A program made the translations under genes and the position numbers. This document shows, in pieces, positions 1-64,000 of a stretch of 64,000 nucleotides of DNA. The stretch's first letter is position 1. Every line of letters starts with the position of its first letter. Origin of the DNA: Marsupella aquatica. Its lineage: Eukaryota > Plantae > Marchantiophyta. The notes below the pieces were generated by a model. That model saw only the letters and a list, made by a program, of their open reading frames with translations. It was not told where the DNA came from and ran no database searches. Location of the stretch: the NCBI GenBank assembly GCA_973895155.1, contig OZ316892.1, positions 7,733,251 to 7,797,250 on the forward strand, in the 5' to 3' direction.

Positions 1-222
1 TGACCAAATATTACAACTGCGGGACATCCTAAGCACGCCACCAACTCCAGGAATAGAGGCGAACTTTCGTATCTTTTGTTCGAAACCCCTTCCTTGTCTG
101 AGTAGAAGAGGCGACCGATTTAAACTTGTTTCCGACAAAAAATAACCGACCAAGACTTGAGCCATTTATAGGGGGAACATTGACTGCCCTGGGATCTGGG
201 ATACGAGTACAGTAATCTTTCG

Positions 223-3200
223 TCAAGGTCTTTTGATCTTGGAAAAGGTACCTGTTTCAGAGAAGTAGGTGCTTTGAGTGCCACTTCCAAGAAGGGCAGC
301 TTGGGCTTGTGGGTTGGTAAGTTCGATACCCTGCAGACCAAAAACCCAAAGGTGCCATCAATTAAAACATGACCTAGAACATTACATGTCAGAAACTCAT
401 AATAAGTGTCATCAAATGGAATTTATTTAGTTTAAACACGTACCTGGACAGGTGTGAAAGCAAGACTGGAAGTCAGCCCTGAAGTTGCCCCGCTGCTGCC
501 GTACTGCTTTTCTTTAAATCTGACACACAGAAGATTGAAACCCCCATAATTTACTTCACATGATGATAATCTCATTGAAAGATGTTCAAGAGACACGTCC
601 CTAACTACAGATAGATGAGCATAGATGATGATAATCTCAATGAAAGATGTTCAAGGCAAAGATTTCGTCTGTGGAAAGGTAGACAGGAGAAAAGACAAGG
701 CCCTTCAAGGTGGGTTCAAATTCTTACTTCTTTGCCACTTTGGCCGCAAGTTTACTCTGTCCAATTGAGACTCGCAATTTCCCACTTCCAGCTTGCCCAA
801 GCATCCCGTAGCCTTCACCTAGACCATCACCTGGAAACCGAAGAACAATATTTCCTGTTACCTCCTCAAGTAATTCGGATGCAACGACCCACATGCAAAC
901 CACCATTCTACATGGTGAAGCAACTGGAAAAATGGATAAGTTTTGCAGTACTTTACGGTAACTGAGAGGAATTATGCAATACCACGCGGCACATTCTTGG
1001 ATTACAATGTTCGATAAATTTGTAGGTTCCTGCCTCTTTTGCTGTATTGGAGTTTGCTCCCTCCCGCTCGTAAAGTGTTCCATTCAAGACAGAAAAAAAA
1101 GTCCAATTTTATTTTTTCTCTGCAGTAGGCATGAAAGAATACTGATACGATAATAGGTGATCTCGGTTCATTATGAGGAAATCAGATGCCAAGTGTTAAA
1201 ATATATGACGTATGTATGTATTAAGTTACATGCACAAGATACCTCGGGACCGTCAAAATTCCTTGGTTTCTTGGGAGACATGTGGGAACTCAATACCCAG
1301 TAAAAAACTTGAGAGCTTAGAATTACAAACAAAATCACCCATACTAAAATGGCGGAAAACAAAAACAAATTAACCATACCTAGTGAGCTTTCTTCAGGTA
1401 CACCAAACCTCATTCTGTTTGCAAGCTTGCGCATATCAGTCAGGGCGTATCTGCACAGAGGAACAGCACCACAATAAGTAACATCCTGGCGTTTGTAGCT
1501 AGTATAAGCTCAAGTGCGAAGTAGAAAAAACACCACTTTGGAATTTAGATTATAAAACGAAAGAAAACAGTACGCGGACTACCTCTCCTTCATCTTCCTC
1601 AGCCTACGGCCTCCGCGTTTCTTCTTGGGATCTGAGTCAGGAACAGGCAACGGCTTTGGTAGCTTTGGGGGAGGGGGCTCTTGCCACTTCTCTATCTTCT
1701 TTCGTATCTCCTCTCTCAAGTCTCTCCCTGTCTTTCCTGTGGGATCTCCTCTGGTTGAGTCAACTCGGGCACCAAGAGTAGACTTTCCAGCAACTAGACG
1801 ACAGGCTCTTGTTCGTAACGCTGGAGGTGTACTCTGAACAATCTCCGTATGAAAGACAAACCCAGTATGCGGTTGTGCTGTGGCTGTAGAGAAACCAGCC
1901 AGATTTTTCCTCTTTGCTCCTAAGATTTGTACATTGCAAGCTGGCATCTTAGCCAAGGAGGAGAGACCTCCCGCCACACCCATGAGCTTTGCTGCTACTT
2001 CACTTCCAACAATGGCCGATAGGTTTGGGGCAATATAACCCATGCGACTCTCCACAAACTCCTGGACCTTCTTCTTGGCTTCATCAAGAGCCAATGCTCG
2101 GTCACAGGCATCAAGCGTCTTTTCAAGATTCTCATCTGAGAGGGGTCTACCACTTGTTGTGGAGGCCGTCACACTGACCACCATGATAGTCGCTGATGGC
2201 AGAAGACCTTCTAGGTCCACCAAGGTCAGATCCATCTCATTCCCTATCTTCTTCACCACACGTGAGTAATCGATAGGATGGAGGACAAGTGACTCCAATT
2301 CTGGAAACTTGAGCCTATATTTATCACGGATGAAATGATGAATGATAACAATTTCGTTATCCATATCCACTGAAAGAGTATTACAATCAACGATTAGCTG
2401 GTATTCTGGATCATCCTCTGACACCAGGCCTGTTTTAGACTCATCTGAACCTTTTCCGATTGCTTCCTCCACTTTCTGCACAAGCAGTGACAACAGAAGT
2501 ATATCAGCGATTCATTATCATGACAATGTCCAGTTGCGACGTCTCACTGTGCAACTTAATGCTCATGCCTTCACACATGTTAAACGTCTGGTGAGAATTA
2601 TATCAAGACCTTCATTTGCCTTTATTGTCTTAAACATGGCTCACGAGGATGCTGTCCCATTCCATCCTCAACCGCAGCATGATACATAGACTCATCTGTG
2701 GAAACCTCCTATAAGCGCTCTCCACAAATGAGGGGCACCACTTAAAAGCTGTCCAGAGGTGCTGAACTGTCCAGTTGCTTCCTATCTTACTGTCATTCAT
2801 TCCAAGTTTTAGAATAATTCGGAGAATATGCACTAAGAAATACTTCCTGACAACTCAGACCCGATGAATTCATTGCATGAAGTTTGTGCGAGTGATCGAT
2901 AGCCTAGTTTTTTAAAACTGGACAGTTGAATGGAGTTTTCACGTTCCCATCCCGATATTTATCAATGGACCCAAGACCAATCTGACCAGACTCATTACGT
3001 ATCACTTCCACGTGAAAACGAACTCTGCTATCTACTTTTGCCCAAGTTCATGGCTGTCCCAAGTCCCTTAAAGTAGCGAACAACTGAGAGTTGTTACAAA
3101 ACCAACATCTCGATGACAGGAACTCTACTATGTTTGCTTAATACCACGGTATAGATGACGTCCCAACTAGAAGCTGAAGGCGATCCTGGCGCAAGAAGCC

Positions 3201-5856
3201 CTGTAATCCCACCTAAATGAAAGAAAATGGTTGCACTAAGGGGAGATATTTTGCATCTAAAGAAGGAGAAAGTTGCTACCCCTGTCAACCTCCTTCTCAT
3301 TCCAGATCTTTCAAGAAAGCACTGTCGCTTCTGTGTTGGTTTCAAAAGATAGGATGATACATTAAGGTACCACTTGCTCTACTGAGCACGAGCAACCTAA
3401 GCTACCCTCACAATAGTCAACTAACCGTGAAGAGAAAAACATTGGGCCCATGAGTAACTCTTGGAGAAGGTGCAGCATACCAAATGCTCGTCCAGAGCCA
3501 GTTAGTACCTGGAAACACTAATCAGGGAGCACCAGGTCTACGGCGGCCATCCTTCCCTTCATCCATTTCCACAACTAAGGGAAAGACCCAATCCGAGAGG
3601 CGCACAATCCAAGTTCCTCCCTTTGACCTGCATATAAGGCACAGACCCATGCTACAATTGTCAGTTTCCTGTCAACGGTGCATTCTAAGAAGAAGTGGTG
3701 GACGGTGTAAGGCTTCGGCCGGATATTTTCGAGGCTGTGTTCTGTGCCAGAGCTTCATAGACAAGGAAAAGCTGTACACGTTTTGTTAACAACCATTTGC
3801 TCTCGGACGTGCGCAGTGAGGGCAGTCTGGGCTAGAAGGTAATATTGTCACAGAATTGTCTCCCACAAGCGCACCAAAACAGTGCAAAGATGGTGCTAAG
3901 ATCACTCCACGTACATAGGTGTCATCATCTCCCGTCTTCACAATAAAAACGGTCCCCATAGACTCAGGTTCTATAGGATTCAATTACTCGCAGATAGGTG
4001 AAGTTCGGAAGTACAGTCCTCCCTCAACTTCCGTAATCGGTGGGAAAACAACAGAAAAATCATTCAGTGTTATGCTACCAGTCGAGATCTTGTTGCTTAT
4101 CCAAAACGCTGCTTAAATAGCTGCTTTCTGGCGATGGAGCGTGCTGAGATCTAGACCAAAATAAGACATGCGGATGACCATTCCACATCAGATATTCGTT
4201 TACCAATCGGGCTTCAGTAAACCATAATCTGTTTCCCAGGAAACTCTTTCTAAAGTACAGTAACTACAAGCCTCTCTGTGTAAACGAAGGAGATAAGCAA
4301 ATCTGGTAATACCCGCGACATAATTTATAACCGTCATTCTTTCATTGATGTATTCTTAAACTTTACAGTTGCCTGAACATAAATCACCCCTGCTGCAATA
4401 GGCAGAATTCAGATAGACTGTAAGGGGTGTTCACTCCTTGAATGAAAAGTCCTTCCTAGAAGTTATGTGTGCTAGAATGGAAGTGTCAGTCACATCAAAT
4501 TCTATTGCAACGGAACTTGTTACCGCACTGCTCTGTCGTCTAGTGTTAGGTTGTGTCCATGCCTAAGTGCCCCGGACAATCCTGCCCATGTTTTTACTCC
4601 ATCCACAAAGGCTCTCACTGGAGTCGATCACACCCAACCCACGTATTTGCAGATAATGAATGATGCACGACCGACAGTTCCTCACGTCGTCTATGGATAC
4701 GCGCACAAGCACATGAGAAAAACAATACTCTCTTGGACAACTGGAAACACAAATTTGGAGAAATCCCAGATTTTTAAAGTCAACAATTGAATTGCAAAGT
4801 TATAGACAAGGACTAGGTGACTCAATATGACAAGATGATCACCTTCATAATATCAAAGAAGCGGGCACTCTTCTGTAACTTAGCAACAGAGTCCAAATCG
4901 TCATAGTTGAGAGCTTCCACGTCCTCCATTTCATCGTCCAGGTCGGCAACATCTTCACCTTCATCTGCTTCTTCCTGGCAGTCCCAAGGAGGTCACCCAG
5001 ATTATACATATGGCAAGGTCGAATGTAATTCCAGGTCTAGCTTGGAGAACCAGGGAGAAGTTAAGGTAGGGGAAAAGAAATGCTTAAAACAATGAGGCAT
5101 CAACCACATACCTCGGGTGGTGCGTCGTTGTCCGACAGGTCCTCGAGATCGGCCAAAAATGAATCTGCCAATGTCGCCTACAGCAGACAGCAAGGAAATA
5201 CTTCAGCATTAATAGAGCCCATGAGAACCCTATTCCTACTCCTATTGTAAAAATCGTTCTTTCGCAGAAACATTTGTCCCAATACGATAGCCCTAACCCT
5301 AACGAGAAAAGCCCTACACAGATAAACAATATCAGCCAGCGATGCCAACGTATTCAAGAAATGTTGGGCTCATAAGGTTCCCATGTGCCGCTAGGTGAGC
5401 AAAATATTTCAAGAGCTCTTGTCCAAAACCCTAATCTCAAGTTCGTATCATGTTCAACATTTGCTAAAACATTCGGTGCCTAGGATGTAAAAATGAACTT
5501 CACTCTCTTACCGTCATCAACTTCACAACGCCAGCACGACGGCAACAAAAAAACACTGAGAGCCCTCAAATTCCCAGCGAGAATCAAGAAAGGACAACAA
5601 AGTGCTCTACAGACGAACGAGTGCGGGGAAGCATCATACAGACCCACAATCGTAATCATAAATTCAAACAAGAACGGAATCCACCTCCGTCGGGCTACCT
5701 TGTAGCTCGACGATAAAGGGTTTGCCATGTTTGGGAAAAGCACAAGACAGAACCGCAATCGTAAACGTAATTTCAAACAAGGGCGACTGAACACAAAGCA
5801 ATTAAGCTGAGTCCCGTCCACAGTACCTTGTAACTCGAGGACAAAGGGTTCGCCAT
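223..5856 (-). CDS. PRP31: U4/U6.U5 tri-snRNP protein Prp31, 8 coding exons: 5856-5827 (or duplicate 5728-5699), 5177-5112, 4974-4843, 2475-1583, 1450-1380, 830-728, 519-444, 330-223
   Basis: The exons join in frame through GT-AG introns. They give ATLADSFLADLEDLSD, a Nop domain (KFPELESLV, APNLSAIVGSEVAAKLMGVAGGLSSLAKMPACNVQILG, ARVD), KKKRGGRRLRKMKERY, RKLANRMRFG and C-terminal SSLAFTPVQGIEL...GTFSKIKRP*, with TGA at 223-225. Confidence 0.96.
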
Positions 5857-6138
5857 CTTGGCTAGCTGGCGGAGTGGTCGGAGGGGTCAGATTGACGACG
5901 AGACAGACAGATTGGAGCAGATTCGAAAGTACCTCGAGCGAACGCCAAACAAAGTGGAGGAATGTTTTGTAACAAAGATCGAGAAATGTATCGCGAGCGA
6001 AATTTGGAGTGAAGGAATTTTGAAGTGTAGGGAATTTTGTTCACGAAGCAAGGAGGTGCTAATACACCAGTTATGAGGCTCGGTTCCATGCGCAAATCGC
6101 CCACCCCCACCCCCAGTTTGACCCCCAAACACCTTGTG

Positions 6139-6938
6139 TTAAATCTACAACATGTTAATGTTCCCCCATTTTCCTGGGGTCCCCGTACACTGCTCGTTCC
6201 AGTCCCTGATGGTGCTGCCCGCCCTAGCCGAGTTTGCCAAAACATAAACCAAGACTCTGTCGTTTTGTCATGCGCTTCAGCCCAATTAGCTTGGTGTTAT
6301 CGGCTTTAGGTTTATGTTCTGGCACCCTTCACTTGTTGTCACTCTCTCCGGCTTAGGTCGTCGATGTTGTTGCACTGCTCAGGCCCAAGTTTGCCAGAAC
6401 GTAAAACCAAGACTATCATTAATCATGACTCTCATTCAAAGTACTGAGCTTTGCCTGAACATTTAGATTATTACTAAGTAGGCATGACTCCATGATTGGA
6501 AAGAAGTGTTGCCAAAACATACATCAGGCCTCCATAGAGAAGAAGCATTTCAATTGGCATAACATTAACTGAGACTATCAATCATGACTCTTAATCATAG
6601 CACTAGGCCCTCCAACACATTGACTTTGTTACAAAGCAAGCATAACTCTATTGGAGAGAAGTGTTGCCAGAACAAAATCATGAGTCCACAAGGAAGAAAT
6701 TGATGGCACAAAGCTGAGCGGGCTGGAGCAGGCGACAACAAGTGAAAGGTGCCAAAACATGGACCTGAAGTCGATTGCACAAAGTTGATCGGGCCAGAGC
6801 TAGCGAGTGACAAAATGGTAGAGTCTTGGTTTATGTTTGGCAAACTTGGGTTGGAGTGGGCAGCAGCATCGGGGACGGGGACGGGCAGTGTATGGGGCCC
6901 CAGGAAAATGGGGGAGTATTAACGCATTGTAGATTTAA
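6139..6938. mobile_element. Non-autonomous foldback/MITE-like element with about 220-bp imperfect terminal inverted repeats, about 280 bp upstream of the PRP31 ATG
   Basis: 6139-6355 (TTAAATCTACAA...CCCCATTTTCCTGGGG...AACATAAACCAAGACTCT...TTCACTTGTTGTC) is the reverse complement, with transitions, of about 6720-6938. The TSD is not resolved; both ends read TTAA. Confidence 0.75.
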
Positions 6939-6954
6939 TGCGTGGTCCCGAGAC

Positions 6955-7650
6955 AATCATGTCAATGATTAGAGATGACCATAAAGTTAAAGGGCAAAAC
7001 TTGTATTGTAAACTCTGTTTAGAGCATCACCACCAGTGCTCGTTTTCAGGCCCGTTTCCATGTGCAAGTCCCCACCCCCTCCCAAGTCCGACCCCATACA
7101 TGTCCATGATTAGAGATGGCCCTAAAGTTAAAAGGGCCAAACTTGTCTTAGAAACTCGTTTAGAGTATCTCCACCTGTGCTCCTTTTCAGACCTGGTTCT
7201 ATCCTCGGGGCCTCACATCAAGGGAGATCCCATATCACGCGCGAAATTTTTAAGTAAGAAACACCCTAAAACATAAGAAATAAAGTAGATTTTTACTATT
7301 TTTAACCCCTAACTTTATAGAATATTCTAGGAATATATATTCTCACATTTGGTATTAAAAAACCCCTATAGTTCTTATAATTCTCAAAATTAGATTAAAA
7401 CACCCCTATATTTCTTCAACAAAATTTGTAAAGTCCTCCGCTCAATTGAACTAAAAAACCCTAACTGCTTTGCGCGCGATGGGTTGGAAGAAAAGAAGTG
7501 AGGACCCTTGGGTTCCATCCATGTTCAAGTCCACCAGCCCTAGTCTGACCCCAAATACGTCCATGATTAGAGATGCCTAGAGTTAAAAGGCAAAACTCTT
7601 GGCATAAACTCTGGTTAGAGGATCTTAACCAGTGACTGTTCCTTTTCACC
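6955..7650. repeat. About 3 degenerate tandem units of about 140 bp, one interrupted by the MITE at 7204-7511
   Basis: ATGATTAGAGATG...AAAGTTAAA...CAAAACT...TTAGAG...TTTTCA recurs at about 6965, 7106 and 7563. Confidence 0.7.
7204..7511 (+). mobile_element. Older, degenerate MITE of the P-like (CTCGGGG-ended) family
   Basis: Left end CTCGGGGCCTCAC, right end GAAGTGAGGACCCTTGG. The flanks GTTCTATC / GTTCCATC match at 7 of 8 bases (TSD). The interior resembles the MITEs at 36699 and 49489, and removing it restores the flanking tandem unit. Confidence 0.65.
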
Positions 7651-8395
7651 CACTAACCGCCAAATGAATCAACCCGCCCCCCCAACAAGATGGAGAGAAC
7701 CTTTGGGCAATTGCTGCCCCCATCAGTAACCTGTATCTCCAAACATGTAGAAGTTGGCTTTGAGATCCAAACTGTTGACCACCAGTTTTAGTAAGAAAGA
7801 CGATTGCCAAACCAGTTCATTGTTCAAACTCCATTCTCATCAACAACAGAAACTCCATTTATACACTTGAAGGTAAAAATGATGATTTGAGGAATGGAGG
7901 TGAGTTTGGGACTTTGGTGGGGTTGTGGACTATTGATACCAACATTCCCATCTCAATGGTCACAAATGTACCTCCCATTTCTTACCTAAACCCTTCTATT
8001 TCTTGGGGAGCATAGAGCATGAACCACCAAACCGGTGGAGATGCTCTTTAGGGCAATTAAGAGTGGCTTTACAAGAACAACCAGACAACAAGTAACCAGT
8101 CACTTCCAAGATTTTACTTTCAGATTTCATTCAACTATTCAGTTCAAATGATCTGGCAAGGTTGGCTTGACATTTGCATCTAACTTTTTCACATCAGAAA
8201 CTATAATAACATGTTGCGCCTTTTTATGCAGTGGTCGTCATTCAAATTTGGAATGGTTTTTTGGGTGGAAAAAACAAAAACTGCAAAAAGTGGAAAGATT
8301 AAAGAAAAAGTGATTAATATTTGGTGTGAATGAAAAAGTAGATGCTAGCTTTTCCAAGCTAGAAGAAAAAAGACAAAATCTTCTATACAAAGTGC

Positions 8396-9305
8396 TATCC
8401 CTCTACTATCCATGTTATACCATACTACTCCCTTAACCATCCATGCTATACCCTGCTCCTCCCTCTACCATCCATGCTATATGATGGTTCTCCCTCAACC
8501 ATTCATGCTATACCATGGTCCTCCCTCAACCATCCATGCTATACCATGTTTTCCCTCTACCATCCATGTTATACCATGCATGCTACACCCTGGGCCCCCA
8601 CTCCCAGTAAAAAATCTCTACCCCCTGTGAACGGACCCCCCTCTAGTACCCCTTGTTATTATTTTTGAAACAATAAAAATTTGCCTTCTTATTTAGAAAA
8701 AAACACATTTTGACAATACTTAATATCCTTGATATAATTATAAAGTCCAGATTTGAGGATTTTTATATAGGCTTCATTAGTTACATTTTCTTTGTTCAAA
8801 GATCTTCCCTCCCTCGGATCCAATGGCCAGGGATTTTCCCCATGTGTTTCCTCATAGGGCAGTTCAAAAAACTCACCCTAAACCCCTCAACATACCCTAC
8901 CCTAAACCCCACAACCCCGCCCACAACTTACACCGTCATACCAAAAGGCATAGACATGTGTACCTATTAGATGATGCCATGTGTACCACTAAGATGATGC
9001 CGTGTGACAGAGATGATTTTATACGGTCCCCTTCCCAAAAACAAATGGGAGCGGAATATCAAGTGTTCTTCCTTATTTGGAAAGTGAATGGTGACCCATT
9101 TGTATAAAAGAGTGGGTTCCTTAGTTACAAGCCAATTCTAAAAATTATTTCAATATGAATTAAACTGACCCTTGAATCGTTCTCACGTCCGACCCGTTTT
9201 ACCTAAGAGTGGGGGCCCAGGGATGCTACACCATGCAGCGCTCTTCCTTCTACCATCCATGCAATACCATGTTCCTCTAAGTACTACCATCCATGCTATA
9301 TCATT
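8396..9305. repeat. About 31-bp minisatellite (CCCTCTACCATCCATGCTATACCATG-like) split by the element at 8588-9222
   Basis: About 6 units at 8396-8587 and about 2 units at 9240-9305. Confidence 0.8.
8588..9222. mobile_element. 635-bp non-autonomous TIR element with 8-bp TSD
   Basis: Perfect 16-bp TIR CCCTGGGCCCCCACTC / GAGTGGGGGCCCAGGG. Perfect TSD ATGCTACA at 8580-8587 and 9223-9230. Confidence 0.9.
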
Positions 9306-10229
9306 CATGCATACAAGTGCTGTATAATGATAGCAGTTTAGTCTGTTGCAAAATAATGTTAGATAGTCAATAATTTAGTGCACAATCTAATCAATGAGAG
9401 AAAGAGGAGATTAAAAAAAAGTGAAAGAAGGGAACCAAAAGAAAAAGAGGGGGGGGTGAGCGGGGTGGTCGTTAAGCTTTGAAAGGGAAAAACTGATAAA
9501 AATAAAGTAAAAAATCATTCTCACTTTGTTATACTTTGGTAGTCGATGTCATCTCTTTGGAGTCATGATGGTATCTTTTACTCAATGGCATTTTTCATGC
9601 AATGAGATCTTTACGGGACCCCACTAGAGGTCCCTTCCAAAATTCCTGGTACCAGAGCGTGCCATGTCAACAACAACCGCAACAAACAAGACTCGTCGGT
9701 TTTGTGTTCAAATCAAACTTATACTTTTCATTTGTGTTTGTGTCAATTTGGGTGTAAATTTTGGGACGCCGTGCCGTAAAAAGGAAAGTAAAATAATTAG
9801 AAATGCAAAGAGCAAGACGGTTAAAACTGTCACTATGTAACCATTTTAGTTACATTTCCAAGTTTAAAACTTAAATTTAAAGATTTATAAAAATTTAATT
9901 CATATAATAAATAATTGCTAATAACTAACTTGATAACTTACTTGTTAAAGGGTAATTGACACCTGGAGTAAGATTTCCGGCCCAATGCAATTAAGGTAAA
10001 CTTCTAGCCATAGTCCGAACTTGAACTCAACTGATACAATTCATTTGATTAGACATTCATCTAATTGCAAATGGACTTGTCATAAATTGAATTCTGACTC
10101 TCGTAGCTTGAGAATTTGGTAGCATGTAGCGAAATTAAAGGCCTGATTTTGACAATTGCTTGTGATAACCATGTTGTCAATTAGCCAAGGGGTCCACGAA
10201 CTAATTTAACAAATAAAATCTTTTACTCA

Positions 10230-10482
10230 AGCTATCTTGTGCACCCTAATTTTTCTCAACTACATCTTTAGCACAAGGTCATCTATTTACACATCGACAT
10301 CTTTTCATGAACAATACATTTTAGTAAATTACATGTAACAACATCTTTTGAGCAACCACATATCTTACTTAATGACATCTTTTGAGCAACCACACATTTT
10401 ACTTAACGACATTTTTTGCACAATGACATCTTTTGCACAACGACATATTTTACTTAACAACATTTTTTGAGCAACTACATAT
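10230..10482 (+). mobile_element. Left part of a Helitron-like non-autonomous element (ACATCTTTT-rich array) interrupted by the Sola1 element; 5-prime end not located
   Basis: Units such as GACATCTTTTGAGCAACCACATATTTTACTTAAC continue directly at 33625 after the insertion. Confidence 0.6.
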
Positions 10483-11350
10483 AACACTAATTTAAACAAT
10501 AGTGTAATGTTTTATTTCCAGAAATTCCCAAATGCATTTATATATTATATTAATATATTATATTAATATTTAATTTAATTTAATATAATTATAAACAACA
10601 ATTTACTTAACTTTCATTTCAGTCTTTTGGTAGCAGTCCCGAAAAGCTTCCAAATATCATTTCTGGGCATAAGATTTAGTCAGATTCGTGCTAATTAAAG
10701 ATATTGAATCCTGGTTGGACCTTGCCCAGGCATGAAATTGTGCAAAAAACGCCCTCAGAAACGTCAAGCAGGCAACCTTATTGGGGAGTTGTCCTCGCCG
10801 GAATGGGTTTGGGAGCAGTTTGGGCTGGGTCTGGGCCACGATCGAGGGAGGGTCGGGAGCCGTTCAAGAGCTCTTCGGGAGTTTGGGAAGGATCCAAGGA
10901 AGTCTGAGGGATAATTAGGGAATATACCTCAATTGGTTGTTTTGTGTTTACGTGCCCGCCAATTAGTGAACTTGTCGCTTAAATGACCAATGCAACCTCT
11001 TTTATCACACTTATGTTTAAATTTTACTTTCTTTGCGCACACATTCAATTTGGTGCAACAAATATAATAACAAATTTACTAACACAGATACTGAAAAGAC
11101 AGAATTGAAACAAACATAGATTTGAGAATAGAATTACAAAAATAGTCAAAATATTATTTTATTTTAATCAAACAGTACATTGTGCATCTAAGAGCGAGCT
11201 AAAATCCACTCCTCTATAAAGTAAGCTACTTTCTACTTGTAACTAAGTATGGGCTCTAAATTTTGTGACATGATCTACGTTTCCCTTCCTTTGAAATACC
11301 GGACAAGATTTCCATTTCTTCTTATTTGTCTCCCAAGCTACATGTAAAGA

Positions 11351-11926
11351 CTATAGGGACCAATCCGGATAATAGTCTTCAATATAATGAAACGAATTCT
11401 CAAACTTGTAAAATCGAGAAAGATAAGGAATAAGTTGAGTTCTCAAAAATCTATCATCTTCATCTCCATGATATGGAGAAGGATATAAAGATGACCAAAA
11501 AGGGTTGCAAAATGTATTATCTGGCAAATCTAAAAGTGTCACGTTTTCTCTAATTATATGTGGCATCTTAAGGTACACAGTTTCAAGTAGTTTCAAATAA
11601 ACAAAGTCTTGGTTCGCATCGAGACCGATTCTCGATAATTTTTCTTTCCCAAAGGAAAACCTGAGGGTACTCCTTTCACTGTCGCTTAGTAATACTGCCA
11701 GGTATTTTGTCAGTATTTTTATTGACATCCGTGACCATATTCCTACACTAAAATTCTCAAAACAAAATTTCACAAACTGGCGGAAAAATGGTCTTGTACA
11801 TATTGTAACATTGTCCACCGCGATGAATCTCGACTTGTTGGTCTTCGATGATACCTCACAAGGATAATAAAGAAATGCATCCATATCAAGTACAAGCAAT
11901 CTTGTACCTTTAAAATATTTCACCAC
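11351..11926 (-). CDS. FCP1/SCP (NIF-type HAD) phosphatase-like domain, probably degenerate; transposon cargo
   Basis: Motifs LLVLDMDAFL (DxDx(T/V) with the Thr lost), RPFFRQFVKFCFENFSVGIWS, YLKLL, TLLDLP and DDRFL...LIPYL. An acceptor TTTGGTACAG precedes VVKYF. Confidence 0.7.
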   Translation of the reverse strand: MVKYFKGTRLLVLDMDAFLYYPCEVSSKTNKSRFIAVDNVTICTRPFFRQFVKFCFENFSVGIWSRMSIKILTKYLAVLLSDSERSTLRFSFGKEKLSRIGLDANQDFVYLKLLETVYLKMPHIIRENVTLLDLPDNTFCNPFWSSLYPSPYHGDEDDRFLRTQLIPYLSRFYKFENSFHYIEDYYPDWSL

Positions 11927-12047
11927 CTGTACCAAATAAAACAAAACATCACTCACATAATTATGTAACAACCCATATTTATGATGTCAATTTCATTAAA
12001 CATTTCACTTGGGAATGTATTATAAAATGAAGTCTGACCATAATAGC

Positions 12048-12735
12048 CTAACTAATATTTTTACGCATTAATTGGAGAACTACTTCACGTCTACTTTCAC
12101 TTCGACTACTCCAATGAAACAAATATGGTTTTCCTAAACTTTCACAATATCCGAACATAATTACAAACATTCCGCAATTATAGGAATCCTCCTGTTTCGG
12201 AATATCTTTTGGAAAGGATCGGCTCCAACCATTAATATCAGAAGAAGCTAATCCTTTATCTTTCGCTTTGTCTAAAATATACTGCCACAAATTGTCTAGG
12301 ACTTTAGAACCTGCATTATGAAAGGAGTCTAAATATTTCAAACTATTTTTCTTGAAGTCAATGACAGCAAGACTCCAATGAGAATTTTGGAGAATTGGTA
12401 CAAAAACTTTCTCACAGTCGAACAAGCTATATCCTAGTCTTGAGGACCATCTTGATATGCACGGACTATAACAATATCCGTTCTTGGTGAGTTCACCATA
12501 AAACCATGTGTTGAAAAAATGACATCTTGAAGATATCTTTTTTTTCTTTAGTAAAATGAAGTATCCATTAATAATATCCGAAGCCAGCCAGTATCGTGGA
12601 CGGAGAGATTTCATAACGTTACAAGTGATGTCGATGTCATCGATAGTGGTCAAAACCTCTCTATCATCCAAGGATAGACTGAGGCAATTGTCTATCAACC
12701 TCTTGCTACTTGCAGATAATGTAAGAGGCATTATC
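12048..12735 (-). CDS. Ulp1/SENP (peptidase C48) SUMO protease domain, spliced to the upstream charged exon (intron about 12736-12822); transposon cargo
   Basis: Motifs SLRPRYWLASDIINGY, FFNTWFY, KVFVPILQNSHWSLAVID, KYLDS and PKQEDSYNCGMF. The His, Asp and Cys triad and the oxyanion Gln are all present. Confidence 0.9.
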
Positions 12736-12822
12736 TGCAAAATCAAAGTTTAATTTAGCAACCTATTCGTTCAAGAAAAGTTGAAACCGCCTAAAGCTTC
12801 ACTAAAATTATAGAAATTGTAC

Positions 12823-15800
12823 CTTTGGAACTCGTGAAGAAGCAGACTCTGTTCTCGAGTTTATGGCTTTCAAATCTGATGCCGACAGTGTCTCTTTTTC
12901 AGTCCCATGAAAACTTGAATCAACGTCCACCATTGCAGAGCAGTCCGGCGGAACAGCGTTCCGCGGCTTAACGAAGTCTTTCTTAAAACAATCCTCAAAA
13001 TCGAGCTTCTGCTTTGAAGATTCCAAATTGGATAACTTTTGTTTCTTCAAGCGTCGTCCCCCAAAAGGGAGTCTTAACTCCCTTAAAGTATCTACGCATT
13101 GCATGTTCGTCGCCATGTCCAAGCTCGTATTGTTAGCTGATAAATGGATGAACTCGTCTGCTTCATTGCTAAGCACATCCGGCGACCACTCTCCATCTTC
13201 TTTTCCACTAATTTCAATCCTGTTCTTCCCTTCACTATTGACCCCGTTTTCCTTCTCCATCTCTTCTCTTTCCCTTTCTTCTGCATCTTTCCTCTCCTCT
13301 TGTTTGTCTTGAGCTCCTCTCCTCTCCTTCTCTTCGGCTTCATTCTTCTCCCGCTCTTCTGCATCTTTCCTCTCCTCCTCTTGTTTGTCTTGAGCTGCTC
13401 TCATTTCCTTCTCTTCGGCTTCATTCTTCTCCCGCTCTTTTGCTTCTTTCCTCTTCTTATCTTCTCTTTCTCTCTCTTGTCTCTCTTCGGCTTCTTTCCT
13501 CTCCCTCTCTTCTCTTTTTCTCTCTTCTACATCTTTCCTCTCCCTCTCTTCCCTTTCCCTCTCTTCTGCTTCTTTCCTCTTCTTCTCTTCCCTTTCTCTC
13601 TCTTTTGCTTCTCTTTCTCTCTCTTCTCTCTCTTGGGCTTCTTTCCTCTCCCTCTCTTCATGTTCTCTCTCTTTTCTCTCTTTTCTCTCTTCGGCTTCTT
13701 TCCTCTCCCTCTCTTCTTTTTCTCTCTCTTCGGCTTTTTTCCTCTCACTCTCTTCATGTTCTCGCTCTTCTCTCTCTTTTCTCTCTTCGACTTCTTTCCT
13801 CTCCCTCTCTTCTTTTTCTCTCTCTTCGGCTTTTTTCCTCTCACTCTCTTCATGTTCTCGCTCTTCTCTCTCTTTTCTCTCTTCGGCTTCTTTCCTCTCC
13901 CTCTCTTCTTTTTCTCTCTCTTCGGCTTTTTTCCTCTCACTCTCTACATGTTCTCGCTCTTCTCTCTCTTTTCTCTCTTCGGCTTCTTTCCTCTCCCTCT
14001 CTTCATGTTCTCTCTCTTCTCTCTCTTGGGCTTCTTTCCTCTCCCTCTCTTCATGTTCTCTCTCTTTCCTCTCTTCTCTCTCTCTCTCTCTCAAAGAGTA
14101 TGATAAGCCACTAATGATTCCCATGGCTAAGGATCATGATCTCATCATATGTGGGTAGGTCCCATGACATGCACTACGGACATATACCCCCCGTCACCTG
14201 ATACAGGGACAAAGTTAAAACTAAAATCCAGAATAACCAGGAGATAATCATCCGGCCACCAGAGCCATTGATTTATTCCCAAAACATCTGGGCCACACAA
14301 AACAACCAGATACCAAAGCCCATGACCTAAAAAGCAAGCCAAGATAGCGGCGCTACCAAGTCCAGCTATCCAGCCACAGAGCTTACATTTCTCTGAAAAC
14401 ACTCGATAGGTGAAGAAGCACACACCCTGTGGGGAGCATAGGCTGACATGCATGGCAGAGTAAGAGCCAGGACACACTGCACTAGCAAGAAGATCGTGGG
14501 ACCAGCAGCGAAGGCCAAGGATCAGGGACTGCTGAGGCAACACAGTGACACACAGCCTCTCGTGGCTCAATGGGAACCCCACCAAATCAGGTGCTAAGCT
14601 CACATTTTTTTACAGCAGATGTTGCTCCTTCTTTTCTATTCCGTTCACGACATATTGGTATGCATAAATGTGATGTTGGAGTTAATAATAAAAAGGAATG
14701 TCATAACAAGGCTTGGGAGACTCGACTTTTTCCGGCCCATGTCTCCCCGCAGCCGTCTAGACATCGCTGCAGAAACATGGGACTAGAAATTGTGCCTATT
14801 AAAGCACAATCTCGATCCAATGGCGGGGGCTGAACGAAGACATTGGAATTGTGAATGGAAACAGTCCGTCCATTCCCGGTAAAAGAATATGGTCCATGCT
14901 CAATGCTGTGGACACAGCGTTTGAGTACAACTGTCACCAAGCAGAGCTCAACATCGAAAGATACTCAGCTTTATAGACCTAGTTGTTTTGAAAATGGACA
15001 GTTTATAAATAAGAGTCGTTATACAAAATCAGCATGTCTGACTTCCATGGTTAATAGACGTTTGCAGTACCGAAAACTAGATGTGTGAATTATGTGTGAA
15101 TGTATGATCGATACTCTGCATATGATTGAATGTTGAATCAAGGAATGGCCAATAGAGAACAATAGGACCTGCTTTAATGTAGGATGTAATATATCTATGG
15201 ATATCTAAATATAATATCTCTCTTCGGCTTCTTTCCTCTCCCTCTCTTCTTTTTCTCTCTCTTCTCTCTCTTTTCTCTCTTCGGCTTCTTTCCTCTCCCT
15301 CTTTTTTTTTCTCTCTCTTCTCTCTCTTTTCCCTTGTCTTCCTTTCCCTTGTCTTCCTTTCCCTTGTCCTCCTTCCCCTCGTCTTCCTCCTTCTCGTGCT
15401 CTTCCTCCTCTTGTTTCCCTTCATCTTGATCTTCGTCATCTTTTTTTTCCTTCCGTTCTTCCTCTTCCTTCTCATCATCTTCGTCGTCTTCATCCCCCTC
15501 GTGCTCCTCGTCATCTTTCTTTTGCTTTCGTTCACCATCTTCCCTCTCCTTCTCCTCTCGATCCTTTCTCTCTTCTTCCTCCTCCTTATCTTTCTCCTCC
15601 CTTTCCTTCCTCTCCCTTTCCTCTCTCTCCTTTTTCTCTTCTTGCTCCACTTTCTCCCACCGTTCCTTTTTCTGTCGTTCCTTCCTCTCCAACTCTTCAC
15701 TTTCCTTTTTAAATTTTTTTGACACGTATACTTTTTTTCTTCTTTTTTCCCTGAAGTTTCGCCATCATCAACATTCTTTTTTGATTCTGAGGCAGACTTC

Positions 15801-16260
15801 AAGTCAAATTTGAGTTTTTTTGCTGCAAGCTCAAGCTCTTTCTCTAACTCTACCTTCTTTTTCCTCAACACTTTGGCTTCTCTTTCCCGACTTTCAGAAT
15901 CCTCTGAATCTCCTACTGACTTTCCGCTCTCCCCACCTGGTGACCAACCCTCATTCCCAAAATCTGCATTCACTGATTCGCTCTCGAAATCCCCATCAGA
16001 ATGTAAATTGCTTCCTTCACAATCACATCTGGATTTGGAACGTTGTTCTCCCCTTTGCGAGAGAGTCATTCTCGTCGTCATCGTCGTTCTCGTCATCATC
16101 ACCATCATCATCGTCACGTGCCTCTTCCTCGCGTTTGGATTTCTCATTCTCCTTATCTTGGTCTTTCTCATCACCTGACTCCAATTCCTCATTGTGGTAA
16201 CCGAGTCTCTTCAATGGACTAGGTAATCTCTTGCTTGAATGCGTCTAAGGGTCAACACCT
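12823..16260 (-). pseudogene. Acidic and E/K/R-rich coiled-coil linker exon(s) of the cargo gene, with frameshifts and a 1.1-kb insertion
   Basis: ORFs 16023-16214, 15077-16192, 15195-15725 and 12808-14124 form one low-complexity reading path with ERKEAEER repeats. It ends at donor AAG|GTACAA, in phase with the Ulp1 exon. Confidence 0.7.
14093..15216. other. 1.1-kb foreign insertion inside the (CT)n-rich coding repeat
   Basis: Composition changes abruptly, and the E/K repeat resumes on both sides (TCTCTC|AAAGAG ... ATAATA|TCTCTC). Confidence 0.6.
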
Positions 16261-16336
16261 AATATCACCCAATTCCATTTGTAGGTAAGTTCAAAATCAT
16301 TTTAATTAACAAAACCAGCAAGTCCTACTAAGCGAG

Positions 16337-16710
16337 CGGAACACCGTTCCGTCCGCAAATCTGAATAAGCTCGCGGAACACCGTTCCGTCCGCATATCCG
16401 ACTAAACGCACGAAACACCATTCCGTTCGCAAATCTGACTAATCGCGCCGAACACCGTTCTGTCCAAAAATCCAACTTAGCAAATCCTACTCAGCACGTG
16501 CAAAACCTTTCCGTTCAAAAATCTGGGTAAGCGCGCGGAACACCGTTCCATCCGCAAATTTAGTGTAGCCTTGCGGAACAGCGTTCCGTGGGCAAATCCG
16601 ACTAAGCGCGTGGCAAACCCATACCGTCAACAAAGACTTCGGAAGAACCCCGCGGAACACTGTTCTGTCCGCAAATTTAGTGTAGCCCCACAGAACATAG
16701 TGCCGTCGGC
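16337..16710. repeat. Intronic tandem array of about 9-10 units of about 37-40 bp, each built on the palindrome CGGAACACCGTTCCG
   Basis: Unit is approximately CGGAACACCGTTCCGTCCGCAAATCYGACTAAGCGCG, with copies at 16337, 16374, 16411, 16448, 16536, 16574, 16653 and 16691. It lies 3-prime of donor GCG|GTACGT at about 16776. Confidence 0.85.
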
Positions 16711-16776
16711 AAATATCTAACTCCAATGGCATGATCACATATACACAAAATCAACTTTAACTTTAAAAACACGTAC

Positions 16777-19700
16777 CGCCAAGAGGTCCTGATGGAAGGA
16801 TCTGAGGAAGGGAGTAGAGAAGGCAATCATCATCGTTATCAGGCCGCTCTTGTAACCCATACTCCTTGATGACATGCTCTATTTGATGATCCGTGAGTTG
16901 ATAGCTCTCATTGAGGATGTCAAGGATATCGTCCCTCACTTCAAAAATTGACTTCTTCTTCAAAATCTTTCTCCGGAGGAGGTTTTCAAATGTCTCACGC
17001 TTCGGACATTTTGGCTCTTCGAACGATGGATACAATGCGTTGAAGTAGTCAGACAAGAGGTCGTGGCTCTCGACAGGGCAAAAACTTGTCACAAATATAG
17101 AATTCCCCTATGTGAGAGAATCAATTGTGTTCATTAGTCATCAAATTGAGTTTAAACTTGCGAGAAACATGTAAATTTAAATAAATTCAGAAATCACACT
17201 TACCATTAAACATTCGATGAGACGACGATTGTCACCAAAACAAACAACGGAATCACCAGAGGATAGAAATAGTTTCACAAGATATGAAAAATATGTGGCA
17301 GTTTTCTTGTCGCTGAGACTCTCCGCGACGTCGACTTTGTCATAATTTGCAAGCTTCCCCCTCAAGGAGTCTCTCAAAGATGACTCCTTTTCTTCAGGAA
17401 GCGTCGAAGCCACAAATGCTTCATCAAACAAGGAATACAAGACATATTGTGTTCTTCGGCCTTCTGCTTCTAGCAAGATGTCATTTTTGTCTTTTTCGGA
17501 GCTCCGAAAAGTGATTTGGGCGGGGAGACATATGTATTTCTTTGTTGGAGTGATGCCTTGCATGACGTTGATAATCTCCAAAGGGTTGACTATCAGCACA
17601 ACTTTATGTCGCACAGCTCCAATAGTAGAAGTTGCTTGGAAAAACTGATGATAGAAATGATGGTCGTATGGACCATACTCAGATGTCCTCGTCGAATCAA
17701 AATAGAAAAGGTCCACTGGTGTATTCTCATAGGTTTGGGACAAACCATCAAAAAAGTTCTTTCCTCCAAACCCTTCAATCGATTGCAAATGAAACAAAAC
17801 ATTTTTTTCACCACAAGCAAATTTCTGTTTCGGTCGACAGATCTTGAAATTGAGTCGACCAAACCTTTGAAAGAAGCCGGAATAAGATAGATCAGTTCTG
17901 CCCAATTCATGTTGTTGAGCCTTCCAGATTGATATAGGCCAGGAGGTAGCAACTCCCTTAGCATATGCATCCGCTGCCCATCAATATGGAAAAAGCTGCA
18001 AACATCAGCAACCTTCTCCTTCCTCTCATCTTTGCTCAAAATGCAGAATTCGTTGATTTTGCTTCTCTCAGTGAACTCCAACAAAAATATGCATTCAAAA
18101 ATATGCTTATTCATTTTCTCGAGGCAAAACTCCTCAAGTGACCTCCACCCTTCCATTTGAACAGGGTCATAATTCTTGTCATTTGTCCTATTTGGGAAGA
18201 GCAACACCTTCTCTCTCGAAATCAAATACTTTGCCAGCTTTTTCAGATCTCGATCTTCAAGACCTTGCATATGCCGGAAAAACCTTCTCCGGAGATGCCA
18301 CATTGTTCTATCCTGATATGGCTTTGCTATGTGTTGGAGAACTTTATTTGAGTGGATGAGCAGACCATCTTCTGAGAGACATTGTCAAACTTCCATCTAG
18401 AGCTCAAATGTGTCGTCCTTCATCTCAAACAAAAACGGTGCCATCTCGATGAATCTCATGTTTCCATTGACCATCACAGCTGTTGGGTACGCAATATGGG
18501 CCGCTGCACAAAATGGCTGCAAATGTAGAAAGTTAGAAAGATAATAATAATGAAGATCTCAGGATCCCACGGAACATTGTTCCGCGGCTCGAGCTCTTTC
18601 AATTATTTATCAAATGACCCAAGTCAAAGAAAAATTAACATACCTTCCACATTGAATTTGCTTTTTGTCCGCTCAATGATGGTGGTCTCCCGGCCGACAC
18701 CCATATTTTCCTGACTTGCTTTGCCATCAGAAGAAACTGACTTTCTGGCATTGTTGCCTTGTTCATGTTGTTCAAAGCTTGTGAGAGGCCCATAATCTTC
18801 GTATTCCCAACGAGATTGAACGGTGTCCAGAAGAGAGAGGCTGTCACCATGAGGAGTTCCTCTTTTTTTTTTGAATCAAATTTTGGATCGGAAATCAGCA
18901 ATTTGTAAGCCTCAATCGTATGATGTCCTCCAATTATCCAGAAGTAGCAGTTCTTCACATCTTCAAGTGTTGGTCAAGACTTGAAGGGAGCTCCATTGTA
19001 GAATGGATCTTTCTCAGCTTTGCTTGCATCCCACTGGACTGGAACGAGGTAGACTCGAGTCTTCTCAAGTGCAAGGGAAGAATGACCCATCATTGAGCCC
19101 TTCAGAACTTCACAGTATTTCCGATCAAAGACTCGGCATTTGTAGTCATCGGGTCCTAATTTACATCGAAGTGTTGCCAGCTCAAAGGATTTTCCTTCAA
19201 ACAAAGTCACTGATTTATATTCATTCAGAAGATTACTAAACATTTCCTTTGCGTTCTTGTCGTTAACTTCCTCTGGCAGATTTCTCGGACGGATCTCCCC
19301 TTTTCTCCCTACGATGAAGTCTCGAACAAAATCTTCCTTACTCCACTCAAAAATACTCGTGAAGTAGAAGGTAAGAGTATCTCGCGGAAACTACTTCTGG
19401 TGTTATTGGAAAACGGATGTCTTCATTGAGTAGTCGGTGGGAAGTGAAATCTCTGTACTTCTTTGTCTTTTCCAACTCCACGTCAATCCCTGCTTGGTCA
19501 AACTTGTTGTACTCTGGGAGCCTCAAGCAAACAACAATTTTGGGTTGCTCCTCAATATCTTCCAGCAAAAGGCAGAGACACTCTTGATACTTGGCAAGAC
19601 CAAGGTTTCGTTTGAAGAATGAACCGACTATCTTGTGGTCGGCTATTATGGAGAGTGACTCCGTCTCGACACAAAGAAAAAGGCATCCCCCATACCAAAC

Positions 19701-19869
19701 CACCCCCCATCTCTGACATTTCTCCATCTTCAAGGGATGGACTGATTTTGACTCGTCACAAAAAACCTTTGGAATCAACGTCACGACGAGTCACCTTCCA
19801 AACTTTATTCCTTCGGGGTGTTTTGGACTGAGCCTTTCTTTTTGACGATGAAGTCATTGTGGAATCCAT
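16777..19869 (-). pseudogene. Multi-exon cargo gene: ParB-like N-terminal domain followed by a degenerate beta-class N6/N4 DNA-methyltransferase-like region; stops and frameshifts
   Basis: ATG at 19869. The ORFs chain through homopolymer frameshifts, an in-frame TGA at 18974 and GT-AG introns (about 18518-18643 and about 17109-17203). Motifs YFWIIGGHHTIEAYK, VDLFYFDS and YLVKLFLSSGDSVVCFGD. Domain calls are by eye. Confidence 0.55.
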
Positions 19870-20014
19870 TTGCACAAAAAAACGATTAGGAGAGTCATGC
19901 TTGTCAACTGGCGGAACACTGTTCCGTCTTCTAAGGAGTTAATAGAACAATATCCCAAAATGTCATCCGCGCATTTTATTGAAAAAATTTGGAATACATC
20001 AAGTCCTTGAGTAC

Positions 20015-20557
20015 TCATTTTGGTAGGACCTGGAATCTCTTCTGGACTACTTCCCTCTCCTCAACATCTAAACTTTCCCACAACAACCAGAATAAGCAAC
20101 TGTCCAACGGAAGAAGTGATCCAAGTATCTCAATATTTGGAAACTCGTAGAGGTTGTCTCTAAAGATGTGTAGCAGATGGCGCGATATTAAAAGGTTGGC
20201 TTCTGGAATGGTAGAAAGTTCATCGTTGATCTTCTCTATTTTCTCGTTTGCTTCTATCAGAGCAAACCAAAATTTTGTATGTTTTACTAAAAATTGCCAC
20301 TTCTTGTTGCATGACGCAAGTCTGATCATGGCAGTCGTCCTCGAGACAAATGATTCTTGATCAAGTCCTCCGCATTGAAGACTGTGATCCATCAAAAGAG
20401 GCCAAATTTTGTCAATCACCAAACTGTCTGGCAGACCTTGCATGTACAGAGAATCGGGATTGAGCCTTTGTCTTTCAAATTTTGCCACTTTCTCAAGATC
20501 TTTGAGTAAATCGCAAACCTTCTCAACCTGCACGGCTCTGCTAGAGACTTCGTCCAT
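20015..20557 (-). CDS. F-box-like protein, transposon cargo
   Basis: GLPDSLVIDKIWPLL ... MIRLASCNKKWQFLV fits the F-box pattern LP-x-I-x-L ... l-rl--v-k-W--l. Confidence 0.55.
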   Translation of the reverse strand: MDEVSSRAVQVEKVCDLLKDLEKVAKFERQRLNPDSLYMQGLPDSLVIDKIWPLLMDHSLQCGGLDQESFVSRTTAMIRLASCNKKWQFLVKHTKFWFALIEANEKIEKINDELSTIPEANLLISRHLLHIFRDNLYEFPNIEILGSLLPLDSCLFWLLWESLDVEEREVVQKRFQVLPK

Positions 20558-20587
20558 CCTGTCGGATTGATCAAACGGAACTTATTA

Positions 20588-21144
20588 TTAGCAAATTCTA
20601 TCTAGATTTGAAGCCATTCTCAAGATATCCGGTTTTGTAACAGAGTAGAGTAAAATCCCATTTTTTGATGGGATACAGGAGGTCATATGCCTTCGTGAAT
20701 GTTTCTTGAAGGTTCTTGGGCATCGATCCCAAAAATTTAATTTCTGGATACTTTCGATAGAAGCTATAGGTAGTTTGTTCGAGAAGAGGAGCAGGAATGA
20801 AATCAATGGGAAACTTGACTTCTGTGGGGTTGAAAGTCTAAAATAGTCATCTTGAGGACACCCATGATATACGTATTATTTATCAAGTGGCGCCATCTGC
20901 GAGAGATAGACCTCATCAAAATCAATGAATTCAATTCTGAATCCGAGAATGAACTTTGGTCTACCAAGGTATTAAAATATCCTAGACATATATTCCAGAT
21001 TAACTGCTCCACGAGTTCGTTGGGAAGCCTTGGAAGTAGACTTTTTCCCAAGAGATCGTATTCTTGCGTAAGAGAACACTGGAGTGCGATATATCTGTCA
21101 AATGTTGGGCGAAACTTATTGAAACACTTAACGCCTTTTTTCAT
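20588..21144 (-). CDS. Second F-box-like protein (ORF 20803-21144, probably continuing by frameshift into 20588-20806)
   Basis: LLPRLPNELVEQLIWNI ... LILMRSISRRWRHLI. Confidence 0.55.
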
Positions 21145-21230
21145 CGTGTCTGCAATCGCATGAGATTTGTATGAAAGTCAGAGTTTTTTCGCCTTGTCTA
21201 ACAAACTAATATCTTACATTCTATGTCCGA

Positions 21231-21975
21231 CGGAACACTGTTCCACAGGGTGATTGGGTTGGTTTGGGCGGAAGACTTGTGATTGGTGATTGCCTTGGTT
21301 CGGGCGGAAGACTTCTCCATTGAGAGCTATGCTATTGCGGACTCTAAAACGGATAGTACATTCGAGCAGGTGGAACAGCGTTCCGCAAGGTATTCCAGTT
21401 AGATTCACCTTGGGAGGAACCCTCTTGATTCCTGGCCCCCATTGAATTTCAGAGGAGGCGGAAGGGCATTCGAGTGGGTGGACCACTTAGATTCACCTTG
21501 AGCGGAAGACTTTTCCCTACTGGGCGGAACTCAATTTCAGAGCCGGCGGAACACCGTTCCGTCGGGTGTTCAACTGAGGATCTGCGTGGGGTCAACCGTT
21601 TTCTTTCTTGAGCTGGATTGAATTTCAAAGGAGCCGGAACAGCGTTCCGCCTGATGTTTGACGAAGGTTCACCCAAGGCGGAACAACATTCCGATATATA
21701 TATTCTCTCAAAGAGGTTTCAGAGCAGGTGGAATAGCGTTCCGCCTGATCTTGGACGAAGGTTCAAACTGGGCGGAATAACATTCCGTCATATATATTCT
21801 CTAAAAGAGGTTTGAGAGCAGGCAAAACACCGTTCCGTGGGGATTTTTTGACCCCGTCAATCAGCGAGACACCAAAAGTATGTTGTTCGGTGTGTGACGG
21901 GGTTTCACAACGGGTGGAACACTGTGCCGTGGGGTGTGCAACGTCGTTCAAGAGCACGCGGGACACCGTTCGGTG
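21231..21975. promoter_or_regulatory. Cluster of about 10 CGGAAC-nnn-GTTCCG palindromes upstream of the minus-strand cargo genes
   Basis: Copies at about 21231, 21371, 21547, 21635, 21679, 21730, 21773, 21823, 21915 and 21959. A regulatory function is inferred. Confidence 0.6.
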
Positions 21976-22099
21976 GAATAAGTGGATCCCATCAAGAAGG
22001 AGAAGACTGATGAAGAGGATCTGAGATTCTACGAAAGATAATCTAAACCCAAAATTATATTCGTACAAGAAAGCACGGGATTCGTTTAATGCATCAAAT

Positions 22100-25000
22100 C
22101 AATGACTGGTTCCTAAAAGAGAGATTGGATTGTCACCTGAATCCGCAAACGATATAGTGTGAGATCTTTGTGAGTGATTGATGAAAGAGAGGCCTGCACC
22201 TGAATGAGGAAACCTAGCATTACTTAAAACATCCATTAACATCCACTGAGACTGAATTGTCATAAGAACTATCACTAGCAGACTGAAGCAGCTGGAAACT
22301 ACAAGCCCTAAAACAAGAAGCCATGAAAAGACCTCTTCAAGTGTTCAAACATGTACAGTAGAACATACACAAAGTGGACAATTGAAGTTACAGGATAAAT
22401 CTGACATTACCAATCTCAGGAGAAGGAGCTGTCAAGCAGGAGGAGTTGATCACCTGAAGCTGTTGATGCCCTAAACCAGTCGATGAGCTGAATCAGTTGA
22501 TGATCTGAGGAGCTGAAGTAGTTGGACAATCAAGAAGAGAATGAGTAGCTCAACTAACCAGAGAACTGAGGAGCAGCAGGAGAGCAACAGCAGCACAGTT
22601 CGAGCAGAAGTACGAGCAATAGTAGCAAAGCGAGAGTAGACCTAAAGCACAAATGGAATGAGTGAGCAATGAGCGTGAGCGAGTGCCCGGATGAGCGAAT
22701 GAATGATCAAGCAAGTGAGGTATCAAGGGAGGAATGAGCGGGGAGGAGGAGCGAGTGATTGAGCGCAAACAAATCAAGCGAGTGATCGAGCGAGAGAGAG
22801 AGCGCAAGCAAGAGAGCGAGAGAGTGAGCGCAAGCGAGAGAGCGAGAGAGCAAGAGGGAGAGCGCGAGTGAGAGAGCGAGAGAGCGAGAGGGAGAGCGTG
22901 AGCGAGGGAGTGAGAAGTGAGAAGTGTTCTCGAGAGGGAATCCGGAAGTAACGGGTTTAGGGTTAGTGAGAAGCGCAATTAAGTGGTGCCTCTAAGTGAG
23001 TCCTTGAGGCATGTGTTAGGGCACCCCTAAACTAGATTAGGAAATACATCATGGAGGAGGGATTTGGACCCCTCATATAGGCCCTCCAATCTCCAAATAA
23101 GTTGGTGCAAATAGCATGGATCCAAAATGGTACATACTCCTTATAAAAGGACCCTTGAGAATGGTTACAAAGTAATTGAACTAAAACTAAGTATTACTGT
23201 ATGTTAGTAAGTGGATACCCTATAACATCCATAAATATCATTCAGACATTGTGTATATAATGAGGCCCATGCATGGCCATTGACATGTTCAGCATTAGTC
23301 CATGATTATTTTGCAGTTGTGGGCAAGGCTCCATCCTCACTTTAGCCTAACGGTTATTCTTACAAACGACAACATCTATGGAGTGTCTATTGATACCAAA
23401 TTTTTTGCAAGAAACCAATCTTGTTTTGTAATAGTAGTCACACTATTTGGTATTAATGGAATTGGTTACATTTTTGGACAATAGCATGGACAAAACATAC
23501 ATTAAATTGAGAGTCAGAGCCCAGGCAACTAATTTACACTAATTTACAACACTCAGGCCCTCCAACTGCTTTGCCTATTTAAACAACTCATAGGTGGTGT
23601 CAACCACATAAATCAGTTATCATTAATAAAACATTTTAGTTAGAGAGAGAGAAACTCTTACAAACAACTTTGAATCAGATTGAGTGGATTAAATAATTGT
23701 CACTCTCCAATAACTGTTAGTAGAATATGTAACTCTCCCCACAAATCGTAGAACTACAAACTTATACACTAATATTAGAGTCCAATAAATATAATTTCAT
23801 GCAACTTCAAACCATTCAAGTGCCACATCCTCCATAGCCCTAAACCACTCTTAAAAATGTCATGCTGTAGATATTTATTCGTGCCAAAGTGGTCACAAAA
23901 GCACGATCAAAAATGGCAATTGTTGGGCTTACCTAGCATTTTCATAGTTGAAGAAACACAAATGAATTCACTACTCAGAACCTAGTAAGTTAGTGGAAGT
24001 CAGCCGTAGAGTAACATATCTGTGAGTCCATAGAGTCAACAAATACAAGCTTGTCTGATATTGGGAGCACAAAGGAAGCACCGAGAGACCAGCAATAAAG
24101 ACCATAAAAATGAATGAATTACCAAAATTATCATAAATAATGGAGACGACCAACAACGCTTCCTCCATTGAAAGTGGGAAATTGTTGAGTATTGACAAAC
24201 GACCACAAAACCACTCGAGCCCCCAGCATACACGTTGAAAAAAAAGGGCCGAGTTGAGATGGACAATAGAACAGCCAGTCTCAGAAGATGTGAGAAATGG
24301 CCCTGGTCACTCCAAGAGTGGACCGAACAAGAAAGAGTGGTCATGCCAAGATTTTGAGTATTCTCCGGAACCCAACTAAACAGGACCACAGGAGCACTGA
24401 ATGGACATACTTAAATAGATAATTTCCCATCTTAGCAAGGGCTATTGAGTATAACAAAACTCATATCACACCATCACAAGGAATCTGCTTAATATGATCT
24501 TTAAGTTTTTTCAATCTTTATTACCTACTTGTGTGACATGGCTCCAACCCAGGTTAATGTCACATATGTAGAAGATGTTTACTTACTCCATGATCTCAAA
24601 CATGGCAATTGGGTACAATATTCAAAACTCATCCTTGCACTATCTGTCTTTTGTTGTGATCAAATGGTGATAAACAGTGGAAACCTAGCATAAGACATGT
24701 TGACCAACTCAATAATTTCCATACTGCACACAATGAACACAAATCAAGCAGCTCCAAAATAATCTTTAGAAGATAGATTGCATTCAGAAATTCACAAGCA
24801 TACTTAATAGAGCAAGTTCATGCCATTCATTATGCCCTCTTGAGGAGCCTAAGTAAGTGGAAACCAACAAATAGCATTCAAGAAAATCAGGAAGGTTATA
24901 AACCCACCACACATCAAAATGTGAGATGTGAACCACCATGTAGAGAGAACCAGTGGCCATGGCCCTTAGGTGTGGCATGGGTCTAATTCCTAGGGAATGG

Positions 25001-26200
25001 GTTCCACCATTTTGCAGATTTTCCCTTTTCGGGGTGAAGAGCAACCCTATAGTTGGCATAGATGCAAGGGTTCTGGAGGGTGCCCTCCTTGAGACTAGTG
25101 GCATGCCCCTTGGTCCGACTCCATCAAGAATGAAGGAGTTGGTCAAGCTTATGGTGATAGGTAAGCTTAGAACTCTTGAATTTCTCTACAAGTTGGTGTA
25201 CTCTTTCATGTGACTTTGGATGACTTTTATTAGAATATTAGAGACTACGCTCTTGGCACCGCAATTGAGTTGATAGCCCGCGCGACACCATAATAGGCGC
25301 CGCACCGCATTTGAGTTGATTGCGTACGTGGAAGAGTAGATAGAGTACTAGGTTAGATTTCACTAAATCATGTTGCATGCATCCATATATCGAGGGATGC
25401 AGTATTGTAGGCCATGCAATCTTATAGTATGCCATGTGTCATGTCAGTTGTTTACTTGAGTTGGCTCTACTGTATAAAGCCTTGAGCCCATTTCTCAGTA
25501 ATTCAAGCGTTCTTTACTTTACTGTAAATACTCCAACACTCTCCACACATGAGCTCACTCTCTCCCTCAAGCCACTTTGTTGCAATGAGCATGCATTATC
25601 ACACAAGTGGCTTACACTAGCCCTGGTATATGCCTCACACACAACTTACTTACTAACCTATTTACCTCACCTAAGTCCCTAACAGTGGTAAGTTAGCCTA
25701 ATTGCCGTAACCTATGAGTGACAAGACTAAGAGCAGAACAAACACCCCCCATGTACCCCTTCTTAGTATTTCTGCTTACAAAAAGATACCTTGTTAATGT
25801 AAATTAAAGTATTAACTTTTCCTATTAAATTTGATCCAAGAATAATATAACTTCACACAATGAGCCAACTCTAACAAACATTGTTTGAGCACTTGGTGTA
25901 AGAAAAGGGCAATGCGGAAAATGAGAGCAATCACTCAATCTCACACTACACCAACATGACACCATGATCATACTTGGAGAAACTCCGTAAGGATCCATTT
26001 GATACCCGATTTGATAGCTCATGAATGATTGAGATTGAACATGTGAAGAATGAGGGAGAGAATGCTCTCCCTCTAACCTATACCCTCCAAGGGGGACTAA
26101 GATGTGTGGGCCTAAATAAGTGGATGTTATCCTAAACTAACCAAGGGTCAATTAACCCTAGTAAGGCCAGACTAACTATAGTCGGGAACTCGAGTCAATT
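22100..26200. mobile_element. Probable nested, highly decayed retroelement remnants (GA-rich tract 22600-22940; LTR-like segment about 25236-25684)
   Basis: TATTAG...CCTAACA contains a TATA-like TATAAAG and is followed by a degenerate PBS-like GTGGTAAGTTAGCC. The region has no convincing gag/pol ORF and no Sola palindromes. Confidence 0.3.
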
Positions 26201-26416
26201 CCTAAGAAGATGTCATTGAGACAAACAGACGTTGTGTCGCCCAAGATGCCGTTAAGAAAATATAGAATGTGGTGTCACATAAGATGTTCTTAAGAAAAAA
26301 ACTGTCGCACAAAAAGGGCGCAGAAAATGAGTAACAACCACAAACTATCACCAGTTCAGGCAGGCGGAGGAGGGATTCACTCGGGACCGTCTTTGAGAGC
26401 AGGAGAGGAAGCAATG

Positions 26417-26839
26417 ATGTCAAAGCGAGGGCGCGGAGGTTCCTCCGGGAACAAGTTCCGTATGTCACTTGCTCTGCCCGTCAGTGCTGTGGTGAATTGT
26501 GCCGATAATACTGGTGCAAAGAACCTTTATATTATCTCAGTGAAAGGAGTACAAGGACGCCTGAACAGGCTGCATGCAGCTGCAGCACGTGATCTGGTGA
26601 TGGCCACAGTCAAGAAGGGGAAACCTGATCTAAGAAAGAAGGTCATGCCTGCTGTCATCGTTAGGCAAAGGAAGCCGTGGCACCGCAAAGACGACGTGTT
26701 TATGTACTTTGAAGATAATGCGAGAGTCATCGTGAATCCAAAGGGAGAGATGAAAGGATCTGCGATCACGGGACCAATTGCGAAGGAGTGTGCATATTTG
26801 TGGCCTAGAATTGCAAGTGCCGCGAATGCCATTTTGTAA
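26417..26839 (+). pseudogene. RPL23: Intronless full-length (140 aa) 60S ribosomal protein L23/uL14 retrocopy with substitutions at conserved sites
   Basis: [18 protein letters not shown]...[13 protein letters not shown]...[11 protein letters not shown]...[11 protein letters not shown]. The frame is open, but RLH/ARD, WHRKDD, EDNAR and CAYLW replace the usual RLP/GD, WRRKDG, EDNAG and CADLW. Confidence 0.9.
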
Positions 26840-26917
26840 ACTTCTTCTTTTTAGTTTTACACAGTTTGAGCACAATCATGCAAATACAATAAACTCTAGA
26901 TAAGTGACACTCTCACT

Positions 26918-27132
26918 ATCCGATTACACTAATTTTTCCATTCCTTGATAAGTGCACATCCCCTAAAATTTTCACTTACTAATAAATGGCATCTCCACAG
27001 GTGAGCAGCCGTGTGACTCATTACACAAAATGTGAATACTTGCCATAAATTTGATGTCCATAAGTCCAAATTTTCCTTTACTAAAAAAAAGGGTGTGCAC
27101 TTATCAGTAAATTAATGCAATCTCATTGGATT
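26918..27132. mobile_element. Small MITE-like inverted repeat
   Basis: TGATAAGTGCACATCCC (about 26946) is inverted to GGGTGTGCACTTATCA (about 27091). Similar GATAAGTGC/CACTTATCA words occur at 46400-46690. Confidence 0.4.
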
Positions 27133-29212
27133 ATGTGCTTCCCGATAACTGTACCATCTTTCTTAGTTTGAGTAAGGCACTTATAAATTGTTTTGCATTT
27201 AATAAAGTTCTCATGTAGCTAAATGACTTGATATTTATTTGGCCTTAGATAAGGTGGAAAAAATGCAAAACTTCTTGTAAAATGAGAAGAAAGACAAAAC
27301 CAAATTGGCTCTTGGACAGAACCAGTTGTACATTGGGGCAAGGGTAAATTTTGTATAGAGAAGATTGAGAGATTGGGATTGACAAATACATTAGGTTCAA
27401 ATAGATTAGGTCGGGGTATGTACTTGCAAGTACAATGGGAGGATAGAGGGGTGAATCCATTGGCCTACAATAAGGAAGGTATATAGCCAGGGAAGAATAC
27501 TTGTACTTGTTTTGCAGAATTACCTTTTTGCAGGGTTTGGTTCATTTGTTTCTCCTATACTAAGTTTCTTTAGAATTTTTCTGAGTGACACACAAACTGC
27601 AAATTCAAATAACGACCACTTCAAAAAAGGGCGCATTCAACTCTTTATTATAGTTCTTGATTTTCCCGCATGTCCGGCCTTCATTTGTTGACATCTTTCA
27701 GATTGGTATCAATGTATTATTCAGATTAGGAAATCATGATGATGGTTATATGTGTAATTAAATCATGATGAATGATGATTAGTTAAATAATATACATTAA
27801 ATATTAATTATTTTTAAAAATTAATAAATCCAGAAGTATAATTTTTAAGTATTTGATAAACATACTCATTTGTCCCTCAACCATTAACCCCTAATAACCC
27901 ACAATAGTTGGCTCAACTAGGTTCAACTATGTGATGGGGGTCCAAAGATAATAGTTTTGTGAAACATACATAATTAGTTACTGCAAGACTAGAACTTCTA
28001 TACTGTCTCCGTTGTTCTAAAGAGACCAAAACACAGTAACCAATGTATTATAACTAAGTATGATGTATAATTATACTATTTAATGATGACCGGACCGAAC
28101 ATTTAATGATTTATCTTTTTTGTTTTACTTCATTCTTTCTTTCTTTTTCCAATTTGTGAAGCCTAAGTAATGTGACCAAACCCCTTTGTCACAGGCCTGC
28201 TTAATGTTTGTTATGCGATATTGGAAACATTTCTGACTAACAGTGAAAATTATGGTTACTTTGGTCCGAACATTACCGGGATCAATACCTGAACATTTAC
28301 GGTCCAATGTGTACATGAAATCAGACAGTCTGCTCACATCTACAAGACATCACGTTTGAGTGTTCAACCGTAATTGCATGGCACTATAAGTATAAGAGGG
28401 AGACCATCACAGGTAAAAATGGTCCCCAACAAGGTCCCTACCAAGGTCTTCATAGGGTAAAATATGAATTTCGAATTTCGAATTTCATATAATTAGGTCC
28501 GCTCACATGTGCATGAAGTACAAGTGTTCACTTTCAAATTTCAAACATCAGATTCGTCCCCGCACATGTGCATCAAGTACTGTCAAGTATATACTTTCAA
28601 ATTTCAAATTTCAAACTTCCCCCCAAAACCGTGAAGGTGAGCAAGACGGGATGAGTATTCTGTTTGTCGTCCCATCTTTTCATTTCATTTGGCAATTGTG
28701 AATCATGGAGCGAGGCTGAGAACAAGTTCAACATCTGCGTTTCTCGGAGGTTTGGAGCTTGGTTGAGCTCGGGAGAGTTTTGATGTGAATGAACAATCCC
28801 AGAGACTCGACGATTCATTGAAAGGGGCATCAGAGATTCATCGTTCGCGATCCACAATCTCAGACTCAGGAGTCGGAGACTACTCGACATTGTCATTGAA
28901 TAAGGTACTCGGGAGGGTTCTTTTGAAATTTCTATCATTTAAGAGTAGATCGTCCACTTCTTAGACTAGAAAGTATGTTCATTTCAGTTAAAATCCCAGC
29001 TTCATGTCCCAACTTATGCCTTCATTAGAATTTATTCTGAATAATCTCATTGGATTCTTGAGATATTGGAGTTCTTGTGACTGGATCCTACTTTCACTCT
29101 GTTCAAAAATATAATCTAGGTCTCGTGGGGATCTGAGAGATTCCTCTGATGAAATCTCTTAACAGAGTCTTGTCGCAGAGAAGAATGTTAAAAACTGAGA
29201 GGGAGAGGGCGA

Positions 29213-29878
29213 CAGAACACCGTCCCGTGGGGTTCATGAGTTGTGGTTTCAAGGAATGGATGTTAGCCGAGCAGTGATAGTGACATTAAACTTCTTAGGA
29301 TGACTCTTCTTGGAGATACCACTGGTTGATGTTGATTGACCGACGGAACAGTGTTCCGCCGGCACAGTTCAATATTGGTTTGATTGATGTTTTTGAGTTT
29401 TATTTATGATGATGTGTTTTTTGAGATCCCTACAATATATTTTGAGTGGCCCACGGAACAGTGTTCCACCTCCACCGTTAAAAATTTGTGCGATGAAAGT
29501 TCCAGTTTTAATGATGAGTATGTCTTTTATTTGAGATACCTCCCATTGATTTTGACCGACTGACGGAACAGTGTTCCGCCAGCAGAGTTCAAGATTATTG
29601 ACACATGAAGTGAATTTGGAAGGAAGGGCGGAGATCGGGTTTTGCAAAATCCTTTGTTATCTGGTTTGGTTTGAGGGTATTTTGATGGAGAGACCGCGGG
29701 AGAGACGTGACATTTTAAAGTTGTCCTGCTGAAAATTATTGATGTGCATTTCAAAACAATCGGCAGAACACTGTTCCGTGCGGTGTTGGAGGATATTTAA
29801 AATGAGAGAGGGGTATTCATTTAATCTTGAGGGACTTTTGAGTCGTGATGGATAATTACCTACATGACAGTGTTCCAT
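29213..29878. promoter_or_regulatory. Cluster of 5-6 CGGAAC-nnn-GTTCCG palindromes upstream of the transposase
   Basis: Copies at about 29213, 29345, 29454, 29564 and 29765, with a half copy at about 29868. Several are spaced about 110 bp apart. Confidence 0.6.
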
Positions 29879-29969
29879 TGTATTTGTCAATTAATTTATG
29901 AGAGATACATTATTCTTATCAATAACCATGTTTTGGATTTAATTGTAATTGGTTCATCTGTTCTGACAG

Positions 29970-32900
29970 AAACATAGTAAACTTGAAGAGCTGGATTCGA
30001 GTTGGGAAAGAGGTTGGGTTATGTGTTGGAGCCTCTTTGGTTGGGAAAGGGACGATCATAAATCTTGATCCGACGGTCAAGGTAGATGATTGCTCACTTG
30101 GTTCGGATAGAGTGTTGGTAAGGATTGACAAAGTTCTGAGAAATGGCGATGGAGAGAATCCTATATTTGACTCAAACTCCACAAGACCTTGGAGAAGGAC
30201 CGATCTTTTGCCGCTTGCCTCTGGAGATTTTGGAAATTCTGAGATAGGAGGGTACGAACATGGAAATGAAGGTCACGATGGAATTGGAGAGGGGAGGGAG
30301 CACCAAAAGGAGATCATAATACGCAGGTGTGATTGGAGAGAGATGACGGTAAAAGTCATTGATGACAATAATGTCAACTTCTCAATTGCGATGGTGAGTA
30401 CAACTAATCCGGATGTGGTGTTGCAAGGCACATTGCTTGGAGAGACACATGTTGGTATACTCATCATGGAATTCGTTGATGGTGCTCGAAGAGAGCATTT
30501 GAAACATAAAGATTGCCTTGTACCATGGCCAATTACAAGGTTAATTGCACCGGGAAAAAGTTTACATTACCATTTTCAGAATCAGAGGCTAGAACGACAG
30601 GACGTCTCAAGCGGGAAGAGGTCATATGTTAGTAAAGTGAGACCTCAAAAGAAACCACGGAAGGATCTGACTAGGAAAGAATGAGCCCTATCACCCGAGG
30701 ACATCCTATTGATCAGTACGAATAATTGTTGTCGGCGTAAATGTTGTCAATACTTTGACCGTGACTTGGCTCTAAAAATTAGGGAGAAGTACTTCAGTAA
30801 GTCATTTCAAGAAAGGAAAGAGGAAGAAGTGTTGGCGATTCAGAATGCGCTAGACACATCCGACGGAGAGAGGTTGTTAGGCGTTGAAGGAGTTCCAATT
30901 TGTCTTGAGGCCTGGAAGGTATTGCATGCCAAGAAGAAGACCCAATTTGATATTATGAAGAAGCAAGTTCGGGAAGGATTGAAGATATCACAACATGGCA
31001 ACCAAGGGAAAAAAAGGATGTCAAAGAGAGTCTCGCAATCATTGATGTCAATGAAAATGATTATTGATGAGAGTGCAGATAATCATCCTGCAAAACAAAG
31101 AACTTTGGCTGACAACTCTCAGGTAGGTCTTCGGGAGTTGCCGACAAGCGTTACTTGGGAGACTATCAGGGATCGGGTGAATGGCATAAACATCGCCCTT
31201 GGCCTCCGCCCAACATCCCAACCAACAATGAGTTTCCTTCACCAGAAATATTTTTAAGAAGTTCTGATTCACAAGAAGGGAAACAACTTTTCGAAATGCA
31301 ACACTTGTAGTGAGTTGCAGCAACGGAGGTCTCGCCTTTCTGGAGGAAAGGAAGAGTTGGAGATTTTCAGACGAGATGAGGAGGAGCATCATGAAGATCA
31401 CATGCAGGGGAGACTCTTATATCATGCTTGGAGGTCGCATTCTGTTGCACATCCCAAAGAGTCAGTCTGTATCATCCATGACAAAATGGACCATTGTAAG
31501 ACTGCTCTTCCAAAAATGCCATGGAATCCAAAAGATTGCGATGGCTCTGTTCGACTGCCCATCACTGTAACCGGCATTTTAACTCATGGTCATGGGCCTA
31601 AGTGTGGCTCAGTACAATCTTGCTTGTTGGGCTCCGGATTCAAATGCAAGCATTGGGTCTATAGACTCAATTCTTCGTATGTTGGAAAATCCTGAACCTA
31701 TGATCAATTCACTTCTGGAAGGGCCGGATTCCACAAACGTTTTCAACAATCTTCTATGGGGGAGAAAAGATGTTCTTGAGGAAGATGTTAGGAAAGCATT
31801 TAATGACGACACCAGATTCATTGCGGAGCAAGGTATGAAAGTCTTCTACATATTGACAATGCTCAATCCTATGATTTTGTAGCATTATGTCCCTTTTTGT
31901 GAATCCATGTACAACAAGGCTACTTTGTGTCCATAATTTTCTAAAACATTGGGATTTGTAACAATGCAGCCGAGTCATCATCTTCACCCCCGAGTGATTG
32001 TTTCAGGCCTCTCCCACGGACATTGAAATTACAACTTGACAATGCACCAAGTGACAACAAGAACAGATTTGTTATGGCATATTTATCATTGTTAACAGCA
32101 AGGAAGGTATTTGAGGAGGTTCAACTTGGATTCCTTATGGTTGGGCACACTCATGAGGATGTTGATGGGATGTTTGGGCATTTCTCAGAATCTCTTATGC
32201 ACAATCCAACATGGACATTGCCTGATTTGATGAGCTTGTTCATGAAAGCAAGAACGCCAAGTCCGGTTCCACATTTTGTTCAAGAAGTACCCGATTTCAA
32301 AGGGTATGTAGAACCTTTTCTACTAAGAGGCCCAGACTCATTGGTGGGGCATGGAAAGCCCCGACTATTTCGATTCTATGTTCGAGAGGATGGGATGCCA
32401 TGCTTTCAGTATAAGCTCAAGTCAAATGATGTTGTGCCATGGGTGCCAAAGGAAGGGATTGAAATGTGGAGGTGGGGAAATGATGGATGTCCAAACCTTC
32501 CACATGGGATGCCAAAAAGACTTCCCATGACAGAAATAAGCATGTTGGCTGATGTTCGTGTAGGGATACAAAAACATTTAAAGTTCTTCCAATTGATTGT
32601 GGATAGAAGCAAGACAGAGGAATCAAGAGAATCTTGGGACGATCTCATCCAATACTGGAAGGTTGTCTTAGCTACATTGGAAACGGAGGTTGTACAATAT
32701 AGGCAAGAAGATGGAGACAACTTGAAAGGCGGATTTTGGCCTCGGTCAAATTGGAAGGACAATGTGCCTGTCACTTTTCGGAATGTTGCATGTGAGTTGG
32801 ATGCAAGAGAGTACTATGTTGGACCTGTGAAAAATAGGCCACGAGAAGCCTTTCAACCAAGAGTAGATATTGTCAAAGGTCATTTTATTTTGCAAAGACC

Positions 32901-33270
32901 AGCAACGGAGGATATAGAGAACTATCCTGTTCATTTGGGAAGAGTTGTAACCGATGTGGAAGAAGGAGGGCTGAATGATGAGAACAAGCTTGAGCATGTG
33001 TGTTCAGTGGAGTGGTTCCGGCCTCATATGGGCAAGAGTGAAGTGGGACAGAAAGAAAGGTGGAAAAATTGTTGGACTAAAATATGGGAGCGGGATGAAC
33101 GAGAATATCCCACGCCTCTCAAAATAGCTGTGAATAGTGTTTTGTGGTGCTTCAAGTCTCAAAACACTAAATCTGGTTTGGTTTCAATTCCAAAATCTGT
33201 TTTGGTAAAAGCACAAGACAATCTTGAGAGATGTAAAGAAGCAGATGATGGAGTGCTTCACCAAGAATGA
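29970..33270 (+). pseudogene. Sola1-type DDD transposase, disrupted (TGA at 30682, frameshifts at about 31255 and 31600, intron about 31833-31968)
   Basis: CCRRKCCQYF and FSKCNTC Cys motifs. Catalytic-type motifs CIIHDKMD, LQLDNAPSDNKN and FLMVGHTHEDVDGMFG. Confidence 0.85.
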
Positions 33271-33624
33271 CAAGTGAACCAATGTGGGGACAAATGAAAG
33301 TTCCTCTCATGAATAGGGGTTAGGGTGACTGCCTGGGTTTAGGGTTTAGGGAATAGATAAAGACAAAATGTTTTCAAATATTACTTGTACCTCTAAGTGC
33401 CATTTAGAACATAAATTTTTGTACAAATGGATACCCAACAATTTTACATTGTGAATTATTCATTTGGGGAATCTCGTGTTGTGTTCACAATTTATTGTTT
33501 GATTGATGTTTTATGATGTTCTAATCTTAATTATCATTTAATTTAATAATTTAATTTAATATATTCAAGTATTTAGCAAAAAACGGAATTTAACAAATAT
33601 ACCGGTATTGTCTAAATTGGTGTT

Positions 33625-33981
33625 ATATTTACTTAACTACATCTTTTGAGAAATCACATATTTGCTTAACAACATCTATTGCTTAATGACATCTTTTACT
33701 GAATGATATCTTTTATTTAACTACATCTTTTGGGCAATGACATATTTTACTTCACGACATCTTTTGAGCAACCACATATTTACTTAACAATTTTTTTTGC
33801 TTAATAACATCTTTTGCTGAACTATATCTTTTACTTGACGGCATCTTTTGCAAATTATGATTTATTTACTTAACAAGATCTTTTGTGTAATGACATCTTT
33901 TACTTATTTAACAACATCTTTAATGCGGCGACATGTATACAGAAACAACATCTTTTGTGCAACGCACAGGGATTGAACTTG
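33625..33981 (+). mobile_element. Right part and 3-prime end of the interrupted Helitron-like element
   Basis: The ACATCTTTT array ends TGTGCAACGCACAGGGATTGAACTTG|T, a short hairpin plus a CTTG end resembling plant Helitron GCAACGCACGGG...CTAG termini. Confidence 0.6.
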
Positions 33982-36698
33982 TCAAGTCTACATCATTGTG
34001 ATCGTAAATTGCCAATGTGACGACCATTTATTTGGCCAAAGCTTAAACCAGTACGACCAAGTGAACATCCTAGTTTTCTGCTTAAATGTTTAAGAGTGTG
34101 GACATTCTGACGCAGATTGCATTCTCTGCTCAAACATCTATGTTCGTAATAATAATTAATGTTGTCCTGGTTTGGGCAGCCTTTTGATTGTAGTGGGAAA
34201 GTGTCTTCTTGTCTTGTAAAGCTTGCCTGAGTGAGTACCTCTTGAATCACAAAGCATTTGACCAGAGAAAATTAAATGGTTGGTTAATTCGCTGTCCCAA
34301 TCAAGATGTCCTATGCTCATTATCAACCTCTTGCCTTCATAAGTAAGTTATTTGAGGTTAGCAAGGTAGGTGGTGAGTTAGCGAGATGTACAGTTCCTGG
34401 TTACCTTTTTGCTATTTTACAGGGCTGGCATTTTAACCCATGGGAGTTACAGACCAAACCTATCTTGTAACGAGGTGATAAGCCACCCCAGAAGCCACCT
34501 GATCCCTGGTTGTGGGCCACATAGTTGGTATTACCTCGCAACCAGATCTACATGTTATACTTAAGGTGAGATTGGACACTAACACACCCATGAGGATTGA
34601 CATTGACCGAGGCCAGAGGCTGGGCATCTACAACATGAGTATTCTCATTTATGGGAAATAATCAGGGGGCATGTGGTGGCCCCTGATTTCCTTGGAGCCA
34701 AGAAACAATCAACCTCGTCCATGATAACGTAACAGATCACTTACAACATACTTAGGCTGCCCCCATTCCCCTGGATTTGCCTTGTGTAAACAAGAGTGAA
34801 AGCAATCTTAGTACTCCTACTCGAGTAATGGAGTATGTTTTTCAATTGGTTTGGTACAATTTATTGTCTGTCTTTTTCTGCCTTTTGAGAGAACATCCTG
34901 GTCTCACTTTTGGCAATTAGAGGAAGGAATTTTCCCTCTTGTGCTGTTGCTGCCCACATCATTGTTGCGCATAACATAATGTTAAACTAAGAAGGGTGTT
35001 TTTAATCTCAACTGATTTTGGCATAACTGATGAATTCTCTTCCCAAGTTTTGATGATTTAACATATTTTTATTCTTCCATTGAAAATGAGAATGCAAGGA
35101 AAACTTTGGGGGTCTCACTATGTGGAAAACTCTGGCCTGAACTATACCAAGGGACCAAAGCGTCCCTCATAGTATCATGAATAACCATGTTTCTCCACCT
35201 CTACTACACTGAAGAAGATAGACCCCTTACTATGACATCACAAGGTTTGCCAGATGTACAAGTAGATAAGCTTAGGAGAGGTGCTTGTGATAACCCACAT
35301 TTAAAAGATGCATTGATGGTCATTGAGAACTCCTCTAAAAATATCCTCATATGATCAGGGAGGGTTGTATTGGTCTGAAGCCAACCCCTCTGTGCCCTTG
35401 CCTCTTGAAGAAAGAATCCAAGCTGGGTCCATTGTAGCTACCCCTACGAGGATGCTAGATATTAGGTTGACAGTCTGCATATGCTTGCCTAGGTCAGGTT
35501 GATGATGACCATAGTTCAGGGACATTTGAAGGTAACATAGCTCAAAGAGGGTCGAGTAGCGATGACCACGTGTCTCTTAGATAAACCTGAAATGCTAGGG
35601 ACCCTTCCTTGACCTCCATGAAAGATGAACCCGGAAGATGAAAATAAACTAAGAAGGTCTAAGTATTGTTGTTGAGCAACCTAGCTGCTAATAATGAGAA
35701 TGCCTCTATGTCACTCTTCATGTATAAAATGTCAAATAAATAGAAAGATATATGAGACATCAATGTGATCTTATTTGACTGTAATACACAAAAATAAATA
35801 TTATGTGAGTATAATACTATAATAAAGGATAAGCATAAATTAATATAGAGCTAGGAGGCATCTAAAAAAAGAAAATTAGAAACATTAACTAAGAGAGGGA
35901 CTAAAGTGAAAATGATGCTCTCATGGACCACAATGTTGGTCTTTGAAAGCCCCCATAAACCACATTTCCCAAAATTTGAGTTTAATTGTAATAGCATGAT
36001 GTTCAAATATGTTTTAGGTGTGCTAGAGGAGTAGGTAAGCTACACTTCCATCAAAGTGACACCCAATTTTGTACCATTTTGGTTAAGTTATTCATAATGG
36101 AATGAGGAGGGGTAATTCTAATACATTAATTTTCATTGTGCTAGTAAATATAATATATTAGAGCTTGTGCTTTTCGATCACGTCTCCTCTTTCACTAGTT
36201 GCCTTGCAGGTGAAAAACTAAAAATTATCTTAGGAATCATAACCATCAAGTGATATGCCCAAACCTCCCATGGACCACCAAAATGTGGTCCACACGAATG
36301 CTGTGTCCAACATGGAGGTCCATCCATCCAGGCTTTACTTTTGACAAAAGTTCAGAATCCAATAAAACAAATGTAGTTTGTCTAGGCAAATTGAAATTAG
36401 TTCATGGACCCCTGACTATTGCCGATTAGTTTGCAACTTAGAAGAAATCTTGTTGAACATTTTGACCTCAAATGCTCTCTAATTGGACAACCCAGAAAAG
36501 TGATCTCATCACAAATTCCACCCATCCACACAACAGTGGCAGCTCACTCGGATTCCTGTGCATATATAGCCTACATTCTATGTAACCTATGTCTCCTCTC
36601 CTTTTCTCCATTGGTTGTCTTGTTACGCTAATGACACCAGATTGACCACTGACCAGACCACTACACTCTGATTGAATTCTACTTGATCAAGCTCTGCA

Positions 36699-36994
36699 CT
36701 CAGGGGTCTCACTATATGGATGCCTCCCCATCACCTGTGACGTTTTTAGGCCTCGGACCCCCTAAAATGTAAGAAAAAAATATTATTTTTCAACCCCTAT
36801 AAAGTTGGAATATTCTTGGAATATTTTTAAAATTGGTTATAAGGACCCTAATATTCTTATAAGTCTCAAAATTTGATAAAAAAACTCTATTGTTCTACTG
36901 AGAAAATTACTAAGTCTTCCCTTTGAACCAATAAAATGACCTGTATACTTCGTTGCACGTGATGTGCCATTTTTTTGGAAGTGAAACCCCCGAG
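36699..36994 (+). mobile_element. 296-bp MITE sharing ends with the P-like element at 52929
   Basis: Ends CTCAGGGGTCTCACT ... AGTGAAACCCCCGAG. Perfect TSD GCTCTGCA at 36691-36698 and 36995-37002. Confidence 0.92.
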
Positions 36995-38407
36995 GCTCTG
37001 CACCGCGTCTCTCTTCTCTCTCTCTCAATCAATTTCTCAACCAGTTTCTCGATTAGGCCATGACTCTACGCTATGTTGCTATGTTTATGATTTGATCAAT
37101 TACCCAGCTTGTTGCTTTTTCCGTCCTAGAATCCCTTTCAATTCGTCTCATATCCATTCATTTCTCTTACTAGCATTGACTCCGGATTGTTTCTCTCGGA
37201 CATCACTCAGTTTGTTCATGATCTGATCAATTTTGCTGGTTTGATGGACTAAGTAATAGCTGGTGCATGATCCTGCCTCTGGATTCTTGGAGATTCGTGG
37301 ACTTCAAAATCCTCTAATGTCCATTACTGTGTTGTTACTTTTGGTTTCTCCCACAACCTACTTATAGAATGCTTCAAATCAATGTGTAGTTTGGTGTGGA
37401 GTGTTCAATATTGCTCTCCATCTTTCAGTCTACCGCTCTAGGGCAATAATCAACCAACTTTCCTAGTACCAAATGCAGAGTTGGTTAAGGTTATTTATCT
37501 TATGTTTTTACTTAATGAGAAGCAGAAAAGGTAACTAAAACGGTTATATGTGAAATAAAATCACATTATGTTTTATGGCATGGCGCCCTAAATTTACCCA
37601 AAACTTGTCACAAACGCAAACCTAACGAGTTATTTTAATTTGGAAACAAATATGCCCTGCAAATATGCTTTTGTTTGTAGCATGCCATGATGCTGCGGTG
37701 AGCTGTGGAGTATCAAATTTTGCAACGCACCCATAATAAAATATAACCCAATAAATATTAGAAACATTAAAGGATGAAATTTTTCTAGAATATAATAATT
37801 AACTAAAACTAATCCACCCTGTCTAATGCAAACTGAAATAAAAATACACACCAAGAATCTCAGTTAGACAAAACAACTTGAGTAGTTTCACAACAAGTCT
37901 ACACCAAAATTAGGAAAACGTAACCTGAATAGTGTCACTACCAAGGCGACACCTATCAAGACGAAGTAACCTTTGCCCCAAACACAAGGCAACATCACAA
38001 ATATACTTGGATTCCGAGTAGTGTAGTGTACCAAACAAGGTAAACGAAAATAAGACAAAGCAACCTGAGTAGTCCTCTAACAAGACAACGCCCACATATA
38101 TATTTTATTATGTCCCAGGCAAAGTAACACCAAAGATGAGTAATCTGAGGAATCCCCAAAGTAACAATAGAACACCATTCAAAATATACTTGGAAGCTCA
38201 CAATCCTGCTCTCACTCGTATGGACCACTATTCAAGCTGCATCCTCGTCAATCGCGCTTGCCTCGAAGTGCCCTTCCTAGACCATCAGCACTTGGTTACA
38301 GATTTAGTGTAGCTTGCACATAATTATCTCGAGCCCGATCTCGAGTCGTTCCCAGCTTCCAATGAAGGTTTCAAACTATCGAGGATTTGTCATACTCTTC
38401 AGTCCTA

Positions 38408-38965
38408 GCTTAGAATTTTACATATTGGGGGGGTCCGTTTCTCCCACGGACTGATTCTGGAGCTACATTATTGTTCGGCCAGCTTAGAATTTTACATATG
38501 GAGGGTCCGTATCTCCCATAGACGGATTCTGGAGCTACACTGTACGGCCACAGCTTAGAATTTTACATATGGGGTCCGTATCTCAAACAGACTGATTCTG
38601 GAGCTACACTGTTCGGCCACAACTTATGGAGGGTCCGTATACATCTCAGATTGACTGCTTCTGGAGCTACGCAGTTCGGCCACAGCTTAGAGTTTTATTA
38701 TATATGGAGGGTCCGTATCTCCCATAGACTGATTCCGGAGCTACGCAGTTCGGCCACAGCTTAGAATTTTACATAACGGGGTCCGTATCTCCAACACACG
38801 AAGTCTGGAACTCCACTGTTCGGTCTCAGATTAGAATTTTACATCTGCGGGGCCGGGTCCCGTATATCTCACAAACTAATTCTGGAGCTACATTGTTCGG
38901 TCTCAGATTAAAATTTTACATGTGTGGGTGGTCCATATCTTCCACGGCCTGATTCTGGAACTACA
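38408..38965. repeat. About 8 tandem units of about 70-75 bp immediately 3-prime of the terpene synthase stop
   Basis: The unit GCTTAGAATTTTACATATGGAGGGTCCGTATCTCCCATAGACTGATTCTGGAGCTACACTGTTCGGCCACA recurs at about 38408, 38482, 38553, 38621, 38685, 38759, 38830 and 38907. Confidence 0.9.
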
Positions 38966-39067
38966 GCAGGATTTCTGGCTATTTCAGATTCACCAAACGA
39001 TCAACCATCACGCGGAGCATGATGCACGGGCCGCCGTGAGAAAGGTTTGTTTCAGTGTGCTCAATTC

Positions 39068-42000
39068 CTAAGCGGTCACGGGTTGAAAGAGAATTTTCTT
39101 CAACGTTTTGGCCATTGCCGAGCGGTCAGTGTAGCCGTCTGTGTTCTGGTAGAACAGATGCACAATTCTCGACATGTTGAAATGGAGCTGCCTAATAGAT
39201 TTGGGGATGTGGGATTGTTGATGAACGACTCGCACCAGCTCGAGCATGGACCCTTCCACCTTGGCTCTGATGTCTGAGATCGCTTCGTCCTCCGTCCAAC
39301 TGGGGTTATCTCGCAACAAGATTGAGATGGAAGTTGCTTCGCTTTGGGACCTTTTTGCCTGCAAAAAGAGAGTCCGAAATCCATGTGATTAACCAAAATT
39401 TTATTCGGAAAAGCTTGGATTCATTAAAGGAATGCCTTTTGCAAGCCTAGTTTAAGAGGTAGTAAAACATATCGACCAAAATGATGGGCGGGCGGACGAC
39501 TCACTCTCCAGCCCTGGATGTCGTTAAGAAGTCGCCCAATATGATTCGTCAGATACATAAGTCGTAGCATCTGCGAATCGTCGGTAAATGCATCGCTAAT
39601 TGGTTCTCCCAAGAAGAAAACAGTGCCGAGGACGATGGGCTCAAGCCCAAAAGATGGTAGTGCATTGGTCATGTACTCGTCGTAGGACTGAGTGAACGAT
39701 GATGCTGTCCACTCTGCCTTCCACTCTCCCTCCGTCAAAGATGACTCTAGCCATCTCAACCACTGCAAATTAACCAGTTTCCTGAATGTCAGAATCATAA
39801 CACGAGGACCACAACTCACGAACTTCCTTCATGTACACATGATTAGCAGTGTATAATTGTTGTGATATGAAGGCGAGCTGCAAAGAGTTTGCACAGACGT
39901 GCTTCAAAACTTACAATCTTTTCCAGGTCTCGGCCAATGTCGCGGCCCTGCGTGAGTGTGCCTTCCTGGGTGATTGCATTGAAGGTATTGTAAAATCCGT
40001 TGAAAATAATTTGAGCTTCCTCAGCCGTCCCGTCCATCAGAGAAGGATTCCGTCTGCAATTAAAGATTATGTAAGCTCAGTTCTTCGATCGCAATCAGTG
40101 TTCTTGGCAGTCTTCAGTTTGAGAGGCTGACCATTCGATAGACATTCAGATGGGTAGGGAAGGACGGTATTACTCTTTAAAAGCAGCGACGAATTTGCGC
40201 TTGTCGGCTGGGTTACCTCCGAGATCAAAGTAATCATCCACAACGGTGATAATAACACAACTCCGTGCCCACACCAAGCGCGCCGGAGAAAGGTCCGGCC
40301 CCGGGAGCACGCAAGCAGCCGAGAAGACGCCTTCGATAGATTTCTGGCGCGCGAACGACAGCTTTCCAAACCCGCAATCCTCGCTCCACCTGTCATTGCA
40401 AAGGTTATTAAGCGATTAATGGGCATGTCGACGTACGTGATACAGGCCCAATTCATTGTACATACAAACCTCATTAAACAGGAATTTATAGTATAGCAAG
40501 TACAAACCAAGCTTTACTAACTTGGCTAATAGTTTCGTGTGTAAAGAACAACATAAGCCAAAGGTAAGCTTCATAGCCGGCGAAGCTCCAGGCATCGACG
40601 AACTTGGCGAGTCCAATCATGCGTCATTTTTCATTTTTGGCTGTCCACCTATTTTAAACGAAGAGAATTCTATGCCCCTCAAAACTCTGGACAAGGCTAC
40701 CTTGATACAATTCTGAATCGAAATGACGATACCTCGTGACGGTTTGCAAGTCCTCCTGATGCTTGGCCTGGCAGAGATTGAAGTCGGCTTTGGCGAGAGC
40801 CAGGAAGGTCTCGTTGGTTACATATGGCATTCTGCGAATAAGAAATTCGAAGATACTGATTACTTCAGAGAATGAAATAAACGATTTCATAAACGATTGC
40901 AGAAATTTTCCATTTGTTAACGTCAGCAGCTGACGAGGGATTCGAGTACGGTTTTATTTATCTGTGATGAACTGAACATTGCCCATTGCGTTGTCCAGCG
41001 TGGTCAAAATTCGCTTGCTGAGTACTGTGGGCCCGGGCTCCTTTCAATGTGTTGAATTGGGATAAACTAAGGTTGACCGTCTAGACATGATGTACTTTTC
41101 GCTAAAGTCATTTACCTGTACAGTGATTTTCCAATCCAGATGTCATTGGTCCCGTAGTGGCTTAAGTAAGCCTCAGTCTCCATCCGTGGCAGACTGCAAT
41201 ACCAAGGTGTTGACAAGGCGTACTCGACCTGCATTGGCAGACCCAAAGAAAGAAATGTCGATCAGATAAGTTTGAGCAGAAATGTCGGGTTTCAAATTGA
41301 AGAACCCAGGATCGGAAACATTGCTTGCATTGGACGTCAATGATCTTTGCACCACCAACCTCTCCAGGAAGGTCTTTGGTGATGATCCACTTGTCATTGA
41401 GGCACTCGTTCTTTTCATAGCTCTCTGCGAGAAAGCCCCGGGCAAAGTGCTCCCCAGTTTCTAGGAGGGTCTCACCAGGGAATCGTATCTGTGTTGCTCG
41501 GTAAAAGTTGAACAGACCCGTCACAGCTTGGCCCGACTGACCAGCGAAACAGAAGAACTCTGAATCTTTTCCTGTGAACTGCCGAAAGACGTCTGCAAGC
41601 ACGATGATCTAACAATTATTTTCAGCCAATTCAAAGAAATTAAGTAAATTAGGCCCTGGAGTCTAACTAAGGCTGATTTCTGCATGATTCTTGAATGAGA
41701 GCGATATAAAGGTTTGGTTGTCAAACTTCGTGAGATTTATAATTTCACAAATTTTAAGTGACTAAATAAATTAAGACGAGAGAACGGCCTGCCACCTTCC
41801 AGAAGGACTCACCCTCATTGACATCGTAACCATGTTGGCGAAGCAACCGAAAACCCATGGCTGTATCATCTAAATCCTGCACAGCCGATCCTCTTGCCCA
41901 CCCGATCCCGAAGCTCGTGAAGTATCTGCGAGGGAGCAAGACCAGGTTTCCAACCTTTGAGATTCCTTGCTGAATAAAATTTCCGGACGAAGAAAGCATA

Positions 42001-45000
42001 ATCTCTAGATATTCGTCCTCTGACTCAAGTGATCGAATGATACTGACAATGAACAGATTTGAAATCTAAGGTAAATACAAAACAGTTACAACAAGATTCT
42101 CAAATGACGTATTCTAGGGCTGTCTCAGGAGATATCCCTCTACAGTCAGATTATGGGATCTTGAAAAGATCATGTGTAATCTAAAGAAGAGTATAACGTT
42201 CGCAATATTTAAAAGATTCTCAAAATGGAGTTCTCTTGGGTGATGGTATAGATACTCGCTTGTAAACATAGTCGAGGGAGTCCTTAATTTCCTTCTCGAA
42301 ATAGCGATCGATTCCAAGTCTCTGAACTCGGTCGACGGCCCACATGTGCTCGAAGAGATCTACCGGATAGACGTTGGGCACAGCATTGTTGAAGCGATCG
42401 ACGAGTCTGTTGAGATAGCCCAGCGCCTTCTCGTCTTTGGTGTGAAGCAAGCATGCCGCAGTCGAAGCAGGGCTGCAGAGGAACGAGCCATCGTCACTTT
42501 GCAGCTTCAGAAGTTTCTCCCAGTCCAATTCCTCATGAAATCCTTCCAGAGAGTGGAGGAGAGTCGTTGGCACCTTGTGCAGAATATCCATGGGGATCCT
42601 GCATTCATGCGTAAGATTTCACGTAAGGCACTGACGAAATCTTTCCTCCAATTCTTCAGAGATCCCCTCTTGTGTGGAGCCCTACAGTGAATTTATTGAA
42701 ATGGCCGAGATGATTCGCAGACAAAAGCCAAGATAAAATTGAACCCGATCAAATTTTCATCATGATGATCGAGCAGAATCTCGGATTTCTACTATCACGT
42801 ACTTTGCCAGCTTCTTCTCTCTTTCAGCGGAGATTTTCGACATGATGGGGGCGTCGAAAGGAAGGTCCAGCTCAAGACCCTTCGCGTATGATATTAAAAC
42901 TGGGAAGACGATTTCGAAGCCGATCATCATGTGGGCATCGACCTCGTTCTCCATCGCTTGAAGATTTTTCTGGATAAATTCGACACCTGCAGGAACAAAC
43001 CATGAAGAATATATATGTGAAATGTGGCATATTGGTATCACGGACAGTACGTGACTATCCACGTAGGTAGAGAGGGTCACAGAATCCAATTCAATACCAC
43101 GCATGTTAAATGCGAAACCTCGGATCGTCGTGTCTCTGTACACCAGTCTCAGCGCAAGACTGGACATCAAAGAGTAGCCAAGCATTGCGATTCCAGAGAA
43201 AAAGGAGTCTGTACCCGAGTCTGTAGTGGTCTGAAGTACCTTTTTCTACAGCGACTGATCCGGTCTTCCAGGTCTTCAAAGCGATGATGCAAGCCAAGGT
43301 GTTACAGACGCGGTCATAGTATGAAAAGTACGCTCTGTCGCCCCAAGACCCATCTGCAAATTGGTTTTCAGTGATCCACTCTAAGGATTTGGGGAACTGC
43401 GGTCCGTCAGAGCCATCGAGAGCAGGCACGAGGGCAACCCACGCAGTGTCGTAGGGTGAAGTGGAGATTTCGCCATCCGTCATGGATCGGAACATCGCAC
43501 GTATCTCCTCAATCCATTGCTTCATGTCGTCTCCTTCCTTCCCCTAAAAGTTGGGGCATCATCCACAACATTTTCTCATCAGAGAGTAATTCAGAAAGGG
43601 CCGTGATGTCTATATTCTCTGTCGACCAAAAATCTAAAACCTCCTGTTGCTTAGTACTGAGACAAAAAAATCCTGAGAAATTGCGGAAGCCTTGAATTGC
43701 ACCTTTCGGTAAGAGCTCAACTATGAGATTATATGGCCAAGCAACCATTAATTTGCCGAGAGATCAATGAGATGCACCTTGTATATTTCTGGCTCCGTTT
43801 GAATGTTTCGTTCATTGGGAACTAGAAAACCTGGCACGTTCTGTTCGAAGCTTGTGACAGGCGCTGAATTATCAATCCATGATTTGCCACAGAAGCACAA
43901 CGTAAGTTCGTAGATACGACTGCATGGACCGACCTTAATTACATGACAGCTTTCAAGATTTACAATCTGCAATCTGGGTAGTCCCGGTCACTTATCTCAA
44001 TTTATGTATACCAGTTGAATGATAATTATACAAGATTTTGAACAAGGAGCAACTTCTCAAGTTTTTTTGTAGGAATCATGGGAGAGTCAGTTCAAGTTTC
44101 ATGGGAGCGTATGCTTCAAATTTGAGCAATCTTTGAATTCCAAGGGGTTGGGATCTTGGTTAGCCACCGGCTCCTCGGAATTCCTGTCTTCCCCTACAAA
44201 AGAGCTATGCGTGGGAGGCGTGGCCACTGGAGCTTGGATATTGTTGGGTATCGTGGCTGTGGGTGCCTGTGCTGGTCGTCTTTTCATCACCGTTGCACCG
44301 TTTATATTGTTCAGCTTTAGCAGCACAGTGAGCAAACCTTCCCACAGTCTTCGCGGTTGTGAATGAATAGCAGCGACCAGTTAGCAAGCACGATGATGCC
44401 GCACCCACTGTAGGGACATACTTACCCGTGATGGACTGAGCGGGGACTGCTTGAAGAGGAGGTACAGATGATGTCGGCGAAGATGCAAAGGGAGCCCTAG
44501 AAGCTTCACCTGAAAATTGTTACAATGCAAAAAGACAACGTCACTAATTAATACGAAAGGTCGACATTCATTTGTGATTATGTACAATGCGAAAACGACA
44601 ACGTGAACAGGCATCTAGCCGATCAATAGATTCCTCATGCGATGCAGGTTAACCTCAACGCTATAATTTGTCAGATTCTTTGGTTGAAAAATGCTGTTCC
44701 GAAAGTCTGACATCAAGTGACAAAATTGAAACCTGCGCAAAGCTGACTCTTTCTCGGCGGAACAGCGAGAGATTGTCTTAAGGATGCTGGAGAGCCCTCA
44801 ACGAGTTTTGCTAATTTGCACGGAACACAGGTAAGTGATTATGCAAGATGGTGGAGCTAAATCAACATAATGGATTCGAGGTGACCCGGCCCAGCTTAGT
44901 AGTGAGCTAGCCAGGAGAGACGAACGTACTTCACGGAACATCATTCCTGACAACATGGTCAATTTGCATGTAAATAGAAACCACCCTATTCACCAGCTGC

Positions 45001-45673
45001 TCCAGAAATGTCCAGAGATTTGCTAATCACGTCGATCAGCTGGAGCTCTGCGAGCTTTTTACAGTCGATCAGACAATTGACATAGACGTCGAGGTGATTC
45101 GACCCAGTCGTCAGCGAGGAAAGGAAACAATGGATTCGGTGGTTCGATCCAGCTATATATAAACTACCATGGTGAGATAGCAGATCGAGAAGTACAGCAA
45201 GGAACATCATTCATCCAGTTGGTCGATATGCATGCTCAGCAAGACGAGACCATCCTGTTCGGTGCCCATCTGTATCTGCCGAACGATGGCCTGGAGAGAA
45301 GTGCTCCAAGGAACATAATTCATTCAGCTTGATCAATCGATTTGCATCTGAAACCACCTCAGAAGGCAGCAGCTGCAGATCATTAGAATGATGGCAAGGA
45401 GGGGGTACAGATGGAAAAGTTCATTGAGTTACCTGCGGCACGCAACACCACTCCCTGAGACGAGCTGGAAAAGGCACGGCGGGAGACAGAAAGGACACTT
45501 GACTCGAAGGCCCGCAATTGCGAGTCATAATACGGCCTTTGTAACAAGCAGTTCCGTGCTGCCGTCCCCATCTGAAGATTCGTCCTCCCTTGCTCAATGT
45601 TGTCAATCGCAACAGTTACGGTCGAAGCTCGCGAAACCAGCGTCCTACTGCATGACGCCGCCGCTCCAACCAT
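39068..45673 (-). CDS. Bifunctional class II/class I diterpene synthase (ent-CPS/KS-like). Core exons 43543-43240, 42986-42803, 42598-42260, 41925-41813, 41592-41360, 41228-41116, 40831-40733, 40389-40174, 40053-39915, 39762-39505, 39358-39068; less certain N-terminal exons 45673-45433 (or 46177-45934), about 44509-44425, about 43863-43778
   Basis: Motifs [49 protein letters not shown], class [26 protein letters not shown], class I VVDDYFD, EPIV and RLLNDIQG. The core exons join in frame. Confidence 0.93.
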
Positions 45674-45933
45674 CCTTGAACAATAATATGAGTCAACGAA
45701 GTCGTACGGAGGACCTTCAGAAGAAGAAGAAAAAAGATTGAGCTCCGATGGTCCGTCCAAGAGATCCAGAACCTCGAAGTGAGTTCGTAAAATATCATGT
45801 CCGGAACGAATAGAAATCATTATAGAACTGCTAATGAATTTTACGAGGTGGAAATGCGTAGTTAGTTACTTGCAGCAGCAGCAATCATTCTAGAACTAAG
45901 AATCTTAAAAGGTGGACACGCTTAGTTAATTAC

Positions 45934-46177
45934 CTGCAGCAGCAGCAGCAGGCACCAACACGCCCTGAGACGAGTTGGAGAAGGTACGCCGGGAGACGGA
46001 TAGGACACTTGACTGCCGCAATCGAGGATTATAATACGGCATTTGTAACACGCAGCTCTGTGCCGTCGTTCCCATCAGAACATTCATCCTCCCTCGCTCC
46101 ACGTTGTCAATTGCATCAGTTACGGTCGAAGCTCTCGAAACCAGCGCCCGGCTGCATGCCAATACTGCTTCCACCAT
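45934..46177 (-). CDS. Duplicated copy of the transit-peptide-like first exon of the diterpene synthase
   Basis: [25 protein letters not shown]...SSQGVLVPAAAAA G|GTAATT parallels [25 protein letters not shown]...[11 protein letters not shown]|GTAACT at 45673-45433. Both frames are open and both donors are phase 1. Confidence 0.65.
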
Positions 46178-49100
46178 CCTCAAAACAATAGTACTGGCTC
46201 AACGACGAAAATAGTACATTCAGACGACGACGAAGGATGATTGAGCTCCTGCTGTGCAAGTGATCGACGACGATGTTCCGTGCAAGTCAGAAATCGAGAA
46301 CCTCGAAGTGAAAACCTCGAAGTGAAGTGTCCACTTTATTATTCGTCGCTAAATGCTCTCAAGGTAGGAAACATCTGGTGTGCACTAAAGGACGGTTTTC
46401 ACTGTGTGTGATAAGTGCAAACTTATACAACTCTAGAATTGTCCTGTGAGTGCGCTTATCGATATTAGTGCACTCACAGGAAAGTGCACTAATCTATTGG
46501 GGGTGCGCACTAGTTATGCACAAAGTGCAAACCTGTAAAATTGTGGACATGACAAGAGTTCACCAGGCTCCATCAGTGAGCAGCCCTGCTACTCACGGCC
46601 TAAATTGTACATCCCTAAATTTGGTGTCCTATTTTATAATTGTATCTTTTAATTTACTCAAAGAGAGTACACACTTATCAATGGATACTTATACTTGTTG
46701 AGGGTTTCACATTAAAGCGTTCCTTCCAGCAAAAATATTTCAGGCCTGTTGCACTTACAACAAGGTGCAAACTTGTGTAAGATGGAGAAGAAAAGGATGC
46801 CTTGCAGTTAGCCAAAGTTTGCACTCTCCAATAGCCAGAGTAGGCTTGATCCATCCATCGATTCATCAACAACTAGACAAAAGAAAGATCCATTGATAGA
46901 TTCATGGACACTGACCCACTGGCAAACCTCCCGGCTGCACCCAAACAGATTTTTTTCCTTATATATGCCTTGAATTGCACTCTGCCAGGAGAGCCTACCC
47001 ATAGGGAGTCGGGCCAGGGCGGCGGAAAGCACATATGTGCCAGGGTGCACATGTCTTCCATCAAAGGTCAGGGAACAACTAATAGAATCCAGCCTCTAGG
47101 GATCTTTCCTGCCCAGGAGCATTTTTGTGTTGGGATGAATTATAAAAAAAAAGCAAGATCCCTTATTATAATTGTAGATTATACAGTCTAAAGCCATTTT
47201 ATATAATATTAGCCTGGATGCCGGTGCATTAAACAAAAGATATTGACGCAAGATAAAGATGTGAGACAAAGATGTCAACACAAGACCAAAGAATGTAGGC
47301 AAGGTAAATAAATGTAGGTTAGGATCAGCAATTAGGCACGGTAAAGAAAATGCCTGGTCCAGGCATCGTCACTCCACGAGGAACTGAGAAAGGTTTTGAT
47401 TTTCCCCTTTTTCCTCTCCTTGCGCACTCCCTTTCTCTGCTGTTGATCTCGCTCCCTTGCACGTACCCATTGCCTCCCTCCCCACCCTTTTCTTCCCTCC
47501 AAGGTGATTTTTAAACAGAAAATTTGAAGAAAAATATTTAAATGTACCCAATGGAAAATGAAGATTACACTATAATAAATATCTCATACCAAAATAATGT
47601 ATTTCTTGTGTGGGGGCTACATGCCAAAAAGTATTCCATGTAAAGTACACATTCTGTGAGTTAATCTCTTGGGTGTTGTGACTACCTTTACTTACTTGTT
47701 GTAAAAATAAATATATTCATTAAAACTGAATTATTCAGTTTACTCACATTTCTACTTTTACATTTGGCTTTAAAAAATGTACATTTGGGCAAGCAAGAAA
47801 TGTCATGGCCATTAGATGTACCACTATGTTCATCTTTTGTAAATGAATTGGCTAGGACTAGAATCCTTCTCGTGAAGATCATTTTGGTCACCCTCAAGTT
47901 TACAATACATCATTTACGTGTAGCATATTGCACTATAGTGTACATTTCAGTGCTAGAAAGTGTATATTCAGTAGAGACCAAAAAGTATACATTTAGCCAG
48001 GCCTAAAAGTGACCCAGGAAAAAAACACTTTTAATGGATAGAGTGATAAAAAGCAAATATATCTCTTGGGAAGATTTGATTCAATCCAAAGGTGTGAAAA
48101 ACCTTGGAAAACATCTGACAATAATGTGGTGTTCCCTCATTTTTCAATTTTGTATCCAGACAAATTTTTGGGTGGGATAGCATATTTTGTGGGAACAATA
48201 TCAACTACCGTTTGCAAACACACTTTCTAGGGCCATTTTGGGTCCCTATCTGTTCAAATCAACTAAAGTTACACCTAAAACCTAATTTCTCACGTTAGTA
48301 GAATTGGAAGCTCAAGTTTAAAATGGGATGGGCACTACAACCTTTCCTCCTAGCAATTTTCTTTTTTGTGGATCTTAGCGTGCCGAGGCCCAGCATTTTA
48401 AATAAACTGGTATTGTTTTCTAAAAATCTTTTCTACTATTTTTAGTGGAAGCTAGAGTAGACACACAAGTTCAACATGGGATGGACACAAGAACTTTGGT
48501 CTTAAAGAGCCACTAGCCATGACAAAAACCTGGTTCCACATATTTCACCATTTTTAGTATTTTGTCCTGATATTTTGAAGCAAAGTCGCAAGGTAGAGGA
48601 GAAGAACGTGAAAAATGGAGAAGTCTTGGACACTTCTCCTTTTATATCCATTGGACTGTATCCATTGGTGGTTGGAAAGCCTTGCCATCTCTTTTGGTGG
48701 ATTGCATGGGCCCGGACCCAACATTTAAATAATCCTTGCAATGTATAACAAATTGCTAAATCACAAACAAACATAAAAACCAGGCGGTAGCATCCCTGCG
48801 CACTGTACCAACCTGGTTGCCTCTACAGTATAATATGTTACTTTCTTTGAGGGTGTATATGATTGATTCCAAGTTAGAGTATCATTATCATATAATATAA
48901 TAGAAGGTTGCGCCTTCTTAAAGCATGATCCTCTCTCGAATTTGCCATTTCCAATGGCCCAAAAATGAAAGAATCTAGCTCAAGAGAAAGAATAAAACCA
49001 AAAGAGTATTTACGTTAGTGTGAATGACAAGAAAATGTAGGGTTCGTAAGAGAGTCAAATAGCACAAAGTCAAAGAAAAAGGACATGGGGAAGGCTCCAA

Positions 49101-49488
49101 AAATGAAAGAATCTAGCCTGAGAGAAACAATAAAACAAAAAGTATATGTCATAGTGCCCAAGGGCAAAAAATGTCAAACCCGGAGACAAGATCCCAAAGG
49201 CAAAGAAACCCAATGAAGGGGAGGAAAAGAGGGGAAAGGCCCCCGAGAAAAAAGAAGCCAAGGGGTCCCTAACCCAAAAGCCAACGAAAATGTAACCTAT
49301 AAAGGAGCCGTGAAGGCTAACACGGGTCTCGGTAACTGCGCATCAAAATATGACATATACAATGTAAGACACCCTTGCATACCGTGATAATCCTAGTTTT
49401 TTCCTTTCAATCAATGAATTCAGCCACATTTTGATGTGTGATTACCAGCAGGGGGCTAACACCCTACTGAGCGGAGAACTGAACTGGC

Positions 49489-49785
49489 CTCGGGGGTTTC
49501 ACTTCCACAAAAATGGCATATCATATGCGATGAAAGATAGGGTCATTTTATTGGTTCTAAGGGAAGACTTAAGAATTTTTGTAGAAGAACAATAGGGTCT
49601 TTTAAATTCAATTTTGAGACTTATAAGAACATTAGGGTCTTTTTAATCCAAATTTTAGAATATTCCAAGAATATTCTAACTTTATAGGGGTTTAAAAATA
49701 ATATATTTTTCTTACATTTTAGGGGGTCCAAGGCCTAAAAACGTCGCAGGCGATGGGGAGGTCCCCATATAGTGAGACCCCCGAG
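49489..49785 (-). mobile_element. 297-bp MITE, same family as 36699-36994, opposite orientation
   Basis: Ends CTCGGGGGTTTCACT ... AGTGAGACCCCCGAG. Perfect TSD GAACTGGC at 49481-49488 and 49786-49793. Confidence 0.92.
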
Positions 49786-50046
49786 GAACTGGCAGGACAG
49801 CCAAGGACAGGAGTGGACGGGGGATGACGGAGGGGAGGAGGAGGGGGATAGAACTGGCGGCTTGCAGCCACACCATCGAGAAGACTCCATCCAGGACACA
49901 AGGCCAATAGAAGGAAAGGACAAAACAAAAGATTAAAACAACAGACAGGAGAAAACCACAAGGGGAGGAAAGAAAAAGCAAAGAACCTCAGACAAGAATA
50001 GTTGTGGCTGGGTGTGCGGCGCCGGGGGGGGGGGGGTGTTGGGTGA

Positions 50047-50400
50047 ATATATATATATGTGACCAAAACTTAGTGAGAAAGGGGGGTAAGGTTGTTTTAT
50101 TTAAATTAAAAACTACTTCAATTTGCCAAACTTTTATGGTTGTCAAAGCCTATATTTTGTGCAATGATATCTTTATTCAACTACATTGTGTGTGCAATGA
50201 TGTCTTTTAACAAAAAAAATAGTTTATTCAACAATATATTTTGCACCATGATATATTTCTCAACAACATCTTGTGTAACGATAATTTCAACTAAACAACA
50301 TCTTTTGTGTAACAACATTGATGATCTTAATGACACCTTCAATATAACAATATACTTTATGCTATGACATCTTTGGTGAACCGCACGGGGATTGAACTTG
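50047..50400 (+). mobile_element. Short Helitron-like non-autonomous element
   Basis: ACATCTTT-rich body and a 3-prime end CGCACGGGGATTGAACTTG|T, nearly identical to the end at 33981. Confidence 0.55.
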
Positions 50401-51787
50401 TAGTTGTATAATCCACACATTTAAGTGGACTCTCAAGTGGAGACAAAAATTGATGTGATGCCCAGATGGAAAAGTGAAACACTCATGGACAAAAAACACA
50501 TTGAAAATTATTAGCATAGTTAGCACAAATTACAATCATATTCCAAAGAGGACATGAAAATGTGCATTTGACTGGTGATAGAAGGTTCTCAACTCATCCT
50601 CAATCATGTCCTCAATCGAATCCTCTGGTATTGTGTCCATGCAGCAAACAGTCCTCCATTCTCATTCAACTGAAGGTGTTGGCGGGTTGTGTTGTGTATA
50701 CATATTAACCTCATACACGTCCATATTGATCATGACATTGAAAGGTTAGTACCCAGAGTATCATGACATGCACTATATGTAAAGTTCCTGTGTCCATCTA
50801 AGTAGGAGTGTGAAGGAATGCACATTGTGGGAAAATGCTTGACAGACAACATCCAAAGAAAAAGGAAAATCAACCAACACCAACCTAATTTCTGCAGTAT
50901 GAAAAAGCTAGATGAGGGCATAGCTAGACTTTCAAGGAAGGGCACAACAAATCAGAAAACCAAACATATTAAACTCTTTAAACCTTACTCTATACTTGAT
51001 GATATCTTGCAATGTGAGCGTCATTGAAGACTCTTTCAAAAACTTTTCTATGAATTCTAAGCAAGAAAGGTTTTATCAAGCGCTCAGGGAGAAATTGAAA
51101 AGTAACTAGTTTTTCCTCACAACATACCTGCCTAGAGTTTCAACTCAAAGGGTAATCTAATTTGGAATTTTGTGAGCTCTTCAATCTGGTCTTCAACACT
51201 TGATAAAATGTGGCAATGATAGGCTTATTGGAAAAATCTCTCAAAAAGGCTTCTAAGAATTCTAAGCATGAAATTAATGTTTCCTCGAGAGATCAGGGAG
51301 AACTTAAAATTGGTTTTTGTTGGTACCATACCTAGATTTTCAAGGAAAGGCAAATAATTTTAGAAAATTGTAATTTCTTGATTGTAACAATGTTAGGCTC
51401 AATGGAAAGCTCTTTAGAAAAATGTTTCTAAGTAAGCATTCTAAGCACATGCTGACCGACCAAACGAGAAGTGTGACCACCAAACGAGAAATGTGTTTTG
51501 ATTTTGTGGAAAATGGCAAAAATATCTTAAATTGATATCAAAAACACAAATTTGGGGATGAATGCAAAATTGGATCCAACATCGGATTCCAAGTTGAGAT
51601 ACTTTTTGACAAAAAATGGCAAATCATTAAAATCTCTGATTTTATAACAATTGATCCTTAAAATGTTTGTCATACAGAAAACCCATAAAACAATGATTCA
51701 CAAGTCCTATCTCCGCACGCTAAATCAATTCGCCCGACAAAATGTCAAAAACATGAATCTCCGTTTGGCAAGAAAAACATTCAAACC

Positions 51788-52830
51788 AAAATGGGATACG
51801 CCGTACATCCCATTTCAGATTAATTTGTTGAAAATCAAACAAACACACGCTAAGTTGATCAGTTGGCGCTGTAAGTTACCATAACGATTAAACTAGATTT
51901 GAATATTTATCAAAGGTAAAATAACGTACTGCAGAAAATGCACTCATGACCATGGTCAATCTACGCAGTCAGTTAAGTTAACCCAAGCACATGTTTGGAC
52001 ATACTCTAGACCCTTTATTTCTCAATCGCCACCCTCCATCTAACAAATTATAGGGTGTGAATACTAACACGGATCCATGGATTCCATTTCTCAAGTCCCA
52101 AAACAACTCAACCAAAAGCAAGGGTGAATACTAAATGGGATCGATCCATGGATCCCATTTGGTATTCAACCTTACAAATTTTCCCTTGTCGCACCCCCGC
52201 ACCATGATATCAATGTTTGAATACCAATCAAGATCCGTGGATCCCATTCTCCGATCCAAGTCAAGAAAAGGACAATTTTGTATTCCTCCTTTCTCTCAAA
52301 CATCAATTTCTTTCTCTTTTAGAGAATTTTATGGACCAATGAGCGGGTGCCATGTGGACACCTTGCCCTTGCCACACCTCGCTCCTCGATATTCAAATTT
52401 GGATACCAAAACGGATCCATGGATCCCATTTTTTCCCAAGTCCAAAAAAAACTCAACAGAAACTGAGAATGAATACCCAATGGGATCCCATTTTTTTCCC
52501 AAGTCCAAAAAAAACTCAACAGAAACTGAGGATGAATACCAAATGGGATCCATGAAATTCACCTGCCAAAATTCACCGCATATCCCACTTCGCATTCCAC
52601 ATTGAATTTTCTATCTTTTGATTCTAAAATGAGAGTTATATGTCAGGTGAATCCAAAGTGGGATACGCGGTATCCCATTTCACATTCAACCTTGAATTTC
52701 CTGCATTTCCACCTAAATGCTTCATATGCATTCAACCTCATTTTCTCACGTTTTGTTATACCAAAACTGGCTATTTGAAGATTGAATCCCAAATGGGATA
52801 TGCCGTATCCCATTTGGGATTCATCCTCAT
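51788..52830. repeat. Region of palindromic words (TGGGATA-CGCG-TATCCCA; GGATCCATGGATCC) with a 61-bp tandem duplication
   Basis: Palindromes at about 51790, 52071, 52136, 52231, 52413, 52659 and 52791. Duplication at about 52420-52552. Confidence 0.7.
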
Positions 52831-53518
52831 CATTTCCACAAAGACATATCATTCTCACCTATTCATCGAATCTGATTCGGGGGGATATGAATTTGCATAG
52901 AGAGTGTGGATTCCTTGGGAGCAAGAAGCTCGGGGGTCTCACTATATGGAGGACCCCCCATCACCTGCGACGTTTTCATGCCTAGACCCCCATACTTATT
53001 AAGTTGAAATTTTTTTTCCTCTCCCTTTCTTTCTTCTAAGAGTCTAAAATCCAATTTGTATTGCCCCTATAATTTGTGAAGTAAAGTGTCACATATCAAT
53101 AAAAAATGCCTAGAAAGAAAAGATAAGTCTGTGCCAGTACCTTGTGAAGTCGTATGTCAAACATGGCAAGCCCTGCAACAGTTCTTGCACCTTTTTCGAC
53201 CTCAAACTTTCATCATTTCAATGCATCATTTATATTGTGTACCTAAAGGTCATCCCAATATTGTGTACATAAGTGGGATGGCCTTTAAGGTCACAACATG
53301 AATAATCCATTTCATCAACAATCAATTTGAAACCAATCACATACTCCATCCATACTCCATTGAAAACTTCTGCTGAGAGATGTAACATGTGACGGAGGGG
53401 AATTGAACTCCTAATTGAGAAAGGATCTCAAGTTGCCAATCCGTCACCCCCTATCCTATCCCACTACACCCACTAATATAAACAAAACAAAATATAAATA
53501 CTCTCAAAAAGTAAACAT

Positions 53519-56500
53519 TCATACCATTGTTTGAAGATACTGATCCAATGCACGTCTATCTATTGGATCCAACACATAGATACGATCCATAACCCCTTCT
53601 TTCATGGTTAAGCTAACACTAGCAATGACCATTTCAATATCTATCCATTTCAAATCAGTGGTATCATATCTGAATTCACTTTTGCTCTTACCAATAGGAC
53701 TATACCAATTTAACAACAGTTCACAAATGCTACCTGATTGCCCTGCAAGTGGAGTGGGCCTATCCATCAAATCAATTGGTGTCCGACAATTGCCCCACCT
53801 ACTACCATACTTTTGTCTCATTTGGACAATCCGACCCAACCAAAAATATTTATTACCTATTGAGATTGCCTCCACCGCAGCCTTATTCTTTCCTCCCTTT
53901 TTTTTCCAGATCTAGTACTTGGAGCAGGATTATCATCAGACTCAAATGCAATTGCACAATCAGTGCCAACATCAACAAAACATGAGTTAGGATTGGCTTC
54001 TTGCACTTTTCTCTTGCCAGTACTGTAGTATAGCACTTGTTTCACCCTTGTCAGCCTATCTTTTGACAAATGTGGATTGCCTACCAGCTGGCTTACCAGA
54101 GTGGATTTGTAAATTACCTTGCCTTCATAAGTAACAGTAGGCACTACCTTGGTACGATTTTGCACATTAGTTACAGCATGGACAACTGATCCAAACACAT
54201 GCCGAACTTCATGGCCTAATGTCTCAAGCTCATCTGTGGGGTCTACATCAAACTGTATATCATCTATGTGTACATCATCTGAATGCATGTCAGGAATAAC
54301 AATGGGATCTAGTTCTGTTAACCATGCATCTATTCTATTCAGATCATCCTCAGGATCTTCCAATTCATGAAATTCTCCAGTTGGGCGAGGGCCTATGTCT
54401 GGTGGTTGGTGCTCTACTTGCTCCTCAAAATCATTGCAAACAACTGCTTCCTTCAGAACCACCTCTAGTGGCCAGGTCTCACTTTCCACAACCCAAGGAC
54501 ATGTCCACCATCTCTTTCTAGCTGCTGGTAAGGAACTTCGTGGAGACATCTGCAATTGATGCATAAGATCCTTAGCAGCAACAAAACCTTCTTTAAGGGC
54601 TGCAACCACTAATTCATTAGTCTCAATGAGAGAATAGTCAAGTAGATTTGGTGCTTCCTCCCCTTCCCCTATAGGATGAATCTTCCCCCATACATGATCT
54701 TGCTTCTTATGTGAACGACTTATCTTCAAGCCTTTTGGTCCATATTCCAGGGCAGCAAGCTGGTTCAGTCCAACAGCACTATCCAACAGAGAGCCAAAAT
54801 CATAATTTCGCTCATGGCCACTCATGCCTCCTACCTTGCTGAAGAAAATCTCACAACAATCCAAACCTAACAAGTGAAAGGGAACACCTAGATGTGGGAA
54901 CTTATCTCGAAAGGCACAAATTAATAGCACAATGAAATGACATGACATGTTAACATCATGAAAGGCCTGAATAAACATCATGTCTTTCTCAGTGTGTGCT
55001 GCAAAGTTCCCACCCATTGAATGGTCACCAAACCTCAACCACAATCTCCACAAACGTAGAAAGAACGAAACCTTGGATGCTAACACAATACGGGACCTCA
55101 AGTCATGAACTAGAGAAAAGAAAATATCTAAGTAATCTGCACAAATCTCCAAGTACAACTGAGTTCCTAAACTTCGTTCATGTCGTACATCTCTCCTCTC
55201 ATACATATCTTTCAGACATTGCTGCACTCTTCTTGCTGCTATTTGTTGTGGACCTGCCCAATTCCGCCGGTCAGTCCTATTCACATCATCCCAAGCCATG
55301 CCATGTTCATGAATTGGATAATGATTGTAGACATTAGCTACATAAGATAAAGATGCATGTTGATCTCCTAGCACCAGTAAAGAAGACACTCTATCTAAGG
55401 GGTTTATCATCTTTTTCCCATTATGAGGTTGGTCTTGGTCACCAAAGCCATACAAATCCCCTTGGTAGAATTGAAACAGAGTAAGCCCACCCTTCCCACC
55501 CAACTCCGTACCTTGGGTATGATCCATTCTGCCCTCTGTAATCTTCCAACATCAACATTCGGCGACGTGCATCACCATCACTAGCATGTCCAAGCAAAGG
55601 GCCTACCATAGCTCTACAATATTCATCCCAAAAAGCCTTTAACTGGACCCAATGCTCTCGTACCCAAGAAGTTGTGAACTTATTACAAGTTGGAAGTGCA
55701 CACACAGCCAATTTAGGTAAGGACTCATGCAGAGGATTCACAATCACAACTCGAGCATACATGCACTTGGGGCATTGTTCAAATGTACTTACAATTTTAT
55801 CATACCCCTCATCACCTTCACCAACTAGAATTTCCAAACCATAGGAGCATACATGCTGCTCTGAAGGTCCACAAAAACCAATGAGAGTATCATACTTTGC
55901 CTCCCACTTGAAACACAGACATGCAATTTTTCAATATCAGAGCAATTCCAGCCAAGTGCTACTTGTAAAGTCATTAAAAAAACAATTGGAAAAATGTCCA
56001 GTTCCAATTACCTAGGGCGTTCTTTGATCCTTGTTTCATCCTCAGCAAAGATAACAGGCACATCCCCCTCAATGCCCAATGAGTGCTTTGCAGCAGACAA
56101 CACTCTAGCAATCTCCTGAAAGGTTTCCTTCCGTAACCCAGTTCGAAAAGGTGTGAGTTTTGCTCTATCACGTTTTAGGGTCACAAGGCTAGGGGCTGTC
56201 AAGTTTCCTGCAAAACAATGAGCAACTTGATGGCCCCCAAATTGGAACATAGCCTGAGCAATAGCTCGAGTCCTATTACTGTAACGATTACCTTTTGGCT
56301 TCCTGCCTAAATTGCGAGCTACATCCTTCAAGAAATCCCACAAACCCTCCTTACCACCAAATGCACCATTCTTGTGTCCATTCAAAATACTCCTAAGAAA
56401 CAATCTCAAATCCTTCCTGTCTGTTGCAACTCCTAACAACTCCTCTAGTTTTCTTTTCCTGGTGCTCAAGGCACATACTTTCTGAGCCTGCAAAGCTAAC

Positions 56501-58095
56501 AACCAACGCTCTTTTCGTCGCACAGAGTTCAGCTTGTGCACTTGATCTCTTAACTCTAGGTTGGTCAAATAATCCAATCGTATACCACCAGCAGTGGTTC
56601 GGCTCCCTCTGTGGACTATTGCTTCCGCTTCCCTGTGCACCCGTCCACAAAAATCATCTTCTAGTGTTATAGAATCACATTCACTACAAGTTAGATTTTC
56701 AAATCCTCCTCCATTCTGTGATAACCTCAAGCAATCCTTGTGTCTAAAACAGCCTGCTATACTCACAACACAGTCTCTTCTTGGATGGAAAACATCCAAG
56801 CAACAACTTGGCTCGCAATGCCATGTAATTCCCCCAGACTGATCATCCAAAATGCCGGAAATATCATAAGATATACCCTTCCATATATAACACTCGAGGC
56901 ACACCTCTCTCTACCCATAATCCCTAGCAAAGCAAACTCAGACCAAGATCAACAGATTCACACACACCTGAACCTGAACCTGAACTGCTGCCTGTTCGGG
57001 ACCCATCATCTTTAAAGAACTTCAAAATCCCGCTCTGACCAGGATGTAGGTCCCTAGAATCAGTCCTCTTTGGCCGCCCCTCTTCCCAGACCTCAAGGCA
57101 AGCATTTTTGTGTCATGCCTCATCTCCAATGCATCCAAGTGATCTCGACTCACTAAGTGTGTCCTCAAATTGGGCTCCAAGGTAAGCTTCTTGGGGCACA
57201 AGTCAGTGTGAAGCATTCCATAGACAGTACAGCGAACCTTAAATAGGAAAGACCTGTTTGCATACTTAGGAGTACTGGGATCAGGAACAATAGAGAATAG
57301 TTTGCCATCATCCCCAAGCTCCGCATTCAATCGCTGAACTATCTCAACGCCTACTTTGATGGCGTCTGCATGATCATATTCTGGCTTCTCAGAGATGTCT
57401 GCTACCTGAACCAAAGTAGAAGGAATGCCCCTTCTCCGACAATAGTTATCCTTGTGCTTATTGAAGACCAAGTGTTTGGTCTTAAAATTACTAAAGCAAT
57501 TGGAGATGGATTTAGGGTTCTGAGAGTTGTCTGCATTGCCATAAGTTTCCCTACATTCAAGACACTCCAGATGCCCTCGAACATCTGTCCCCTCATCCCA
57601 GGTACGAATTCTCCAATTGTGATCACCATAACCCTTCTTATGTGCCCATTTCTCTAACCTCATCCACTCATCTTTCCATAGCTTTGATGGAACATCTCCC
57701 ATCAATTGTGACTCAAAAGAAGCCCTTACAGGGGAGGGTGCTGGTGCTGTTGGCCCCAGTTGTGGTGTCCCAGTATTCGGACCCAATGATGTAGGAGTGC
57801 AAGGATGACAGGGTACTGGTGGGATCCTCCCACCATCTCCAAGTTCTTGTTGTACAACAATAACTCTTCCATCCAGCTCAGACAGATCAATTAATTTCTC
57901 ATGTACAGGTTTCACTCGACCAGGAAGTCTCTCATCCCAAAAATCAAAGTCAAAGTCTAGAGTAGAGCCAATACGAGCCCTAAAATCATGTAGGGTGTGT
58001 CCTTCTTTGAATGACAAAACACAGATTGGTAAATCAGCCTTGTCATCCCCAACTTTGCGTATTAATTTCATAGAGTTGGGTTTAGGGGCTGCCAT
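53519..58095 (-). pseudogene. Large P-like DDE transposase with N-terminal zinc-finger-like motifs, broken by several frameshifts and stops
   Basis: ORFs 57022-58182, 56008-56904, 55439-55837, 53857-55527 and 53519-53875 chain together. Motifs FAEDETRIK (D1), HASDGDARRR (D2), DQPHNGKKMINPL (DxxH) and DCCEIFFSKVGG (E). CLEC...H..H and C..(C)...HLVSRDH fingers lie upstream. Confidence 0.75.
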
Positions 58096-58593
58096 TGCAA
58101 TACAAATCCAGAACATGCATAGCACAATTGCTTTTGGAGTCGATAACAAAAAGACCTGCACAAATACATTTGAAATACACACAATGCAAACACATTAGGA
58201 TCTTCAAGAGATGCAATGACAACATACACATTCCCATGTAATATACATACTGTCAGCATACTTTTAACAAAAGAAGTGCTAATAGGCCAAAACACTTTAT
58301 AATGCAATCCATCATACATGCAAATGTATTCAGTGAAAATCATGATATACCGTTAAAGTTGGATAAAATATCTTTGGACAAAATATCCTTTTCGCCTGGT
58401 TTTCTAACAGTTCCCGAGGTTTAGTGCTTCTGCTCATCAAAATGCAGCACTATTAGTGACCTTAATTATGACAAAATGTCAACACTAATAAAATTGGGTA
58501 CTACCACCCATGATGCAGCTTAAGTATTTGCCTTGCTCATACCCCACTACGACGTTGAAACCTAAGTAATAGGTTTGTTCATTATTCAGATCA

Positions 58594-59265
58594 CTAGAGC
58601 CATGAAATGTGGTCCCTGATTGGAGTCTTGAGGTGTGGATCAATAGGATGACAGGGGCAATAAAACATCTGTCGCTGTTGTCCATGTGCTTCATGTTCCC
58701 AGATGTCCCTATCATGAGCAAACCCTTTGCTTTTGATCATCTGAAGACAATCTGTATGCCAGGCATTTGGGCATCGTAGACATTGTACCATGTTCTTGAC
58801 CATCTGACCCTCAAGACTCTGATAACATGTCACACATGTATGTAGTGGGCAGGACTTTGCATCGGCTACCAGACACCCAAAGCAATAAAATCGTACACAA
58901 AAACGATCAGAGCATTTTCGCACAATTGTAGGTGACAGTCCCACAGTGCGGCACCCATAACACATGGCCTGGTCCTGGTTACAATTTGGGCAAAACCATG
59001 GCTTCCCTCCATGATGGAGGGGAAGGACTACACAGGGGCAAGAGTCATTAGGGGCTTCATCTCCAACCACATAATGAAATTGCCTGTGACATGGCCCATC
59101 ACAAATTACCAACTTCCCACCATGCTCACAAATTGCACAAACATGAGGGCTAGTTTGTAGAATCTCTTGCTCAGAGAACAACGGAATACGCAATACCTCT
59201 TCTAAAGAGGCTCCTTTGTCAGAGGACTGTGTTGCTTTCTTCATGTTTGAATTCCTTGTCGGCAT
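58594..59265 (-). CDS. Tandem PHD / Cys-His-rich protein resembling the EDM2/NSD PHD module; transposon cargo
   Basis: CAICEHGGKLVICDGPCHRQFH, WFCPNC, CYGC, CSDRFCVRFY, CPLHTCVTC, CLRCPNAWHTDC and FYCPCHPIDPHLKTPIRDHISW, in an uninterrupted ORF. Confidence 0.8.
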   Translation of the reverse strand: MPTRNSNMKKATQSSDKGASLEEVLRIPLFSEQEILQTSPHVCAICEHGGKLVICDGPCHRQFHYVVGDEAPNDSCPCVVLPLHHGGKPWFCPNCNQDQAMCYGCRTVGLSPTIVRKCSDRFCVRFYCFGCLVADAKSCPLHTCVTCYQSLEGQMVKNMVQCLRCPNAWHTDCLQMIKSKGFAHDRDIWEHEAHGQQRQMFYCPCHPIDPHLKTPIRDHISWL

Positions 59266-59569
59266 GGTTACAACTGCAATCATCACAAAGCACATCACAT
59301 ATGAGGGGGACATGTATGATAGTCGGCAATCCATAGACAAAGATAAGGTTAATCATAGCACCTGCTCCAACGATCTGCAAACCTTCCTCCCAGATGAAGT
59401 CAACTACACAGTGCAACCTGAACACAGACCAACCAAGACATACATAAATACAATGCCAGCTTGCGAAACTTGCCACATAATGGGAATGAAAAATATTCTC
59501 ATATATCATGGATGGTACAATTGCAGCCTTGCAAACAAAGGCCTAGTCATATATGAACAACGCATCCAT

Positions 59570-59800
59570 GTACTATCAGGGACTACAATGTCAAGCATCC
59601 ATGGGCTGTAACCTTAGCTTGATCTGGAATACTATCTGGGGCTACAATATCAAGCTCAGTTATATGTGGAATACGTACTATCAGGGACTACAATGTCAAG
59701 CATCCATGGGTTGTAACCTTAGCTTGATCTGGAATACTATCTGGGGCTACAATATCAAGCTCAGTTATATGTGGAATACTATCAGGGACTACAATGTCAA
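59570..59800. repeat. Near-perfect tandem duplication of about 106 bp plus a partial third copy
   Basis: TACTATCAGGGACTACAATGTCAAGC... at about 59571, 59676 and 59777. Confidence 0.85.
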
Positions 59801-60086
59801 GCGTGTCTGGGATGACAATCTTGCGTAAAAGACACTCATTTTGAGGCCAAATGGTTGGCCTTATACAAGAGCACTTCCAGCGGCGTGTGACAACTTTGCC
59901 GTTCTTTGCCATGTATGTCCTAGTAACAAGTCTTCCGCGCATTTTCAAGCAAAAGCAATGGAACCATTCAAAATTGCCATTGCCAACCCTGCACTTGACA
60001 CAGGATTCACACCAGCAGCATTCGTCTAGATGCTGCAAAAGGAGCTTCTCATAATTCTCCTCTAGGGTAATCTTCAATATAGCCAT
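59688..60086 (-). CDS. Small Cys-rich ORF of unknown function inside the P-like element
   Basis: ECCWCESCVKC...FHCFC...WKCSC. The 3-prime end runs into the tandem duplication. Confidence 0.3.
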   Translation of the reverse strand: MAILKITLEENYEKLLLQHLDECCWCESCVKCRVGNGNFEWFHCFCLKMRGRLVTRTYMAKNGKVVTRRWKCSCIRPTIWPQNECLLRKIVIPDTLDIVVPDSIPHITELDIVAPDSIPDQAKVTTHGCLTL

Positions 60087-60699
60087 GACAGTGTTTTTTG
60101 TAATGATGAATTAACAATGTCTACAAGTAATCAGAATGGGGCAACACCTCAACTGCCTCTGCGTTCGACAGACCTAAAGAATCTCACAACGTCTCCAGGC
60201 ACCACACTTCAAAAAGAGTTTGATCCGCCCAGCAGCTCAACATCAACTCTGGTGAATAGAAGCAACATTGCCCACATGTCAAAATTAACTTCATGGACTA
60301 CATTAGAATTCCCCTACTACATTTGAAGCTAAATAAACTTCTGCACGACTAGAAATGGTTGAAGTCATGGATGGAAATGACAGACCTAAAATTTAATACC
60401 AGCACAGGTCCCGTACTATACCTCAACTCAACATTTTAGCAGAGGTTGCAGCAGCATAAAGATAGGTGCTCCTCAACAGCCCCTTGCTTTGCCTGTACCC
60501 CTGCAACTACTTGAGGGTGAACTGAATCATTCAATAAGAACTATCCAGCAGCAAGTTCTGGTCAAAATTTCCCAACATGAACACACTTTCACACAGAGAT
60601 GTGTGACCTAGTCCTTACAAAATTGATAGCTAAGCAAAACAAGTTTCGATGTAGTGTCTAGAGCCTGGTCCAGACTAGTAAGCATGCAATTTTGGGACA

Positions 60700-62780
60700 C
60701 AGTTGCCATAGAAACCTGCCCAGCTCAACCAGATTGCATCACAACTCTGAACTCGATCGCAACCCACCTCGCAGCGCAAAGTACCAGGTCAAGTAATGTA
60801 GCTCAACGTAGCTCAACAAGGGAAGCTCAGTCTCTCACCAATAGCTCTAAATCATAGCAGTTCAGCACCAGCCTCAATCGCAGCAACAATCCTCCAACAG
60901 CCTCAATCGCAACAGCAGTCCAAGAGCACTTGATTGCAGCAGCAGCGTAGCTCAGCTCCGGACCGGATTGCAGGCAATGCAACTCACAGATTGCAACACA
61001 ATGCAGCCCAGCTTAGGTCACATCCTAGTAACCAGATTGCAGCCCAACTCCCAACCCGATCGCAGCCCACCTTGTAGCCCACCTCGCAGCCCAACTGCAA
61101 CTGATTGAAAGCACTTCATCTCAATCAGCAGAAAGTGAGAAGCACAAACAAAGCAAGCAACTTACTTCCTCTTGACTAAGCCTACGATTTGGAACATGAC
61201 TTCAATCCATAGAAAGCCTGATTGTCAAAGCAAGAAATGAAGAGCACTCCCATACCAGAGTTGATAGAGCAACACTCCGTTTGAGCAAGCAGCGCAGCAC
61301 TTGCAACCCTCACAGCGAAGCACTCCGACCCTAGCTTGCCTCCCTCACAACGCAGCACTCACCTCCTTCGCAGCGCAGCACTTCCCTTGATCATAGTGCA
61401 GCACTCACCTCTGTCGCCTCCCTCGTAGCGCCTCCCTCACAACACAGCTTTGCCTCCCTTGTAGCGCCTCCCTTACAGCGTAGCTTTTGCCTCCCTTGTA
61501 GCGCCTCCCTTGTAGCGCCTCGCTCGCCTCCCTCACAGCACAACTTTCACCTCCCTCGCAATCCTCACAAAGCAATAGCTCTCGGCAGCAGTGCAGGAGT
61601 GGAACACTCAGCACTCACCATCCTCGGCTCCCTCGACTCCCTTGCAACAGCTCATGGTGCTGCGCAACACTCGCTTTGGACCACACTCCTGTTAGCAGTG
61701 CAGGCAACACTCCCTTTGGAGTTTTAAAAAAATTACCGACATTGCTATATGGTCCACCAAGCTCGGGAGCCTCTATCGATCGCTCCCAGCCTCCAGCTCG
61801 CGAGATCAGACAGCGAGCTTCCACCAAGCTCCAGCCACCAAGCTTGCGAGCCTCTATCGATCGCTCCCAGCCTCCAGCTCCCAAGCCCAGCTCGCGAGAT
61901 CAGACAGCGAAATCAAATTAGACGAGCAGCCCGATTCATAGCAGCCCACCTCGAAGCCCACCTCGCAGCCCCAACTCGCAACCACCTTGCAGCCCACCTT
62001 GCAGCCCATTATCGATCAATAGAAACTGTAGGTCAACATTGATCATAACCTACAACAGCCCGATTCATAGCACTTTGTCTGGATCAACACAAAGCAAGCA
62101 ATAAAAAGCGAGCAGCACAAACCTGATCGCCAAGAACAGCTTTAGCAACCCAAATCCATGCAGTAGCCCAGCGCTGCAAGCGCAGCTCAATGGAGCTCAG
62201 CGTAGTACGTGTAGCCCAGCTCAATGTGCACCTCAGCTCAATGCGCAGCCCAGCTCAATGCAGCCTAGCGCAGCTCAATGCAGCCCAGCGCAGCTCAGCT
62301 CTAGCTCGGATTGCAGCCCAGCTCAACCAGATTGCAGCTCAACTCTAAACTCGATCACAACCCACCTCGCAGCCCACTATCGATCAATAGAAACTGTAGC
62401 TCACATTGATCATAACCTACAGCAGCCCGATTCATAGCACTTCGTCTTGATCAATACAAAGCAAGCAGCAAAAAGCGAGCAACACAAACAAAAGAAAGGA
62501 TGATTGTTGAAGCAAGCAAGATCGAGCACTCCCATACCTGAACTGAATAGAGCAGCAACTCTTTGAGCAAGCAGGCGCGACTCCCGTTTGAGCAACCCTC
62601 ACAGTGCAGCACCCCTGTGTGTGCAAGCAGCAATGGAGCACTTCGAGCGCACCTCCCGTTCAGGCCCTGTTTCAGCAACCCTTGCAGCGCCGCGTACACT
62701 CCTATGTGTGCAAGCAGCAAGCACCAATGCAACACTCCCGTTAGCAGCGCAGCACTCCCGTTAGCAACTTAGCACTTCCC
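60700..62780. repeat. Degenerate GCAGCCCA / GCAGCACTC / CGCCTCCC tandem and block repeats in the 5-prime non-coding arm of the P-like element
   Basis: Blocks at about 61925-62125 and 62360-62480 are near copies, and there are many 11-20-bp units. Confidence 0.75.
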
Positions 62781-64000
62781 TTAGTTTGGACAAACAAGAT
62801 GCTATGGAGGCATGCGAGGAACAAATTGGGCGCTAACCAGGGACATTCAAAATGGTCCCCCAAAAACCCTAAACATGGAGGCCGGGTACGAGTCAAAACC
62901 TGCCCCACTCTTGTATATACCCCATCCAAAACTCTTGCCATGTCTCAAATATGTAGACTACCCAATTGAGTACCCCCTAATTTGAAATGGGTGCCACGTG
63001 TCCCAATCCGATGGTGACACGTGTATACCTTGTTTTCTCGTAAGATATTACCCTATCTTTCCTCAACCCATTCCGCGGACATTGAACCCCCCGCAAACAA
63101 CCCTATCATTCTTTAAAGTGTATTTATGATTATATTGACCCCTATTGTTCTTACACAAATCTTCTTAAGTCTTTCCTATAATCTAATAAAACGACCCTAT
63201 ACTTTCTCGCACGTGATGTGCCGTTTTCGCGAAGTGAGACCCCCGAGGCAAGAAGATGCTTGAGCGAGAACAAATGAGCGGAAAGATTGAGTCAAGACTC
63301 TCCTAATTATGGTTTCTCCCTGACCGTGGTCAGTTTCTAACCACAGTTTCATTGTAGTCGGTTAAAAGTTACCATTAAAAAGAATCTTCTGGGAATATTC
63401 TTGATGGGTAAACCGACCTCATCCCTTTTACTGCGTTTGCTTTGTTTTTTCTCATTTGGTCCGTCACTATGTTTCCAGACCAAAGGTTTTGTAGATGAGT
63501 GAGCCATTTGGAAATGGATTGAGAATTACGGAGACGTCTCGCTCACTTCCAGATTGAGTATTGTAAATTAAATGTTGAAAGGAATGGAGAGAAACTAATG
63601 ACCTTGGGCTGGGTTCACAGTTAGCTAAGACAAGGAGAATATAGATAATGAAGCTGAGGATGGAAAGGATCCAAGATTGAAGTTGATCTAGACAAATTAG
63701 GCAGCTTCAATGATTCATTTGTGAAGGTAGCTAGATGAGATTCAGAATTAGAAGGAAGTGAGATGGGCACTAGTAAAGAGATGCAAATTGCTTCATCTCC
63801 CAGGTTACTTGGTGAGCCCATTTGGGGCTTTGTCTTCCAGGTTGTCCCATGACCCCATACATGCTCTGTTCACATGATCATAGCAAACACATGTGGGCAT
63901 GCACATAACTTTGATCCAGCACAAGACCTTTTAGGGACTCATTTTCTGATTAAATTTAGGAATTGCTAAACGGAAATAGGAGGATGGGGTCCCTGAACTA

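Follow-up and report, generated by a model that had tools for sequence, protein, structure and literature searches.

The 64,000-nt window analysed here (contig OZ316892.1 of Marsupella aquatica, positions 7,733,251 to 7,797,250; window coordinates are used below) contains a transposon which, with its ends and target duplication, is real with little room for doubt. The copy is dead, with stops and frameshifts in its transposase and ParB-like genes. By a modest preference, it is read as a decayed large Sola-type transposon, in which ParB-fold and FCP1-like genes are standing cargo, Ulp1 belongs to the lineage, and the element's own palindrome is a putative docking site in countering silencing.

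The left terminal inverted repeat (TIR; 10483..10501, + strand) starts with AACAC, a terminus common to related elements. It matched the right TIR (33606..33624, − strand) at 17/19 positions; the inverted ends of the earlier note are thus present, but not at all 19 positions identical. The reported duplication, ATAT, was found on both outer sides (10479..10482 and 33625..33628). This configuration, 17/19 TIRs with ATAT/ATAT, is that of a TIR (cut-and-paste) DNA transposon and was likewise found in the related locus L029. TIR and duplication by themselves were not unique, since a scan of the whole window for 19-nt inverted pairs (up to 2 mismatches, identical 4-bp flanks) gave 7 pairs. The element ends were fixed by the split of a host repeat and by the family terminus, as sequence conservation in 33 related ends stopped abruptly outside AACAC. 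The insertion target, a high-copy host repeat with 17-bp subrepeats outside the element, covers 9617..10482 and resumes from 33625 to about 33960, and the element spans 23,142 bp between its halves. The 17-bp period is common to both flanks and runs through the junction after deletion of one ATAT, so that the proposed empty site could be reconstructed; the rejoined unit is 1 base shorter than usual, and the right flank has an equally short unit. In contigs aligned to 8500-10530, the left flank appeared as a high-copy repeat, and some contigs continued into more 17-bp units at 10474; this alignment covered only 48 bases of the element, with neither a junction nor an empty allele among the matches listed. 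For the words of 10000-19999, a share of 0.57-0.63 was contained in four of the five sequencing runs listed (2 studies, 2 organism labels), and no RNA run was among those listed. A further inverted pair, at 9838/37546 and flanked by TATG, was rejected as looking like chance; its left member lies inside the high-copy repeat.

The transposase gene (29926..33270, + strand) was matched to PF25273 (DUF7869; Pfam, E 3.4e-36) and contains all three acidic motifs that intact relatives have. The DDD transposase previously reported on the plus strand was confirmed, but its frame is broken by 2 in-frame stops and, near 31600, by one or more frameshifts, and the open frame of an autonomous active element is therefore missing. 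DUF7869 with a GHxxxxD third motif is taken here to be the Sola transposase, and the label Sola-type rests on this equivalence, the comparison set being one without any named Sola sequence. In an 87-row transposase tree, built without reference Sola1/2/3 proteins, the window protein fell in no strongly supported subclade. Viral and metagenome contigs scanned with single proteins gave no transposase relative, and neither did an alignment scan of viral contigs. Eight prokaryote-bin contigs contained a relative, two of which were nested among plant-type sequences in the tree; these contigs probably represent bin contamination.

The 4-bp duplication of the Sola superfamily was found in the window and in L029, and ATAT is compatible with the AWWT preference of Sola1, a hallmark of that group in PMC3845634. 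Elsewhere, AWWT was present at 6/30 related ends (background 5.3%), and most others carried other AT-rich 4-mers. The Sola1 label of the earlier note is not established. Sites of GTGTT followed by AWWT (16/40 loci) were discarded as right ends, many being internal and ahead of the true ends. Sola1 is recorded in Physcomitrella (PMC9033089); insect Sola1 elements measure 2.3-2.8 kb (PMC3845634) and bivalve ones 5.4 kb on average (PMC10294476). The window element resembles Sola elements in its DDD-type transposase (DUF7869), short TIRs and AT-rich 4-bp duplication, and differs from Sola1 in its size (about 16 kb native, 23 kb now), several extra genes and motif arrays.

The native size follows from the middle of the element (21980..29200, approximate limits), which has no element genes, a lower CpG o/e of 0.45 and none of the palindrome described below (13-mer, 0 matches in 22000-29300). 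Its sole Pfam match is an intronless copy of ribosomal protein L23 (RPL23, uL14; 26414..26839, + strand; PF00238, E 1.2e-36), probably a retrocopy, and no LTR pair was found there. These roughly 7 kb, RPL23 copy included, are probably one or more nested insertions of later arrival, which leaves a native element of about 16 kb; 23 kb, as previously given, is unsupported as native size. An intact ancestor of about 16 kb would have transposed by leaving one site and reinserting at AT-rich targets of 4 bp, with the middle 7 kb arriving later.

The cargo lies on the − strand. An open FCP1/NIF-like phosphatase-domain exon (11351..11926; PF03031, E 2.1e-10) scored 40.9 bits against a Pfam cut-off of 21.8 and was detected by a profile built from related loci at E 5.4e-13; a PDB sequence search at E 0.01 gave no match. 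The catalytic motif of NIF/FCP1 phosphatases is DxDx(T/V). The first motif in the window reads DMDAF, hence not the complete form, and several related NIF copies are without both aspartates. As a domain, the FCP1-like phosphatase of the earlier note holds, but with this degenerate motif its catalysis is doubtful.

An open Ulp1/SENP SUMO-protease exon (12048..12734; PF02902, E 9.7e-26) was aligned to SENP2 at E 2.5e-30. The His-Asp-Cys triad and oxyanion Gln of Ulp1/SENP (C48) proteases are all in place, bearing out the intact catalytic residues described before. An adjoining Glu/Lys/Arg-rich repetitive coding region (12821..16210, − strand) is frameshifted, and about 1.1 kb at 14093-15214 interrupt it. 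Splice-like sites make it the probable 5' portion of the Ulp1 gene. Two further ORFs (20015..20581 and 20803..21177, − strand) show weak F-box-like similarity (PF00646, E 0.068 and 0.021); with 13.6 and 15.2 bits against a Pfam cut-off of 20.5, the two F-box-like genes and the ubiquitin function once assigned to them are unsupported. Neither Ulp1 (0/80) nor the F-box-like ORFs were matched in 80 related loci, and neither was among 285 open frames from 39 long related loci.

It seems very unlikely that the cargo is, along the lines of the earlier note, a general toolkit of SUMO removal, ubiquitin ligation, CTD dephosphorylation and DNA methylation acting on host silencing genome-wide. The intact Ulp1 residues and the NIF score above the cut-off agree with such a role, as does Ulp1 capture by Mutator-like elements (PMC13317346), whereas the sub-threshold F-box scores and the NIF motif without Thr/Val speak against it, and lineage-specific motif arrays suggest self-targeted rather than global action.

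The ParB-like gene (16776..19790, − strand), probably of three exons, contains stops and two frameshifts. Its 26 homologs were found by HMMER search (best 70% identity over 245 aa), open relatives including Calypogeia and Diphasiastrum proteins; a word-based homolog search with the ParB piece gave no match. Against one relative, identity reaches 70% in the ParB domain and 43% in the part upstream of it. Structure was predicted from relative P0021 (70% identical). With this model, the first 19 Foldseek rows were ParB/Noc/KorB/sulfiredoxin-type (best E 1.8e-3, none at E 0.001), and the first 8 VIA-align rows were ParB/sulfiredoxin-type at Z 8.9 to 5.4, led by PadC (Z 8.9, rmsd 2.9, 99 aligned; next Z 8.3), the next unrelated row having Z 4.7. 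Atu1540, SbnI and SerK are counted here as members of this fold. Structure prediction through P0021 thus supports a ParB/sulfiredoxin fold for the window gene product. ParB CTPases bind CTP with a GxxR motif and a palindrome with a helix-turn-helix; the conserved motif of the present family reads GG(Q/H)H(T/S), without that arginine. Sequence searches of Pfam, PHROGs, PADLOC and PDB gave no significant ParB, DUF3723 or methyltransferase match, two weak PHROG ParB rows having E 0.07 and 0.17.

DNA amino-methyltransferases have a class I Rossmann fold with DPPY-like and FxGxG motifs. In the C-terminal alpha/beta region (model pLDDT 51.9, no clear structural match), degenerate look-alikes of these motifs were seen by eye, with no profile match, and an Atlas search with this piece gave no usable match. 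Of the ParB-like/MTase-like gene originally described, the ParB part is therefore supported by structure prediction, but the methyltransferase part was not confirmed.

For comparison, 80 related loci from public contigs were used, in which NIF domains were found near the transposase at 4 non-redundant loci (L023, L029/L033, L058, L070). L029/L033 is an element of 11,273 bp (TIR 24/25, ATAT duplication) with the transposase on + at its right end and NIF domains on −; L023 (10.9 kb) has two NIF pieces on −, and in L070 the NIF domain is on the transposase strand. In L058, an AACAC end is followed by a transposase with its tail toward that end, then by a divergent ParB-like match (E 3.1e-7) and two NIF domains. 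The far end of L058 was not found, and its layout requires an assumed internal inversion. Target duplications matched at 3/4 positions in L023 and L032 and did not match in L021 and L044; since the latter two share a left flank, their left site is unlikely to mark an outer end. Transposases beside NIF in L023 and L029, or beside ParB-NIF in L058, are about 35-45% identical to that of the window.

Because NIF lies opposite the transposase in several relatives and ParB occurs in the same order in one, this cargo belongs to the family, and the ParB-like and NIF genes are very probably native. The linkage expected from the earlier note was thus found for NIF and, in L058, for the ParB-then-NIF order, but not for Ulp1 or the F-box-like ORFs; a single TIR-bounded, multi-gene Sola-type element, with cargo that accompanies such a transposase in related loci, is upheld. 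On the transposase tree, NIF cargo was unclustered (5 changes, shuffled mean 4.5), which fits, without showing it, an old cargo often lost. That the cargo simply accumulated from captured or nested gene fragments, without function for the element, is very unlikely: demonstrable passengers (the RPL23 copy, the 1.1-kb interruption), the degenerate NIF motif and the lack of Ulp1 and F-box-like ORFs in the 80 related loci would suit this account, and it is opposed by the recurrence of ParB-then-NIF in L058 and of NIF in L023 and L029, by a palindrome interleaved with every cargo gene and missing from the middle zone, and by the higher identity of the ParB domain than of the upstream part.

This palindrome, CGGAACACYGTTCCG (15 bp), which the earlier note does not describe, occurs 27 times in the element, mostly in spacers and an intron. 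In one count, 21/22 palindrome matches were inside the element (shuffled mean 0.96); for the 15-mer, 27/28 were inside, 26/27 of them in spacers or the intron. Array 1 (16317..16714, 37-bp period) separates the ParB-like gene from the Glu/Lys-rich region, array 2 (21231..21978, 88-94-bp period) lies upstream of the cargo genes and array 3 (29213..29783, about 110-bp period) upstream of the transposase, and a single copy is in intron 1 of the ParB-like gene (18570). CpG retention around the arrays, with the motif masked, was slightly higher (0.63, 36 CpGs) than in the transposase (0.51) and flanks (0.39-0.48). Related elements carry another palindrome, TRGTGGCCACYA, with at least 3 copies in 34/44 non-redundant loci of at least 6 kb and 0 copies in the window. 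L029 has 30 copies inside the element and 0 outside, including subterminal ones (771-1132 and 11520-11747). TRGTGGCCACYA is kept in elements in which no ParB-like gene was found (clear match in 1/80 loci, most loci being short or decayed).

The palindromes could instead be transposase-binding or end-pairing sites, with the ParB-fold protein a transposition helper that bridges or compacts a long element and not an anti-silencer. We consider this unlikely, albeit less so than the two alternatives above. At 30 related ends, 2-4 palindrome copies lie no more than 600 bp from the terminus, a subterminal position that fits transposase binding; most transposase-bearing loci (34/44) have the palindrome, and the Atlas lead connects the domain to DUF3723, which Starships, as very long elements, have as standing cargo. 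In the window, however, the CGGAACACYGTTCCG copies keep a distance of at least 2.4 kb from the left end and 3.8 kb from the right one, and copies are placed ahead of genes and in an intron.

In the favoured reading, the palindrome would be where one of the element's own proteins docks to keep the element's genes expressed in the face of host silencing; the ParB-like protein is the most likely candidate. A ParB-like dimer would bind the palindromes ahead of each transcription unit and in the intron and spread over the element as a clamp. Together with the SUMO protease and phosphatase-like domain, it would counter silencing of its own family only. Such binding, spreading and self-targeted anti-silencing, drawn by analogy with VANC acting for VANDAL, is put forward tentatively, at somewhat less than even probability. 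VANC follows family-specific motifs in non-coding arrays and introns of VANDAL elements (PMC5735166), and some VANDALs carry Ulp1, as in Ulp1/Kaonashi of Arabidopsis (PMC13317346). The window element shares with VANDAL/VANC the multi-gene DNA transposon, Ulp1 cargo and family-specific motif arrays in introns and intergenic, non-coding parts. It differs in its transposase superfamily, with TIRs and a 4-bp duplication, in a 15-bp palindrome as motif, in a candidate reader of predicted ParB fold and in the added FCP1-like domain.

Bacterial ParB clamps (ParB/parS, Noc, KorB) are comparable in the predicted ParB/sulfiredoxin fold adjoining repeated palindromes, and Shigella VirB is reportedly a ParB-family anti-silencer; unlike these clamps, the plant gene has introns, no ParA and a replaced GxxR arginine. 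Starships have a DUF3435 tyrosine recombinase at the 5' end; by Pfam, none was found in the element, which has the DUF7869 transposase instead. They are giant fungal transposons with a DUF3723 (PF12520) gene (bioRxiv 10.1101/2021.12.13.472469 and 10.1101/2025.02.28.640899) and resemble the window element as large cargo-bearing elements, whereas they are fungal and use a tyrosine recombinase. By language-model features, the ParB-like domain of a homolog reached 0.95 to fungal clusters, 31% and 78% of whose members carry DUF3723. PF12520 had no HMMER match in 32 ParB-like family members at E up to 10, so DUF3723 homology is treated as a lead.

Full-text literature searches, whose coverage excludes Repbase, the original Sola paper and the bulk of subscription papers, listed no report of a giant Sola element carrying ParB, NIF or Ulp1 and no paper that contains both DUF3723 and ParB. 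A broader proposal has a rather low probability: that non-seed plants harbour a giant Sola-type family whose DUF3723-related ParB clamp would load at its own lineage-specific palindromes, parS-like, and recruit a SUMO protease and phosphatase-like domain against silencing, unrelated giant transposons of plants and of fungi having each taken up the same module. Sola elements have been described as short and single-gene; in the lineage seen here, the load is conserved and comprises several genes, and the palindrome was swapped between subfamilies. With protein and motif both in hand, binding is directly testable. If the ParB-fold protein reads the palindrome, sequence-specific anti-silencing would have a second route that is unrelated to VANC, and eukaryotes would be using a DNA-clamp fold known from bacteria; DUF3723, a standing gene of Starships whose function is unknown, would gain a testable one.

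The putative giant Sola-type transposon at 10483–33624 (the element; 23,142 bp) is a real element, with terminal inverted repeats (TIRs) and the terminus of its family. The last 19 bases, up to 33624, repeat the 19 from 10483 in inverted orientation at 17 of 19 positions, ATAT is present outside both TIRs, and a repeat with a 17-bp period, found on both flanks, runs continuously across the junction once one ATAT is removed, which bears out the ends proposed in an earlier note made from the sequence alone. The TIR and duplication pattern by itself could be chance, since a scan of the whole window returned 7 such pairs, 4 of which lay in one long inverted repeat elsewhere, 1 an internal palindrome and 1 the pair 9838/37546. 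The left flank was a high-copy repeat in contigs of four public runs. This repeat (9617–10482) has a sharp start at 9617, opens with a short hairpin, contains the 17-bp subrepeats split by the element and was recovered at very high copy (20–34 contigs per run) behind unlike 5′ flanks.

The transposase (29926–33270, plus strand) was assigned to DUF7869 (Pfam E 3.4e-36), a form which we take to be Sola-type, whether Sola1, Sola2 or Sola3. Its relatives numbered 18 (782–1250 aa), and the motifs HDKMD, QLDN and GHTHEDVD agree with the open ones. The DDD transposase of the earlier note was recovered in domain and motifs, as a dead gene: two in-frame stops, a frameshift near 31600 and further stops before 31945 mean that this copy cannot move itself. 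The proposed size of 23 kb holds for the TIR-bounded span, but the middle ~7 kb, which is free of the element's palindrome, lower in CpG and contains an intronless RPL23 copy (26414–26839, open frame), is probably nested DNA, leaving a native element of ~16 kb. Such an ancestor would have moved by cut-and-paste, with the nested DNA added later.

The ParB-like gene (16776–19790) matched 26 homologs (best 70% identity over 245 aa) in a search of 1.84 billion representatives; many of these stop where an exon of the gene ends, and exons 1 and 2 are spanned by one protein from Calypogeia. Named homologs from Ceratodon, Chara, Calypogeia and Diphasiastrum, together with the PRP31 gene and the intron-rich diterpene synthase of the window, suggest that this DNA derives from a non-seed land plant. 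The fold was predicted for the closest relative (mean pLDDT 56.6; residues 191–330 mostly 74–93 per 10-residue block). With this model, the first 19 Foldseek matches were of ParB, Noc, KorB, PadC and sulfiredoxin types (best E 1.8e-3, none at E 0.001), as were the first 8 of VIA-align (Z 8.9–5.4), so that the predicted fold supports the original ParB-like call. The methyltransferase reading rests on degenerate look-alike motifs, the C-terminal model being too poor, and profile searches for methyltransferases with this gene gave no match. ESM Atlas gave a score of 0.95 to fungal clusters, of which two are rich in DUF3723, the scores being uncalibrated for protein parts; a HMMER search for DUF3723 (PF12520) in 32 members of the ParB-like family returned no match at E up to 10. 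Two preprints describe DUF3723, in the available text, as a gene conserved in Starships whose function is unknown (bioRxiv 10.1101/2021.12.13.472469, 10.1101/2025.02.28.640899).

The Ulp1 domain exceeded the Pfam threshold (E 9.7e-26) and its alignment to SENP2 has the catalytic residues in place, as the first reading had stated; the Glu/Lys-rich region upstream, itself interrupted, is probably its 5′ part. For the FCP1-like phosphatase, the NIF domain was likewise over threshold (E 2.1e-10), with a first motif, DMDAF, that makes catalysis doubtful. The two supposed F-box-like ORFs scored under the Pfam cut-off and were not upheld.

Metagenome contigs were scanned by alignment for related transposases, and the best 80 of 474 loci were examined; these resemble plant DNA, with LTR retrotransposons, YEATS and ZIP genes among them. 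Loci L029, L033 and L032 share one site. The element there is 11,273 bp long (TIR 24/25), opens with AACAC as does the window element and has an ATAT duplication; its plus-strand transposase occupies the right end, and the minus strand carries NIF domains. Locus L023 repeats this plan in 10.9 kb. In locus L058, where the AACAC end is the sole end located, the transposase tail points toward that end and is followed on the opposite strand by a ParB-like match (E 3.1e-7) and two NIF domains, a layout which presupposes an internal inversion of the transposase front part. Linkage of the cargo to related transposases elsewhere, proposed as a check, was found for NIF (4 non-redundant loci of the best 80 of 474) and for a clear ParB-like gene (1, L058), but Ulp1 and F-box each gave 0 matches in these 80, many of them short or decayed. 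Ends were surveyed in 74 loci (88 less 14 near-duplicates): 30 TIR matches carried the family palindrome just inside, and conservation ended at AACAC. AWWT duplications, which the earlier note proposed to look for in other copies, were represented by the ATAT of L029, and AWWT made up 6/30 outer 4-mers against a background of 5.3%.

Two different copies (L021, 5125; L044, 765) share one TIR-like site together with its outer flank, and the site is on that account probably an internal or nested end. A YEATS chromatin-reader domain (L040, 4442–4834; PF03366 E 1.3e-28), which precedes a related transposase by 5 kb, may lie outside the element. Two bacterial genome-bin contigs (L081, L082), whose transposases nest among plant-type relatives, are probably plant DNA.

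Elsewhere in the window, a second candidate cargo element (53500–59700, minus strand; CpG o/e 0.29) has long broken ORFs without a Pfam match, the motif series of which is presumably that of a P/THAP9-like transposase, and, beside them, an ORF that encodes PHD fingers of NSD type (PF23004 E 1.1e-7, PF23011 E 2.4e-5). Inverted arms of ~300 bp (36699–36996 and 49487–49785; 85–91% complementary, 12.5–12.8 kb apart) flank a multi-exon, intron-rich CPS/KS-type diterpene synthase gene (39068–44500) and a 74-bp tandem array (38407–38965); the arms could be a small element present twice or the ends of a gene-carrying element. A host PRP31 splicing-factor gene lies at 1171–2511 (PF01798, PF09785).

According to the available text of the sources, Sola1 is recorded for Physcomitrella (PMC9033089) and described Sola elements span 2–5 kb (PMC3845634, PMC10294476), in contrast to the probable native size of ~16 kb here. 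Sola, Ulp1, ParB and F-box are all absent from the available text of a review of giant eukaryotic transposons (PMC6431247), and full-text search, outside subscription papers and Repbase, returned no report of a Sola element with ParB/NIF/Ulp1 cargo.

The element's own palindrome, CGGAACACYGTTCCG, has 27 copies in the element and 1 in the other 41 kb of the window (15-mer, ≤3 mismatches), its 13-mer core 21 in the element against a shuffled mean of 0.96. Three arrays lie ahead of the Glu/Lys–Ulp1 region, of the cargo block and of the transposase, with single copies in ParB-like intron 1, just upstream of that gene and in coding sequence; CpG retention near the arrays was only weakly raised after motif masking. 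A dimeric element-encoded protein may read the palindrome; that the cargo is a passive load or a genome-wide toolkit is less likely. The main rival has the transposase bind the palindrome and the ParB-fold protein help to move a long element. It is favoured by the subterminal copies of the relatives, whose palindrome, TRGTGGCCACYA, is a different one and occurs in 34/44 long loci, both close to the termini and as an array farther in; TRGTGGCCACYA has 0 copies in the window, and no palindrome copy lies near the window element's ends.

VirB belongs to a ParB-related family. It is known as an anti-silencer in bacteria (available text of PMC10653881), and some VANDAL elements also carry Ulp1 (available text of PMC13317346). 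The window copy is a dead TIR element with the family terminus and conserved ParB-like and NIF cargo. By analogy, its arrays ahead of genes and its intronic copy, together with the motif change between lineages, would fit the VANDAL/VANC pattern, in which, as far as the available text of PMC5735166 describes it, the family motif is likewise placed ahead of genes and in introns and varies by lineage.

Follow-up and report, generated by a model that had tools for sequence, protein, structure and literature searches.

A Conserved Internal Dyad in a Likely Sola1-Type Giant Transposon, a Tentative Site of Self-Recognition by a ParB-Like, Methylase-Fold and SUMO-Protease Cargo Protein

The closest described system is the giant transposon Sola1-1_Ec32 of Ectocarpus, for which the authors propose, in the excerpts of PMC12477816 used here, that a ParB-like and N4/N6 methylase cargo binds and modifies its own element. 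No binding site or target for such a ParB-methylase transposon cargo was found in the literature searched, including the excerpts of that paper. Recognition of a transposon by its own protein is described for two other systems. According to excerpts of PMC5735166 and PMC10398659, the VANC motifs of VANDAL elements, which are Mutator-like, are 8-9-nt words that are not called palindromes there; they form tandem arrays within introns and between genes, and the motif regions are also methylation targets. In Spm, the density of clustered motifs gives the element-encoded regulator TnpA its specificity, at sites that are terminal and asymmetric (CCVTCGCAAA) (10.64898/2026.08.24.746577, in excerpt). 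The beta-class amino-methylase fold is known in eukaryotes from Marchantia DN4MT1 and rotifer N4CMT, both encoded by the host and retaining an intact (T)SPPY motif (excerpts of 10.1101/2021.02.12.428880 and PMC8885841).

The window analysed here, the whole stretch of 64,000 nucleotides (64 kb) from Marsupella aquatica, contains a decayed giant DNA transposon of 23,142 bp (10483..33624), delimited by terminal inverted repeats (TIRs) and by ATAT on both sides. The left end has an ATAT duplication at 10479-10482 and a 20-bp TIR starting with AACAC (10479..10502, + strand), and the right end has a 20-bp TIR and an ATAT duplication at 33625-33628 (33605..33628, - strand). The right TIR differs from the left by two transitions, and a weaker inverted likeness of 71% extends over 97 bp. 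When the element was excised in silico, a unit of the surrounding 17-bp tandem array was restored. A reading of the 17-bp arrays at 10.3 and 33.7 kb as subterminal repeats was rejected, since both run in one orientation and represent the two parts of the split target. A 4-bp target duplication, with AWWT preferred, is a hallmark of Sola1 (PMC3845634), and the ATAT on both sides matches a duplication of this type, although it is self-complementary and could be part of the TIR. The 23-kb element is likely a Sola1-type DNA transposon. Its transposase (29926..33270, + strand; DUF7869, PF25273, E 3e-36) is divergent from the cargo genes and contains several in-frame stops. The closest named relatives are Calypogeia fissa proteins with 59-60% identity; viral and prokaryote collections yielded no relatives with flanking DNA, and the transposase alignment against PDB sequences gave nothing usable.

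Similar to Sola1-1_Ec32 as described in excerpts of its paper, the element is large (23.1 kb against 21.5 kb), has a 4-bp target site duplication and termini starting with AAC, and carries a ParB-like and methylase-fold gene on the strand opposite to the transposase. It differs in its land-plant host, its degenerate methylase motif, the fusion to an acidic linker and an Ulp1 protease, the extra NIF and F-box-like genes, a TIR of 20 bp against 282 bp, and the presence of a candidate cis site.

This candidate site is a dyad of fixed spacing with the consensus R-CGGAACA-S-YGTTCCG-Y, repeated inside the transposon. A sequence-only reading had described it as the palindrome CGGAAC-nnn-GTTCCG, present about 25 times. 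The scan of the 64-kb window gave 10 exact matches and 17 matches with at most one mismatch, all within 12949-29778, whereas 100 shuffles of the window gave at most 0 and 1, respectively. With up to two mismatches the window contains 30 matches, 27 inside the element and three outside (4511, 43392 and 44934). One of the 27, at 26446, was discarded as a chance match because it sits in an RPL23 retrocopy nested in the element (26294..26839, + strand; PF00238, E 1e-36), and 26 remain. The estimate of about 25 is therefore right when two mismatches are allowed, and perfect copies number 10; the absence of a clean copy outside the element was borne out, with zero matches of at most one mismatch elsewhere in the window. 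When spacers of 0-9 were scanned, 17 of the 18 matches with at most one mismatch had a spacer of 3, and among the 6-bp-arm dyads of the window this is the sole one that recurs more than three times. Contrary to the earlier notation "nnn", the spacer is not free: position 7 is A in 26/26 sites and position 9 is C or T in 25/26. Across the 26 sites, the conserved word extends to about 17 bp. It is built like the ParB-family operators KorB OB and F-plasmid sopC, which are spaced dyads with a central S, located at promoters or at a period of about 40 bp. To our knowledge, its sequence is unlike the parS consensus, and heat-shock, E2F and steroid-type elements were rejected as identities since their spacing does not match it.

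All but one of the 26 dyads are located in introns or upstream DNA, and the outermost ones leave 2466 and 3846 nt to the ends of the element, in agreement with the earlier description of the motif as internal rather than subterminal. The exception is the single perfect dyad at 12949..12963, which lies within a coding exon, at odds with the earlier summary of promoter and intron sites. A tandem array of 10 units with a period of about 37 bp (16337..16705; eight units with at most two mismatches) lies in the cargo intron 16259-16776, and a single perfect dyad (18570..18584) lies in the 127-nt intron 18517-18643. Another perfect dyad (19912..19926) precedes the cargo ATG at 19869 by 42 nt, confirming a site just upstream of the ParB-like start. 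The predicted group of about 10 upstream of the F-box genes was counted as exactly 10 (21231..21973), partly in 94-bp (44+50) units; the two F-box-like ORFs (20015..21177, - strand) resemble the Pfam F-box family weakly and miss the cut-off (E 0.07 and 0.02). Five dyads, three of them at a 110-bp period, are located 5' of the transposase coding region (29213..29778). The sequence-only reading placed them upstream of the transposase, but the cluster may be inside the first transposase intron, for which candidate GT (28905) and AG (29969) sites are present.

These positions bear on the possibility that the internal dyads are bound by the transposase, which would thereby activate the copies of its own element. 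Its N-terminal part is long and has no family match in the Pfam, NCBIfam and PHROG profile scans, and a preprint states that transposases suffice for sequence-specific activation of cognate copies (10.64898/2026.08.24.746577, in excerpt). In the same excerpts, however, TnpA binding is terminal, while here the TIR sequence is without resemblance to the dyad and no dyad is found within 2.4 kb of either end. We regard this explanation as quite unlikely.

Between repeat units, transversions were found at 0/52 core positions versus 62/249 flank positions (p 2e-6), and in the intron array, including its two degenerate units, at 10/130 versus 41/220 (p 0.005), p-values that overstate independence, as the compared units were found via their core and are related by descent. 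A core without transversions while the flanks diverge points to selection on the dyad core. Between dyad clusters, identity drops to background beyond about 23 bp. In a family copy that is about 80% identical, three 21-22-nt pieces align in an otherwise unaligned upstream region, each on a dyad, with joints at 19929>21549 and 16352>22281; judged from this alignment, the copy appears to retain the same dyad word. At six mismatches in the 21231-21973 cluster of the present copy, one of them at 21245, other copies read the consensus.

The comparison between genomic copies, which are dead or of uncertain activity, showed that 14/84 dyad-arm positions vary against 25/390 positions outside, and that all 14 arm changes are transitions, C>T or G>A. 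Changes at CG affected 7/34 sites in the motif versus 5/32 outside, and changes at CHG 9/21 versus 5/43. Decay of the dyads by C>T and G>A only suggests that the copies were likely methylated and not protected. Protection of the element from methylation by the dyads, as proposed, is not seen in the present copies: changes at cytosines of the motif are no rarer than at their neighbours. With the motifs masked, the CpG content near dyad clusters is 0.70-0.73, and 1.24 in the intron array; the values near clusters are mostly close to the 0.67-0.77 of the cargo coding DNA. A correlation of CpG content with distance to the nearest dyad (rho -0.36, p 0.025, 38 bins) was discounted because the far bins are mostly the 3' half of the transposase.

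The cargo gene (12048..19869, - strand) is predicted to consist of five exons, which join in frame across four GT-AG introns (18517-18643, 17108-17203, 16259-16776 and 12735-12822). It is broken in this copy by stops and frameshifts, and a 1.1-kb insert at about 14100-15215 splits a low-complexity exon. All five exons would encode one protein, with an N-terminus without assigned domain followed by ParB-like, helical and methylase-fold parts, an acidic linker and an Ulp1 protease. The ParB-like region (18644..19390, - strand), already named as such from the letters alone, was recognized by eye from its IIGGHHT word and from the likeness of the layout to Ectocarpus Sola1-1. The best profile match (phrog_1033, E 0.22 over 20 residues) is weak, and Pfam and NCBIfam gave no match. 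Searches with longer forms of the ParB-like piece and with the cargo alignment yielded no homologues, a negative of little weight, and no ParA was present among the element ORFs scanned with Pfam. The model of the helical part had no Foldseek match at E ≤0.001 (best Z 4.1) and only leads below 0.8 in the Atlas. The first 45 residues of a relative's model, where a helix-turn-helix is expected, were of low confidence and without a match among the structures listed. The N-terminal part of the cargo may act as a ParB-type DNA-binding dimer.

The remainder of the protein, which the sequence-only reading had missed, is likely a fusion of a pseudo-methylase and a SUMO protease. A beta-class N4/N6 DNA-methylase-fold domain (17180..17980, - strand) was assigned from eight relatives and from the model of one of them (P0032). 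This model matches CcrM (Foldseek E 8e-7; Z 13.5, rmsd 3.5, 182 aligned), MboIIA (Z 12.9), RsrI (Z 12.3) and the rotifer N4CMT structure 8s9n (Z 11.3, rmsd 3.9, 176 aligned). The searches of the methylase-like ORF against PDB sequences and the Atlas, and of the cargo alignment against PDB sequences, gave nothing usable. Unlike DN4MT1 and N4CMT, the domain is transposon cargo and has D-x-x-x where DPPY or SPPY is expected: PPY is missing in 7/7 covering rows of alignment A1 (DSTR, DGTI, DSTL, DSSI, DSMV, DCSV and DATL), the position being set by strand order in this alignment and not by residue-level superposition. The protease exon (12048..12734, - strand) is a predicted Ulp1/SENP SUMO protease (PF02902, E 1e-25) that matches SENP2 (1tgz, E 2.5e-30) with the His, Asp, Gln and Cys residues aligned.

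If this protein binds the dyad, it could do so as a repressor, with KorB-like autoregulation, or as a self-marking methylase (4mC or 6mA) with an unusual active site. KorB operators are likewise spaced dyads distributed among promoters, and one element dyad stands directly ahead of the ATG of the cargo gene. In the catalytic loop, the first Asp is retained in 7/7 covering rows, and an F-G/S-x-G/N loop in 8/8 rows. The loss of the PPY residues speaks against a methylase, as does the finding that a change of SPPY abolishes the activity of rotifer N4CMT (PMC8885841, in excerpt), and the fused SUMO protease would fit anti-silencing better than repression or methylation. The chance that either applies seems slim.

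Our main reading, to which we give a probability of roughly 0.42, is that the dyad is a conserved internal site putatively bound by the element's own ParB-like, methylase-fold and SUMO-protease protein, in an anti-silencing system like those of VANC and TnpA. We infer that the cargo protein binds the dyad word; it would dock as a dimer and keep the two divergent gene sets of the element from silencing. It would act by site occupancy and by removing SUMO from nearby silencing factors, and not by DNA methylation, a mode proposed because DPPY/SPPY has been lost. Tandem duplication of dyads would raise occupancy on the element above that at stray host sites, as with VANC and TnpA. In a copy that has lost the cargo protein or been silenced, the dyads would be methylated and decay, which would be the state of the copies seen. 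The self-recognition proposed earlier is thus consistent with the fixed spacing, the conservation of the core against the flanks, the clustering in introns and at gene starts, the lack of likeness to the TIR, and a cargo from a class for which binding to the encoding transposon has been put forward (PMC12477816, in excerpt), but the protection from methylation was not seen in the present copies. In contrast to the terminal Spm sites, the dyads here are internal, and no VANC-type family was matched among the window ORFs scanned. More doubtful is the full version, in which a ParB-derived dimer reads a parS-like 17-bp dyad, brings a dead methylase together with a SUMO protease to its own chromatin and cancels silencing, with dyad and protein co-evolving in each family. 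The window supplies a specific candidate pair, the 17-bp dyad and the ParB-like, pseudo-methylase and SUMO-protease protein, so that the idea becomes directly testable. If true, VANC and TnpA would be joined by an anti-silencing system that arose separately, made from bacterial parts and working via SUMO removal.

The conserved core and the placement at gene starts would also be accounted for by a host transcription factor whose site was captured and multiplied by the element for transcription in a chosen cell type. The LBD half-site CGGAA resembles the dyad half-site. Outside the element, four CGGAACA half-sites occur in 239 bp (44695-44934), and a host terpene synthase gene likely starts about 0.4-0.65 kb downstream of them; in the 33 kb of external DNA that is not masked, clustering that tight was reached by 1/880 composition-matched 7-mers and by 12/8192 overall. 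This cluster was, however, spotted post hoc in CpG-rich DNA and includes no full dyad (the best has two mismatches), and within the window full sites with at most one mismatch are confined to the element. We consider a host factor unlikely; were it the binder, the locus would be less remarkable, an instance of a host site multiplied by a transposon.

The claim that the motif is element-specific holds for the 64-kb window, but the same core is arrayed elsewhere: GGAAC-NNN-GTTCC forms REP-like arrays of 2-13 copies in 102 metagenome loci that resemble the element in neither blastn nor tblastn. Viral contigs gave 0 loci with the tandem-dyad pattern. The metagenome arrays were rejected as parS arrays, as 0/101 neighbouring ORFs (51 loci, out of the 64 that measure at least 2.5 kb) matched ParB or methylase, and three matched Y1 transposase, at 3/51 scanned loci. 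In these bacterial arrays the core is a stem-loop, which raises the question of whether the element dyad likewise serves as a hairpin or cruciform signal, or arose as a side effect of tandem-repeat turnover, without a dedicated double-strand binder. All six folded sites form a hairpin (z -1.4 to -3.8), and among the 26 sites flank position 3 pairs in 14 (shuffled 7.4) and position 8 in 19 (shuffled 8.9). The dyad sites had no match in Rfam. The two core-adjacent flank positions, 1 and 2, are unpaired in the element, with 6 versus 10.8 and 9 versus 11.0 shuffled, whereas the flanks of the metagenome arrays co-vary as stems beyond the core and pair there in 218 versus 144 and 215 versus 97 of 306. 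The letters of the would-be loop are conserved as well, and six separate places share the core alone, which is not expected from the drift of one array. We find both the hairpin and the turnover explanation improbable.

A second, unrelated transposon at 53.5-59.4 kb of the window has no full dyad with at most one mismatch. The 22.1-26.2 kb stretch had been taken for nested debris, but at least 22.28-22.59 kb does not fit this, as the diverged family copy is collinear there. Next to the protease exon lies a NIF/CTD-phosphatase-like cargo ORF (11351..11986, - strand), for which PDB sequences gave nothing usable and Pfam gave a match to PF03031 (E 2e-10).

The 15-bp palindrome CGGAAC-nnn-GTTCCG (hereafter the dyad) occurred ten times exactly and 17 times with up to one mismatch in a pattern scan of the window, always within 12949-29778, while shuffled sequence gave at most one match. 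With up to two mismatches 30 dyads were found in the window, 27 inside the element and three outside; the match at 26446, within an RPL23 retrocopy, was left out, giving the 26 element dyads counted here. They lie at 12949, in an intron array at 16337-16705, at 18570 and 19912, and at 21231-21973 and 29213-29778, as the sequence-only reading had placed them. Column counts of the 26 dyads gave the consensus R-CGGAACA-S-YGTTCCG-Y, in which position 7 is A in 26/26, and a weaker preference for C and G at four bases' distance. The spacer was 3 in 17 of 18 near-matches, and any other dyad with 6-bp arms recurred three times at most within the window. The dyad at 12949 falls in coding sequence, and the cluster on the transposase side may lie inside an inferred first intron. 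Read on the plus strand, the outer flank letters were G..T at 12 dyads and A..C at 2 in the minus-strand gene region, against 3 A..C and 1 G..T in the transposase-side cluster; the dyads, which are not independent, thus tend to share an orientation relative to transcription.

The element carrying them, 10483-33624, ends in 20-bp TIRs with 2 mismatches and is flanked by ATAT at both ends. Its insertion interrupts a 17-bp tandem array (10250-10482 and 33625-33970), and its excision in silico restored the split unit. A few words resembling this array, reversed, were noticed near 26220-26290, directly before the RPL23 retrocopy. An AWWT target duplication is a hallmark of Sola1 (PMC3845634), and the element is likely a Sola1, a label resting on the target site duplication and the layout. 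The transposase (29926-33270) has a DUF7869 domain, and its nearest named relatives are Calypogeia fissa proteins (59-60% identity), which makes a liverwort host likely. Neither terminus had a family match in domain searches; judged by eye, the N-terminus (29926-30681) resembles two Transposase_23/DUF8039-type domain copies and the C-terminus has a Tudor/PWWP-type appearance. This copy is dead, since both main genes carry stops and frameshifts. Many diverged copies were found in four contig sets from two studies, and the window itself may derive from some of them. One, about 80% identical, is collinear with window 18658-22585, so that part of the 22.1-26.2 kb region, previously described as nested debris, belongs to the family.

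When units of the 110-bp and 94-bp arrays were aligned globally, transversions were seen at 0/52 core positions versus 62/249 flank positions (p 2e-6), and in the 37-bp intron array, two degenerate units included, at 10/130 versus 41/220 (p 0.005); these p-values are optimistic because the units were picked by their core and are related by descent. The sequence common to the six places is only about 23 bp. In the ~80%-identical copy, three short pieces aligned in an otherwise unaligned upstream region, each on a dyad. At six places where the dyads of this copy deviate, other copies have the consensus letter, so the dyads of the active family seem to have been cleaner than those seen here. The dyad is a real and non-random feature, and it has likely been selected.

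On the strand opposite the transposase, four minus-strand GT-AG introns join in frame, which suggests that the five exons encode one predicted protein whose start codon is the ATG at 19869 and whose stop lies at 12048. Its predicted order is an unknown N-terminus, a ParB-like part, a helical part, a methylase-like domain, an acidic linker and Ulp1. A 1.1-kb insert of unrelated composition (14100-15215) interrupts the low-complexity exon. The protease and SENP2 align, catalytic residues included, at E 2.5e-30. Eight relatives of the methylase-like part were found, all in run assemblies, and the model of one (P0032, mean pLDDT 73.5) resembles beta-class N6/N4 DNA methylases, with CcrM at E 8e-7 (Z 13.5, rmsd 3.5, 182 aligned). 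As DPPY/SPPY is replaced in all 7 rows covering it and the first Asp alone is retained, the domain is likely catalytically dead or unusual. An intact catalytic motif is described for DN4MT1 (preprint 10.1101/2021.02.12.428880) and in PMC8885841. The ParB likeness proposed earlier proved weak, with E 0.22 to a PHROG ParB-like family and no match in Pfam or NCBIfam. The remaining cargo is an ORF resembling NIF phosphatases and a pair of ORFs with weak likeness to F-box genes.

The most likely reading, with a probability of roughly 0.4, is that the cargo protein uses the dyad as its operator. It would dock there as a ParB-type dimer, more of it would be bound where dyads cluster, and its fused SUMO protease would keep both divergent gene starts from being silenced. 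SUMO takes part in transposon silencing, and KorB and sopC are analogous bacterial operator systems. Binding by the transposase instead is unlikely, and it is less likely still that the cargo protein acts on the dyad as a repressor or marker.

Neither this class of cargo nor the logic of motif clusters is new. Sola1-1_Ec32 of Ectocarpus is 21.5 kb long, has a 4-bp TSD and carries, on the strand opposite its transposase, a gene that joins ParB-like and N4/N6 methylase parts; its authors proposed self-sequence binding and modification, and cited similar proteins for green and red algae (PMC12477816). ParB-HTH methylase fusions are known in chlorophytes and chytrids (PMC4738411). VANC motifs, which form intronic and intergenic tandem arrays (PMC5735166), and the TnpA motif clusters (bioRxiv 10.64898/2026.08.24.746577) serve as working models for the dyads. 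In a literature search that was incomplete, so that an earlier description is possible, nothing was found on the dyad or on a land-plant ParB-methylase-Ulp1 cargo; we found no published case in which a candidate cis site goes together with a putative fusion of pseudo-methylase and SUMO protease.

Variation among genomic copies in one run (X1) was followed over 21472-21945 in 40 of 41 variant rows. Among these rows, arm positions were variable at 14/84 versus 25/390 outside dyads, and all 14 arm variants were transitions; transversions numbered 0/105 within the motif versus 8/369 outside. CG sites varied at 7/34 within and 5/32 outside, CHG sites at 9/21 and 5/43. In the present copy, 17 of 23 dyad mismatches were C>T or G>A. 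Judged from these substitutions, the variation appears to be methyl-cytosine decay after insertion. Protection of the dyads from methylation, as envisaged earlier, is therefore unsupported in the copies seen, the motif arms varying more and by transitions, but dead copies leave it unrefuted. The target regions of Arabidopsis VANC are also targeted by RdDM (PMC10398659). CpG content was 0.5-0.77 in the coding parts of the element versus 0.28 in nested 23-26.2 kb and a strongly depleted 0.29 in a second, unrelated transposon-like region (53500-59400, minus strand), which has long ORFs, an NSD-type PHD finger ORF and no dyad; youth alone could explain the higher values.

A host factor could also own the site. 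Four CGGAACA half-sites lie in 239 bp (44695-44940), about 0.4-0.65 kb 5' of the likely start of a host terpene synthase gene. Of 880 matched 7-mers, 1 clusters as tightly; this counts against a purely private code. None of the four is a full dyad, however, and we consider a host site doubtful. The gene itself (39000-44300, minus strand, multi-exon, plant terpene synthase-like) was recognised by eye from ORF translations; just past its 3' end, about 8 units of 70-74 bp are repeated in tandem (38407-38965). A Prp31-like splicing factor gene (1579-5200, minus strand) was likewise recognised by eye.

The dyad core is not unique in nature, as metagenome arrays share it. The tandem dyad pattern matched 102 metagenome loci, none resembling the element and many of them intergenic bacterial arrays. 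These look like REP-type repeats, because their neighbours included three Y1 transposases and no ParB or methylase among the 101 ORFs adjoining 51 of 64 longer loci. Their flanks are stem-paired (218/306 versus 144 expected). That the element's dyads are a hairpin or drift product is improbable. All six that were folded form predicted hairpins, and flank pairing is in excess at positions 3 (14 versus 7.4) and 8 (19 versus 8.9); their nearest flanks, however, pair at only 6/26 versus 10.8 expected, which weakens a hairpin role. Bacterial intergenic arrays with the core GGAAC-NNN-GTTCC and co-varying flanks were seen at loci L004, L006, L013, L017, L020, L044, L045, L065 and others. Direct dyad arrays in GC-rich contigs had a 43-bp period at L002, L008, L051 and L055 and a 51-bp period at L033, L052, L056 and L080; several adjoining ORFs belonged to no family, and these arrays are possibly iteron-like.
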